NCBI GenBank assembly: GCA_000934665.2 | Contig: KZ538116.1 | Coordinates: forward strand, 1 to 64,000 | Source: Catajapyx aquilonaris | Taxonomy: Eukaryota | Direction of reading: 5' to 3' | Length of the DNA stretch: 64,000 nt | Shown here: positions 1 to 64,000 of the stretch, in pieces | Numbering within the stretch: the first letter of the stretch is position 1 | Layout: every line of letters begins with the position of its first letter | Made by a program: the position numbers and the translations under genes | The notes under the pieces: generated by a model | Databases searched by the model: none | Seen by the model: only the letters and a program-made list of their open reading frames with translations | Told to the model about the DNA's origin: nothing

Positions 1-3000
1 TAGGTGGATGAAAGACTATGAACATTAAGGTTGATTGAAAGATGCCACCTGTAGTATGTATCCAGACTTTGTTTTTGTTGTTTTTGAAAAGAAAAAAACA
101 TGTTGTAGTACAGAGCCGCCTGGCGGGAAAGATTGTGCATCACCAGGGAGAAACCAATCCAGATCATACCATAGACCTCCTCGCTCCTCCTGATCAAACA
201 CTACAACACTCCCATGTGCGTTTTTGTACGTATTTCCAAATAAGATGGATCATTAAATGCAGCACTACAACACAGGCAGGGCCTTACGATGGGATATCAA
301 TGCATTTTCAGTCTCCCTAAGTCGAAGTTCATGTTGCCGAGTAAGGAAAATTTTCTCATTTCCCAGCCGAAGGGTCGAGAGTAGGTCACATGTATACAGA
401 AAGGCTCCATTTCCTGATCTCTGTGTAGCAGACGTACCGAAAGAAGTGTTTGACTCGATTGTGACAATTATGGAATCCTTGAATCTAAAAGTAAGCAAAT
501 GTCCATAACGGAGATTTTTTGCAACAAAACAACGAGGAATATAGTAAATGTGATAGTGACAGTTATTTTAATGTTTTGAACACCTTTCGTCGCTGGATAT
601 GAAGGTATGCTTCGTTATAAAGTTCTGTGCCTTAAAAAATTCCAAACTTCTCTAACTCGAATCTTCTATAACTCGAAGTTTTTTCCCGCCCTGTCCCATG
701 GAGATTCGACTTATAGAAGTTTTACTGTATTTTACATTGTGACCAACCAAGCTCATCATTTTCTTCGGCTTATAGAGAAGTTCGACTTATAGAAGTTTTA
801 CTGTATACTTGCCTAATCATTATACTTCAAAGAGATTTATGGTAATTATGGGAAAAAAATTTGAATCAATTTTATAGGGTTTATGGCCTAATTCAATTTC
901 TACCACTTGGGCAACAATATAGCTTTGTAACGAATTTGCTCCAAGATCCTTCTGCATCTACAACAATCCGCGCGTGCTGGAAGGGTGCTCCGTCTGTGTG
1001 TTAGCTACACCCTCCCCCCCATTCTCACCTAACCCAGTGCAATATCCGCGTAGTAAAAGCAGGAATAAAAGGGGTGGTGGTGTTGGTGGTGGGGAGAGGT
1101 CAGAGAGGCAGGAGATACAGAAAGAGGCAGCATCCGCAGCATCCTCCCCCCCCCCCCTCAAATGACCTCCTCCTCTCTCCTCCCTCAACTCTTCCAACCA
1201 TTAGACTCCCCAAGACTATGGCTCTGCAGCACTCTCTCCCTTCTCCTCCATACCATTTCATTCTCTCTCTCTCTCTGTACCAAACCCCCCCTTCCCACAG
1301 CAGGCCCCCCCAACCCTCCCCATGGGAAACTACAACGGAGCAGGCCCCTCTCGGTTTATTGCTGCTTTCCTGTGGCTTTGGCTCTGGCGTGTAGTCATGG
1401 CAACGGAAAGCCAGGCCCTCGTATTGGTTCGCNCCCACCCACCCAACCCTCTACATCCACCCACACCCACCCACCCTTCTCTCTCTCTCTTTAAAATATA
1501 GTATATCCCGCACATCCAACCCGCACCCTCTTCCTTCTTCGTTTTATTTTAATTTTATTTTCATCCAACCTATATACAACCCACCCACGCCCCCTTGCTC
1601 TCTCTCTCCACTTGGAAGGAGATTCATCCCTATATACGTAGTAGACCGCATACAGGCCAAAAGACGAGACATCCTTGCAGGTCTTGGGTTCCGGTCGGGA
1701 AGCCATGAAAACCCTCCCCACCCACCTCAACCCAAGTCTCCATTTTGGGCGAACGGTTCTATACAAGTATACTGTACAGCTTCCTATATTATGTTGGTAG
1801 GATAGTGTTTCGGAGAGAAGACTAATTAGGAGCGAAAAATAATTCGGTAAATTATTATCGACAAAAAAAAATTACAGTTGTATGGTCTTGCGAAAGATTT
1901 GTCTCACGACCCTAACAATTTTATAAACAAACAAATAAGTAGCCCTTAAATATTTAGGGTCGCGAAATAAATCTTTGGATTCAAAAATGGTTCTAAAATT
2001 ATTAATGAATAAATACTTCGATCGAAAGTGCGTTACCATTAATTGAAGGGATAAAACCCACTCTGTGTCAAAGAATATTCGTCCCACAAGCTTTCTGATA
2101 GAGAAATATATTGTAATTACATATATGCCAAATAAATTCTTGAAAAAAAAATCACAGAAAGTTTCAAATGTCAAAATAATACTGTATATTATAGACATCA
2201 TTCGAGTGTGACGCAGCCCATCATTTACGTAAAATATTTTAATGGCATTGGCGCAAGTGAAATATATTTTCTATTTTAAAAATAATAATATTGCTTTTCA
2301 GAAATGTTCCTCATTTTATATGACTGCTATTTCTCCTATATTATTCAATGTCACAATTACTTATAACAGTTTTACTCGTAGCCCAGGTGTTTATAATAAT
2401 TAGCGCATTGCAGCATAAACCAGTCACTTGCTTAAATAATTTTGTAATGCCCTTTTTAATAAATAGCACACCAAGAAATCCAACATTTCACATCATTATC
2501 CACACTGCAGATGTATCCATTTTCTTATCATAATCTACAAATTTATTACACATTCTTCAGTGGTCACTCTAATAGCTGTTAGCTACTTGAAACATTTACT
2601 CCAATGAATGAGTAGGTTAGGTCATTGTTTCCCCGAAATATTCTTATTCTGGAGCATGACGACGCCTGCTCGGAGCCAACCGGTAGGCAGGGAAGGCGGA
2701 AATACAGCCTACATTTCAGGATGAATCTAATCGCGGGTCCAGGTTGAGTGCCTTTTCCGCTCGTAAATTCGAGAGTTTGCCTGGAGGTGTTGACCCCAGC
2801 AAGTCGGGCTCGGATTCATGCCCGGATCGTAAAGTTATGCAGTCAATAGCAATGTGCCCGAGCTGGCCAATCGCAAACTCTGGGGTATAACACCCAAGAT
2901 TTCCGCCGAAGACCTCTCCCCCCCACATCCATATTTCCTTAGCAATAAAAATCTCGTTTATTAACAGGCCTGCGGCACAAAAGAAATTATTCGCCGCTTG

Positions 3001-3586
3001 TCGTACAGTACACACACGTGCTGCAAATCGGACAACAACAAACGCACCTGATATGACCTCCTGATTTTAATTGCTTCTTGCTAGAAAATTCGGCAAACTC
3101 ATTTAGCTTCAGAATCAAAAGTAAAGCCTGCAAACTTCCCGTTGACAAATATGTAATGGGTTCCTAGCCTACATTTTGAAACATGTAAAAAATCGTCCTT
3201 ATTTTTTAAATGTGTTTTTTTGTTTGAAGAAATATGAATAAGAAAACAGTTACTAATGCGGTACGTATTAGTTTTCCAGCTGTTATTGACCAAAATTCAG
3301 ATTAATTATACGGTATTGTACTGCCCTCTTGTACGTCACGCGCCATAAACACTAGTGGTGCAGAGGCAGGAACGCACCCGGGCTGCTTTGGTCCTTTGTT
3401 TGTTTGCAAGCCTAACAATGTCATCGAACTGCCCGTCAGTAAATAATAGAGGCTCTGAATACGCGAATCGAAAGACCGCCAGTAAAGCAGGTGCACGGGT
3501 CTGCTGACGTCACCCGCAATATGCAGGAGTCGGAATGCGCCCCTATAGATCACGCCCCCATTTTTCCCGCCAAAAGTGACTTTCAA

Positions 3587-5741
3587 ATGCGCGATAATTT
3601 ATCGAGTAATGACATGTTGGTAATGAAAAGTGGTGGAAGAGGTATATGTGGTTGAGCTATTCGTGAACTTTCCCAAATCCCAGACCAAAGGCTAGGACCC
3701 CATTGTCAGGATCAGTCTGCGACACGTGTAAAGGGAACTCAAACCACTTCCACTGAATAAAAAGAAGAAGACAACTTGAATCTATTAGCAGGAGTTCCCC
3801 CCCTAACTCCTCTATGGCTTCCGAAGGATCAAAAGTTATCCTGTCTGCCTGCTGTCTTGGTGAGAAACGACATTTCAAGGGCTGACAGTCGACACCATCT
3901 GAATCTATTGAGGGGGCGACGGTAGAGCATAAGCCCTCACTGAATACCAACTGAAACTCAGGGGGGAAAGTGCGCCATTTCGAGCTATAAAAAAATGCCT
4001 GTCAAATGCAACAAGTTTGGTTCAATTAGTATATACTCACGCACTTTTGTCCCAATTTCAGATGCAGTGAAATGCGAGAAGCCGTACGAAATCTGCGAGG
4101 GCTGCGGACAGAAGATACACGACCGGTACCTGATGCGAGTGGCAGATACCAGTTGGCATGAAGAATGTCTCACCTGCTGCGTCTGTCGGGTGCAACTCAC
4201 GCACTCTTGTTACTGCAGAAACAGCAAGCTCTACTGCAAGCTAGACTATGACAGGTAAAGACGAGTTGGAAGTGTGGTAGCTGCTGTATCCTGCTCCTCT
4301 GATGACACTTTTCGTTCTTTGCGACAGGATTTTCGGAGCCAAGTGCTCGAGGTGTGGTGAGAGGCTCCTTCCTCACGAGCTGGTCATGAGGGCACAGAGC
4401 CTGATATTTCACCTGCAGTGCTTCGTGTGTGTGGTTTGCTGCCACCAGCTGCAGAAAGGCGACCAGTTCGTTCTCAGGGGTACGCAGCTTTTCTGCAGGG
4501 CGGACTATGAGAAGGAAGTCTACATGCTGCAGCAGGCCAGTCCAAGAAGTAAGTCTTTTGCCTCTCTCAAAATATTCTTGGAGAAAAACCCTGTCCACAC
4601 TCCCAAATACCCAGTCCATCATCCTGATCTCTGGTAATATACAATCTGCTGCGATCCAGGTGAAGATGGTCATTTGCATTGCCCCCACGTTTTGGACCCT
4701 TTCCCAGCGGACGAGTTGATACCGGACGAGAACAGCAGGCCCAGGGACGGACGGAGGGGTCCAAAGAGGCCCAGGACCATCCTCACCTCGGCCCAGAGGC
4801 GACAGTTCAAAGCTTCCTTCGAGATCAGCCCCAAGCCATGCCGGAAGGTCAGTTATTCACACTGCATCATGCTGTAATACAAGAGTCCAATGCATTCATT
4901 CTGGTATGATGTAACCCAAAAACCCACACAGTTGATTCCGATTTATTCTTACCATATACTAACAGACGCCTCTATTTTTTCCTTGCAGGTGCGGGAGGCA
5001 CTAGCGAAGGAGACTGGATTGAGCGTACGGGTGGTCCAGGTGTGGTTTCAGAACCAGCGTGCCAAGATGAAGAAGCTTCAGAGGAAGGCCAAGCAGGAAG
5101 CAGAGCAGCAGAAGGGTGGCAGTGGGGTGAGTGGTAGCGGAGGTGCTGGTGGGGCAGGGAGCGGAGGAGGCGGAGGAGGAACCAGCGGAGAGGACTCCAA
5201 GGAAGCCAAGGAAGACACCAAGCCAAAGACGGAGCCTCCAGATGGGGAGCAGAGTGAGTCCTGCTCCATCGCAGCAATGATGCGACAAAGCCAACATTTC
5301 CACTCATACGCATTGTCGACCATTGCAGATCACTACCTAGGGATGGGCCAGCTGGTAGGGGATCAGTCGGACGCTCCGTTCACTCCTTCAGGCAGCCAGC
5401 CTCTCAATCCCAACATGCCCTACTCCCCAGATGGTAATGTATCTAAAACATAAGATTTTACACAATGTAGGGCTGGTTGCGTGCAAACATTTTAATTATT
5501 GTTTTAATCAGGTGATGCCTATCCAGCCCATTCCGGTGAGAGCTTCTGCAGCTCCGAATTGTCGCTGGACGGAAGCACCAACTTTGAGCAGCTAGAAGAC
5601 GGAGCCTCAGAGACAATGTCACTGCACAACCTGGACCAGGGGAGTCAACCAGCCGACCTTATACCTGGCGCATTCAGTCAAGTCAACCCCATCGATAAGC
5701 TCTACTTGATGCAGAACTCCTACTTCAACACTGAGCAGTGA
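3587..5741 (+). CDS. Lmx1: LIM-homeobox transcription factor, Lmx1 family (7 exons)
   Basis: Two LIM domains ([37 protein letters not shown]), homeodomain [45 protein letters not shown] and C-terminal [14 protein letters not shown]. Phase-compatible GT-AG exons 4062-4254, 4328-4548, 4708-4847, 4989-5253, 5329-5433, 5512-5741. Exon 1 (3587-3641, [18 protein letters not shown]) is tentative but phase-compatible. Confidence 0.93.
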
Positions 5742-7488
5742 ACCAGTGCAGTGTCTATTTATTTTCCCATTAAAAACTGATTGTTACTTTTCCTCTACAC
5801 TCTTCTGGTTCGAATGCGTCCAATACTGTTGTCCATTTGCTTCAGCCATGTTGATAAGGGACTGTTAATGCCTGTAATATACCACATCATCCTCCCAAAC
5901 GTAAGTTGACAAAACTCATACAACAAGAATGAACTCCTGAACAAGTTTCTTTGATATAAATTACAAGACAAAATTATTACAAACATGCCCATTCCTTTCA
6001 GTCGAATACACTTTCTTGTAATTGTACAGTATAACCGCCTCCAAAATAACATAAAAGTTTATAAATGTAATATCACTACAGACTGAGTTCACTTGCTATC
6101 GCGCACTAGGTGGCAAAATTGTTGATAGGAACACATTGCATGAATTCCACTCACAGATGATTGCCCTTCATCAACATGGATCAAGTGAATGTTGGCAGAC
6201 TGTATTTTGGTGTAAACTAGGAAGGCGATTTCAAAGGGGAGGAAAAAAAGCAGCATTTCTGTTACGACTAGTCAACTCCGGCTCCTATTGAGTCTCTCCT
6301 AGTTTTCTACCATTTAAAAACATGAAAAGTGTTACAGTGTCGTGAAATATGGTGTGTCTAGTTTTAAAAACTCTTAGCTTAAAAGAGTCTTTTTAGCTCA
6401 TCGTAGCCAACGGAGAGCACAAAAACTATCTTACATGAACTTGGCAACAGTGTGGTGTGTGACCCCCGAAGGATGCATCTAGTCATGAACTAATGGGCCA
6501 CTCTACTTTGCGTGTGCAGCTTTTGTTGGTTGCTTCTGGTCTCCCAAACACTGTCCACATATTGTACTTACAAGGTATTAGTGATGTGAACATTTCTTTC
6601 CCCCCCATCACCCCGTAAAAAAAAGTAAATATGTCCACAGATCACATCTGCACTCATTCCTGCAAAAACCCAATGACAGAAAGCCCTAGGGATAAAAAAG
6701 ATAAAAATTCTTCCGGACAGAGGTGCAAAAGAATACCTGAACTGTTTCTAGATGTTAGATCATTATTGCACATATGAGGTGTACACAGTGTCCATTGATA
6801 ACTGATACCAGGACAATTCTACCACAAAAACTGTCACTTGGGTAGCACAATTTTTTGAAGATAAAATAAAAGCATAGAATGAGGCCTCTTATCTGCCCAA
6901 TGTGTAAGGATGTTTTTTTCCTCGCATGCATTGTATTGTACATAACTTTAATTTTCAATCGGCACCTTCAACGAATGAGTTGTACAATACTTACTTCAAC
7001 CGCAGCAAGAACTTCTCTCTTGCTCCTCCTCACAGGTCTCGTACGACAATCATTGGTCATTCTTGCATGCAGAATTCAGCAAGTACATGTACGTGTATGC
7101 AAACATTTTCCTTTCACCCATAATATTCTACATTTAGAGCTTCAATGCTGACTTCCCTTTTGCAGGGGAAAACATTCCATCCAAATAAAATTTTCTCACT
7201 CTTTTGAAGGCGAACCTCCTTAGGTCATTCTCTCTGACCCCACAGGTCATGGTTCCACTCAACCTGCTTATTACAACCTTACCCGAGGTTGCCACGAGGT
7301 CGTTTCCATAACTCGAAGGAGCCCTGGTAGGCCTCATGACGCCCTCCACATCAACTGATAGCAATATGCAGTTAGCAGGGCCCCAAATTTCAAAGACGCA
7401 TTTTACAAAAACGGTTTAATGTCCATATACTTACAAGGATAGAAAATGAAAACAAAAAATGAAAACAAAAGTTCAGGTGATTTTGTGT

Positions 7489-8143
7489 TCACTGCTTGTA
7501 TTGAGCGGCTTCCTTGCGAGCTGCATCCTGAAGGAGCTGGATGTCAACCTCATCTGCCGGGAGCTGAACATAGCGGACAACAGACCCACGGATGAAGCAG
7601 TTCTTCACCGACAGCTGGAAAACAAGTACGTGAATGCCCCACACGCTCTGAACTGGTTTAAAATATGCGCACACTCGCTGTCTACTGAAATGCAGGCACT
7701 CACCATGTGCGGATACTTATCTGGATCCGTCACATTGATGTCAGTCAGCTTAATGTTCAGGTACTGGTCCACCGAGTGAAGGGTTCCGCATATACTGCAA
7801 TGACAAAATGGACATTACCACTTAAGCCTCTTGCTTCCACGAAGCTTATTCAGATGGTTAGTACAATACCTGAGATCATTCTTGAGCTCCACGACCACGT
7901 CCTTCCCAACCAGGGACTTGAAGAAGGAGTAGAACAGCTGGAAACACACAAGAGAATTAGGAAACAACTCAATTATTGGTGGGACAAACTGATGGGCCGG
8001 GTTCGGTTCCAGGTGCAGATATATCGTGGGCCGGGTTCGGTTCCAGGTCCAGATATATCGTGGGCCGGGTTCGGTTCCAGGTCCAGCGTCCCCCTGTGCT
8101 GAGTTATCCAGCGTGCAACTTGTGCGACCCTGCAACGTACCAT
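7489..8143 (-). CDS. LSM2: U6 snRNA-associated Sm-like protein LSm2 (4 exons)
   Basis: Spliced product M|LFYSFFKSLVGKDVVVELKNDL|SICGTLHSVDQYLNIKLTDINVTDPDKYPHM|LSVKNCFIRGSVVRYVQLPADEVDIQLLQDAARKEA. Exons 8143-8141 (ATG only), 7937-7870, 7794-7704, 7614-7489. Confidence 0.96.
7993..8086. repeat. Minisatellite, about 34-bp unit x about 2.7, in LSm2 intron 1
   Basis: Unit tgggccgggttcggttccaggt(g/c)cagatatatcg repeated near-identically. Confidence 0.9.
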
Positions 8144-8960
8144 ACTTCCTGCAAAAGGAGGAGCGTCTCAGCAGGCAATACCGGTACCGGCGCGTGCACT
8201 ACACAAGAGAGGACAAGAGGCGTCGCGACGTCAATGGCGACGTCTCACTCACACCGGCCGTAAACACGGCCACTAGAGACATCTAGCGGAAGGCGGCCAT
8301 CTACGTCATGGCCAGCGATATCTAGCAACAGTTTCGAAAGATTGCCAACAGATGGCGCATGAAGCGGTGGCGCCAAACAGTTTGAATACAACTGTTGCCA
8401 TCAAATTAATTATAATTACCTGGAATTTCATGGCATAATAATTAGTGCGTAGGCCTCTTTGGTATCTGAATTCATGGATGCAATTTTTAAGACTAATTTC
8501 ATACGCATTTTCGAAGCTTTGTTTTGTATGTCGTTGCTTATCTTTCAACTTCTTCTGAAAAGGCGGTGTTTGGCCAACATTTCAATTCACAGAGTTGCAG
8601 TACACGGGTCGAAGGTCACGGGGTCACACCAGCAGGGGCCCTTGACCACGCTTTTATGCTCTTGATTGGACTTTGATGTAGTACCGGTATTCGCGGTATA
8701 ATAAGGAGTCATGTGGCGCAGAATAATATTGTCAGGTAACGTTTCATTTCAGGAAATCTAATGGCAATTAACTTTAGTGGAACTACGAATATAATTACAG
8801 GCTTTGGACGTCTGAAAATTACGCAACTTTAGACATTGTTTTGTGCTACTTTGACCTACGATTCGACCTTTATCAATAGCCTTTATGTGAACTCATATCA
8901 GTGTTATTCAGTTGGGTGACATTCCTATCGCTTTTTACTAGAGTTGTTGTCGCATTACTA

Positions 8961-9844
8961 CCGGGTGTGTAAAATGTTTCTGACCCCCTGCCGATGTTTA
9001 CAAAACATATTAAATCTGAACACATCCAAATATTCACATAATATGATTCAGGGCTGTCCTGTAGACGCGCCCAAACATGCTCCACAGGATTAAAGTCAGG
9101 GGAGTTCCCTGGCCAATCTTTCCAGACTGCAGGGATTATTATTTTTCTCAATTGATGCCATTGACCCCTTAGTGTGTGGCATTTGGCTCCATCTTGCATA
9201 AGAGTAGCCAAATTTGGTTTAGGGAACATGCTTATGGTTTTTCCTGCTGCACTGTAGAGGGGAAGGATCTTCTCCCTGTAGTATATTGACCATCCACATT
9301 TCTCTCCTACTCAACAAAATGAAGCTCAGACTTGCCATATCTCGATATTCCATCGGCAACGCTAATTTTGACAGAAAATTTAGGGCACTGTATTGGTTTG
9401 ATCTTATCAGGATTATCTGTCCTGATTCTGGAATTTTGTCGACACAACTTTCAAGGAGCAAATATGTCTCAAAGAAAAGTAATTCTTCAAAATTTCATAT
9501 GCAAGTAAGTTCCTCACTCAAGAGTAGCATGAACATCACATACACCTTGGAATGCAGTAATACCTCGCTTATAGAGGAACAAGTCCTAAATCATGGTGTC
9601 CGACAAGGCAAAGAAATCTGCAGCCTTCCTGTGCCTAACCAGGAAATTATCAGAAATGAGTCTATCCTGGTGGTGGGAGAAGTGTCAAACAGTATATAGA
9701 GAAGAGTATACGCTTCAGACACACCACCTGCACGCCATTAATTATAGCAGCTCTTGATTATAGTTAATAGTAAGTTCATAATAAGTGACTTTTTCACATA
9801 TGTGCCAAGTGGCTGTGGGGGTCAGAAACTTTTTACACACCCTG
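8961..9844 (-). mobile_element. Deleted Tc1/mariner-superfamily DNA transposon
   Basis: 28-bp TIRs (ccgggtgtgtaaaatgtttctgaccccc / revcomp cagggtgtgtaaaaagtttctgaccccc, 2 mismatches) flanked by TA on both sides. Minus-strand remnant QDGAKCHT..WPGNSPDFNPVEHVW is the DDE catalytic segment. Confidence 0.85.
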
Positions 9845-10299
9845 TAGGCTATATAGTCAAAATTATTTTATCCGGCTAGTAATAATTGCATCAAGTTCGT
9901 TGCTAATGGATGATGCAATCCAGCAGGTTCTATTGCATGGTATATAACACTTTCTTAAGCAATACCAAAGAGTAGCACCAATCTAAATCTTACGTAACAT
10001 AAACCATGCAGAGTTTGGAACTTGGCTTTCGCGTAATCCGATATACTATAATTATATGCGTACGCTAGTGCTTATATTATCAACATTGGCATGTTGCCAC
10101 TTAGTGAGAGGTTAGACGATGGCCATCATGGATTAAACATCGGACGTTATAAGGACACAGTTTTCACGTGCATAAAAGGGGGGAAGAACTACTACTCTTC
10201 GTCCACAACAGTCCATCGTCAGTGTCGTGTGCAAAGATGATCACGTGTTACTTTGAATATAAAAATGACCAGTACCCACTGACTATAAGCTAGAGCAAC

Positions 10300-11537
10300 A
10301 TGGTATTCTCAGGATTGACAGACGAGCAGAAAGAAAAGGTAAAGTAACCCTCTTTAATTTTTGAAATTGAGCTATAATCAGTGATTAACACATTTCCAAC
10401 AGTATGACCGAGATGGATACCTGGTGGTTGAAGACTTCTTAAGTGAAGATGACGTGAACGATGTCAGATCTGCCTTCTTCAGATTGGTGGACAAAGACAC
10501 GCGTCACAACAAATGCATCTTTTCCACTGACTCTGTTTCAGCGCAGGTATAGGTATAATTATGGCTGAAATATTCATATCCACAGTTTAGAAGGATTCAA
10601 AATCCAAGGTTCGAGATGTGGAGTGATAGCCTCGAAATGCGGGTATATACATAGGCCTACAGAGGTGCTTTTCTTACTTTCAGCATCGGGACAAGTACTA
10701 TGGCGACAGTTCGGATCAGATACATTACTTTTATGAACCGGGAGCATTTGACTCTAATGGACAACTGTTAGTCCCGAAGGATGTGTCCATAAACAGACTG
10801 GCTCATGGCCTGCACGTCCACGACCCGGTGTTCAAAAAGTATGCCTTCAACGATCGGGTCAAGTCGTGCGTCAGAGACCTCGGAATGGTCAAACCAGTGG
10901 TCACTCAAAGCATGTATATCTGCAAGAACGCGGGAGTCGGAGGAGCAGGTATGTATGCAAAAGTTGTCCTGATGTGTACAGGGTGGTGCAATGAGCGCGT
11001 ATTCCTTACATACAGCCGCTGCACATCAGGACGCGACTTATTTGTACATGGAGCCCTTGAAGCTGGTTGGCATGTGGTACGCCCTGGAGGATGTGACCCT
11101 GGACAACGGCTGCCTCTGGTTCGTACCTGGGTCACACCGTGGTCAGCTGGCCAACAGGTACGTACGGAACCAGGATCCAAACGGTACCCCGGCCTACGTG
11201 TTCAAGAAAGTCAGCGACGTCTGTTACGACGACTCTGACTTCGTGCCTGCCACAGTCAAGAAAGGTGAGGAAAAAAAGGGCCAGTATCAGCAGACATGAC
11301 ACAACCAAGATGAAGCGTCTCATGATGAAGCGCTTCATGTTCCGTCTCATTGCAGGGTCTTGCGTGTTCATACACGGTATGGTGATGCACAAGAGTGACA
11401 AGAACACTTCCAACAAATCCAGACATGCATACACTTTCCATATCATCGACACCGACGGTACACGTTGGGCACATGACAACTGGTTGCAACCAAGTCCTCC
11501 GGACTACCAGTTTCCTTCACTCTACAACAGTGTATAA
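10300..11537 (+). CDS. PHYHD1: PHYHD1-like 2OG/Fe(II) dioxygenase, copy A (5 exons)
   Basis: Exons 10300-10338, 10403-10546, 10684-10948, 11016-11264, 11356-11537. Motifs YDRDGYLVVEDF, HQDATYLY, NGCLWFVPGSH, HGMVMHKS, SRHAYTFH, NWLQP. Confidence 0.9.
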
Positions 11538-12035
11538 CAACAAGCAAAGGAGAGTTAAGGCTACTGGATAATATAAAAGTCGACAAAATTGATCAATTTC
11601 GTTGACTTGAGGCTGCAGCAAAAAAAAGGAGAAGAGATCCGCAAATTGCAATATGACAACGACACTCACAGTAATGCTACGTAATTTGCCTGTTATTGCT
11701 TGGGACTTGAAATAAACTGTGGAAAAATAACACAGAGGCAGTCTACCCATTCCTATCTGTAAAGTTGTCTCATAAGATTCAGTCAGACTTATAGGGTGAA
11801 CAACAGGGTGTAACAGAAAATTACTTTATGTCGAGGTGTCATTGAATCGCAAATTGGAAAAAGGGGATAAGTCACAGTAATGAACCAAACTTTTCAGGAC
11901 GCACGAAAAACTAATAAGTTACATAGAGTAAAGCTTATATAATATTGATATTGACATTTTCATAGGCTGCAATCAATGTGGAACGTGCAGAAAGTTGTTG
12001 CTGCAACTTTTCTTCAAACGTTTGCCAGACACACT

Positions 12036-13202
12036 GTAGCGTCCAAAGTCAAAAGGCAGTATCTGCACTTCTTCGTGTTCCGAGAAAAAGGCACTTGAAG
12101 TTCAACATCATTTTTTTCGCATACAGTAAGAGCTACCAAAATGAAAATAAGATGGCACATGTATGTTTTAGCGCCTAATTCAACGGAAGACATATTTCAA
12201 AGGTGACATAACTCCTTCAGACAATTTTGTAAATACTGCCTTTTGCCAGAGGTACACGTGCACACTATCCAATGTCAGAAGCTGCATGTACTGTACCAAA
12301 TACTGCCTTATGCCACGCTTTGAAGTGGAAGTCTTGAAGAATATCTGTCACAGGGAAGACACTAATATTCCGTCAAAAAACATGCATACAATATTATACA
12401 ACATAGTTACTTAGCATACTTTATTCCTCCGTTTACCCTACAAGACTTATATCCCTGTGCTTTTCAATACATATATTTAATCATGCAGAAAATCACACAA
12501 ATCTCGACTCAAATCATTCTCGGGCATTGCATTCCAGAAATCTCGTCGGTTTTCCGGCATTTTTGAAAGTAGTTTCTGGACCAAGCGCCGCTTCTTCTCT
12601 GGAGGGATTCCTCGAGGGATCGGCCCTTGCTTGCTCTCCCGGGGCAATATGACTTTTGCTGTTTTCTTCACAACCGCTGCTTTTGGCAGAACAATGTAAT
12701 CGTTGTCGAACTCACACTTGTAAGCAAATCCCCCAGAATAACGTGTAAACTTTACAGCACAAACTGTATTCAGCAGTGGCAGACATTCATCGTGTGCCCT
12801 TCGAACGCGATGAATGACATCGTAACTGTAAATGTCTCTCTCAGTCAACAGGACCGGTATAATCCCTTTAGCTGCTTGCTGACAGGCAGTCACAAAATCT
12901 CGAAAGTCATAGACATTCCGCATTTTTCAGACTGACTTCTCGATGCATCCATGTATACCATCGGCTGCCTGAATACCGGACGTTGATTGGCTGCTTGCAT
13001 ATACTGCCCTTTGCCTTGGGGCACGAATGATTTTTCTGCTAATACTGCCTTTTGCCATCTCCAAATTGGCTGAGCGGATCGTCTTACGCCCATGGCAGTA
13101 GGCTTCATATGTGCAGTTTCACAGGCGCATTCAGGTGCGAACAAAAACTAGAATATGATGAAAAATGCAGATACTGCCTTTGGCCTTGGGACGCTACCAC
13201 TC
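12036..13202 (-). mobile_element. Deleted DNA transposon, probably Sola-like
   Basis: About 33-bp inverted repeat (gtagcgtccaaagtcaaaaggcagtatctgca.. / ..tgcagatactgcctttggccttgggacgctac) with internal atactgcctt subrepeats. ORF 12477-12923 (VYDFRDFV..PRGIPPEKKRRLVQKLLSKMPENRRDFW) resembles an invertebrate transposase C-terminus. Superfamily assignment is from memory. Confidence 0.6.
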
Positions 13203-13284
13203 ATTGAGCCATGTGAGCGTTGATTGCATAATAGACAATTAAGTACCCGAAACTGCCCTACATATGTAACGTACATTATTAGAC

Positions 13285-13601
13285 TTTTAGACATTTTCGA
13301 GAGAGAAAAAGTCGTAGAACGGCTCTGTCTGTCTGTCTGTGAACAGGCATCCGACAGACAGACAGAGCCGTGCTAGAAGACCTTTTTTCGATTTTCGGGT
13401 TCCAGGTTCACTCTATCAGCCCCTTACCCCTGCCTGACCCCCCNNNNNNNNNNCCCTGACCTCCCAGTCCCCCCACCACCCCCTCCCACAGATCACCCTT
13501 TCTCACTTCCCTCCTCCTACCCCATGATACCTGATACCTGTCCACAGACGGACAGAGCCGTGCTGTAAGACTTTCCGATGGATGGAAAAAAATGTCTAAA
13601 A
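13285..13601. mobile_element. Non-autonomous Helentron/DINE-1-like element or MITE (contains an assembly gap)
   Basis: 13-bp inverted ends ttttagacatttt / aaaatgtctaaaa, a (CTGT)n microsatellite near one end folding into a hairpin at 13311-13381, and an N-run at 13444-13453. Confidence 0.55.
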
Positions 13602-13996
13602 CTACTAGGATCGATTTTTAAAGGGGAAAGGGGCGGTCAGATCAGTGTCTTTGACACCATTTAATATATTGGTCAGTTCCCTGGCGAATATCATAATTTG
13701 GTTAATGAAAAGAAGCATGACAGTATCAGAAAATGTCAGTGCCCGAGAGATTGTAAAAGCACTTATCGATGTATTCATTGAGTATTATATCATTTAGGTG
13801 AATATATTCAGAAGCATTCCAAAAGTGGAAGGACACCACATATAATATTTTGATGTAATGACTAGTCGATTGTCCGCATACAAACGTCAAGTGCAGTTCT
13901 AATCTGTAGGCTACATCTAGATACCCAATCTTGTCAGTGTGGAATTATTCTTAAAAAAGAAACAAGCAATTAGAGTTGTTCAGATAGAGAAGGACA

Positions 13997-15532
13997 ATGG
14001 ACCCAACTGGTTTGACGGACGAGCAAAAGGCGAAGGTAGGCCTACACTACAGCTGAGAGCTGACTGTAAATTTCAATAATATTTATTGTTGTAATCAGTA
14101 CACATGCACTTAATCTCTATTACTTAATCTCTATTACTAGAAAAGGCAAAGGCAAAGGTTTGTTTGTCCAGGTTTGGCCTGTTTCCATGAATCTTGCATT
14201 AATATGATTATTGGTACAAAAACATCGAAAGGAAGTTCATTTATCGACTAGTGCACGTGCTCAAACATACTCGTATGCTATACCATTTGCATAATTTATA
14301 TTCAATAGATTATAGACATTCGATGCTGGACCTTCATGTTCTGTAATAATTGCACATACATTATAACTGCAATCTATTCAATTAAAAAGTGTAACATACT
14401 CGTTTAAAATCCTGCGGCGAAAGGTAACATGTCAGACCGAATGTCAGACCTTCATTTTCATGACAGTACGAATCAGATGGCTATTTGGTGGTCGAATCAT
14501 TCCTGACCGCGACCGAAGTCGAAGAGATGAAATCGGCCTACCTGGACCTGGTCCATCGACACGACCCAAGGGACACCAAGGCCTTATTTTCCACGGCCCA
14601 CGCCTCTGAACAGGTATGACCACAACGCACATTACATCTCATTGAACTGTAGTACTGTTATGTGTACACTACACACCACCACCACCACCATAGAACCGGG
14701 ACAATTACTATGCAGAGAGTGTGGACAAGATCCACTACTTCTACGAGCCAGAAGCCTTCGACTCCAGTGGAAATCTGGTGGTTCCAAAGGCAGAGTCCGT
14801 CAGCAGAATAGCCCACGGCCTGCACTGGAGGGACCCGACCTTCCGTCGACACACCTTCAGCCAGAAGGTCAAATCCTACGTAAGGTCACTCGGGATGGTC
14901 AAGCCAGTGGTCACGCAGGGAATGTACATTTGCAAGAGCCCACGCATCGGAGGTGAAGGTACGTATGCAAATCACAAGAAGGAAAAAACAGCTGTAATTA
15001 CATAATTAATTCATTGTTAATTATTTATTAATAATCCCCTGCAGCGAAGCAGCATCAAGACGCGACTTATTTGTACATGGAGCCAATGAAGCTGGTTGGA
15101 TTGTGGTTCGCCTTGGATGATGTCACCATGGACAACGGTTGCCTCTGGTTCGTACCTGGGTCACACAAGGACGATGACCTCTCGGCCAGGTTCATCCGAA
15201 ACCCAGACTCACAAGCAACATCCATGTTTCTCCACAAGAAACTGAGCAAGGTCCATTACGAGGACTCCGACTTTGTTCCAGCAACTGCCAAAAAAGGTGA
15301 GTACTTAGCAGGAGTGTTAGCAGGAGTTAATGAACATGATCGTGTTGCAGGGTCTTGCGTGTTCATACACGGTATGGTGATGCACAAGAGCGCCAAGAAC
15401 ACTTCCAGCAAATCCAGACACGCATACACCTTCCACATCATCGATACCGACGGTACACGTTGGGCACCTGACAACTGGTTGCAACCAACATCCACATACC
15501 AGTTCCCATCACTCTACAACAACAATGTATAG
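13997..15532 (+). CDS. PHYHD1: PHYHD1-like dioxygenase, copy B (5 exons)
   Basis: Exons 13997-14035, 14467-14613, 14694-14958, 15045-15296, 15351-15532. Same intron positions and HQD..H..R motifs as copy A. Confidence 0.9.
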
Positions 15533-16006
15533 AAAGTGCTCCCAAACAGAAGCCAATAAAAGCATTACATAACATGCAGTTTTTGATTAGTTAATCAGGC
15601 AGCTGTATCCTGCGAGTCAGACGACCCTTTTCTCTGGGGTGAAAGAAGGGTTGCCTATCATGCAGGCTAAATCATATTCTAGACAGCAGCAACAGATGTC
15701 TCTTGGAATCTACCAATCAGGCGACAGAGAGATAATAAGTGGCCTTGACTAATGAAGCAATGGACACTTCTAGGCCTTCAAGTGTTTGTAGGCTGACTGG
15801 TCACCTGGTTGAGGACACTGCACCAAAAGTCATGTCATAGCCTTTATTATCTGTGACCATGTAAGATAAGAAAAGCTGTCACTCTTGTACTGTAAGCAGG
15901 TGTAAGTGCTAATTAATCACAGGTCTGCATACACTTTCATGATGCACAAATGAAAACTACAGCAACTATTGTACAATTTTTAGACAGAATTTTGGTAATC
16001 AACAAG

Positions 16007-17263
<1,257 letters not shown>

Positions 17264-18522
17264 CAGAACAAGTGGCCTTTGTTTATTGCAAAAAGCAAAA
17301 ATTTTAATGCAGTGCAATTGTTTGGGGGTGTGGGGGGAAAAGTGGAGGTGAGGAGAGGGAGGGAGGGATACACCAGAACTGTACACAACAGAAAAAAATA
17401 TAATATGTATACATATTTATAATGGAATTTGTTTTTAACCCATAAAGATAAATATCGCTCTGTGACTTGGAACGTTGACAACAAACAAATCGTTGAGAAC
17501 GGAAATAAAGGCAAAAATAAATCACAGGCAAACTGACACTCAATGTTAACGTCCCGCATTCATTGGCTGTGACAGTGATTGCCTTTGTTCACAGGTGACT
17601 AGGAAAAATAAAACGGCAGGATGTGGGGGAAGGGGAGAACAGCGTGTGAGAAAAATCACTTCCAACTGGCTAAAAATTTGCTCAGCAAATTCACACGGAT
17701 TGTTTTAGAAACCACAGGAGCCATTCTCCGGAACTGACTGGTTCAGCTATAAATATTTTAAAACATGCACACTGGCAGTCGCCACTGTCCTAAGGTAGGA
17801 CGTACAATCTTAGAACATATCTATTAGTCTGTGAATGTATCTGAAGCTTGAGGAATGTGCCAATTCACGTGACGTAAAGGACCTGGAAACGTAACTACAT
17901 AGGATTAAATAATAGTTTCCACCTGTTCCATTGCAAACATTGTATGTTGCCTGCTGAAGAGTCTACCACACAGAGTCTACCACACAGAGACCTGACTCCA
18001 TGCACATGAGAATGATTTCTTGAGCTTGACAACTAATACTAATTACAAAAAAGTGTAAAGACTGTGCCCTTTACTTTGGTTAGCGTTCACAGTGGAGGCA
18101 GCAGAAACTTTCTTTCATTGTGTAGATCCAATAAGCAACCGTCAATGGCCAAATTGTTCTTCTCAAGACAGGCAGACCCTGATTAACACCAAATCAGTCA
18201 GTTCCAAAGAAACCAAGCCTGTGTGTAAAACAACCCAGTGAATTTACCTAAGGGAGGAGGAGGGTGGTTGGGGAGGTTGGGTGAAGTTTCGTGTAGAAAG
18301 ATTGGTCACTTTTTTTTACACTTGTCCCCGACTGGAAACGGTTTTTTTGTACATAAAATGACGCGTAATCTCCTCTTCATCCTTAAGTACTGATACCTGC
18401 AATAACACAGTTTTTGTTCTAGGTATCACTTGACACTGTTTGTACCAACATGCCCATCCAGTGGCCCAAAGAAATTTTTTAAATTATAACGAATTATAAC
18501 GAAACTAGCCTGCATTTGAGCG

Positions 18523-21500
18523 TCACAACTCGTCTTTGTTGTCCCGCCCTTGGTCCTTCCCCTGGGCTAGTTCTCCAAGTGCACTCGCCACTGCTCGCAA
18601 GAACTCTCTCCCACCGCTTCCACGCGACTCCCTCAAGTCCAGCGGCTTATTTTCTGCCTCCCTCATATTTGGAGCCTGCCGCCTCTCCACTTCACGAATC
18701 GTCGCACTCAGCATTCTGAGATCTAGTCGTTGTCCTGGACCAGCCCCTGGGCCAATGTCGTCCTTCTCTTCTTCAAGCACCAGGTCCTTTAACAGCGGCT
18801 GGATCACTGGAGATTGTTGTGCAACCATATGCTTCACTACTGCCTCTGCCACTCGACGAACCGAGTCTGAATCATCACCACTTCCGACACTTTTGGCCAA
18901 AAGTTCATAGAGTCGACGCAGGTCATTGTCACTCTGCTTCATCCCGGTCGCCAGGACACGTAACAATGCTCTGAGTCGAACCAAGTACTTTACAGAGCCA
19001 GGTGAATGCTCCTCCAACAAAGCTTCCACATCTTTCAGGAGGCGGTCGTAGTTGGATGCATTTTCGGTTGTGACTGGTGCATCGACATCAACCCCATGCA
19101 CAGCTGGCCCGACCTTCTGACGAGTACGTCGTGTCATTTCTTCCTTTGGTGCACACGACTCCTCATCAGGATCAGGAACGGCAGTGACACTGCCAACACT
19201 CAGCACCACCTTGGAGTCCTCCGGAGGTGGTGGGGTCAGCTTCCCTGAGGCAGATTCGGGCAGCTTCTCAACTTGGCGCACTACAGTGCGGCTGCCATCC
19301 TCACGTTGAATGGTACGGATGGTCTCAGCCTGCAGCTCTCCATCCTCGCCCATCCGGATAACAATGGCTTCTGCAGAACCCTCCGAGACCATCTCACTTG
19401 GCTGCGAAACACGATTGTGATTAAAATGATCGAATAAGAAAAATGGTTAATCCTTACCTTCTTCTTGTGCATAGCTTCTGAATGCAGATACTCCTGCACC
19501 TGAGCTTTGAGCTTTCTTACTGCTTCGTCATCTTCATCTTCTCCCTCCCCTTCATCTTCCCCAATCTCCTCCTCGGTTACCTCTCCCCTCCCCTGCGGAC
19601 CCCTCTCAGCTAGAGTCACCTCCAAACCTGCATTTTCCTTGTACGCATCCAAAAACTGTCGGGCATCAGCTGAGAACACAAACAACATTGGAATGTCCAC
19701 GTCATTTGTCCCGTCCCCAGACATTGCAAACATGGCCGAGGCTGAGGCTGAAGTGTCTGGTTTGTTATCAACAACAATGCCTCCAATGGCTCCAGCCCGC
19801 TGAATCCTCCGAGCCTTGTCTATAAACATGCAGTCACCGCGCTCCATCACAACTATTTTTCCTCTGAGGCTTTCGCGCTGAGCAGGATCTTCACACATGC
19901 GGTACGGCTGGCCCAACATCAACGGACCAGTCAGGATACGATCATCTGAAAGGTCGCCTCCAAATTGGGCTGGCCCAGCATTGATGACCACCAGGTCGCC
20001 AGTGCTGGACTTGAAATAGACGACTCTTGGTGGGTTCTCAGGTTGGGAGGCCTGGGATTTCGACAGCTCAATCATCTCCTGCATAAACATCAGTCCCTCT
20101 TCTGCATCTTCCGGAGTCTTCGCCTGTGACAAGCAATTGAACAATTACTCAGCATGATTCTGGATTACAAATTATTCACTTAACATCCAAATTGCTACTT
20201 CAGGAGTGTGCAACTTCAACGTACCAAGAGTCAAACAGGTCGCAAAAAAGGGAACTGTACTCACATTGGCAAAAGTATGTAGCAATTGCACCCTGTTGTC
20301 CGGCAAGGCGACAATGGTGATCCCCATGTCCCTGACTAGTTTCATGTGCTCAGAGTTCCCTGCCTGGAACTCGGCAGCCCTGAGCTTCCTCCGGAGACTC
20401 CTCCTTGTTGGGCACGTGCCCTCCACCAGATTCTTCAGGGGCTTCCTGATTGACTCCGGATAGTGGAAGTCCCCAGGAAACAGGTAGTGAGTGTTAGGGC
20501 ATGAACGAGAAAACTCCACATCCTCATCCATCGAGTTGTAGTAATCCTCACTCTTGCCATCAGGAATCTAAAGGAAATGTTAAGTAATCACTGTTAGGCT
20601 CATGAAGCCAGTGCAAAAGCAAGCTTCTTTATAAACCTGAGGCTTTGAATATAAATAATAATCGGTATTAAAGACCAAAAAAACTAACCGGAACTGCAGT
20701 CAAGTTGCTGAGTCTGGCAAGAGACAGGGGCAACAAATGGGCTTCTGTTGTCAGCACAAAGTCGTCCATGTCTAGCACAATGTCTTCTGGATCCGAAAAG
20801 AGCAGGTACAAGTATTTAAGGGTCTCCGCCAATACAAAGGAGTCCATCCGATCCTCGTGCCCTCCAGTCCTCACATCTTTTACAGCAGCATAGCCACAAG
20901 GGACACGTGCATACTTCTGCAGAGACTGCAGGACTTTCTTTCCTGCCTCCAGGTAATAAGGATCCCCTGTAGCGCGGTACAGCAGGTACGTTGACTCTAC
21001 AAATTCAGGTCGGAGAGGGTGCTGGCCCCAGTGAACCTGCAAATACACAAGCAACAGTTGAATACAAAGTATCATGATCTACAACTTCGTTTTCGTTCCC
21101 AGCATGAGTGACTGACTAAAGCTCAGTTTTAAAATGGTTTGAACAGGTCATCTTTTGTTAAAAGGCAGACCTCAGCACTTCCTTATCTGAATGCAACCCA
21201 AATGATAAGAGTTTTTATTTAAACTGGAAAAGGGGTATTTTTTTCCACTTAAATCAGTGTAAACTAAATAGCATGTAGATTCTGTACAGTATGTTTCAAT
21301 AATGAAAGCCAACTCATTACAAATATTTTTGTAACGTTGTACAGAATGATAAACTGCATTGATTGCCAGTCATGTCTCAATATTTACTGAGTCAAAATGA
21401 CTTTTATGACTATTCATTTTGTGCAACCCATTCAAGTAGGAAAGGCTTGCTATACAACACCATTGCAAAAATATAAATCACATCATGATAGTATAAAGCT

Positions 21501-24500
21501 GATCAGTATGCCACAACTTCAATATACCTCATTGTTTGATCTACATTCAAATGCTAGAAAATTGCCATTGACTGCTGCTGTTTATTATTCTAGTAGGAGC
21601 CCACACACAACATTGATTTATTGATTGCATAATGGCATGAACGCCGTGACATGCCATGAATGCATGGAATATAAAATGCCTACCGTGAGCTCAAAGGTCA
21701 AGAATGATGTTGAGAGTACCAATTCTCAAATGGATTTTTCATGCTCTTAATTTTTTCATGCCAGTCCGTGGAAAACCAATCATAAGCATGTGTCTGTAGC
21801 CTACTGTCTTTCCTCGCATGTCAAGTTTTGAAGACATCTCTATTAGCCCACTTCAACATGCAATGTGGAAAAGACCAGAAGCATTTCTATTTATTTATGT
21901 TGCGTGAATAATAACTGACGCACCCACATGTATCATGTAGAATTTTTTTTCAATTTCTTCAAGTTTTAGTAAATTATACGTAACAATGCCAGATTGTGTA
22001 CACTGGAAATTAAATTGCCATATCCTGCTGATGAACTTATGGCTATCTATACATGCAATGACTTATGAAACAACCCACGTACATATCATTTTGAGACTTT
22101 TTTAGATAGCCATAAGTTAATGTACGTAGGTTGATTCATAAGTCATCGCTTGTATTTTTTAATTCAAAAATGGTAACACACTCAGAGATGACCTTTGCTG
22201 AGTTTTGAAGCTCCAGCAATTACAATTTGATCTGGCATATACATGTTGCCCATATCACGAGGGAGGCAGGGAAACAAAGGGGATCATGACCCCCCCACCG
22301 CTCCATCGCCCTAAGACAGCCCGAGCCTAACGCGCTTGGAGCTGTTGGACTCTGCATCCAGGACACTCCGAGATGGACAACACGGGACCTTGCTTTCGAG
22401 TGTGGGACAAGTGACAGGAGCCATGACTGTCATCCATCGCCACAAACTGTTTTTTTTTTTAAACCATCGCCCTCACTGCAATCGAGTTCCAAGCGAGGGC
22501 AATCTGAAAGAGAAGGTGAGGGACCAGTGAGGATACCAACTTCTTGAGAACTTTTAGCCTTTCCGAGTCCTAAGCATAGTGCTCTGACTTGTCCCACACC
22601 GAAAGCAAGCTCCTGTGTTGTCCATCTCCGAGTGTCCCGCATGCAACGTTCAAAAGCTCCAAGTGCATCAGGCTCGAGCCGTCTTAGGGTGATAGTGCGG
22701 TGGCGGGGTCATGACCCCTCTTTGTTTCCCCGCCCCCGTGCGATATGGACGACATCTATATATCAGATCAAATTGTAATCACCAGGGCTTCAAAACTCAG
22801 CAAAGGTCATCTCTGCATGTGTTTAATACGGGTTTGAATTTTAAAATACGCACAATGACTTATGAAACAATCCATGTATGAAGTTTTCAACATAAAGATG
22901 AAAATAGTCCATGACAGAATTTGCCTAGATCAGATATTAAATTTTTGTTAAAATGATCAAATCAGCAATGCAAAAGGCACAAAACCAATGAGAACTAGAA
23001 AAATACGTTCAAAAGGTTCAATTATGTCACCAATGAATGCATGTAATATCCAGGGGAATTCCATGCCAAACCATCATCAAAAGTGCTTGTGAATTTTAGA
23101 TTGCGATAACAACTTGTAGAATAATACGATTTCTAACCTGGGCTTCCCCTTATCCTTTTCTTTCGGATCTGATAGCATCAAAGTCATGAATAGATAAGTG
23201 CTGCCTGGTACATTAGAGGCTTAAAATAAAAATTACCCGCATGTACTATATCGCTTTAAAATATGGAGACGATTGTGTATTTGGTTTCAATGCAAAACTG
23301 TCTCCATCTTTTTGAGCGATGTAGTACAAGTATCACATTCTTACTCACACACACTGTGACATGTCAAAATAGACAAAACTGATTGTCATTCTGCAATTAT
23401 CATATTCAATTACACTTCTCTGAAGCTAAGTCACACAGTTCTGCAAAACTTTTCCTTACTGCACAACAACTCCAACAATAAAGCATGGAAGCAGAATGTG
23501 TTGTTTAATTTCATCCAAGAAGTATTGACATAAAATTATTTAAGCTTGCTTTTCACACCTTTCTCCATCTGCAAAAAATTAGTGACAAAAGTGTCTAATT
23601 TGCTGTAGCAGGCAACAGCAAATCATTTTCAATGACAAGCAGCCCTACTTATGAGTGTCTTACTTGGAAGTCAGTGGTGAAAGCCTCTGGCAAAAAGTTG
23701 TGCCGCTGCAACACTTGATACAGCATCTCATGTGTCTCAATAGCTGGCTTGATGTCTCCCTTCAGCACTTGCAAACCAGGCCAGAAGGCTAGCAGAGCAT
23801 CCATGAAGTTCTTGGAGTTGGTATGCGGTCGATGCATATGCACATCCAGCAGCAGAGGGCCCTGGCTGACGTACTTCATGACTGCACTGTAGTGACGGTT
23901 GAACCTATCCAGATACTTCTCGTCCCCAAGCAGCACGTACGCTTTGAGACAGTATTCGTAGTAGGAGTCAATCCCAGCTCCGACTCCTGAATCCCTTCGA
24001 ACCCAGTCTCCATTGTGGACATTGAGAACAGTGCCCATCAGGTCTGAGCTACGGTGACGCATCTGCCAGAGAGAATCCATAGCACGGTGGGCCTTGTCCT
24101 CAAAGATGGGCTCTCCTGAAAGCCTGGACAATGCAGCAAATTCCAGCAGCATTGTGCCAGCACAAGCAGTGCACGTCTCACGAGAATTGGCCAGGCTTGG
24201 GGATTTCAATCCATACTGAAGGTTTATCTAAAACAGAGAAAGGTGGCATTTGAGGCAAGTGTTTTCTCATTATCAACTTTAAAACATCAAAACTGGAACC
24301 GTTTCACTCAGAATTTATATAGCAACAATGCAGTGTGAACTGATCACGAGCAACTCACTCGTGGATGAGGAATGCCAGTTGTGGTGTTGAACGCAGGCAA
24401 CAATCTGTACCCAAGGTCCTTTGCCATGGCAAGAAGTTCACCTTTATACCAAGGAACAATACCAGCTTTGGCTTGCAAATACTCTGCCAGGATATGAGCA

Positions 24501-26569
24501 GAGAGAAGGCCCCTGAAGAAAATAAAACATTAACAAATGTGTCCAAAAAAGAGAGCTCAAATAAAAAACTTACCCCAGCATCCTGATGTTTGTCTCAAAC
24601 ACGGAGACAACAATGTCGTTGTCAAATGACACATCTCGGATCACTACTTGCAAGGCCAGCTCAAACTCTTCCAGATCTCCCAGAATCTACCATGAGAGAA
24701 TTCGGGGACAGGTCACTTACAATCCACACCACATAATTCAGAGACTCAACTGCAACAGAAACTTACCACTAAAGTGTCCAGAGCATCCACCAATGTTAAT
24801 GAAAAGCTGGAAAGCAAAATTACAATTGCATATTAGTCATTGCCTAATTGTTAAGTCAATTCTATAACCAAAATACAGTGCAGTATCCTTAGTCATCATT
24901 TGACTTTAACATAGCAAATTATATCAGGTGGTACTCACTTTCCAAGCGCATCATCAATGTCCCCCCGATTTGGCTCTGTCCCTCTCCACCTCCCTCTGCA
25001 GCTCAAGGGCATCAGTTCATCAGCTGGATATGCATTGTCCTGCGTAGGAAAAAACAATGACCAATGTGAATAAAATATCACAAAAAATTCCCCGAGGACA
25101 GACCTCTTGTGGGAAATGGGAATAAATTAAAACACTAAACTACAAGCGAAACCCACTAAAACTAATGAGCATAATACACTAGGAAAGCGAAATATCAATA
25201 TATCAATTTTACTTGCAAATGATGCTTCCATGAACAAACTTTCAAACTCCCGGAGTTGCTCCAAAGATCAATAAGAGCTTATTGCTAGGGACGTGAAATA
25301 ATCCAAAAATATTGATTCATTACGTACTGCAGATTGAATAATTACCTAAGTTGACATCGCTTGACTTTCATGCAGTCAGATGGAGCAATCCAATGACAAA
25401 TATGACCTATCACCACCACATATAGTGTACATTAGTCATCACCGGCTACCCCATTATGGGATTAATGTCATAATGTAATGAATGAACTACCACATAATTA
25501 TATTTATGCCACATAATTTAGTTCGTGGAGCATTATCTGAATCCTGGATGTTTTCGCACAATGATGGAATGTTCATGCTATTCTTACAGAATTAACTAGT
25601 AAATTTACTAAATATGTGTACTCACCATATAAGCGCGGTATGCATGATAAAACATATCCTTCGCCTCGTCCCTGCCAAAGAACAAAAACGTTGAGAGAAC
25701 TACATGCTAAGTCATGCCAACCTTGAAATGACCCTCCTAATCAATATTTATCATGGGTTGTGTCACTGAAAATGGATCGTAAAAGCCTAGTAACAAGTGC
25801 TCTACCACCAAATAGCCCCATACTGCATGTGTTACATATCAACAGCTCGGCCCGAAGTAATTAATGACTTGCTATTTCAGCAGGTAGCAAATAAGCAAAA
25901 TGCAACTTTAAAACTTGGTTGAATCTAACGGCAGCTATACTAATTAACTTCATTCACTGCTTTATTATTATAATTATAATAGGGCATAAAATACCATATT
26001 TTGACTGCATATAAGTCGCACTTTTCCCCCCCCAAAAAATTGCTCACAAAATTGCCGTGTTTTATATGCGAAAATACACTTAGAACTTTTTTTTCCTGAA
26101 TGTGATCTGCTGAAATGGGGGTGTGGCTTATATGACATCAAATGCGGTCTTTGTCGCTACATTACTTCTGGTATGGGCCACAAGAGGCTTACAAGTTGGC
26201 AATACGAGCCCCAACATCCATGATATAACCAGAACACGTAAAATTTGTTCTCAACGGAACGACCCTAGTACGGAACACTTTTTCTGAATGTAACAACCAC
26301 AGTGCAGAACACTGTTTTATTCATGATACGGAGCATTTTTGCAGAATGGAACGACAGCGGCACAGAACATTTTTTGTGGAATGAATCTGCTTATTTCACA
26401 GGCAAGGGTCTGGGTGCCATTAGAACAGAACTTGTTGTGTACGGGTGACGCACCTGAGCTGCTCCCTCTCCTCCCTGGTCATGGCTGTGATGCTGGCTGG
26501 GTCCACGTCCAGCGGTGCAACTGCTGAGAGCCCTGCACAGGTGGCCACCAGGGCAACCAGGAAGTGCAT
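18523..26569 (-). CDS. EDEM3: ER degradation-enhancing alpha-mannosidase-like protein 3 (GH47 + PA domain + KDEL; 11 exons)
   Basis: Signal peptide [17 protein letters not shown]47 motifs ([74 protein letters not shown]), PA domain ([23 protein letters not shown]) and C-terminal KDEL. Exons 26569-26454, 25671-25626, 25039-24939, 24806-24767, 24686-24574, 24512-24359, 24227-23664, 21036-20689, 20567-20265, 20123-19458, 19401-18523. Confidence 0.95.
22123..22878. mobile_element. Long fold-back element (about 300-bp imperfect inverted arms) in an EDEM3 intron
   Basis: Arms match in reverse complement, e.g. agagatgacctttgctgagttttgaagc / gcttcaaaactcagcaaaggtcatctct, with TA at both ends. An extra copy of the right terminus lies at about 22058-22081. 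Confidence 0.8.
23246..23324. mobile_element. Short palindromic MITE (same family as 53432-53528)
   Basis: ta|ctatatcgct...agcgatgtag|ta hairpin with TA flanks. Confidence 0.65.
25994..26147. mobile_element. Degenerate pogo-like MITE in EDEM3 intron 1
   Basis: Imperfect inverted ends ccatattttgactgcatataagtcgcac / gtgtggcttatatgacatcaaatgcgg. Confidence 0.5.
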
Positions 26570-27373
26570 CTTCCAAGTCCCTTTTCCCCCCCAAAAACAA
26601 ACCACCCCGCCCCCACCTGCGAAAAGGTGTTCTCCTCCTCAGAGTGTTGGTCTCGGTGGGGGCATCGCCGGGGCGGGGGAGGAACAAGCGGGCCGCATTG
26701 TTGTTCCCCCTCTTGCGACGGAGGAGAGGGTCCTCCCGACAGTCGAGAAGGACTCGGGAGGGGAACGGGAAGGAGAGCGGGATATGTTGTTCCACACTGG
26801 GGAGGTGGAGGGGAAGAGTCGAGCCAAAATCATAAGCCAGTCGAGGAAGCCATCTTGGTATTTCCGGAATTTTTCGACAGGTGGCAGGAGGCACAGAAGG
26901 GAGGAGGGCAAAGGAAAAAAGGGGGAGGGGCCAACATGAAGTGTCCACATCTGCCACTGGGAGCGCCACTGATGAACAAACGCAACTGTTTCATCAGTAG
27001 GTTCACAGCTACCTAATGATCGCTGGCTATTTGTTTACTAGTGAAGCAATACTTCGCAAATCTGATAACGGTTTGTTTGACATGTGGTACTGCATCTGTA
27101 CTGCATGCAACTAACGGAACGACGATGACTTACCCCGGACAAACCGCTCTTGTAAAATGTAGCTGCTTATTTTGGAACCAGGAACAGCTACATTTATAGC
27201 TGCGATTGTAGCGCCCGACTTGTGGCGGCGGGAGATGAACTAGGCGCGTTCGGCCGCCGTGACGTCACATGATTTTCCGAACGCGCCACAATTCCGACCG
27301 GAAAGTAATAAAAAAAAAAGGTGCAATTAAAAAGGCAGGGAGGGGTTCGCGGTGTTCCCCCGAAAGTTGGAAA
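26570..27373. promoter_or_regulatory. Head-to-head EDEM3/DDAH promoter and 5'UTR region with palindromic CRE
   Basis: Divergent start codons about 800 bp apart, gtgacgtcac at 27259-27268, and a CpG-rich patch. Confidence 0.55.
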
Positions 27374-29550
27374 ATGGCGTCGTTCAAGTACACTCATGCG
27401 ATCGTGTGCCGCATACCGGACTCCCTGAAGGCCCAGGGGGTTGGGAACAAGGCGGACGGGGACAAGACCCAGACGGCGGGCTCCATCGACCTGGAAGAGG
27501 CGCGTCGGCAGCACGAGGCCTACGTTCGAACCTTGCGCGAACTGGGAGTTGACGTGATCGAGCTCCCTCCGGATGACAAGTACCCGAACAGCGTCTTCGT
27601 CGAGGACACCGCCGTCGTCTGCAACGGAATCGCACTGCTGACCAGGCCAGGCGGAGGTCCGGACGGAGGAGGGAAGGGAGGGAAGAACGCCAACAACACG
27701 CCTTCCAGGGAGAACGAGGTCTGCACTCAAACACAGGTGTCAGCTAGTCGCATAACGACACATATCAAAGAAGCCTCCAAAAATATGCCACAGTCGTACA
27801 AGTACTTGCGGCGAATAGTTTGAAAATTGACGTCTCCATAAAATATGTTATGTTACAAACAATCATACAAGTACTTGCAACCGAAGCACTAAGCGCTCCT
27901 CAGCCTCAGAAAAGGATGGCATGAGTCTGGACATACAAGCAAGTGTATAACAGACTTGCAAAGTAAGAAAAAATGGCAGGAATAAACCATAAGTCAATGT
28001 TCCGACTTCCGTAGCGTCATTTGGAAAGTATAGGCACCTCTATGCCTTTTCATGCAACTGTAAATTATTACAAATAATTTAAAAACCTGTTAAACGAGTT
28101 CATGAAATGTAAAAACCAGACATTTCACTTGGAAGCTGCATCAGTATTACGAGGTGATTAAAAATTTCGAAAGTGTTGATTAATATTTGCCATCCATAGA
28201 TAAAGAGCCAACGCGAATCATTTGATGTGGGTGTATGTGGGCATTTCAATTTGACTATGTTATTCTCCTAGAGTGACGTCAACATAATTCAACCTCCATG
28301 CATATCGCAGTGTCTTCGTACACATGGACAAGTTCAAGTCATTCTCAGAATGGACATCCTTCATAATTATACGTGAACTTGCAAAATATTCTATTCTTCA
28401 GCAGTATATTTGTTTGGAAAGTTTCCGATGGAGAGATGAGAAGTTTTCAAACAAATTTGTGATGTAAATTGGCATCAGCATTCTTGATACCCTTGTAGAG
28501 CAAATGAGCACTGGCCTACTTTTGAAGGGTGATGTCACTACTTGAGAGGAGGAAGTCGTAAAAAGACTACAATGTGACCTTGACTTCAGGTGCAGACTGT
28601 GAGAGCTGTGCTTAAGAAGGAGTTGGATCTGCCAACGGTTGAGATCAGCGATGAGAAGGCAAGGCTGGATGGAGGTGACGTCCTGTTCACCGGCCGGGAG
28701 TTCTTTGTCGGCATATCAAAGAGAACCAATGAGGCTGGGGCAAGAGCCGTGGCAGCTGCATTTCCAGAGTTCTCATGCACTCCAATTAAGGTGAGGCATG
28801 ACTCAATTAAATTAATTTTTAAAGATGAAACTAAGAGCTAGTAAACTCCCCTGAGAAGAAAAAAACCCAAAACTTTTTTGTGGCATGTAGTAAAAAAGCA
28901 GTATTAGCATGAAGGAATTATTTAGAACCGGTTTGCTATTTGACAAAAGAGACTGAACTGCAAAAATTATGTGGTACTTACCAGTGATGTTTTTTGCATG
29001 CTGTAGATGCTATTAATTATTATCACAGGAGTCTTGAGATTGAAAATGGTTTTTTGCAGGTTCCTGAAGGAACACACCTGAAGGCATTTGTGTCGGTGGC
29101 AGGACCAGACGTACTCTGCGTAAGTGAAGGGCATGAACACCAGGATATTCTGAAGGTAAGGTACCTACACATCCATTACAAAAATCACGTGATGACAGTA
29201 TTTTACAATTTTTTAGCGCATAGAGAGGGAAGCAACATTTCGTTACCGGACTGTGACTGTACCGGAAGATGACGCTTCAAATGTCCTGTATGTCAATGGA
29301 TGCTTGATCCATCGCTCTGCTGATGAGATTCCAAAGTCATTCCCAGTGAGTAGTGCAGATCTACAACTCTGCTACCAAACGCCAAAGACAGGACATCCCG
29401 CATAATAATACTACTTTTCTACAGGTGTTTGGCGAAAAGATAGACTATGCACGGAGATGGTTGAGCATTGCAGAACTGGCAAAGGCATCAGGATCGCTAA
29501 CAGCCTGCAGCATCCTCATCCGTAAGACAAAGCATCTGAAGAACCTGTGA
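27374..29550 (+). CDS. DDAH: Dimethylarginine dimethylaminohydrolase-like (pentein fold; 5 exons)
   Basis: Motifs FKYTHAIVCRIP, QHEAYVRTLRELG, SVFVEDTAVVC, LDGGDVLFTGREFFVGISKRTN, HLKAFVS and GSLTACSILI. Exons 27374-27718, 28590-28790, 29060-29155, 29217-29345, 29425-29550. Confidence 0.93.
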
Positions 29551-31879
29551 ATTCCTCATCGTTCATTCCTGTCTCACCTCATCCTCACATTTGTTACGCC
29601 AACGCTTGCTTTAGTTTTCATTTGCTACAAAGTCCTAGTCTTGAAAGCAAGAGTGCAGTCTCCTTACAGGCAAGGTTCGGTATTTCGGAAAGTTGGGCCT
29701 CCGAAATCATAAAAATCCCTCATTCCAAACATGCAGTCAGTTTTAGAATTGGAGTGAAAACTCAACTATTCAAATGGTGCCGAACATTTCGCCATTTCTC
29801 ATCCAGCGGCACCATGTATACTACAAGCATGGCCAACAGCTCAATATCTTTTGTGTGAAGTGTTACACTTGTGCTGTTTGTTTCTGAAACTGACCACACA
29901 TTTGGATTCTGAGAATCCCCCCCTCTTCCCCAACATTTGAGACTCAACTTCCCGAAATACTGAGAGCTGCCTAATGCCCTCCCTCTACCTCCTCCCCTTA
30001 TGAAAACAATCACCTAAGCGTAAAGAAAAGATCAATAGTGTATATTGTTATGAAGATGTTGCTCATTAGTAGGCAGCAAATTTAAATGGCAGTTATGAAG
30101 TGTTGTTAACAGGTGTCTGCACAGTTTGGGTTGTGCTATTTTGAGCCCTATGGAAAATTGCAGCTGGATTTAAAAAAAAAGTACAAAACGCTCTAGTTTT
30201 GGTTGTGACCTGGATTGGCATCTATATTGTGAAAGTAATGAGAAATTTTGAGCAAGTAACAAGCCAGACACCTGTAATTGTAACATGGGAATGTCATGTT
30301 GACTGCATGATTGTGACTTCGATTGGGTATTTTCTAGGATGGAAAATGCTTTAATGGCACTTTTTTTAAAAAAAAAAGGTTTAGACTATAATTCCTGAGT
30401 GCTTTTAAGTTGTGTTGACCAAATATTTCCTGCAAGCTAACATTTTGGCTTTCGCAGCTAAGCGGGGTTTGTGAGACCATTTCAAAAAGCACAAAGCAGC
30501 TATGTTACATTCCTACTTTTTATCAGTCTTTGTAGTGTTAATAATAAAAAGAGCAGATGATCTCTATTTTGAACGGAAAATGTAAGGGCAGCACTCGAGA
30601 TATTCATGGTGAAGGAAAATTAGGCAGCACAAGTGGCGTTTTAATATTATTGTTCCCGATGTTTGATATTAGTGTGTTGAGGAAAAGGAAAAAAAAAGAA
30701 GTCGAATTTTAGGGTATATGTTACTGTTGGCTGTTAACAGTGTTACTCTTTAAATGTGAGGAGAGAATTAGTCAGTTGTTGGGGGGGAAGTGAGTTATAA
30801 TTTTTTTTTGTCTCCAAGAATATTTTGTTTAAAGAAAATCAATCATGCATAATAATTCTTTTATAACAGAGGGCATAAAGAATGAGCACTATTTGATGTG
30901 CCTAACCAAAGATCGTGTGTTCTTTACGAGAGAGCCCAAAAAAAGCAGACCAGTGGCAGTAACAATGGTTTTCTTTCTCTCTCATTTGTTTTGAATTTTG
31001 TGTTTGTATTTTTGTACTGAGATTTTTTTTGTTCTCCAAGAATCTGATATGTTTTGATAGGCTCTGGAGTATATTACATGAGCTAGGTGCTTACGTATAT
31101 GAAGTGGTACAAAGAAAAGCATGGTCCAAGTCATCTGCATTCCTAGAACATTGTATAAAAAGCACAATCGTCACTGAAATCGTGGATATGTAGTATACTG
31201 TACATGGGAAACGCAAAACAGCCTTAGGAGTCTAAAAGTGATTCACCCTTTTTACGGATTTTATGTACTATGCAAAATAATGGGAAAAAAATGCTGCTTC
31301 AGGATGCTGGTTTCTGTTAACCCTTTCATTCCAATGTCTAGCAAGTTTTATTCCAATGCTTATTGCATCCACTTAAAAAAGAAACTGCCACGACACTCAA
31401 CTGCCATAATTTGTGGGGTCTTGTACGTACAGGAATGAAAGGGTTATAAAATGCACAATATTTGTGGTGCCATTTGCTCACTCATGAGATTCTGTTTTAT
31501 CTTTTTTTGTTTGTTGACAAGTGGGGTTGCTACTGTAGTATATTTTTTAGGAAGAACACACTGTTTGGCAATCCAGAGGTTTCACGCCTGTATTTCGTGT
31601 TTCTTTGCTTCCCAGATATTAGACTGAGCTCAACCGAGCAGATTGCATTTGTCTATATATATTTTTTCTTCATTTCCATCAAATGTATCATCTTCAATTG
31701 CTTCCTCAGGCTTGGAAATAAAGATTTATGAATGTGCATAAATTATTTTTATTATGATTAGGTACTATATGTTTCAACAATGTCATGATTGCTATAATAC
31801 TCTTCACACTCCCTAATTTTCATAATTAGTGACTCTTGGGCAAACCAGTTTATTATTGTATGCAGTCACCTTTGCGATT

Positions 31880-34300
31880 TTCAGGCACTCGCACAACACC
31901 GAGAGTGAAGACGAACAATGAGATGTCATGTGCTAGCCTTGTCAATATTGTGACAAAATATCGCTTGCAGATCCTGCTGATATGAAGCCAAACCAGCATC
32001 TGAGTCATGGCAAGGCCAAATTCAATATGGATAATAATATCACCAGTCAAGAATCAGAAAGAGACATAAATCATTTTCAGGGCCCCTGGTATGTCCGCAG
32101 AGCACCTGAAGTTCCAGATGTCCTTCATACCTGATACCTTTTCGTGCCAATAAAGGTTCCTACAAAAATGGTTGATGCTCCCTTTCGATCCTTCACTCTT
32201 AACATGTTGAGTAAAAGGAAACAGACCCAGAGGCAGTATCAAAATATTGTGTTGAAGCAAGGGACAGTGTCATATCTTAATGTAACGGATAACTTGGGAT
32301 GTAAGAGACCTGGGGCTCAATCCACAAAAAATAGTTCGTTGTTTGCAATGCTTTTTGTGATGCGATCCTTTGGCCTAAAGCCCAAACTACACACACACAA
32401 AATCGTAAACAGCTACAACTTTTTTATGAAATGGAACCCCAGATGATAAGATGCACAGCAATGAAGCTATCTGCTGTCAATACCAATGATTTTCCTATCA
32501 CTTTCCCTGCTTGTCTGTATTTGGCCTCAACATCTCATGTGCAAGCCTTCTATGCAGCAATGGAAGTACTATCGGGTTCAAATACTTTTGGCCACTTTAT
32601 CCTGGTCTTAAAGCAACCCTTCACACAGGCCCCACGTTAAGGAGGTCTGTGTGTGTGAAGGGTTGCTTCAAGACCAGGATAAAGTGGCCAAACGTATTTG
32701 AACCCGATAGTACATCCCACCAATGACAGATTAGATCACTCTTACATCACATTTCTGAACTAGTAATAATAAAATTCTTCTCTGCTCAGCAACAACTTTG
32801 CATAAGAGCTTCATCTGTACCAGGATGACCTCAATGCTCATAACGAAACTAGCTTACTTTGGTACGAACATCATTCTGTAAATGAGCAAAAATTACTCTT
32901 ATATTAACAGTTTCCATTTCAAAGCTGTCACATGCTGCAACACTGACACACTGATCTTAAATTCACTTCACAAACTCTGTCGAGCACGTGCGTGAAAAGT
33001 GCAGATAATCTTCAGCACCAAGTTTCTCCTGGCAACTGCTATAATTTCTTTTGCCTTCAATTTGCATATTAATAGGCCACTGCAAAAATTCTATTTCCTG
33101 CTCAAACCATTCCGGCCAGACAGAATCTGTGAACCAATCTATGTAATCTTCGCATTGCCCAAACCAATTTCCACATTAATTTCATTTCCATCCTTACATT
33201 ACTATGGTGAAGGCGAACTAGCTCAGGACTTGGAATTTTCTACTGAAGGCTCTCCCTTGTCGCAATACTTTTTGCAAGTTAATGTACATGGATCTAGTTA
33301 CATAATTTTTCCACTGTCCCCACCTACATTATAATATCTAAACCATCAAGTTAATAACAGCTTTTTGGAAGCAGCAGTGTTATCTTGTAGGTTTCATATA
33401 TTAGTTTTTTTTGTCACAAGTTGACAGGAACAATGCCTTGTAACGGTTAGTAAGCCCCTGTAAAGGCACCATTTTTTTGTCACAAAATAATAGATACTTA
33501 ATTTATCATAAAATACAATGCAAAGTTAACGTTATTATAAAACTCATTAACATTTTCCAAACCTAAACGTTGTCAAATTAACAACACAGTTACAGCACCA
33601 CAAACGATGACAAATTGTGCTTCTTTTTTTGAACTACATTCTAAACCACTGGAAGCCATTTGCATAACTAGACCTCTACATGCTCATACAAATAAATGCT
33701 AAAAAATATATGGTGGGTAAACACCCTTATTGCAAAAAATGTATCCTCTCTTCATTTTTTTCTGGGCATCCAGTGCACATCTCCCAAAATACAAGAAAGC
33801 CTCTGGTGGATTTTGCATGATATGAGAATATAATATCGGGTGCTTCCAAACACAAATTTACTCGAGTTATTTACTTACGTTATGTCGTTGGAATGGCAAG
33901 AAGAGCAGTGATGTTTGTGTACAAAAAGAGTTACGTGAGTGTTCAACAAGACTTTTGAGACATGGCACTATTGCTGAGGTGCCCCATTTGTACTTTTCTA
34001 CTGGACTATAGTTCTCCCAAAAACGTAACATTATTGATTGCAACGACTCTTCATTGCCACCGAATGCAAGTGCGCTCTTGTGGAAGTCAGCCGAGTCAAA
34101 GAAACCTTTAATCCCATTAGGCAAAAAGTGCCGTAAAATGGAGGAGGGTGTGAAGTCACTATCCAATCTGATTGCCAATAGAGCATCGACTGCCCCTGCC
34201 GCTATTTTGCATATAAACATGACACAAAACCCCTGGTATATCCTCTATTCAAGGCTGTACTTTTCCAGTACCCTGAGCTTTGTCACCACAGAAACCATCT
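31880..34300 (-). pseudogene. Heavily decayed G2E3-like HECT ubiquitin-ligase relic, possibly transposon cargo
   Basis: Broken minus-strand fragments ILRHFLPNGIKGFFDSADF, VEAKYRQAGKVIGKSL and HTRGPENDLCLFL/FLTGDIIIHIEF occur in the order expected for G2E3-like HECT proteins, with many stops and frameshifts. Recognised by eye only. Confidence 0.4.
32569..32710. mobile_element. Near-perfect hairpin MITE, TA flanked
   Basis: About 55-bp arms ctatcgggttcaaatac..aacccttcacaca / tgtgtgaagggtt..gtatttgaacccgatag with very few mismatches. Confidence 0.85.
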
Positions 34301-35160
34301 GTTCCTAGGCCATTCGATCATGCCATGAAACTGTCTAATCCAGATCATGGCATGTCGGTAATTTCCAATTAATTGCGAATTCTGGGGCTATTCAGACGCT
34401 TAATCTATGCATGACCTTAGGCGTGTGTAAATATAATCACTGTCATGTGCATGTGCATAAAAAAGTGTGCTTTGGCCTGAATCTTTAATTCTTCGATGAT
34501 CACAGATATCACAATGGAATATCATAATTCTGTGGCCCCCATGATGCGTGTAAAGAGCCGAACAAAACGGAGCATTTTCCTTAAATCACATTTAAGTTAT
34601 AAATCCTGATTGTACTATGCATTCAATAAAATTGGCACATGATGCCATGTACTCCAGCTCCTCAAGTAAGGAAATAAAAAGTATTCGTCATGATTGTGCA
34701 TTAATAAATACAGTACATAAAAATTACCTCTCGTGGCAGCTCACTCTATTAGTTCCTGCAGCATTTCACCCACTACCCTCGGGAATCTGTCTAGATCATC
34801 TAAATAAACATAACCTTTTTGCATTTATCACAAAAGACCCAGAACAACAACTGCTTTCTTAGGTGACAATAATTGTTATGCATAGTAACAAACCTAGGAA
34901 CTTGTTTTTTGCTGGTTCCATTTCATTTTTAAATAAATAATTTTTTGTGTGCGAGACATCCACACCCGCCTCCTAAATCTGGACCCCAATAGTCCCATCC
35001 TCGCCAGCCTCCTTGGTGTGAAAGGCCGTGACATGGCATACCTTGTGACTGCTAGCCTGGCCAACAACTGCCTGGTCTGCTACAAGACAACAATCTGCAC
35101 TAGTACTGGGTGGTGCAGGGACAGTGGATGGTGGGACATCGCGCTCTACATTTGCCCCCT

Positions 35161-36675
35161 CTACCTGTCCCGACCTGATACTCTCCAACTCCACGCCTCT
35201 CCTGGTCTCTGGAGAATTGCCGCTCTGCTGCTGACACTTGCCAGGGGGCTTTAAGGTGGTGCTCGCCAGGTAACCAACGTCATCAAGGAGAGCAAGTTGT
35301 GGGAGGACCTGTACTTAGGAGAGGGAGGGAAAGAGAGAGAAAAGTAACAGATCTCCATCCGCAGAAGTGGCACAAAAATTGGAAATGGGCAAATCAACTT
35401 ACTGGCTCCATGTCGACCTCAACGTGATCATCAACCATCTCCAGTTTCTCCATGAGCTCCGACAGCTTTCGGGCCTTCCTCATCTCATTCTGCTCTATGA
35501 TCGTACAAAGGTGCTCAGTCAAGAGCTCCTTCTTCTCCAGCTTGCCAAACAGCTGGAGTTTGGCTTCAACAAACTCCTTCTCTGCACGGTCGTACCGCTT
35601 CCTGTACACATTGGAACAAATTTATATCCTCCTGCGCATGAGAACCACCAAATAAACAAAGCATTACTCACTGAGCCTCCAGAAAGTCCAGACTTGCTGT
35701 CTCAATCTGGTCTCGGAGGATGGCCACATCTGAACTGAGCAAATTGTCTAGTTTCTGCAACTCTTCCTGGATCTGATGCAGCTTCTTGGTCTCCGCCTGT
35801 GTTCTTTTCTTCCTGTAAGGCCAATTATTGATCAACTGTTCAAATCACACCCAATACCGTGCATCTTGTCCTGACCTGTCCGCAATGGCTCTGGCCAGCA
35901 GTTCCTTCTTCTTTCTATTCTGTTCCTCGATGTACTTCTGCCGCTGCTGAAACTCAACCAGCTTCGACACCTCTCTGTCCCTGCAAGCCACAGTCTTGTC
36001 CTCTACGACAGCTACCTGCTGATCCACCCCTTCTCTCTCAAAAGCTGCCTGATTCACAATCAAGCTGCCAGAATTGTTGTACGAAGAGGTGGCCTCACTT
36101 GACGACGACACATCTTCCTTGCTTCCAACAGGGCTTGTCTGGCTACTAGAAGACGGTGAGCTGCTATTCGACATGATGGCCGCATTGCCACCGTTCAGTA
36201 TCTCAAAGCTGTTGCCATCCACAATCTTCAGCTTCACTGTCCTAGATGGACTCGACGGGGCCGTGCAATCGGACTTGTCCTGCGGAATCTCCTATAATTT
36301 TCATTATAATAAGTTCTGAAGTTTGTGCAACTCACAGTACCATAATACGAACCTTCTGCTGCGACAACAAGGCCTCGGCGGGAACGGGCAACGCCATGTC
36401 AGCAGACCAGGACTGAAACAGCCGTTCTCTCCGACCACGTCCGCCTTTGACGGCCGGTACGCTCCTACTTCCTTCTGCAAAACCAGACATGCAGCCATCA
36501 CGGAACAAGTTCTATATTTTAATTGCTGCAACGTTCTATTTGCAAACATGCTGCCCCGCTCTAATAATATATTGCATGCTCCTGTCAGCCAACCCAAAAA
36601 CTCACTGGAATCGTTGAGTCCCCTCCTGATTTTGTCCAGTTCTTCCTCAGTGAAGCCAGCCCATCGGCCGGCCAT
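35161..36675 (-). CDS. GORAB: RAB6-interacting golgin GORAB (6 exons; C-terminus uncertain)
   Basis: N-terminal [13 protein letters not shown] and coiled coil [83 protein letters not shown]. Exons 36675-36606, 36474-36353, 36291-35876, 35812-35672, 35601-35403, 35308-35161. Confidence 0.9.
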
Positions 36676-36983
36676 ACCCTCGCCGTCGCTGTTCGACGAC
36701 GACGGCAGCTGCCGAGTAGCTGACGGCCACCCCTCAGAAACACGTCGATCGAACCTGCGAATCAAATTTTAACACGACTTGCCCACCGCCGCTTATTTAA
36801 AAAACGGCAGAAACATTTCGAAGTCAGTTTGGCACCTTTTAAAGTTAATTTATTTTTTTAATAATTCGGGCGAGTCCATTTTGGGGCTGAGGGTGTTGAC
36901 GTCACTGGCTCGGGCGGCTCATTCGAATCTGAGCGATCGGAGAACAAGGTTTGTTTTCTTCTTCTTCGGTTGTTATTCGAACC
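36676..36983. promoter_or_regulatory. Compact bidirectional GORAB/CCNB1IP1 promoter
   Basis: Only 308 bp between divergent ATGs, with CRE tgacgtca at 36897-36904. Confidence 0.65.
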
Positions 36984-38815
36984 ATGGCGGACATGCAGCT
37001 GGTGTGTAACCAGCAGAATTGCAGGAAGGTTCTGAAGAACGTGGCTTGGATCACCAGCTGCTCACACGCCTTCTGCGAGGACGACATCAACCGGCAGCAG
37101 TCGTCCACCCAGCACACTTGCCCTGCCTGCCAGTCCGTGCTGGCCGACCAGTACGACGTGGTCAAGGTTGACCTCAACCCTTCTGAACAGTTCAAGTCGG
37201 TAAGGATCCTCATTCAGGGGTTTAAATGTTCACTGATTTGGATGACAGGTTTATTGCTATGGAATTCAAGCAAACAGCAGTGTTGACCTTACACGTTGGA
37301 GACGAGGAAGATGAAAAGGTGCAACTGGTCATAATAGAATAGCCGTTCTATGCCAGTTCCAGATTAAGTCCAATTTAGTACAGTTTAATAGAATTTACTA
37401 GTCTCGTAGATCTCTATTCTACTTGTATGGACACTGTAAACCGCAAAAACATTAAAAGAACATCACCGGTGAGTCTCCCACGGAGCATCAATTTCTAATG
37501 CTCTTGTGATGCTTTCTAGCAACAAAAAAAGCATCACAAGAGCATTAGAAATTATTGAGACTCAGTAGTGATGCTCTTTTAATGTTTTGCTGTTTACAGC
37601 GTAGGCTATACAGTAGTAAAATAAACAACAGTCATGTTTCTACACTGTAAACCGCAAAACATTAAAAAGAGCATCACTGGTGGAGCATCAATTTCTAATG
37701 CTCTTTTAATGTTTTTAGCAACAAAAAGCATTGCAAGAGCATCATCAAACCATTAAAAAATTGTTTTTCCATTGGGTGATGCTCTTTTGAGGCTCTTTTA
37801 ATGCTGTGTGGTGATTTTCAGTTTGCAATGTAGGTAACAAAATGTGTCCCGTAGCAACTCTTCTTCATATCCATGCCCATACGATACGCACTTCTTCCTA
37901 ATAATTCTATTAAAATCAATCATCGAAATGTCTCATGAATTTAAAATGAAACTGTCTGCACCTCAATCTCTGGCAGATGGTGCTGGTTGGGCTTCGTCCT
38001 GACACCATCCTCGATGTGGCTTATCGTGCGATGGCATTCTGGTTGTACCAGACCAACCAGGAGAGGGTTTACCAGGAGGTGTTGGCTGCTAATTACAGAG
38101 ACAGGGTGCACCAAATGGAGGAGTACAATAGGAGCATTCTGGCCAGGCTCAAGGCGGAGATACAAAATCTTCGTCGTCAAGTCGAAGGCATGTCATTTGT
38201 TTATTGAGGGAGGAAATGTCACAGAGACGCATGTGTAAATAGTAGCTAATTAGTTTTCTCTCATAGTGTGTACGGAAAATCTGGAGAAGGAGGCAAAAAG
38301 AGCAGAGGAGCTGGCAGAGCAGCTCGCAGACAAGAGCCGGCAGTACCAGAAGTTGCAGGCAGCATATGAATCAATGCGACGATGCACACTTGCGACTGCC
38401 ATGGTACCTGGCCAGATACCTGGGAAGGCCAGCAGTGTCATCAATGTGTCTGCGTTTGGTCCCAAGCCAATGGGCAGGGTCATAGGAGGGTGTCCAATAG
38501 GTGGTGTCAACAGCGGTGGAGATATTCCTGGGAGAAATACAGGTAATCTACCTAAGTTGCCTCACTTGCCTGAGGCAATAAATCTGTGTCATCTGATCTG
38601 TTTGCTCAGTACAGTGCATGATGTTTCCGGTGCACTTAAGCCACTGCAGCAACCAAGCAGGTTCTTTCCTGTACAGTTGTGACCATTTCATGCTGCAACC
38701 GCAGAGTATTGACGCTCTTGTCTTTTCTCCCTTCGCAGGTTTTCGGTTCACGCCAGTGAGGGGAAACGGACCGACTCCACCCAAGCGGATTGCCAGACCG
38801 GGTCATCCAAACTGA
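36984..38815 (+). CDS. CCNB1IP1: Meiotic RING E3 ligase CCNB1IP1/HEI10
   Basis: RING CNQQNCRKVL..AWITSCSHAFC..CPAC, then LNPSEQFKS|MVLVGLRP..RAMAFWLYQ and a coiled coil ending RQYQKLQAAYESMRR. Exons 36984-37199, 37977-38187 (GC donor), 38267-38542, a possible small exon near 38610-38661, and 38739-38815. The 3' structure is less certain. Confidence 0.88.
37432..37830. mobile_element. Two adjacent copies of a CACTG-ended palindromic MITE in CCNB1IP1 intron 1
   Basis: Both begin cactgtaaaccgcaaaa(a)cattaaaa (37432 and 37643) and contain aagagcatca / tgatgctctt inverted subrepeats. Copy 1 ends gtttacagcg at 37601. Confidence 0.75.
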
Positions 38816-39087
38816 TCCTCATTCATCAGTGTTCGTCTTCTCCCCTGTGTAGGGCAATCATGCTGTTAAGTTTTGAGGTGTGTTTTTGTGTTGTGTTTAA
38901 AAATAAAGAAAGAGAAAGGACCTCCAATCATGAGATACCGCTAACCATTCAATAGCATACCCTCCTTTTTTGTTGTGGTGGGTCTTGGCCTGATTTGTCT
39001 TTTTTGTAACGAGGCACCTTTTGTGCAGAACTGGGTCGCTGGTATAAAGCTAAAATGTTGGCCGCTGTTCCTGTCAGTTTGTACACA

Positions 39088-40231
39088 ATGGGCATGCTTC
39101 GGGCTTGCCTGGTGGCGTGCTGTGTGATCCTAAGTCCATCCTGTGCCAGCATATTCGACTCTTTTGACGAGGGATTTGGACAGAAAGTGTCGGATGCCTT
39201 GAACTACTGGGGTGACAATTTCAACTTCATCAACATCTCCAATCCATTCATCCGCTTAACCACAGTGACCTCAACAATGCGGAAGACTGTCACTTTGACC
39301 CACACTATCCTGCCCACCTGCATGACGTCTGATGCAGGTCTCAGCACGTGTCGCAGGCGGAGGGGAGCTTCCGAGATGCCAGAAGTTTTGACTGTCCAGC
39401 CAACAAGGACACAACAGTACGTGGCTCTAAATAATCCCACAGAAAAGGCAGGATGAAGCCGCATTTACATGTGAGCGATTTAGTCAGCGATGAGACCAAT
39501 TGTTTGGGGTGAAAATTGATTGTTACCATGATTGTTACTTTCGTACGACGTCGACATCACTGCAAAATTGCTGATCAAATCGTTCACATGTAGCTTAATG
39601 CATGATCTTCTAATAACACTGTCTAGATTTCGCAGTTACTGTAGTTACATGCCAGTCAAAGACTCATGTTCAAAACTGAGCAGCCTCCCAATCCACAACT
39701 AACATCAGATCTCCAGACATAGGGAGCGTAACCAAATGCATTGTACAAGTAATCTGTGATTCTCCCCTACATAAGGAGCCCTTTTGTAAGAATCACAAAA
39801 CTGCTTTGCACAATAACATTTATGGTTGCACCTGCAGCATTGACGTCACTGCCACACCACAGTTTCCTCACTTGACAACCCAAGTGGAAGACTCTGCGTC
39901 ATCTATTCTGGAACCCTCCCATGAAGAAGCTGCATTGGACCACCGGCCTGCTGCATCAGGTCGACTTGCCCTCCGCCTTCTCACCACCATAACCACCACA
40001 GTTCCTTACACCCGCACCGTGACCCGCCTCAGTCCGCACACCATAACCATAAGCATTGCTGGATGCCTCCCAACCCACCTCCCAATGTCAGCCTCTGCCT
40101 GTGACCAATCCTCTAAAGCCAGCGACACACGCCAACAACCGACCATCGCCATTCTTGGTCGGCCAGCCCCACCCATGCTTCCAACTGCTAATGGAGTTGC
40201 AGGAATAACTGCCACTGTTGTGTGGAACTGA
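39088..40231 (+). CDS. Uncharacterised secreted Thr/Ser-rich protein (2 exons)
   Basis: Signal-peptide-like start MGMLRACLVACCVILSPSCAS. Exons 39088-39416 and 39838-40231 join in frame (CA|C). Architecture: Thr-rich strand, C-x9-C-RRRR, linker, second Thr-rich strand, ISIAGCLP..C. Confidence 0.75.
39457..39594. mobile_element. Degenerate MITE, same family as 46458-46641
   Basis: Shares tttacatgtgag(c/t)gattt..tcagc and aattgttt..gtgaaaat..gttacttt with the 46458 element. Confidence 0.65.
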
Positions 40232-40413
40232 ATTTATTTACCGGGATCCTACTAAATAAGGAGAGTACCTTCCAAACACAAGGACTATGATGTAATGAAG
40301 TATAAACATTTCTCTACAAACACCTCTTATGAACTAAAGAACACGCACATAACTTAAAGACTGAACATCTGGTCATACTTTTTTATCCCATAATTCCATT
40401 TGTGATGTACTCC

Positions 40414-43400
40414 TCACTTGCGAAAATAGGCATTTGTGGCTGGATATTTCTCTGGGTCAAAGTCTGCGTCATGGTGCAGTCGGTCATTCACTGTAGTCCG
40501 GAGCTGGTCCCGAAAAGCAGCTCGAATACCTGCATCCTCGCCTGCTGCTCTTGCAACTGCCTCTGCTCCCCCGGGGTTGCCAGGCGACTGCTCTGGGCGA
40601 GCTGTGCGGACTGAACGTATCAGCGTCTCTGAGGAAAGATTAACCCAGATGAGATTTATTCCATTAGCATTCTACAGGTTGGTGAACAGTCCACAGTCAC
40701 ATTCACATTATGTGATGTCTTTTGTTTCTCTTTAAACTGGTTGCATAAATAAACAATCCATGTAGGGGAGATGAAGTGGCGTCGCGGATATGAAGCCCAC
40801 GGATATGAAGGTCCCGGGTTCAATCCCCACCCAGGGTTCCCACCTTTATCCGTGCAGAGTAGGGCCATCTCTGGCTTCATTTCGGGTGGAAATTTCCTGA
40901 AGACTAATCCACCCGGGGGTGTTCACAAAATGACCACTCAACGGCAGCGCACACGAACTTTGCACATCCCCTCCCACCTACCCTTGGAGTAAACTAATAA
41001 GATCCTTCTTAACACGCTCCAACAAATCCCGATGGTGGTAATCCACCCCCCTACAGACCCAACAGGTAACCACGGGGTAATCCAAAAAAATAAAAAAATA
41101 AAAAATTAACAATCCATAGCAAGTTACCATCAACCTCTCCGACTGCAGGGAGAGCCCCACCCAGTATCAAAAAGGCACAGATCGTTACAAAATATCAACT
41201 TCAAGTTCAACCACATATCAGATTGAGATAAAGCTGCCAAATATTACATCTCGTTTAACATCCTCCACAAGCTGGGCAAACTAACTTGTGTGGCCATTAC
41301 TTCTATTGAAAATTACCACCAATATTATTCATAAATCAATTTTTTAAATGTTTTTGGACATTTCGGCTGCATTAAAAATCAACAGATGGGGAAGCTTAGC
41401 CATAAATCAGCAGCAAGGGCCATACACTTGACCTGAATATTTTCCAAAGTGCCATATTACTGTACTCACCAGATATGATCTGCCCAAGCGATCCGTTGAC
41501 TCTCCGAGAGGTAACCAACTTACGCCTCTTGGAAGGCATGGTGGAGAGATAGGCATCTGAAAATGGAGCCTGAGCTGTGGCCTGGCGTCTCTGACGCTGC
41601 ACATCCTGAGCTATGATGGGCACCCATTCCTAAGGAGAAGGGTCAACACTCAATATAATGACCCAATGAACAACAAAGTGTGTATGGAAACTGACCGCAG
41701 GAACATCCGAGTGCCAGGCTTCTGAGCCAATGGCAACATCTGGTAACGATTCGACTTCACGGATAACTTCCTCTTCTGGAGGGGGTGATGATCCTGGAGT
41801 AGCATCTGAAGATTGGTCAGGTGACTCAGGTGACTCAGAACTAGGCTCGTGCTCACATACATCCATCGGCTGAAGAAAAACAATAACTTCACGTGTTGGT
41901 CACACCTTCTTGCTACTTAACAATAAGTCTACCCCCATTAGGAAAATGACATCCAGAAATGTCTTGCAAAAGGGCTACTACATTGCAAGAAGCTCACCTC
42001 TTCTTCTTCCTCTTCCTCCTCCTCCTCTTCCACCTCCTGTGCCTCCCCTGCTGGAGACACCCTAACAATGAACCTCCTTAGCGCCTCCTCCTCCTGCTGA
42101 TTTGATTGTGATCTATCACCAGTGGTCTGCAAGAGGCTGCGTAAGTAGGCTAGTGACACATTGACTGACCACTGTTGTATCAAAGGGTTGACCCCATCAG
42201 TCATATATCGGACACAGGCCCCCAGCACAGCTTCAGTGCTCCTCTCTCCGTCAGAAAAGCACAGAGAACTCAAGATCATCGAGCGAGAGAGGACAGCACG
42301 AAGGGCTTGCATGACGTCTGAACCAAACTCCGAAGGATTGCCATCTTGCGAAGTGGACAGGCTCAGAAGATGAGCAACTTCTTCACGTAAAAAGGAGCTC
42401 ATGGTTGACACATAGTCAACACCTTCATGCACATTAGCAGCACGCTGAAAATTTTAAAAATGGAATCATGACATTTCAACACTCTCAATCATGGTGTGTC
42501 ACATATTTTAGTAAGTTAATAAACATCACACTTACAGCAGCATGCTGCAGCAAATCGTTGGCTTCATCAATCAGCCTCCTCGCCACGTCCTCCGCCACTG
42601 CTGGGTCCCTCCCTGGGTCCCGCCCACCACAGAGCCTCTCCCTCACAAGCTGTCCCAGTGGCTCTCGTAGGTGGTTGAGGGACTCGTATCTACCCATCAT
42701 TATCCCCACCACATGCTGGAAGGTCAGATGTCGTGCCATCTGCATAACCACATCGGCAACTGCAGATTCTGATGCTGCTGCATCACTGTTAGGGGTGTTT
42801 AACTCTGGCACGAGGTGAAACATGTCGGCCAGGGTGGTTGTCTGGCTCTGCTGCTGGCCAGTCATGGCACCTACCACCTGACCTATGACAGACTGGACGA
42901 CCTGGGCAAAAACCTGCTCCATCGGGGGCTCACCAGCACTCTCACCCCTCTCCGGCTGAAATGTCAAGAATTCTAGTTGAAGAAAACCTTCCCATCATCA
43001 ATTACACCCACTACATGGACCATTGGAATGGGAGAAATGTAACTCAAAAAACTTCTACACTGATTAACATACGTCACTAAAAATATTGCAAATTTTAAGA
43101 TAAAATATGTAAGAATAATATGTGTTCAACAACTCTCCCGATTCATTACTTGTTATTTGCATTGGATGCATAATAAACAGTGCAAGAAACAGTTTTTTTC
43201 AAACAGAATATTTAAAACATTCAGAGTTCACAAAAATTTTCAAAGGTACCTGATGCAACATGCATTCACACCTTCATGAAAAGTTACAAAAACTGACTTA
43301 CAAGAGTTTGAAGGACGGCTTTCCAATTACCTGTGGTCTTTGCTGCTGCTGTGCATCCAGCTGTGCCATGAGCTGCAACAGAGACGTACCAATGGGTGGA

Positions 43401-46400
43401 GGTGGGTGGGCACCAGGAGCTGCCGGAGCTGGCCCTCCCGGAGGAGCTGTGGCCTGTCCAGCTGGCCTTGCCTGCTGTTCGGCCCTGGGATGACCTCGAC
43501 CAACACCAATCCTCACTCCAGTTCCCCCCTCCATTGGTCTACCAGAGGCAGTTGCATTCAGAAATGCATTCAACAAGCTGACAAATGGATTTGCATCCCC
43601 AGCTTGTACACCCCCCTGGCTTGCTTCTCCCCGTGCGCCACGTCTTATGATGTGGTGTGAATTGCACGGCAGGAAGACGTCAAACCCATTTCCTCCTCCT
43701 CCCATGCTTGGTGCTATCTGGACCTAAGGAATATAGTAATAAATCCCAAAAATAGATTGTTGGATGCACAAGACTTGATAAAGTTATATAGTTCCACATT
43801 GACAGCAAACCAGACCTGAGGGCGAGAAGTTGAACGTGTCTGGGTTGATGTGGTTGGGTTGGTTGCAGTGTTTCCACGGGCCTGGGAGTTCTGGACTCCA
43901 GGTGGTGGGCCACCACCAGGGCCTCCTGATGACGATGTGGGTGATGATGTAGTGGATGGTGAAGTGGTGAATCCTGCAATGTTTCCAACCCTGGCACCTA
44001 TCTGTCCAGCTACAGCCTGCACAAGGTTGTGAACAAACTCAGGTGGAGGGGACACCCAGGAGAAGTTGCCAGGAACTCCTGCACACAGAAAACCAATATT
44101 GAAATTTCAGGGTATCTTATAGTTTGAATATTCATCTGAAATATCATTGCAATTGCATTAGAGATTCATGCTTTTGAGTGCAATCTTTGCAAATAAAAAC
44201 ATACATGTCACAGCTCAATAACAGTACTGCGAAGTCTACCTTGGCCATCTCCACTTTGCCCTCCATTCCCATTATCTGACATGACTGCAGCTGAAAGTGA
44301 GTCCAGCGTAATTGACCCTGGTCCAACCTCCATAAAGACAACTGGATTTCCCCCAGAGATGCTGAACCCTGGAGGGAGTCCCTGCATTGGTGGGGCATCA
44401 CTTGTTGGCTGTGCAGACTGTGCAGTTGATGATGACTGCTGCCCTTGTCCTTGCCCCTGTGCCTGACCTTGACCCTGTGCCTGCCCTTGACCTTGGGTTG
44501 GACTTGATGCTTGGCTTCCATTTCCAGCGGTGGCAGTCACATTGATTTGAGCCTACACAATGAAGAAGCATTTGTGAATTCAAGGTCAGGAGCATGCAGC
44601 ATTACCATCCAACTTCCATCAGATGCTCAGTTCCCCTTAGAATTGAAATGCCATCTCTAGAATTTTGCACTGTTATGAGAGGTGTTGCTAATGACAATTG
44701 AAAATGTAAAATATTGTTATTAAATCTCCCCTTCCAGCTAACATCACCTGGTACATATTTTCAAATTAATGACAGAGCTCTTCCCTCCCCCCTCCTCATA
44801 TTAACCATTTGACGGCTAAGTACATATCATAATCATCATGATGTCCTGAGCTTTTTTTAATTAGGCACGCTAGGATGTGGATGTGCATCAAGAATTCGAA
44901 CCTTGTGGTTCCAAATGTGGTTCAATATGCCCCTGCTATGTCTTGGATGGTGACTCAACTACCATTGCACTCCCAGAATCCCCCCTTCTGCTGCAAAGTT
45001 GAGTCGTATATGCCAAGGTCGTTTATGTAAACATGTGCTCTCAGTAGGCTGCAGGGTGTCCCGTAAAGCCTGTACCCATTTATTCGTTACCCGCTATTCA
45101 TTAATATCACTCCTACATCGAATTTTGGACAAGAAAGGATAAAAAACAGTCCAAAAACCTGCCAAAAACTCAGCCGTCAAAGAGTTAACAAAACCTTTCA
45201 AGTCTTTCATAAGCACTATAGAGAGATGTTCTGTCTGTGTATTTGAGTGTGGCATGGATGTGACAGCATACAACCTATGCATCTGTACGAACCTGGTGAT
45301 AAACTGCACACTAAATCTCTGGACGTCAATAAATAAAACATTCGAGATCTGCTCTGAGAAAGCAAGACCTGAATGGGTATCCCTGCCTGCAGGATGGTGG
45401 AATGCTCAATGACAAAAGGATGTGCCCTCAGATCTCTAGGAGGGGGCTGGCTCATATGGCACACAACATCACTCATGGCATGGTAGGCATGGGAGAGGAG
45501 GTGGAGGACTTCAGACACTGCGTTGAAGTTGCACTGTGCCAGGCGCTGATCCTCCTGTAGCAGAAGAGCACATACATTGTTAGCTAGAATTTTATCAAAA
45601 CCCATTATCACCACATCCTCAGAACAAAACTACCCAATAAATCTAAAGGAAATTATGTCCGACCCTAACACCATTGCGTATTATTTTCTATAAGCAAGCA
45701 TCTCCTGGATTTAGAGCATTCAAATAATTCTTGACCTCCCAGAATATAAGAAAATAGTACATTTCTCCCCATAAAAATTAAGAGTGCAAAAACATACATT
45801 GTTGGCAAATGTGGGGTCATCCCTCATGAGATGATGAAAAATTGACAAGTGTGGCTGCAGACGCTCATTGAGGCGGGATACATCATCCAGCACCTGGGAC
45901 ATCAGGATGGTCCGAGGCTGCCTACATTTAAAATAAAATAAAAAGAATTAGGGTGAAAAAACTTAATCTCTTCAATGCCATCTTAGCAGAAAAATAATTC
46001 AAGACAATCTGCAAATTGTGGAATATTGTTGGCAACCTTTTTGTCCCACGCAAACTTCGAAGGGAGTTCAACAAATATTTGTGCCTCTCAATACTGCCAC
46101 ACCTATACAGATCCAGAAATATTTCGCCAGGCAAAGGACAAGTCCATGAAACCTCAAAATATTACTGCCTACTCACTCCACATTTCCATTTCCATTTCCA
46201 TTTGCCGCATTTCCATTGCTCCCATTGGCTGCATCCGCTCCATTGGCACCCCTCTCGTTCCTCCTTTCTCCCTGAGCAGTATTGCTAGTGGTTTGTGCTG
46301 CACCCTGCTGCCCAGCTTGTTCAGAGCGATTCTCAGGAGGTGCAGCACTACCTCCAGCTTCAAATATATATGAAATTCAATATTAATCAACAGTTACAGA

Positions 46401-49400
46401 AGACCTAGTACATGTTGTTACAGCTGTTTTCAATGAAATATAAAACCAACTGATTCAGGCCACGTTTACATGTGAGTGATTTCATCAGCAATGTGCAGGG
46501 ATGAGCATCACTTAACAATGAAATCAATTGTTTGGGAGTGAAAATCTGTTGTTACTTTCACTTCCAAACAATTGGTTTCATCGCTCAGCGATGCTCATCA
46601 CTGCACATTGCTGGTGAAATCGCTCACATGTAAACACAGCCTCATGCTGGCTAAAAGTGTAGTGAGTGTAGTTTTACCAGAACTGGCTAAAAGTGCAGTT
46701 TCAACAATGTAATAATATGAAATTGCTAATGGAGTGACAAAACCTTAACATTGAGCCAGGCATTAAGTTAGACATTATCAATAGTCACCCTGACCAATAA
46801 TGTAGACTGAGGATACTAACCTCCTCCTGCTGGGCCAGGCCCTATCCTGACATTGACCTGCTGCCCAGTCCCTCCTTGTCCTGGCTGTCCTTGCACAATG
46901 GTGATGTATGGTACACCAGCCACCCTGGCAGCAGACATGGCTGCTGCTATGGCTGCGGCAGTGGCTGCCTGGGCTGTCTGCACAAGTGCAGGAATCGGTG
47001 CTGCAGGAGCAGGTGCGGGAGGCGCAGAAGGACGTGGGGGTTGCTCCATCTCTTCACCAGATGTAGCAGCCTCATTTTGAGTCTCACTAAGGGAAAACAT
47101 ACAAGAAACTTATTAGCCTGTGCAACCCATACTCCTTTTTTATTACGCTGCATTAAGGAAAACACAGACAATTTATATAAAAACCAGGTAGTTCTAAAAA
47201 ACCAGTCTCGAGTGGTATTTCCACAGACTAAACCACCCGGGGGAGTTCACTAAAAATGGCCACAGCGTCAGATGCACTGCACCTTGCACATCCCCTCCTG
47301 TCATCCTGCCCGTGGGCCCGGGCACTTCAAATAATTGGCTCCATGTATACATAATGGTTCAATAAAGGTTCCGTGTGATATACCCCCACCGGGGGTGAAA
47401 GCACTTACCCAGGATTATTATTATTATTATTATTATTATATAGAAACCAGTAGAAACAATTCCAGTTGAATTAATAGCTAATGGTAAAACATAACCGGAA
47501 CAGTACAAAAGTTGACCCTGACCTCTTATATATAAAAATTTACCTTCTAGCTCGTGCTTCTTCATTCTGTGAGGTAGCACTAGCACCATTGTTGGTAGCA
47601 CTAGCACCATCATCGGTAGCACTAGCACCATTGTTGGTGGCACTGGAACCATTGCTTGTATCCCCTTCACCATCACTACCATTGGCACCCCTGCTGGCCT
47701 GCTCCTCAAGCCGATCCAGCACCTCATTAGCTCTCTGCACCATTTGCCGAGCTGTGTTCAGCCGCACCTGGGAGCTGCTCCGCCCGGCTGTAGAATAAAT
47801 CACTCTCCCTAAGAGAGCAAGGCACACCTTTCTAGTACACTTCAACATGCATTTTTGGAAGAAAGTAAGCAGAAAACAAAAATGCCCGCATGAAAATAAA
47901 CTCTTTGTGGAAAGGACTGAACTTAGTAAAACTATGCTGGATTGTGGTTGTTATCAATTGTGGGTTAGCCGTCATCACAATTAATATCAATTGCAATCTG
48001 GTGATATTTGTTTTACTGAGTTCAGTTCTGCCACCTTTAAGGCCTATTCTCATATCCAAAGAAACTGACTTCTTGTCCATTTTCATGCCCTTGAGCCCCT
48101 GGTAACAAATGTGGAGACAGGAGGCATCATCTATATGCATCCCAGAGACATGAGTTTGTCTTTCACACCTACATTTTTTTATATACTACAATTAACAGGC
48201 ATGAGAATGTAAGATAAGTCCACTCCCCATGGATATGAGAATGCATCATAATGGCTCACTTCTCATCAACTAAAACTCAGTTCCCTCTAATTTCAAGACA
48301 AGAAGTAGATAATAGCCACACAAGCTTTTCCAAAAACCTCTTTACAAGAAGCAATGCCACGACAAACTGAACAACATAGCCACTTGCATTAACGCAACTG
48401 TGTTGAATGCCGCAAAGTTGATTACGCTACTCATACTGAACATATTTTATCTTCATTTCTAGAGAGTTGACTATCAGTCAGCATCCTTGAAGTGCAACGT
48501 CACATTTCAGTAGAAAGGAACAGATCCCTTGAAGAAGTCTGAGCGAAGTTAGAAATTTTTGCTAAGTGAATATAGGCTGTGCCCAGCTTTGCCCATAGCG
48601 TGAACTTTCGAAATTCGTGATCAAAAACATTCCTTGCTTTTCAACACTTGTAATGTTACAGCACCTTGTCCTTCAATTCCTTCAGGTGCTGGGAAAGCCA
48701 AGGTCCCCAGGTACATAGCACTGGCATCCATGGGGCCACCACGAACAGTGTGGTGGTGATGGTGGTGATGATGGTGGTGCCCCGATCTTCCACTTCCATG
48801 TCCGGGCTGTTGTGGCTGCGGAGGAGCCCTCTGGACCAAATGGATGACTTTTCCATTTACATCTGTAAAAAAGTACAGGTGAATTGGTAGTAAAACAATA
48901 CCACTGCAGAACAACCTCACACAAAAAGTAAACAATTCCAGTTAAGATACTGCTGGCCCAACATGTATGTAAGCTGACTCTCCTGCCAGGCATGATTGTA
49001 GAGGATGTTTGGCATGGGGTTCAGAGAATGCATATGATACCCAGCACACCCACTTCGAACTCCATGACCCCCTTACCCATCATTCCCTACAATCAAGCCT
49101 GGCAGGAGGCATGTCAGTCCATTTGCATGTTGGCCTAGCTGTAACTCTTATTGATATTCTTCTCACCATATTCATTGAGTTTCTTGTCATCCTGAAGAAC
49201 TCGTCCACAGTATATCAGTCTCTGCTTGTCTGCTGGGATGCTAACAGATGATGCAATCTTCTCTTTGAATTCCTTTACAGTAATCTGTAAGAACACACAT
49301 GTGGTTAACAAGGAGGCAGCAAAAGTTCTCAATTTATTCTGCAGTTAAGAATCATTCAATGACAACATTTCTGAAGCAGAATACGTATTAAAGGAGAGTT

Positions 49401-49947
49401 ACGATTGACATTTGCCAACTTGAAGACAGACAAAAGGTGTGTTTCTAGTCTAAGAGGTTGGAACAACTGCACATAAATATGTCACATTTCTCAAACAGTA
49501 GTTTACACTCCTATTTTGAATAACTTTTACAGGAGTTTAAACTCCCACCCTGTTACTTCTCATTTATAACATTCCAAACTAGTGCCTGAATGTGGACAGG
49601 TACAATCCTTTAAGCGAAAGAATGATCTGACTTCGTATCAGCCATATTTTCTGAGTATGCGCAGTAGTATGCTTGCAAAGAAATTTGGGGACATGAGAGG
49701 AGGGGAAAAGGCAAGGCTGAAAGTGATGTCAGATTGTTCTTTGTTTTAACAGATTTTACCTTCAAAATCCATGTCACTTGATTTCTGCTACACTCACTTA
49801 TGTAAAAACCCAGTTATGAACTCTACAAACATGATGAAAGTGTATTGCCAAAGGTGGCTACACCACATTAAAAAAAATACTTACATCATCCGGGACGGAG
49901 TAAGCGTGGTTCTGGGAATCAAGAGTCTTTACTGTTACGTCAATCAT
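40414..49947 (-). CDS. BAG6: Large proline-rich protein BAG6 (BAT3/Scythe), about 16 coding exons
   Basis: N-terminal UBL ([13 protein letters not shown]..|[54 protein letters not shown]), [57 protein letters not shown] and terminal [24 protein letters not shown] exon chain traced from 49947-49885 to 40628-40414. Confidence 0.94.
40765..40976 (+). mobile_element. tRNA-derived SINE-like repeat, 5' portion
   Basis: Pol III B-box-like ggttcaatccc at about 40817-40827, followed by core agactaatccacccggggg..ttgcacatcccctcc that recurs at 47225-47298. Confidence 0.55.
46458..46641. mobile_element. PIF/Harbinger-type MITE in a BAG6 intron
   Basis: Long inverted arms (gtttacatgtgagtgatttcatcagcaatgtgcag / ctgcacattgctggtgaaatcgctcacatgtaaac), GGC..GCC ends and TCA direct repeat on both sides. 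Confidence 0.8.
47210..47439 (+). mobile_element. 5'-truncated copy of the same SINE-like repeat with (ATT)n tail
   Basis: Core shared with 40901-40975, ending in an (ATT)n tract at about 47414-47439. Confidence 0.55.
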
Positions 49948-50626
49948 TTTTAATCCGGTGTATCAGCCGATGATCATGTAACCCTGTAATTATACCACTT
50001 TTAGCCATCATCACACAGAAACTCCTATTACATTACAACCCAGAAGCTTTGGGGGAAAAAGCTTTTCTTTCTGAACAAAGTTTGATACATTCATGTAGTC
50101 ATTATTATGAAATGGTTCTGCTACACTATCATAAAATGCAGCTCAGATCCATGCAAGTGGTACAGGTATATTCATGTGAAGAAAGCAGTTACTTCAAGAG
50201 TGACTCAACAATTTCCATGATACATTTCTAGCATTTTATGACCCTCCCACCCTGGTTGTCCCACATCTCCCAAGTCTGTCCTGCACAAAACTGTACGTTT
50301 TTTTTGGAGATTACATCACATACTATTGTTGCGGACAGCTAGTGGGCATGAAGTCACCCACAACTGAATCCTCCCATCCCTATCCTCCCACATCATGCTA
50401 CGTCATGCTGGCTTCAACCTCCTCGGCTATACCTGTAGGCAGTTGAGATCCAGCCACCCCCCCCCCCCTCCCCCACATGCTACTTTAAAATTATATTTTT
50501 CTCTTGTGTTCGCTCCTTTATTTTATTATGTTACTTTATTTTATTTTTAAAAAATCTATTCCAGCTTATGGCCACTCCCGAGGCAATGTGGTGCTGCCTA
50601 TCGCCATGTGGCACTTCAAGGAGTTA

Positions 50627-51207
50627 CCGTATTACCTCTCATATTGTGCCATGCTGGTGTAGGCGAGATCGACCAGTTTTTAGAAATGCATGATCTGGTG
50701 GCTATACCGGCATGCCGGTATAAGGCGAGGTGTGCCGGTATAGAGCGAGGTTTTCACATAAGTTACATTATCCTTTCTGAACTTGACATTTGCCTGAAAA
50801 TCGAAATTCACGTAAAGGCTATCGAAAAGGCACCTTTTCCAAAAGGGTACCCGTACCATATATTGTTTTCAATCGCAGTGTTTGGCAATAATCTCTATTT
50901 AAACAGTATGTTAGAACAGGGGGTTCCCCTGCCAAAGCAGGCTGACGATGGGATTGGTCACACACTCTACATTTTTTAAATGCACTGTGCAACAGAACTG
51001 ACATATTCTCACAGCCTGTACACTCGCCCATTTTCATTGTAACATTATTTCAGTATGGTACCAGAAGCATTCCGAAAATGTTGGCAAGGATCAAAATTAC
51101 GGAAATCTACCTCGGTTATTATGGCATGCCAGCCACCCCCGGGTTATACCTGCATGCTGGTCGACCTCGTTTTATACCGGCATGCTGCAATATGAGAGGT
51201 AATACGG
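50627..51207. mobile_element. pogo/Tigger-like non-autonomous element
   Basis: TIRs ccgtattacctctcatattg / caatatgagaggtaatacgg with TA on both sides. Confidence 0.82.
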
Positions 51208-51692
51208 TATCTGTTTCCAAAGGTCACAGAAAACCACCATCAACACAAGCTTGATACAATAAAGAATTATTAAATTTAGTTCTACATAAGGCTTGTTGAA
51301 CCAGGCCAGTCACATTATGAAAAGCTTCGTGCCCGCTGTTACGTACAGCCTTGTGCAGGTAAAAGATTCTTCACGACGACCCTCCACCACACTCTCTCAA
51401 TCAGGACTCGCCAATCATTGGGCAATGGAGACCATATTGTGCTGCATAACTCACCACCTGCTTCCACTTCCCCCTCAGTTCAGGTAACGAGCATTCCTCC
51501 CACTCAATGCAAGGAAATCAAGCCCCAATGTTTCCCAGGCTCCCTTGCAAAACCATGTGAAAAGTTTCCCTCTTTGGCCTTGAAGGCAAGAGAGGGGATA
51601 GGGGGCAGTGTGGAATGTGTGCTGCTTGCACATAATATATTGGAAGCTGCTTCCCTCGCCTTCCTTTTTCTCTCTCTCACCTGCGTGGGTGT

Positions 51693-51727
<35 letters not shown>

Positions 51728-52373
51728 ATCTGCGCTTGGCCCGCACTACGCGTACACGCTCTTCATTATCCGGCGAATGGACCCCCGCAAATGGCAAAGA
51801 AGGGCAGTGGAACTTGGAAAATGGAGAGTGTAAAAAAAGAGGTTAAAATCACAGGAAAGCCTGTTCGATTGGAAACACTGACGTCGTCGAATGTTGGATG
51901 TGGGGGCCGAATGAAGCGGAACAGCTAAGCGTGCTGGCTTCTTGTTGTGAACAAAATAATAATAAAAAAGGTAGCGGCTGTTTCCACCACTAGCTATTTA
52001 TTAGTTCCGGATATATATGGCAGCAGTGCTGCCAACCCACGTTCCCACCGCCATCTGTTTTCAGCACTTTCAGCACTCGAAAAAAAAAATCCATAGAAAC
52101 TAACTCGAAAGTGATTCCAGAGCTGATAAATCGAGTTCGATTGCGTATGTAGAACGTTTGGATCATTGTTGGTGGCAAAAATTATAAGTAGGCGTAGGAT
52201 CCTCGCTCTTGTTTACCGCATTTCCTGTTGGCACCGTTAGTTCCACCACCACTGCCAGTGGCCAGTCTAGTCCTGGACCTCGGTTGGATCGCAGCCCAGC
52301 GTCGGATCGAACACCGGTCGAAGGCCAACCCGCAGTACCCACGTAGCACACCCCCGGAAGGATCGAGAGAGCC

Positions 52374-54992
52374 ATGTCTGACGCGGACTGGAACACCGTC
52401 ACCGTGCTGAGGAAGAAGCCTCCGAAGCCATCGGCCATGAAGACTGAGCAGGTTCTGGTTTTTTTTCCCCGCACAACTCGCCATTTTTGTAGCCCCATCC
52501 CGTTGTTTACATGGGAAGGAGGAATTTCAGAGGTTTGATTGTGGCCTTTATTGCAGGCTGTCAACGCTGCCAGGCGACAGGGAGTGGCTGTGGATACCCA
52601 ACAGAAATGTAAGTTGGATCAGCTGATTAGTGGCCATACTGCAAGCGAATTCCAACAAGCTGAATGTGGCAGCGGAAACTACTCAGAAAAAGCTAGACCA
52701 GTTCCGTTGTGCAGAATAATATATTATTGTGCAACTGTGGAGGTCACATGGGTCACACTTAACCCAGTATTGCAACTGATGATGCAAGAGTTGCATGATA
52801 CAAGCCTAGTTGAATGTTATGATAAGCAGATACAGTTGAATCTGGATGTAGCAGACTTCAAGGGACCGCGGGGAAAAAGTCTGTTACAACCGATGTCTGT
52901 TATAGCCAAATATCCACTTTGCAAGGAACACACAAGTTTTCTGCTTTACATGTGCTTATAATGCACACTACTGCATGCTGATTCATGCACCCCCTAAAGA
53001 CCCTGAAGGGTCATCACGGGGAACTAAAAAGAAAAGGGGAAAACTGATTCATGAAACTATCCGCAAAAATGCAAATTAGCTCACCCAGGATTACGCAGGA
53101 CCAAAAGAAATACGTAATTTTCTTCTGCCGCCTCCATGTTGCCAAATATACCAGAAAAAGGATTATTTTGAGTAACTTGGATCAGTGACAGATGCGAAAA
53201 TCACCCCTGCTCCAGTATGCAGTGCTTTCCTCGCGTGGAAAAGGAAGCTGACTAATCAAAAACAGCATATTTTCCTGTCAAGGGGCCAATAAATGGTATG
53301 TTACACATGAGGTGAAGGGAAAATGAGTCTGTTATATCAGGAGTAAGAAGACACAGGGCCTCATGGAAGTTTGCTGGGACCGGCCTTTCAAGTCTGTTAT
53401 AACAAGGCTGTTATATCCGGATTTAACTGTACTATATCGCTCAAAAACATAGACAATTTTGCATTTGATTCAAGTGCAGGCTGCACTTGAGTAAAATGCA
53501 AAATCGTCTATGTTTTTGAGAGATATAGTACATAGTAAGTGTAGAGAGGGTCAATGTTTTGCTAAACAAGTCAGTGAGTGATGTGGGTTGCATCATACCA
53601 GGATGAAACTAATATTCCTCCTTCCTCCATTTTCTGAAAAATAAAGAGGCATTAGTAGAAAAGCACATTTGCAATATTTTCATGTGTGATTCAGGGAAAA
53701 CTGCATTTATATCAATTATATATTTTTAGTGTTGCGTGACATGGTGATAAAGAGAGTTCTGTTTGATTTCTCTGCACAGGGGGAGCGGCCCAGAACAAGC
53801 ACCACCAGACGACCATGAACACTGCACGCCTGGATCAAGAGACGGAGGAGCTTAAGCACCAGCGTGTCACTGTTGACATTGGGAAGGCCATTCAACAGGG
53901 ACGCCAGACCAAAGGATGGACCCAGAAGGAACTTGCAACGGTGAGTTGTTTTCTCTCTCATCAGAGGTTAAATAATTTATGCCACTAATGTTCTTCACAA
54001 AAAATAGAAGTGCTAAGCCTTGGTCGGAAGCATGGCCGCAGGAACATTTAAGGCCCGTTTCCAAAGAAGCTTCAGCTTGAAAAAGTGAGCTATGGAGCTC
54101 ATCCTAGCCGGTGCTTCACAGCTAGCGCCCTCAGACCGGTTTCCAAAGAGGCTTTGGCTTCACAACGGAGCGGAGGAGATTGCTCTTCAGGCTCAAGATC
54201 ACTCTTTGTCTCTCCTCGCTGCCTCCCCCTGCATCGGCAGGGTCCTCTGCCCGAGCAGCTCCTTCCGTGACCTTCGACAGGTCATCTTTTTTTTTCTCCT
54301 CTCTCCTTCCGTGGCCTCCCCACCCTGTGTCATTCCCCCACCCCTAGCCACCTCCCCACCGAGATTGTCCCACATGACCCCAGGAGCCGCGCCGGATTGG
54401 TCAGAAAGACGCTCTAGCTCCAGCTTGAAAATCGCCTCGTGCTCGATGTTCAAAGCAAGCTGAATGGGAGAGCTATAATATCGACCCAGCGCTAGAAACG
54501 CGTTGCAGCTGGAGCTAGAGCCAGAGCGCACTTTTTCAAGCTGAAGCTTCTTTGGAAACGGGCCTTTACGTTTTATGTTTGATTGGTAGAAATAATTGGA
54601 CTTGAAATTAAACCCACACAGTCTGTATGTTACTGTTGCAACTCTCTGTGAAACTCGTGATATGAGCTTATCTCTTAAAAATAATGGCCAAATCTTTTTC
54701 AGTGAAGCAGCTATAAATTGCTTTTCTAATTGTTGACTCATTACCTCCCCTGCAGCGCATCAACGAGAAGCAGCAGGTTGTTACGGACTACGAGGCTGGG
54801 CGTGCCATCCCGAACCAGGTCATTATCGGAAAGATTGAGAGGGCCCTAGGTGAGTAGCAAGAACTAGAAGCGAACAGCATGAGAGGTATTATCACATTAT
54901 AACGCCCCTCTTTGTTTGCAGGTATGAAGTTGCGCGGGAAGGAGAGGGGTGGAACTATACAGGGACAGCCTCCTGGGAAGGGGAAGAAGTAA
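52374..54992 (+). CDS. EDF1: Endothelial differentiation-related factor 1 / MBF1 (5 exons)
   Basis: [15 protein letters not shown]..|[80 protein letters not shown]. Exons 52374-52451, 52557-52608, 53780-53940, 54756-54849, 54922-54992. Confidence 0.96.
52833..53429. mobile_element. Tigger/pogo-like non-autonomous element in EDF1 intron 2
   Basis: Ends ta|cagttgaatctggatgtagcag / ctgttatatccggatttaactg|ta, with subterminal tctgttata repeats. Confidence 0.72.
53432..53528. mobile_element. Short palindromic MITE abutting the previous element
   Basis: Near-perfect hairpin ctatatcgctcaaaaacatagac..gtctatgtttttgagagatatag, TA flanked, related to 23246-23324. Confidence 0.75.
54051..54565. mobile_element. 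Young PIF/Harbinger (Tourist-like) MITE in EDF1 intron 3
   Basis: 37-bp perfect TIR aggcccgtttccaaagaagcttcagcttgaaaaagtg with TTA duplication at 54048-54050 and 54566-54568. Confidence 0.9.
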
Positions 54993-55861
54993 AGTCTCAA
55001 CCCAGGGGGCTGCAGGAGTCAAAAAAAAAATGAGAGGAGCAAGGCATAGACAACACATTTTGTTTTAGGGTTACGTCGTAAGAAAGTTCACTACACATGG
55101 TTACACAGAGAAGAAAAAAGGAAATGACAAAAAAAAAAAATGAAGACAGACTTGTGATGTTGTGATTTCTCAGTCGCCAAGATTTTTGTTTTTGGTTCTT
55201 TTTTTTTTCCTTCTTTCGGCTGTTGGCACTTTGGTGGCATAGATCCTGTCAGGTAGCGTTTCTACTTTTTCTACAGGATGCAATCAGAGTTAGATTATCT
55301 GCTTTTTATGTATGTATGTTGGTTGGTTTAACATTTGTTTCACATCTGCACTGTTGAACATCCCGTTTAACAACACTTTGTTTTGCCATTCAGCTCCGGT
55401 ACCGGGTTTCAGTTTCAGCCATGAGTTATTGGTGCAACTAATGTGCAAATGTACAAATCTAACAAGATTCTCGCCTAAGGGTGACTGTCGCAACGGTTAC
55501 CAAGCAATAAAGACACCCAAGAAATTAGTGAGGAGTCTTTTTCCGTATCCTGTTGCCTTCCAACACTCAGCAGTACTCTCAAACCTACTAGAAGCAATAG
55601 AGTCAATCCTCGTTAGGTATGTGTGTGGTACTACACACGAATTGTGAGGATTGACTCGAGTGCTTCTAGTAATTTTGTGGCTAATTTTATACGATAAGTC
55701 TCCCACATTTTGTTCCCTTTTCATTCAGAAGAAAAATCACACGTGAAAAAGAGTTATTCTTCAGCAGCTTTTATCCTATTTTCCTTGAAAGTCAACAAGC
55801 CGTGAGAAAACATGAGTAATGAAACCACCAGGCACCTTTATTTTCCAAATTTTATGGGGAC

Positions 55862-56654
55862 CTAATCCCGACGTAACATGAACTTCTCCTCCTCGACCCC
55901 TTTTGAGGTGATGATGTTAATCATGATTCCATCACCAGTGTAGATGTCTCGCTCTGCGGCGGATATGAAGACATCCTTCACAATCTGGATGGCCTTCTCC
56001 TTGCTCACTGGCACTGCCTTCACACCTTCCATATTCTTCCCACCAATCTTTAAAAAATTAAATTAATGTAGTGTAGGTTACACTTGCTAAGGGCCGGTTT
56101 CACCGAGCTTGGTATATGATAAAACCAGGTTTCTTTAGGAAAATCCATACAAATAGATAGGGATTTTGAGAAATACCCTGGTTTTATCATATACTGAGCT
56201 CGGTGAAACCGGCCCTAAGACAGCTTCCTGATGGCATATTAGTTTCTAATTAGAAAGCTTGGCACAGAAAGGGAAGTTATAGCAGCTTGAATGTCTTACA
56301 ACAGAATTGGTGGTACCGCAATTTTCATTCTACAAAAAGTATGCCCTACCTGGTTGTCAAGCAGTGGTTGCAGCAGTGCTCCTGAAGATCCACCAGCAGA
56401 GTAGGTGAGCTTCTCAACATGTCCCACTGGGTCGTAGCTGTAAATGCAGCCTTTGCCGTCCTGGTCAAGTCCAGCCAACACATTGGACACGTAGTAAGGG
56501 AAGAACCGCTTGTAATACAGCATCGTGGAGAGCATCTGTGCGACCGCAGGTGTCGTCATCAGTTTGTGGTGCTCGTGGAGATACATCTGCATAGGAACGA
56601 AGATATGCGATATTTTCATAACAGTACAATATCCCCAAAGGTCATGCACTACCC

Positions 56655-56710
<56 letters not shown>

Positions 56711-57091
56711 GCCTGAATGCAGTACCTTCATGCGGGCATCAAGGAACTTTGTGAGTGTGAGTATATCACACCAGCACCCGGAGCACCCAAGCACAGTGTT
56801 TGGTGCCAGCTTGTACAGCTTCGGCTGCTCCCTGGTGTAGATGGAGAAACCAGCACTCAAGCGGGTGTCCGACGCAATGACAGCAAAGTCTTCCCCGGCC
56901 ACAGCCACAATACTCCTGCAAAATAAGATGTCGTACATGTGCATTACAAGCAGGAATAATGCCACGTCCGACAAAATAACAGTCATGCAAGTGCATTTTT
57001 ACCCTCCGTTGTCAGAATAGGGGCTGAAGTACGCCTGTTTAGGTCCTCGCAGGCCGTAGCCGGGATCCATCTGGCCTTCCAGGTTCATCAT
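55862..57091 (-). CDS. PSMB1: Proteasome subunit beta type-1 (non-catalytic; 4 exons)
   Basis: [29 protein letters not shown]..|[54 protein letters not shown]. Exons 57091-57003, 56915-56726, 56586-56350, 56047-55862. Confidence 0.96.
56091..56215. mobile_element. PIF/Harbinger MITE in PSMB1 intron 3
   Basis: About 39-bp TIR gggccggtttcaccgagct..ataaaaccagg with TAA duplication on both sides. Confidence 0.88.
56657..56710. repeat. (TAT)n microsatellite in PSMB1 intron 2
   Basis: About 18 uninterrupted TAT units. Confidence 0.95.
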
Positions 57092-57793
57092 TATTCGTCC
57101 GTGCGATGAAGCGAGTACGAAGAGGGCAGACAGGGAGGTTCTTTTTTTTCACCGGAACTGGCGGAACAGAAAAAGTCAATCGAACAAGTGAAAATTACTC
57201 AGCTAAACACCGCAATGGCCGCCGTTCATCCGCCTCAGAGACACCTACTGGGAGATCCAGAATAATGAAGAGCGTCATGGCTTCATAATAAATTAATATT
57301 AAAATGTTGCTACGGGGTATTAAAATTTTAACATTGTGGTGTACAATATTTGTAGCGTTATTTCCATAAAATGCGAATAGTGGAATTGCGATGAGGTCAC
57401 GCTTGTCCAATATGGCGTCGCACTGATGACAACAAACCTGTTCGATTCTGGTAATTATATTTTATTGCCGGCTTCCACTGTGCCGGGTTGTCAACTAAAG
57501 GGTGGAAAATTAACGGGGACAGTTCCATCTGCCTGGCTGTCATTTTTTCAAAAACTTGTCGCCTTTACTGACATCCTTAAAAAATTAAATTAAGGTACAG
57601 ATTCAGCTCCAAATGCAGTGTTGCTTAGCAAGTTTTCGTCATGGTTTATTGGATTTTGTGACAAGTACACAGACTGCAGATAAAATTTCAGAAGAAGGTT
57701 GACATTTTAAAAAATATTTAAAAATGTATTCTCGCTTCAATTCTAGTGTGCTGATTCTTGTCTCCAAACTCAACTTATTTTTCGTCCTGGGGG

Positions 57794-60025
57794 ATGAATC
57801 TCACCCCGGATGATGGTGTCCCTGACAGTGGAGAAAAGAGCGCTGATGCTAGTCATAATGGGGCCAGAGCCAGGTTGGACCCAGCGAAAAATAGGGAGGA
57901 ACCAGAAGGTCAAGACTGTACCGCATGCGATGAGGGGAGCTGGAAAGTGTCACTTGGGAGCTGTGACGTGACCGGAGATGCCCTGGACAGCATTGTCATT
58001 CCTAGTTTACAAGACAGCATTGCCATTCCGAGCTTTCATGATTCCCCTTCGTCGTCACAGACTGATTTCAGTGAACCGCCGAGCCTCCCAAAACCGAACC
58101 TGGACATGACACCAACGCCATCATCCTCTAGGTCGCTGACTCCTACCCCTGTCTATAAGGCTGTGAGCACTTCTGCAATAACTGTTACTTCCTTGCCTGT
58201 TTCCAACCCAGATCTGCCTCGTAGCGTCAGCTGCTTCAACTTGGGAAACAGATTTGTGCATGTTGAGAGTCGGGTCAAACGTTATATTCGTGACATGAAG
58301 CAGCGGCAGGCAGAACATCGGGCAAGGTCACCTGGTCGCTCAGGTGATCTCTCTTCAGACTGGAGTCATCAACCAGAGGTCACCAGGCGTCACCATGCCC
58401 CATGGTTCTTTCCATATGAAAGCTCAGAAGAGGATTCAACTGTTGAGAAGGATTCAGAGGCACTTAAATGTGAGATAAAAAATGAAAAAAGGTTAAACCG
58501 GCAGAAAGATCAAGTTTTGTCTGAACTTGAAAAAAGTCACCAAGAATTACTTCTAAAGTATGCAGCAGCAGAAAATACCATTGATAAGCTCCGGTTACTG
58601 ACAATGTTTCCAGCTTCAAAGCCTGTGTCTGAGAGTAGATCCGAGAGTACAAAGTCCCCTGCAAAAGAAAGCAGCACAAGTGATACACTGACAGATTCAG
58701 AACGTGAAAGTGACAGTAGTGCCCAACACCCAGCTGTGCCAGTCAAGAGCAAAAGTACCCGGGCCATGTCACAAACTTGTGAAAATAGTGACACCCCAAC
58801 AAAATCAGAGTCCAAAAGCGACAGCAGCAGGCGAAGACGCAGTCAAGCAAGAAGCATAGATGGCCAAACAATGTTACAAAGCAGTGTGGGTCTCACTTGC
58901 AATATTGATAGGGATGGAGCCATTGATGTCCTCAAGGAGTTTGAAAGTAGGCCGAACCCAACTCTGGAGAAATCACGGAGAAGCACAAGTGCTCAAACAA
59001 GTTTCCAAAGAAATAGTGTGGGTGTCGCATGTGACACACTGGATTTGAAACCTAATCAGGTCAGTAGTGCGGGTGTTCAAACTGGCTTTCAGAGTAATGA
59101 ACCAGGTGATTACAGCGCACAGTCTTTGAATGCCATGACGCATCCAGTCACAGAGCTTACCACCAACCAGGCAATGAAAGTTGTGGAAGAAAACCTTGCA
59201 AGATCCCTTCACAAATGGCAGGAGGAAGTGGAGACTCGGCTGAAGAAAGTTATTAGCAGATCAAGGCGCAGGAAAGATTCACCCAGCCCGTCACATGTCA
59301 CTATCTCATATAGTGATGATACACCATGCAACAGTACAAGCTCATCAACTTGGAGCAAGTCACAACCAGGCAAAATTCATAATCCGTCCAAAACTAGTAA
59401 CGAGCCAATTTACCCAGGCATATCTAGCAGTAGTACAAGTAAACATCACTGTGCCAAAGACTGTTGCTCCAGACATTCATCGCAACATGATGACCTGAAT
59501 CCAAAGAGTGCTTCTTCATCCGTGCAGACAACAAACGATGCCGAGGGAAAATCTAACCCAGAACCAGTGAGTATTATCATACAGTGGTGTCATTTCCCAA
59601 ACTTCTATCAATAACAACTTCTCTCGTTGACAAAGAGGTGCAAGGATGTCCCTTTCATATCCGAAATTATTTGCACTTTTGTAGATGTTGATACCTAAAT
59701 TTTTAAAAATACATTGGATGACCCTTTCATTCAAGGGGGAATTTCAAAATTGTGCAGAGCAGCTACAAAACATTTTGGTATATTTCCTATAATGCTTGGA
59801 GTGGCAAAAATTAATTGGTTGAGGAAGTTATCTTAATACACTGCACTAATTCTTTGGCTGAAAGTCACTTGATTTCCAACTGCTTGGAATGCCTTATTGA
59901 CAAACAATCTTTTTCAGGACTTGGACAGACTAATTGCCTCGATGCAACTGGCCGAGAGTGTTGCTGCAGCCATGAAGTCCCGCTCAGAGACCATGCTACA
60001 CCAACTGCGGCGCATGACTCAGTGA
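57794..60025 (+). CDS. AKNA: AKNA-domain protein (AKNA/AKNAD1 family; 2 coding exons)
   Basis: Large Ser-rich exon 57794-59566 contains ELLLKYAAAENTIDKLRL, matching the AKNA coiled-coil motif as recalled. In-frame last exon 59918-60025 (DLDRLIASMQLAESVAAAMKSRSETMLHQL) resembles the AKNA C-terminal helix. Start codon tentative. Confidence 0.72.
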
Positions 60026-60123
60026 TTTTCCCTTGTAATGTAGTTCCATATATCCTTATTTTATGTCCTTGTAAACACATGCACGCTTACACACAGTGTG
60101 ACACACAACTTGGTTGGAATTTG

Positions 60124-63100
60124 CTATGTTGCTGACGCTAGATGATCTATCCTGCAGTTTGGTTGCTGACAGAATGGACATAGACCTTCAGGAGTGAAGA
60201 GAGTTTTGTAGGAGCTTCTCAAGTAGTTGATGTACGTCTGGAGGTTCTGGTTGCTGGACCGCACCTGCTCTAAGCTGGTTGACATGTCAGCTATCCTTCC
60301 TTGAAGCTTCTGCTCCATCTGAAGGCAAGGGAAGACGTAATGTTTTTTTTTTTTTAATCCTCCCTGTTGTAAAAGTTAAATTGAAATGAAAAGGCCTCAG
60401 GTTATTGTGAAGCATCCATCAAAGTATTGCGTGTGAGGCCTTGTGGACAGTTGTGACAGAGATCGTGGCCTTGCCTTGTGCAATGTTTCCATTAACCCTC
60501 ACTAACTGTTAACTCTGGCAAGTGACTAGGAACAACTTTTAACCAGAGCAAACAAGGGTCCATGGAAATATAGCACTAGACATTGTAGGAAAAGGTAATT
60601 CACATCATGCAAGGTTAGGTTTGTGCTGATTTTGTGACTTGCACTTGGTTAAAATATTTCATTGTTTTACTTGGGAGTATTTCCTTGCATTTAGCACAAA
60701 ACCGGGAGCCGTTCAAGGAGGGCATCTCCACATTCTAACCCCTTGTATTCACAAAATTTCATTTATGGATTTAGGACTGAAATTGGACTATCCGGAATGG
60801 CATCAAGGCTAAAAATATGAAGAAATCTGAACTCAAATTCATAAGCACTATTTTCCACCACAGTAATTCCGTCCACATCTACACAGTATTACGCTGGTTG
60901 TGACCCAGGTTGCCCGATGATACAAAAAGTATAGCTTTTTTTCTCAAAACTTACGTAAAGCTGACAGTTTTTGTTTGTGTTGACCCATTGAGAATAATCA
61001 AGGCAAGGATAGGTATTCACGTACTTCATCTTTGGCACTTGCTATTCTTGAAGTCTCAATGTTTGCCTGCTGTATCCTGTCCTCTAGGGATCGAATGCGG
61101 GCTTGCAGATTCTTCCCCTGGGCCTCGTACCTCTCCCTGATCCTCTCCAGCTCCACCCTTCCAGACTCTGCCACAGACTCCAGCTTATGTGACAGGGAGG
61201 CATTCTCCCTTATTTTGTCTTCAACACGGCGTGTCAGCTGCTGGACCAGCTGGCTTTTATTGAGCACCTCATCCCTGGGTTAAACATTTAAAGGAAGGTT
61301 GTCAGCAGGAAGGAACGTAAAAATTGTGCCAAACAAATATCACAAGTCCTAGTTGCAAGGGTGGCAACAGTGATCTTTTTGTATTAGAAGGACTGTAACT
61401 GTTTGTGAGAGAAGTAGTATAGACCTAGCAAAAGAAACAGTCACAATAATGGTAACAATGATGATGTCGATGATGAGTAAAAATACTAATAACAATAGTC
61501 TTAAGAGTAATAATACAGTTAAACCTGGATGCAGGGACAAGTTGTCCTGCATGGAACTTTTGTTTGGCCCCAGCAAAGCATATTCACTATATCTCTGTTA
61601 ATATCATTGGCATACAAGTGAGGCCCCCCATGTCCAAAAAAAACAAAAAACATTTCAAGATTGACAAGGCAAAGATATGACCTTGCACTTGTTGACGTGC
61701 TAATGAAGACAGAAAATCCTGGCTTTCTGGCTCATTGCACATCTTTCGGATGAAAGGAATTCACCAGATGATAGTGCAGAAAAATTCTACTTGCAAGTTA
61801 GTGGTATAATTAACTCAAAACCACCAAAATTGGAATTAGTGTGTTTCACTTGTGTGCCAACTACATAACTGTGGGTAATTTTGTGCAAAATGTGATGACT
61901 CCACTGTAAACAGGTTTCACTGAAAATGAAGTAGATTAGTTTACTTAGAGCATAGAATGTGTATAATATTCTTGAAATATATTGTAACTGTGTGTATTCT
62001 GGAAAGTATGAAAGTACAGTAGTCATATCTAGTCGTGACAATAATTCTATGGTCTTATGTACCCTACATTTACAAGGAGATATTCCTTGGAGATATTCAT
62101 TCCATTAATTTGTGACATGAGCTGTAGTGTGTCACTACATATTTTTGTTGGTACTTGCAGATATTACTGTAGATATAATTTGAGTGCCAATGACTGTTGG
62201 AACTAATACAAGTTCAATTTGAGAACTTCAGTTTTAAAAGCATTGAACATGCATTTGATCACTACCAGTCAGCTTGCTATGAGTTCTAATTGTATCACAT
62301 GTTCAAGCAACAGTTCGATGTTGTTCCTAAAATATAACTTAAGTCAGTGAAGGATGGTGCTTCCTTCAATAACTCTTAGTTTTAGGCATTTTTGGTTCAT
62401 GTCTGAGGAGCAGCTTAAGTTCTTCATTTTCGGAAGGATAAAACATTTCCTACAGCTTTATTCACACGGTTCTAGTCAATGTATACAGGGTCCTAAACCA
62501 TGGAATTATTCCAAGTCAACAAATTTTCGAACAATATTTTTTACTCCTGTGCAGGTCCATGTTGGACTACGTTAATCACTTTTGTATATGAGTGTAATAC
62601 CATGTTGCAAAGGAAAAGTATTAAATGGACAATCAACTTTCACTATTCAAAGACTATACCAAGAACGTTTTTCTGAGGCTGCAACATGCAAGTACAAGTG
62701 AGGTGTCGGCGGCAAAAACCCTATTAGTCACATCGAGGTAGTTTTGAGAAAAACACGAAAAACTTCTTGGATACATAAGGGGTTTTTATGGAAACTCTCT
62801 ATTTTCAGCATTTATCTCGAGGCGTTGTATGGGGTTTTTCCGGTTGACAATCGTATGTTCCTGTAGCTAGATGGCTGCAATGTCCAGCTGTTATGTTATC
62901 CCGAAAATGAATAATTTGGACATATGGGGTTTTTGACACCGACGCCTCATTAGTAATATTATGTAAGTAATATCATGGAACCAAAGATGGCAATAAAAGG
63001 TATATAATCCTGACCTAAGCGTCTTGTTCATTAATTCCAACTCTTCGCACCGGGTCTTGTATGCCCCAAGTTTGCTGTCCGCGTTCAGCTTGGCATCCTC

Positions 63101-64000
63101 TGCGCTCCTGGTGCTTACCTGCTGCCTGTCCAGTTGTTGCAGCAGCTGCTCCACCTTTTCTCGGGGAGGGAGAAATAATCATTCCAGTTTCACTACCTAT
63201 AATGGACCCAGGCAAAATAATATTGTGTCGCCCTTAGGTTGGGCGCAACCTAGGCATACCTTCCTGGTGAGCACTGCCACATTCTGCTGCATCTGGTCTC
63301 GATGCCTCTCCAGCGCCACCCTGTCTATGAGGACCTCCTGAAGCCTTGACTCGCTGGCCTGGAGCATCTCTGGGAGGGGCTCAAGCTCCCTCATCCGCTC
63401 TTGCAGCTGCTGCTTGAACAGCTCCACTTCCGTCCCCACCTGGCTCTGCGCCCTCACAAACTCCGCCTGAAGGTCCTCCACGGTGTGGGTCTTCTCCTCC
63501 AGCTGGCGAAGCGAGTTGTGGTAGTGCTGCTCCAGCTCTTCCGTGTGGAGCTTTGTGTTCTGCAACTCCCCCTGGAGGCCCTCCGAAGAGCGGAGGGCGG
63601 TCTGGAGGCCCTTTTTTTTAACCCCCCACATCTACAATTAATTCATCAGTAACATGCATGGCAAACACAAGTTTCTTCAGTGTCTTCATGATTCTACTGA
63701 ATAATGCAATGATAGAAGTGCATATGTACAGTGAATCTGACCGGACTGACCTGGTTTTCAACTCTGAGGCGTTCCAGCTGTTCCTGTGCTTCGTCGAGCC
63801 TTGTTTGTAGAGCGGCCACCTCCTTCTCCTTTTCCGAGTTGTTCGTCACCTCTTGGGTGTCCAGCTTGTCCTGAAGTGTCTTGGTCCTCACCTCTGCATT
63901 TTCCACCTTGGTTTCCAAGTTGCTGACATGTGCCTGGAGGAGCTGCCTGGAGCGCTGGAGGTCCTGCACCTCCCGTTCCCTGCACTGGAGCTCGTGGGCT
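60124..64000 (-). CDS. ODF2: ODF2/cenexin (ODF2/ODF2L)-like coiled-coil protein, 3' part (runs off the window)
   Basis: Coiled-coil exons >64000-63751, 63631-63260, 63154-63015, 61274-61025, 60318-60124. Motifs LQERMRELEPLPEMLQASESRLQE and MEQKLQGRIADMSTSLEQVRSSNQNLQTYINYLRSSYKTLF match the cenexin C-terminus as recalled. Confidence 0.78.
62700..62948. mobile_element. Small GAG..CTC-ended non-autonomous DNA element (Sola-like?)
   Basis: Imperfect inverted ends gaggtgtcggcggcaaaaaccc / gggtttttgacaccgacgcctc. No clear target-site duplication. Confidence 0.5.

What the first reader, a model, noticed from the sequence alone, without database searches (positions are those of the whole stretch)
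3587..64000. Compact proto-MHC-like linkage block in an invertebrate
Seen: Lmx1, LSm2, PHYHD1, EDEM3, DDAH, GORAB, BAG6, EDF1, AKNA and ODF2 lie within about 60 kb. Established (human map positions from memory): BAG6, LSM2 and DDAH2 are in MHC class III (6p21.3); LMX1A, GORAB and EDEM3 are on 1q23-25; DDAH1, ODF2L and AKNAD1 are on 1p; LMX1B, AKNA, ODF2, PHYHD1 and EDF1 are on 9q32-34. These are MHC paralogon regions. Ten of the 12 named families fit, while PSMB1 (6q27) and CCNB1IP1 (14q11) do not. Inference: the window preserves a dense piece of the ancestral pre-duplication MHC linkage group, including three class III genes.
Basis: partly seen in the sequence, partly recalled or inferred. 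Interest (0 to 1): 0.8.

Follow-up and report, generated by a model that had tools for sequence, protein, structure and literature searches.

The report
Ancient MHC-linked chromosome piece in arthropod
A gene-dense stretch of an arthropod genome carries mostly housekeeping genes from the old animal chromosome that later gave rise to our MHC region; this is a known chromosome-wide inheritance rather than a preserved immune block, although a few gene pairs are still neighbours as they are in amphioxus.

Summary
The genes are real: 10 of the 12 named families were confirmed with tools; the AKNA and ODF2 calls remain unverified leads. The organism is a pancrustacean arthropod. The linkage is far beyond chance: of 20 families on the 122-kb contig, 12 are in a published amphioxus table and 10 of these fall in the gene-number range of the amphioxus 'proto-MHC' chromosome (5% of rows). 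But they spread over nearly that whole chromosome in unrelated order, MHC-locus genes are not enriched (3 of 12, P 0.13), no antigen-processing or anchor gene was seen, and other contigs carry further genes of the same group. So this is ordinary macrosynteny in a slowly rearranged genome, not a compact proto-MHC. One modest addition: three adjacent pairs (GORAB-CCNB1IP1, EDF1-PSMB1, SURF1-PFDN6) are also near neighbours in amphioxus; GORAB-CCNB1IP1 was not found in print but is absent from 8 of 8 informative loci of other animals. The scan reached the same verdict earlier on another contig of this genome (e1-7500028).

The parts
3587..5741 (+). Lmx1 LIM-homeodomain gene
   Evidence: LIM, LIM, homeodomain; PDB LMX1A best hit; not in the amphioxus table
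7489..8143 (-). LSm2 (human MHC class III, recalled); start codon placed by eye
   Evidence: Pfam LSM; PDB LSm2; amphioxus Alu_016336, next to PSMB1
10385..17263 (+). Three tandem PHYHD1 paralogues (about 10385-11537, 14464-15532, 16013-17263)
   Evidence: Pfam PhyH; PDB PHYHD1; 58-67% identical; not in the amphioxus table
18523..26569 (-). EDEM3-type mannosidase, head-to-head with DDAH (804 bases between start codons)
   Evidence: GH47 and PA domains; sequence; amphioxus Alu_029478, outside the proto-MHC range
27374..29550 (+). DDAH (human DDAH2 in class III, DDAH1 on 1p; recalled)
   Evidence: Pfam; one genome match; amphioxus rows Alu_012048 and 023276, both outside the range
35234..36675 (-). 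GORAB, head-to-head with CCNB1IP1 (308 bases between start codons)
   Evidence: amphioxus Alu_015040
36984..38800 (+). CCNB1IP1 / HEI10 meiotic RING ligase (3' end approximate)
   Evidence: PDB 9ges; amphioxus Alu_015039, adjacent to GORAB
39088..40231 (+).
   Evidence: no Pfam match
40220..49344 (-). BAG6 (human class III, recalled); first coding exon not fixed, lies further right
   Evidence: BAG6 and ubiquitin domains; spliced contig; not in the amphioxus table
52374..54993 (+). EDF1 / MBF1, tail-to-tail with PSMB1 (about 870 bases between stops)
   Evidence: Pfam MBF1; sequence; amphioxus Alu_016332
55862..57093 (-). PSMB1 proteasome subunit, head-to-head with the AKNA-like gene (700 bases)
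   Evidence: PDB; amphioxus Alu_016337
57794..59614 (+). AKNA-like gene (name unverified): 606-codon Ser-rich frame with two short motifs shared with unnamed invertebrate proteins
   Evidence: 25 weak hits, best E 5e-7; motifs; Atlas lead 0.77; negative
60124..64000 (-). ODF2-like coiled-coil gene (name unverified), continues past the window
   Evidence: generic coiled-coil matches only; no homologue found; amphioxus ODF2 is Alu_015502

Best explanation
The window is a gene-dense, mostly housekeeping island on an arthropod chromosome that descends from the bilaterian linkage group whose vertebrate descendants are the MHC and its paralogons on human 1, 6p21, 9q and 19p (amphioxus A. lucayanum chromosome 7; the label 'ALG/CLG M' is recalled). 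How it works: genes rarely leave a chromosome but inversions reshuffle them within it, so any small piece of such a chromosome samples genes from all four human paralogons, with about one in nine from the MHC itself (shown for amphioxus in the cited paper; shown here by the table look-ups). On top of this, a few short-range neighbourhoods have escaped reshuffling since the protostome-deuterostome split (GORAB-CCNB1IP1, EDF1-PSMB1 with LSM2 nearby, SURF1-PFDN6; adjacency shown, common descent inferred), most likely because short intergenic spacers and shared divergent promoters leave little room for a harmless breakpoint (inferred; no promoter test). There is no immune function and no single ancestral block.
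For: 10 of 12 tabulated contig families in a range with 5% of rows, P 5.5e-12; 6 of 8 after merging the pairs, P 4e-7; 5 of 7 without ODF2, P 6e-6. The range holds RXR, PBX, DAB2IP and SLC44A2 rows, the last three named as anchors in the paper. Span 1,421 of at least 1,627 numbers, rho 0.19. MHC share not raised: 3 of 12 P 0.13, 4 of 20 P 0.16. The rest of the contig continues the pattern: hamartin, laminin gamma, CRYZ-type, TPR-GoLoco, TPX2, glutamine synthetase, SURF1, PFDN6. Amphioxus block-mates lie on other contigs: COQ4 on C5237 beside RPAP2, an ABHD16-like and a WDR47-like gene (the last two names by eye); MED22-RPL7A with an ankyrin-SET gene on C253; PBX pieces on C45, C3744, C7449. 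In other animals GORAB can sit beside other genes of the group (NTMT1-type in L120). Control contig C222 holds LIS1, METTL16, CLUH and an INPP5 (all human 17p13.3, recalled), so purity is not MHC-specific. Literature: MHC-related genes scattered along the whole amphioxus chromosome (PMC13012124 section 14); scaffold-level macrosynteny in a centipede (PMC4244043 passages); order scrambled within linkage groups (PMC8809688 passages).
Against: 8 of 20 families are absent from the amphioxus table, so only 12 were tested; DDAH and EDEM3 (2 of 12) are tabulated outside the range. The table has no chromosome or strand column: the chromosome was inferred from gene-number ranges. Only one outgroup lineage was available. 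The control is thin: of four contigs picked by number, two showed one gene in 100 kb, and only 2 of 7 control names were in the table (both in one range). Counting GPSM3 gives 5 of 20 MHC-locus genes, P 0.054. DNLZ, an amphioxus block-mate of EDF1, sits beside menin, which amphioxus has on another chromosome, so the group is not unmixed in this genome. The promoter mechanism is untested and EDF1-PSMB1 is tail-to-tail, not divergent.
Confidence: 0.8

Rival explanations
1. The contig is a specially preserved, compact proto-MHC block (class III core BAG6-DDAH-LSM2 with paralogon genes) held together by selection since the bilaterian ancestor.
For: Three class III genes within 42 kb, in the same order as recalled for human (LSM2, DDAH2, BAG6); PFDN6 and a GPSM gene follow on the same contig; EDF1-LSM2-PSMB1 meets the three-gene, ten-intervening-genes definition of a microsyntenic block (9 genes intervene here, 6 consecutive rows in amphioxus; PMC4085046 passage).
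Against: Amphioxus orthologues span almost the whole chromosome; MHC share at background; a rough simulation gives three of 12 families within 11 ancient human genes in 28% of draws (16-47% for widths 8-15, parameters assumed); DDAH tabulated off the chromosome, BAG6 not tabulated; strands of the trio differ from the recalled human ones; no RXR, Notch, BET, C3, TAP or PSMB7-type gene among the 94 frames scanned on this contig (frames picked by eye); PMC13012124 section 14 finds no class I-III-II local linkage in five amphioxus genomes.
Confidence: 0.07
2. The contig is an unusually slow-rearranging relic that keeps more of the local ancestral gene order than amphioxus does, so that several further neighbours (DDAH, EDEM3, AKNA-like, ODF2-like, TSC1, LAMC) are ancestral neighbours too and amphioxus is the derived one.
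For: 3 of 5 adjacent pairs with both members tabulated, and 3 of 3 with both on the chromosome, lie within 5 gene numbers in amphioxus (upper-bound P 1.6e-5; permutation among the ten genes P 0.001; the cut-off of 5 was chosen after seeing the data). DDAH and EDEM3 agree with recalled human positions although amphioxus rows lie elsewhere. MED22-RPL7A and LIS1-METTL16-CLUH are kept on other contigs.
Against: The three pairs lie about 840 and 450 numbers apart in amphioxus; intervening amphioxus genes (COQ4, DNLZ) are on other contigs here; none of 40 exon queries from the contig found a second gene in any of 71 GORAB loci from other animals at E 1e-4, though most loci are short; CCNB1IP1 is missing upstream of GORAB in 8 of 8 loci with 3 kb or more.
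Confidence: 0.1
3. Chance plus loose definitions: the paralogon regions cover so much of the human genome that any 12 genes would fit, or the gene names are wrong.
For: Two of the ten 'fitting' names are unverified; human 1p is outside the four blocks named in PMC13012124; human positions are from memory.
Against: The independent amphioxus test gives P between 6e-6 and 5e-12 depending on how genes are counted; 10 of 12 names were confirmed by tools.
Confidence: 0.03

Closest known systems
Amphioxus 'proto-MHC' chromosome (A. lucayanum chromosome 7 and Branchiostoma counterparts; PMC13012124)
   Same: Same gene pool: 10 of 12 tabulated contig families fall in its gene-number range; MHC-related genes are a minority mixed with paralogon genes; no MHC class I/II.
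   Different: Here a protostome; only 122 kb of a fragmented assembly; order reshuffled except for three pairs; DDAH and EDEM3 are present here but tabulated elsewhere in amphioxus.
Scaffold-level macrosynteny of the centipede Strigamia with amphioxus linkage groups (PMC4244043)
   Same: Arthropod scaffolds each enriched for one chordate linkage group (37 of 62 scaffolds in that paper).
   Different: That paper found the signal weaker in the pancrustaceans it examined; this genome is pancrustacean by its GORAB hits and shows a strong signal on this contig.
Ancient bilaterian microsynteny (PMC4085046, 469 blocks; Irimia et al. 2012 gene pairs, PMC3514665, only title seen)
   Same: Pairs or triples of unrelated housekeeping genes that stay neighbours in a protostome and a deuterostome, often divergently transcribed.
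   Different: Whether these particular pairs are in those catalogues could not be checked (supplements not readable or not searched); GORAB with CCNB1IP1/HEI10 was not found together in any paper text searched.
Human MHC class III region and surfeit cluster (positions recalled)
   Same: LSM2, DDAH, BAG6 families, and SURF1; MED22-RPL7A kept divergent on another contig.
   Different: No complement, TNF, HSP70, RXR, Notch, PBX or BET gene seen on the contig; SURF1 is separated from MED22-RPL7A.

Membership tests
Ancestral linkage group of the MHC paralogons (macrosynteny) | Orthologues co-locate on one chromosome of an unduplicated outgroup more often than chance | tested here: met
   10 of 12 tabulated families in a 5% range, P 5.5e-12; chromosome inferred from gene numbers
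Ancestral linkage group of the MHC paralogons (macrosynteny) | Orthology of each gene | tested here: inconclusive
   10 of 12 window families supported by best hits or diagnostic domains; AKNA and ODF2 unverified; no reciprocal hits or trees
Ancestral linkage group of the MHC paralogons (macrosynteny) | Same linkage in a second, independent outgroup (mollusc, echinoderm, cnidarian) | not testable with these tools
   No chromosome-scale animal genomes held; the supplement of PMC8302630 was cut before its gene tables
Compact proto-MHC block | Orthologues confined to a short interval in the outgroup | tested here: not met
   Span 1,421 of at least 1,627 gene numbers; rho 0.19
Compact proto-MHC block | Enrichment of MHC-locus genes above the chromosome background | tested here: not met
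   3 of 12 (P 0.13) and 4 of 20 (P 0.16) against 47 of 432; 5 of 20 with GPSM3, P 0.054; which genes are MHC-locus genes is recalled
Compact proto-MHC block | Anchor genes RXR, PBX, Notch, BRD2/3/4, C3, PSMB7-type in the block | tested here: not met
   None among 94 frames of the contig scanned; PBX domain on three other contigs; RXR, Notch, BET and C3 were not searched genome-wide; chromosome-level linkage of those contigs unknown
Ancient bilaterian microsynteny | Unrelated genes are close neighbours in a protostome and a deuterostome | tested here: met
   GORAB-CCNB1IP1 (numbers differ by 1 or 2 in all five species), SURF1-PFDN6 (one gene between), EDF1-PSMB1 (four between, LSM2 among them)
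Ancient bilaterian microsynteny | Kept across many lineages | tested here: not met
   For GORAB-CCNB1IP1: absent in 8 of 8 loci with at least 3 kb upstream of the GORAB start, about five independent lineages; the other two pairs were not tested
Ancient bilaterian microsynteny | Same relative orientation, and shared promoter or co-expression | not testable with these tools
   The amphioxus table gives no strand; no raw RNA reads listed

The most novel reading that the evidence does not exclude
This pancrustacean keeps pieces of bilaterian-ancestral local gene order on the MHC-related chromosome at a rate well above what is usual between phyla, including an apparently undescribed head-to-head pair of the golgin GORAB and the meiotic crossover ligase HEI10 on a 308-base shared promoter, plus genes (DDAH, EDEM3) that amphioxus has moved away; if the two unverified names hold, it also places two subdistal-appendage centriole genes, AKNA and ODF2, tail-to-tail. 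The genome would then be a better protostome reference than those in use for rebuilding gene order around the future MHC.
Probability: 0.2. Interest if true: 0.6.

Novelty: new member of a known kind. Interest (0 to 1): 0.3.

Why it matters
As a proto-MHC block it matters little: the pattern is what any piece of this well-known linkage group looks like, and it backs the recent view that the MHC became compact only in vertebrates. The useful residue is small but concrete. It shows that PSMB1 and CCNB1IP1 belong to the MHC-related linkage group despite their human positions, it offers three testable old gene pairs, and it marks this arthropod genome as a slowly rearranged protostome outgroup worth scaffolding.

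Tried and rejected
AKNA: Pfam scans, genome family search, homologue search and PDB gave nothing; the genome family search also missed the verified GORAB, so its blank says little. ODF2: no homologue. The Atlas did not take the window's own sequence, so two homologues stood in. Gene-to-linkage-group tables: the supplement of PMC8302630 is cut before the gene lists; PMC3514665 has no readable supplement; the two readable supplements of PMC13508932 hold none of six gene names; the SI appendix and two datasets of PMC13012124 were too large to read and may list chromosome and strand. Literature searches for the pairs: no paper with both CCNB1IP1 and GORAB among 13 listed, none with HEI10 and GORAB, none with SURF1 and PFDN6 among 10 listed, none with PSMB1, TBP, conserved synteny and MHC; the library lacks most subscription papers. 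A PSMB1-TBP link as in human (recalled) was considered: TBP is on another amphioxus chromosome and was not seen on the contig. Sequencing runs: no RNA holder listed; run X1 gave spliced contigs for BAG6 only as far as shown. Control contigs C221 and C224 were too gene-poor to inform. RPAP2, ABHD16, WDR47, PAFAH1B1, CLUH, INPP5K, TEAD1 and CSRP are not in the amphioxus table. The CLG label was looked for in PMC7269912 and not found in its text. No structure or complex prediction was run: it would not bear on gene order.
Full report
Setting. The window is bases 1-64,000 of contig C223 (121,938 bases) in a 285.6-Mb assembly of 20,583 contigs. The closest relatives of its GORAB exon are from orthopteran insects and decapod crustaceans at 78-86% identity, and a control contig carries single-exon ligand-gated channel genes of the ionotropic-receptor look, so the animal is a pancrustacean arthropod; I did not place it further.

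The observation. Fifteen gene models lie in the window. Ten of the 12 named families were confirmed: Lmx1, LSm2, PHYHD1 in three tandem copies, EDEM3-type GH47 with PA domain, DDAH, GORAB, CCNB1IP1, BAG6, EDF1 and PSMB1. These are best-hit or domain calls from single exons, not trees. The AKNA call rests on two short motifs shared with unnamed invertebrate proteins (25 hits, best E 5e-7; one of the ten looked up is an unrelated plant record; motifs) and on one Atlas search with a homologue that ranked AKNA clusters first and third at lead-level scores; a second homologue did not repeat this and Pfam AKNA does not match. The ODF2 call found no support beyond my recall of its C-terminus. One further gene without a family lies at 39088-40231.

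The rest of the contig. Bases 64,001-121,938 hold the 5' part of the ODF2-like gene, hamartin (TSC1), laminin gamma, a CRYZ-type reductase (best PDB hit 1yb5; that this is human CRYZ is recalled), a TPR-GoLoco gene (GPSM1/2 type), TPX2, a glutamine synthetase, SURF1 and the first two exons of PFDN6 (the PFDN6 exons match consecutive residues 1-21 and 22-45 at weak E-values). The remaining PFDN6 exons are at the end of contig C2605, whose end overlaps that of C223 and which carries two more glutamine synthetases. By recall, all of these but TPX2 have human copies on 1, 6p21 or 9q34.

An independent test. Human positions are from memory, so I used Dataset S2 of PMC13012124 (7,972 orthologous groups in microsynteny blocks shared by five amphioxus species; rows seen through searches). 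The table has no chromosome column. Rows from about Alu_014964 to 016591 form one run in all five species and contain RXR, PBX, DAB2IP and SLC44A2, the last three named in the paper as anchors of the MHC-homologous blocks matched by chromosome 7; they make up about 396 of 7,972 rows. I looked up all 20 families of the contig: 8 are absent (Lmx1, PHYHD1, BAG6, AKNA, TSC1, CRYZ, TPX2, GLUL), 2 lie outside the run (DDAH, EDEM3) and 10 inside (CCNB1IP1 015039, GORAB 015040, LAMC 015404, ODF2 015502, SURF1 015876, PFDN6 015878, EDF1 016332, LSM2 016336, PSMB1 016337, GPSM 016460). For the window alone it is 6 of 8. The binomial chance is 5.5e-12 for 10 of 12, 4e-7 with the close pairs merged, 6e-6 without ODF2. 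A link of human 14 with the chromosome-9 paralogue is also argued in PMC10751288 (passages).

It is chromosome-wide, not a block. The ten genes span 1,421 of at least 1,627 gene numbers and their order does not follow the contig (rho 0.19, P 0.6). The paper reports 47 human MHC-locus genes among 432 orthologues on that chromosome, scattered end to end, with no class I-III-II local linkage (section 14 read whole). Against that share, 3 of 12 (P 0.13) and 4 of 20 (P 0.16) are ordinary; counting GPSM3 gives 5 of 20, P 0.054. LSM2, DDAH and BAG6 stand in the recalled human order, but a rough simulation finds three of 12 families that close in 16-47% of draws, their strands differ from the recalled human ones, DDAH is tabulated elsewhere and BAG6 not at all. 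No RXR, PBX, Notch, BET, complement or transporter gene appeared among the 94 frames of the contig scanned (frames chosen by eye); PBX pieces are on three other contigs. Other contigs look just as 'proto-MHC': C5237 has RPAP2, an ABHD16-like hydrolase, COQ4 and a WDR47-like gene (two names by eye), and C253 has MED22 divergent from RPL7A followed by an ankyrin-SET gene of the EHMT type. An earlier agent reached the same reading on another piece of this genome (e1-7500028; an unchecked note, not support). Against purity: DNLZ sits beside menin, which amphioxus has on another chromosome.

Controls. Four contigs picked by number (C221, C222, C224, C225; 100 kb each, C222 120 kb) were read with a codon model. 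C221 and C224 showed one gene each; C225 about seven; C222 about ten, among them LIS1, METTL16, CLUH and an INPP5-type phosphatase, all recalled at human 17p13.3. Only 2 of 7 control names were in the amphioxus table, both in one range. So retention of old linkage is not peculiar to MHC-related genes, but this control is thin, and the window is denser than all four. Comparable scaffold-level macrosynteny is published for a centipede (PMC4244043, passages), and order within linkage groups is described as largely scrambled between phyla (PMC8809688, passages).

What is left over. Five adjacent pairs on the contig have both members in the table. Two involve the off-range genes (EDEM3-DDAH, DDAH-GORAB) and are not conserved. 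The other three are all close in amphioxus: CCNB1IP1-GORAB are consecutive rows of block 640; SURF1 and PFDN6 have TMEM183A between them; EDF1 and PSMB1 have COQ4, DNLZ, one unnamed gene and LSM2 between them, and LSM2 lies nine genes from EDF1 here. An upper bound on chance is 1.6e-5, a permutation among the ten genes gives 0.001; the cut-off of five numbers was set after seeing the rows. GORAB and CCNB1IP1 are head-to-head with 308 bases between start codons, SURF1 and PFDN6 are divergent within 800 bases, EDF1 and PSMB1 are tail-to-tail. EDEM3-DDAH (804 bases) and PSMB1-AKNA-like (700 bases) are divergent too, so the island is rich in short shared spacers. The amphioxus run MED22-RPL7A-SURF1-TMEM183A-PFDN6 survives here as two separate pairs. 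No paper text held both GORAB and CCNB1IP1 or HEI10, but pair catalogues in supplements could not be read.

How general is the GORAB pair? A scan of metagenome contigs gave 71 GORAB loci. None of 40 exon queries from the contig found a second gene in them at E 1e-4, but most are short. In the 8 loci with 3 kb or more upstream of the GORAB start (about five independent lineages; two starts placed by weak hits) CCNB1IP1 is absent. Their neighbours include an NTMT1-type gene, which is in the amphioxus run, a tyrosine kinase and a ribosomal protein read by eye as DDR and RPL35, and unrelated genes (a CLC channel, an H1-domain protein, an exonuclease). The pair is therefore old but loosely held.

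Mechanism. Shown: shared chromosome of origin, scattered order, background share of MHC genes, three adjacencies shared with amphioxus. Inferred: slow loss of genes from the chromosome with reshuffling by inversions, and survival of tight pairs because breakpoints in short spacers or shared promoters are costly. Not shown: any immune role, co-regulation, or orientation in amphioxus.

Verdict. A real but ordinary piece of a known ancestral linkage group, with a small new detail. Novelty: new member of a known kind. Interest 0.3. Other papers seen only as passages: PMC8302630, PMC4085046, PMC13508932, bioRxiv 10.64898/2026.08.17.745143 (AKNA at subdistal appendages).

Noticed in passing
window 10385-17263 (+): Three tandem PHYHD1 paralogues, 58-67% identical, all keeping the HxD motif in the exon compared; a 10-base N gap lies between copies 1 and 2.
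   Followed up: partly
window 39088-40231 (+): Small two-part gene with a signal-peptide-like start, Thr-rich tracts and Cys residues, no Pfam match, ending against the BAG6 3' end; looks like a lineage-specific secreted protein.
   Followed up: partly
window 57794-64000: AKNA-like and ODF2-like genes are tail-to-tail; both vertebrate proteins act at subdistal appendages (AKNA; ODF2: recalled). Neither name is verified.
   Followed up: partly
L006:3134-4565 (-) and L048/L049 (contig C2605): Three glutamine synthetase genes flank SURF1-PFDN6; the C223 copy is only 52% identical to the two others (83% to each other) and has T-Q-K where they have E-Q-E, a motif recalled as metal-binding, so it may be a diverged or inactive enzyme.
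   Followed up: partly
L006 end and L049/L050: PFDN6 is split over contigs C223 and C2605, whose ends overlap; the two can probably be joined.
   Followed up: yes
L015:7100-9210, L016:5948-9831, L132 (contig C222): LIS1 divergent from METTL16, followed by CLUH, with an INPP5-type gene nearby: recalled as neighbours at human 17p13.3.
   Followed up: partly
L130:159-5728, L131 (contig C253): MED22 divergent from RPL7A (surfeit pair), followed by an ankyrin-SET gene of the EHMT/G9a type.
   Followed up: partly
L052, L053 (contig C5237): RPAP2, ABHD16-like, COQ4 and WDR47-like genes within 14 kb; the ABHD16-like gene and COQ4 are divergent.
   Followed up: partly
L054:8872-9267, L055:16-4619 (contig C2767): DNLZ divergent from menin, joining genes of two amphioxus chromosomes; one amphioxus DDAH row and TBP lie in the same range as menin, which could hint at an old fusion or translocation.
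   Followed up: partly
window 8876-9310 and 12480-12926: Transposon-like remnants between genes: a weak DDE endonuclease match (E 9e-4) and an unmatched 149-codon frame.
   Followed up: no
window 7990-8090: Short tandem repeat of about 36 bases in the first intron of LSm2.
   Followed up: no
L037:5685-7559 and L038:9-1847 (contig C225): Two near-identical single-exon ligand-gated channel genes in tandem, a recent duplication.
   Followed up: no

Follow-up and report, generated by a model that had tools for sequence, protein, structure and literature searches.

A predicted AKNA-family gene and a probable ODF2/cenexin orthologue located tail to tail in Catajapyx aquilonaris

Organization of the locus

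The DNA analyzed here (referred to as the window; the whole stretch of 64,000 nucleotides) contains two convergent genes: an AKNA-like gene on the + strand and an ODF2-like gene on the - strand (Table 1). The tail-to-tail geometry given in the preliminary description was confirmed by direct reading of the sequence: the + frame ended in TGA at 60023-60025 and the - frame in TAG (CTA on the + strand) at 60124-60126, with a stop-to-stop gap of 98 bp.

Table 1. Coordinates of the AKNA-like gene, the ODF2-like gene, and adjacent features in the window.
Feature	Position	Strand	Remarks
Proteasome beta-subunit gene	55889..57180	-	Two exons with Pfam Proteasome; covered by a spliced contig of high word depth
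AKNA-like coding exon 1	57794..59566	+	591 codons from the first ATG (predicted start)
Conserved AKNA-family block	58463..58597	+	Residues 224-268, ...LEKSHQELLLKYAAAENTIDKLRL
AKNA-like intron	59567..59917	+	351 nt, GT..AG; skipped by X1 contigs
AKNA-like last coding exon	59918..60025	+	35 codons and TGA; in phase with exon 1; putative C-terminal helix
Spacer between the two stops	60026..60123	none	98 bp, read directly
ODF2-like last coding exon	60124..60318	-	64 codons and TAG; joint 60318/61025 in X1 contigs
ODF2-like exon D	61025..61274	-	3' border in X1 joint 60318/61025; 5' border predicted
ODF2-like predicted intron	61275..63014	-	1740 nt, GT..AG
ODF2-like exon C	63015..63154	-	5' border in X1 joint listed as 63152/63258, cut +2
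ODF2-like exon B	63260..63631	-	124 codons; 3' border in X1 joint; acceptor at 63631 predicted
ODF2-like exon A	63751..64000	-	Cut by the window end; remaining gene beyond the window

The frame of AKNA-like exon 1 was open from 57755 to 59614, with a GTGAGT donor at 59567, and the two exons together gave a product of 626 amino acids that was serine-rich and mostly without conservation. One near-match to the RFX X-box was found near the AKNA-like start (57620-57632); this candidate was rejected, the count of such matches in the window being that of chance (10 found, 10.6 expected).

In the ODF2-like gene, all four introns were of the GT..AG type, and the in-window frame (1206 nt) contained a single, final stop. 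The 401 C-terminal residues encoded within the window consisted of 59% E/K/R/Q/L/A with only 5 prolines, indicating a coiled coil, and ended in ...NYLRSSYKTLF followed by a Cys/His-rich tail, ...CPFCQQPNCRIDH.... An alternative in-frame acceptor of exon B was present 30 nt further in than 63631.

Splicing was compared with the contigs of one public run (X1) of unrecorded kind, which carry neither strand nor transcript ends and whose uncovered stretches are uninformative. Three joints in these contigs were located exactly at predicted exon borders: 59566/59918, 63154/63260 (listed as 63152/63258, cut +2), and 60318/61025, while the joints 63751/63631 and 63015/61274 were predicted only. Within the long intron upstream of exon D, contigs covered 61332-61860 and 62546-62982, nested inverted repeats (I1 and I2) were located at 62417-62964, and no listed contig carried the joint 63015/61274.

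The proteasome beta-subunit gene and the AKNA-like gene were arranged head to head, approximately 600 bp apart. The other genes of the window, as assigned by Pfam, were a LIM-homeobox gene, PhyH genes, an EDEM-type gene (GH47 and PA), DDAH, and BAG6, in addition to the proteasome beta subunit. A GORAB gene had also been proposed at about 21 kb from the pair: the distance was correct (~21.5 kb), while the identity was represented only by a sub-threshold match to PF04949 (E 4e-4; score 20.7 bits, cut-off 27.5). An Rfam scan of the whole window gave no matches. Runs of N started only at 1433 and 13444 in the window, with none near the junction of the two genes, whose sequence was unique and repeat-free.

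Family membership of the two genes

The + gene had been described as encoding an AKNA domain. Membership of the AKNA family was supported by an HMM of named AKNA proteins (see below), whereas the Pfam AKNA domain (PF12443) was undetected in Pfam scans of the whole of exon 1 at E<=1 and of its conserved part at E<=10. Instead, a block of ~60 residues around KYAxAENTIDxLR was common to the + gene and vertebrate AKNA, in which it is located upstream of the Pfam AKNA domain (block, ~420-477; PF12443, 596-690 in a primate protein). L, K, A, A, N, I, D, and R of the block were invariant in alignments A1 and A2, and the block was aligned by hhalign to residues 420-477 of primate AKNA with a probability of 97.8, and by BLASTP to AKNA with 40% identity over 60 residues (E 9e-8). 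The KYAEAENTIDQLR block may also serve as a handle for locating AKNA-like genes.

When profile A2 (the window block and its relatives) was searched against 5.8 billion sequences, the matches listed included proteins named "microtubule organization protein AKNA" or "AT-hook-containing transcription factor" (E ~1e-14 to 1e-12), together with one protein each from a coral (3.5e-28) and a rotifer (3.2e-24); of the 120 proteins among the matches listed, 110 carried PF12443 by hand count. As a reverse test, a full-length AKNA HMM (model length 1441) was constructed from 48 named proteins among these 120 and searched against the 2675 ORFs of the window: the exon 1 ORF ranked first (E 1.2e-9; model positions 420-479) and the exon 2 ORF second (E 1.7; positions 1393-1424 of 1441), both exons being collinear with the model. 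HMMs of the AKNA C-terminus also placed the exon 2 ORF first among the 2675 (E 0.55 and E 0.21), a match that is weak and non-significant alone, and in rotifer-like and other AKNA-like loci the C-terminal helix was likewise found on the same strand, further downstream. The KYAxAENTIDxLR block was present in 31 metagenome loci, and the closest relatives there were ORFs of 574-581 amino acids from six loci (32-34% identity over 144 query residues). A word-based homologue search with exon 1 at near lengths found none, and missed real relatives according to the whole-library search.

As judged from its sequence, the + gene is a member of the AKNA family. PF12443 was found at E<=0.1 in none of the 13 whole-library matches (12 apparent relatives and one spurious bacterial S-layer protein), and in the protein atlas two AKNA clusters carried it on just 48% and 39% of their members. 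The 626-residue product contained no GRP or RGR core of an AT-hook. Since the Pfam AKNA domain is missing, the AKNA-like protein may lack part of AKNA function.

The - gene was named ODF2/cenexin-like for its presumed resemblance to human ODF2. This resemblance would be collinear along the last four exons, and so more than compositional, and would include a short motif just before the C-terminus (...NYLRSSY... in the window). Pfam scans of the - exons gave only weak matches to coiled-coil families, among which no ODF2 model appeared; a word-based homologue search with exon B at longer lengths found none; exon B matched nothing but generic coiled-coil clusters in the protein atlas; the Protein Data Bank contained no relevant match to exons D, B, and E; and a full-text search for an 8-residue ODF2 motif found no paper. 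The - gene is probably an orthologue of ODF2/cenexin, a putative identity.

Origin of the adjacency

Since the two stops are separated by only 98 bp, the 3' ends of the two genes are probably contiguous or overlapping, and an overlap of their 3'UTRs, as proposed in the preliminary description, is likely from the spacing. Neither AATAAA nor ATTAAA was found on either strand within ~1.1 kb downstream of either stop, and the positions of the 3' ends therefore cannot be placed from the sequence. The depth of X1 in the bin 59816-60116 was higher than that supplied by the AKNA-like contig alone, and we infer from this depth arithmetic that X1 contigs lie on the spacer region.

A second AKNA-ODF2 pair was not found among the 31 AKNA-like metagenome loci: none had an ODF2-like neighbor, in a test that is weak because most flanks are short and ODF2 diverges fast. 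In tblastn searches of these loci with the - exons other than D, no match was better than E 0.3. When the 483 window ORFs of at least 40 amino acids ending past base 30000 (exon D included) were compared with the 31 loci, only AKNA-like matches were obtained, except for a short one (22 amino acids; E 7e-4) given by the unrelated ORF at 54271-54414. In a motif scan, none of the 7819 ORFs of the AKNA-like loci contained the C-terminal motif of the - gene.

Chromosomal linkage was considered with human counterparts. Human ODF2L is located at 1p22, the presumed counterparts of the neighboring window genes on chromosomes 1, 6, and 9, and human AKNA and ODF2 on the same chromosome arm, far apart. 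In the literature, human AKNA is assigned to 9q32 and human AKNAD1 to 1p13.3, and ODF2 is co-mentioned with 9q34.11. Since AKNA/ODF2, AKNAD1/ODF2L, and the presumed counterparts of the neighbors all fall on these three chromosomes, inherited linkage would explain the adjacency no less well than a functional module, and the "linked module" of the preliminary description is unneeded.

The explanation that we favor, and regard as probable, is therefore that of two ordinary convergent genes, an AKNA-family gene and a probable ODF2/cenexin orthologue, whose adjacency is most likely inherited linkage. The + gene would encode a short serine-rich AKNA-family protein keeping two pieces collinear with vertebrate AKNA (the helical block and the C-terminal helix), and the - gene a larger coiled-coil protein, of which the window holds the C-terminal 401 residues. 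By analogy with mammals, the ODF2-like protein may construct the appendages or basal feet carried by the older centriole or basal body, while the AKNA-like protein may be located there as a tether of gamma-tubulin complexes. The position of the two genes would reflect inherited linkage tightened in a gene-dense region, and no regulatory device.

Alternatively, the two genes may be kept tail to tail as a functional module, in which their expression is coupled through shared chromatin or 3' overlap and scaffold and client are made together. Several observations point in this direction: with 98 bp between the stops and no hexamer within ~1.1 kb, at least one transcript probably enters the other gene; contigs lie on the spacer region, as far as depth arithmetic indicates; and, on a rough estimate, two of about a dozen subdistal-appendage genes would be adjacent by chance in ~1 in 100 genomes. 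According to the literature, the mammalian counterparts also act at the same organelle substructure, AKNA and ODF2 both being located at subdistal appendages and basal feet, where AKNA tethers gamma-TuRC; the shared mammalian site stated in the preliminary description was thus backed by these sources. As for its term "partners" for AKNA and ODF2, binding between the two was not found in the portions of the literature searched. Against a module, the 31 AKNA-like metagenome loci yielded no second instance (in the weak test above), the pair was chosen after the fact out of a very large scan, and the human genes, far apart on one arm, would function without tight adjacency. Furthermore, overlapping convergent transcription interferes with expression more often than it coordinates it. 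Overall, we consider such a module quite improbable. A different reading of the same linkage, speculative and in our view unlikely, is that AKNA-ODF2 is an ancient linked pair predating the vertebrate genome duplications, of which AKNA-ODF2 on 9q and AKNAD1-ODF2L on 1p would be remnants, and that this hexapod-like lineage keeps the pair tail to tail with the 3' ends touching.

The - gene may instead encode some other long coiled-coil protein, in which case the "appendage pair" would be an accident of naming and the adjacency meaningless. Pfam, the protein atlas, homologue searches, and the Protein Data Bank all gave no result linking the - gene to ODF2, and compositional resemblance is common among coiled coils. 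In addition, a published survey reports cenexin/ODF2 as absent from seven arthropods, Drosophila included, in agreement with the earlier statement that Drosophila has no recognised ODF2. However, this survey comprised six insects and Daphnia and demanded >40% identity, so that it would overlook diverged orthologues in arthropods of other lineages. The presumed likeness to ODF2, collinear over four exons and including the terminal motif, also argues against an unrelated coiled coil, and we regard this alternative as rather unlikely. A mis-assembly joining non-neighboring genes is highly improbable: although the adjacency is known from a single assembly, no runs of N are located near the junction, the junction sequence is unique, and X1 contigs are located on the two flanks and, as judged by depth arithmetic, also on the spacer, in a run that is possibly the assembly's own sample and so non-independent.

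The AKNA-ODF2 adjacency is a lead and no result yet. The AKNA family extends well past vertebrates to coral, rotifer, and arthropod-like sequences through the ~60-residue block outside the Pfam domain, and the public names of the coral and rotifer proteins give no hint of this kinship. The words orthologue, invertebrate, and evolution are all absent from a scoping review of AKNA. The block, which is small, is an obvious candidate for the part of AKNA doing a conserved job. If the - gene is ODF2, the printed claim that cenexin/ODF2 is absent from arthropods needs narrowing. If the pair is ancient, some arthropods beyond the sampled insects and Daphnia would keep a subdistal-appendage/basal-foot toolkit lost in flies, and the AKNA family would be pan-metazoan and defined by a short motif outside the Pfam model.

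Comparison with known systems

The AKNA-like protein resembled vertebrate AKNA in the common ~60-residue block ending ...KYAEAENTIDQLRL (AKNA ~420-477), in a weakly matched helix at the extreme C-terminus, and in long unconserved serine-rich stretches. It differed in length (626 against ~1200-1600 amino acids), and neither the Pfam AKNA domain nor an AT-hook core was detected in it. Among invertebrate AKNA-like proteins, namely coral P0020 ("serine/arginine repetitive matrix protein 2-like"), rotifer P0021 ("unnamed protein product"), and metagenome ORFs of 574-614 amino acids, the same block was present, together with the same C-terminal helix where the sequence extends there. The closest metagenome ORFs (574-581 amino acids) were also similar to the window gene in length and in having a single large exon, whereas the coral and rotifer proteins were approximately twice as long.

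The ODF2-like product was a coiled coil throughout the window, similar to ODF2/cenexin and the vertebrate paralogue ODF2L. In contrast to cenexin, it stopped 23 residues past the ...SSY... motif, in the Cys/His-rich tail, and had no long C-terminal extension such as that carrying the PLK1 site in cenexin. The arrangement of the two genes was similar to convergent natural antisense pairs in compact animal genomes in having 98 bp between the stops and no canonical hexamer nearby, and differed in that the window pair is known from stop spacing and contigs, its overlap being putative. Finally, with window neighbors known by Pfam family, the locus was similar to the ancestral group behind the vertebrate 1/6/9/19 (MHC) paralogon: LIM-homeobox, PhyH, EDEM-type, DDAH, BAG6, and proteasome-beta genes are located beside the pair.

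Gene models and contigs of a public run

The window resembles animal genomic DNA that is densely packed with genes; its predicted features are collected in the table. On the + strand, exon 1 of the AKNA-like gene lay in an open frame of 619 codons (57755-59614), with the first ATG at 57794. In the ODF2-like gene on the - strand, the five exons were in phase, 4 of 4 introns had GT..AG borders, and the only stop in the joined frame of 1206 nt was the terminal one. By direct reading, the two stops ended at 60025 (+) and 60124 (-) and were separated by exactly 98 bases (60026-60123), as in the preliminary description, which was right on geometry and half right on naming.

Features of the window (coordinates, strand, and basis)
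Feature	Coordinates	Strand	Remarks
LIM-homeobox gene	3944-5450	+	Pfam
Tandem PhyH genes, two or three	10630-17000	+	Pfam
GH47 + PA-domain gene, EDEM-type (EDEM3-type)	19284-24227	-	Pfam
DDAH	27263-27820	+	Pfam
GORAB-like gene	35394-36291	-	One exon, weak Pfam match
RING gene	36933-37283	+	Pfam
BAG6	45219-45629	-	Pfam
Proteasome beta subunit	56299-56998	-	Pfam
AKNA-like exon 1	57794-59566	+	591 codons, then GTGAGT donor at 59567
AKNA-like intron	59567-59917	+	GTGAGT donor; TTTTCAG acceptor ending 59917
AKNA-like exon 2	59918-60025	+	35 codons in phase; TGA 60023-60025
ODF2-like exon E	60318-60124	-	Terminal TAG at 60126..60124
ODF2-like exon D	61274-61025	-	In phase
ODF2-like exon C	63154-63015	-	In phase
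ODF2-like exon B	63631-63260	-	In phase
ODF2-like exon A	64000..63751	-	Truncated by window end

Contigs of a public run, which contains 45% of the words sampled from this stretch and whose kind is not on record, were placed on 55000-64000. One intron of the proteasome gene has a long trinucleotide run of AT type (56586-56726; poly-Ile, poly-Tyr, or poly-Asn, depending on the frame), which was left out of the placement as a repeat. The contigs skipped 59567-59917 with GT..AG ends (the AKNA-like intron), 60319-61024 with CT..AC ends and 63155-63259 (listed as 63152/63258, cut +2; both introns of the ODF2-like gene), and also two introns of the upstream proteasome gene. These joints coincided exactly with predicted exon borders, and their simplest source is spliced RNA; the remaining two joints of the ODF2-like gene, absent from the contig listing, are prediction only.

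Contig depths of 0.73 (bin 59515-59815) and 3.80 (bin 60117-60417) equaled 52 nt of a contig of depth 4.2 and 202 nt of the depth-5.67 contig carrying joint 60318/61025, respectively. In the bin 59816-60116 (3.58), the contig of the AKNA-like gene, ending at 60024, accounted for only ~1.5; by depth arithmetic, the excess fits a contig of the ODF2-like gene crossing the entire spacer to ~60006. Neither AATAAA nor ATTAAA was found on either strand within ~1.1 kb past either stop. Overlap of the two transcripts at their 3' ends is thus predicted as likely; the contigs reveal neither strand nor transcript ends, and the run is possibly of the same sample as the assembly.

Within the predicted 1.74-kb intron of the ODF2-like gene, two stretches (61332-61860 and 62546-62982) were covered by exact-match contigs at exon-like depth; they may be retained intron, alternative exons, or transcribed repeats. 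The nested inverted repeats that overlap the stretch at 62546-62982 (62417-62445 with 62889-62917, and 62684-62729 with 62919-62964) resemble a small foldback element.

Family assignment of the two genes

No match to the Pfam AKNA domain (PF12443) was found in exon 1 of the + gene at E<=1 or in its conserved part at E<=10, and a word-based homologue search also returned no match. Among 1.84 billion representatives, 13 weak matches were obtained (best, 3.6e-8), 0 of 13 with PF12443 at E<=0.1. One, a bacterial S-layer protein, was rejected as a relative, the similarity arising via low-complexity sequence, and the other 12, from metagenomes and Logan, were unnamed or labelled "hypothetical"; several had a length of 574-614 aa. 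Alignment of the relatives revealed one sharp common block (...LL.KYAEAENTIDQLR.), and in a scan of metagenome contigs for this block, 31 of the 266 pattern matches were confirmed as loci, which split into several groups, rotifer-like and coral-like among them. A block profile from 27 sequences, searched against 5.8 billion sequences, matched a coral protein annotated as "serine/arginine repetitive matrix protein 2-like" (3.5e-28), a rotifer protein annotated as "unnamed protein product" (3.2e-24), and vertebrate proteins, in groups ranging from marsupials to fishes, named "microtubule organization protein AKNA" or "AT-hook-containing transcription factor" (1e-14 to 1e-12); by our own count, PF12443 was present in 110 of 120 proteins among the matches listed. 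The window block was placed on primate AKNA residues 420-477 by hhalign (probability 97.8), with 40% identity over 60 residues in BLASTP (E 9e-8). Because the Pfam AKNA domain of that protein occupies residues 596-690, the shared block is a separate, upstream piece.

In a reverse test, independent of the window profile, an HMM from 48 of 120 named proteins was compared with 2675 window ORFs of >=15 aa: exon 1 ranked first (E 1.2e-9; model positions 420-479) and exon 2 second (E 1.7; positions 1393-1424 of 1441). With an HMM of the C-terminal 55 residues of AKNA, exon 2 ranked first of 2675 (E 0.55; 0.21 when four invertebrate C-termini were added). The C-terminal HMM also matched downstream same-strand exons of rotifer-like and other AKNA-like loci (L015 and L016, 2.7e-5; L009, 2.1e-4; L027, 0.012; L010, 0.021); in locus L030, the match was at the end of the long ORF (6.8e-8). 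The AKNA family thus contains at least two collinear conserved pieces, the first clear and the second weak in the window gene. In agreement with the AKNA assignment, the two nearest clusters in a protein atlas were AKNA (score 0.78, low). Judged by sequence comparison, the AKNA assignment, which rests on a block outside the Pfam domain, is well founded; of the original claim of an AKNA domain, family membership (by reverse HMM and hhalign) thus stood, whereas the Pfam domain itself was undetected.

The - gene is a real coiled-coil gene: its 401 in-window residues were 59% E/K/R/Q/L/A with 5 prolines. Pfam gave weak generic coiled-coil matches only, with no ODF2 model appearing, the longest exon found 0 homologues among 520 candidates, and nothing related to the exons was present in the Protein Data Bank; the protein atlas returned GCC2-, RABE1-, CEP128-, and HMMR-type coiled-coil clusters. 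We take the similarity to human ODF2 to be collinear over the last four exons, and both proteins presumably share a short motif just before the C-terminus (...NYLRSSY... in the window). On this similarity, of the same kind as the basis of the preliminary description and not independent of it, the candidate gene is probably ODF2. In the GORAB-like gene, one exon (35668-35844) was weakly similar to PF04949, a GORAB-type family (E 4e-4; 20.7 bits, below the 27.5-bit cut-off), whereas the large exon 35848-36291 and exon 35394-35621 had no Pfam match.

Possible meaning of the adjacency

The pair had been read as a linked, possibly co-regulated appendage unit. The mammalian premise was borne out in the available text of two preprints, where AKNA and ODF2 were located at subdistal appendages and basal feet and, in RPE1 cells, gamma-TuRC was kept at these appendages by AKNA, not ninein; no evidence of direct AKNA-ODF2 binding was found in that text. 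A functional module kept together as a unit has no support beyond proximity. tblastn of the ODF2-like exons other than D against the 31 AKNA-like loci gave nothing better than E 0.3; 483 window ORFs (>=40 aa, ending past base 30000) matched these loci through the AKNA-like exon only, except for one short match from an unrelated ORF; and a motif scan of 7819 ORFs from the loci revealed no ODF2-type ending. The 31 loci thus yielded no second case of adjacency in a comparison that is weak, as few loci extend >2 kb beyond the C-terminal exon, the relatives are remote, and coiled-coil sequences change fast. Also arguing against the need for a module, human AKNA (9q32) and ODF2 (presumably 9q34.11, from co-mention in the literature) are linked but not adjacent, and linkage alone is evidently enough there.

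Human AKNAD1 is at 1p13.3. We take ODF2L to be at 1p22, and this double pairing (AKNA/ODF2 on 9q, AKNAD1/ODF2L on 1p) suggests that both families already shared a chromosome when the vertebrate duplications took place. In keeping with this reading, most neighbouring genes in the window presumably have their human counterparts on chromosomes 1, 6, and 9, the known paralogon, so the AKNA-like/ODF2-like pair may be a remnant of an old linkage group that stayed compact; 3944-57180 may represent a compact segment of the linkage group that gave rise to the MHC paralogon of vertebrates.

The novelty is modest and has two parts: the shared motif extends the AKNA family to invertebrates, and the - gene is a candidate ODF2 of an arthropod. 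Literature word searches in a single library gave nothing on AKNA outside vertebrates (not proof of absence), and the words orthologue, invertebrate, and evolution were all absent from an AKNA scoping review. In the accessible text of PMC9582643 (Mol Biol Cell) and of its preprint, cenexin is "absent in arthropods and nematodes"; the supplement of the former surveyed Nasonia, Apis, Drosophila, Tribolium, Acyrthosiphon, Bombyx, and Daphnia pulex, with a criterion of >40% identity, in agreement with the earlier statement that Drosophila has no recognised ODF2. If the arthropod placement and the ODF2 label are both true, this published absence needs narrowing.

Comparison with vertebrate AKNA

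In its non-conserved N-terminal part, the AKNA-like exon contains a tandem 27-nt (9-codon) duplication (57986-58039; DSIVIPSLQ / DSIAIPSFH). A near-palindromic RFX X-box-like site (GTTGCTTAGCAAG, 57620-57632) lies ~160 bp upstream of the ATG; matches of equal quality were at chance level across the window (10 observed against 10.6 expected). The AKNA-like protein carries CAKDCCSRHSSQH at residue 553 (59450-59490, +), and the ODF2-like product terminates in a Cys/His cluster, ...CPFCQQPNCRIDH... (60127-60195, -); these clusters may be small metal-binding knuckles.

The AKNA-like product (17% serine) was half as long as vertebrate AKNA and, unlike AKNA as an AT-hook-containing factor, had no AT-hook core. 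In the coral, rotifer, and primate AKNA relatives, a CP.C...H.H-type cluster is located some distance before the C-terminal helix.
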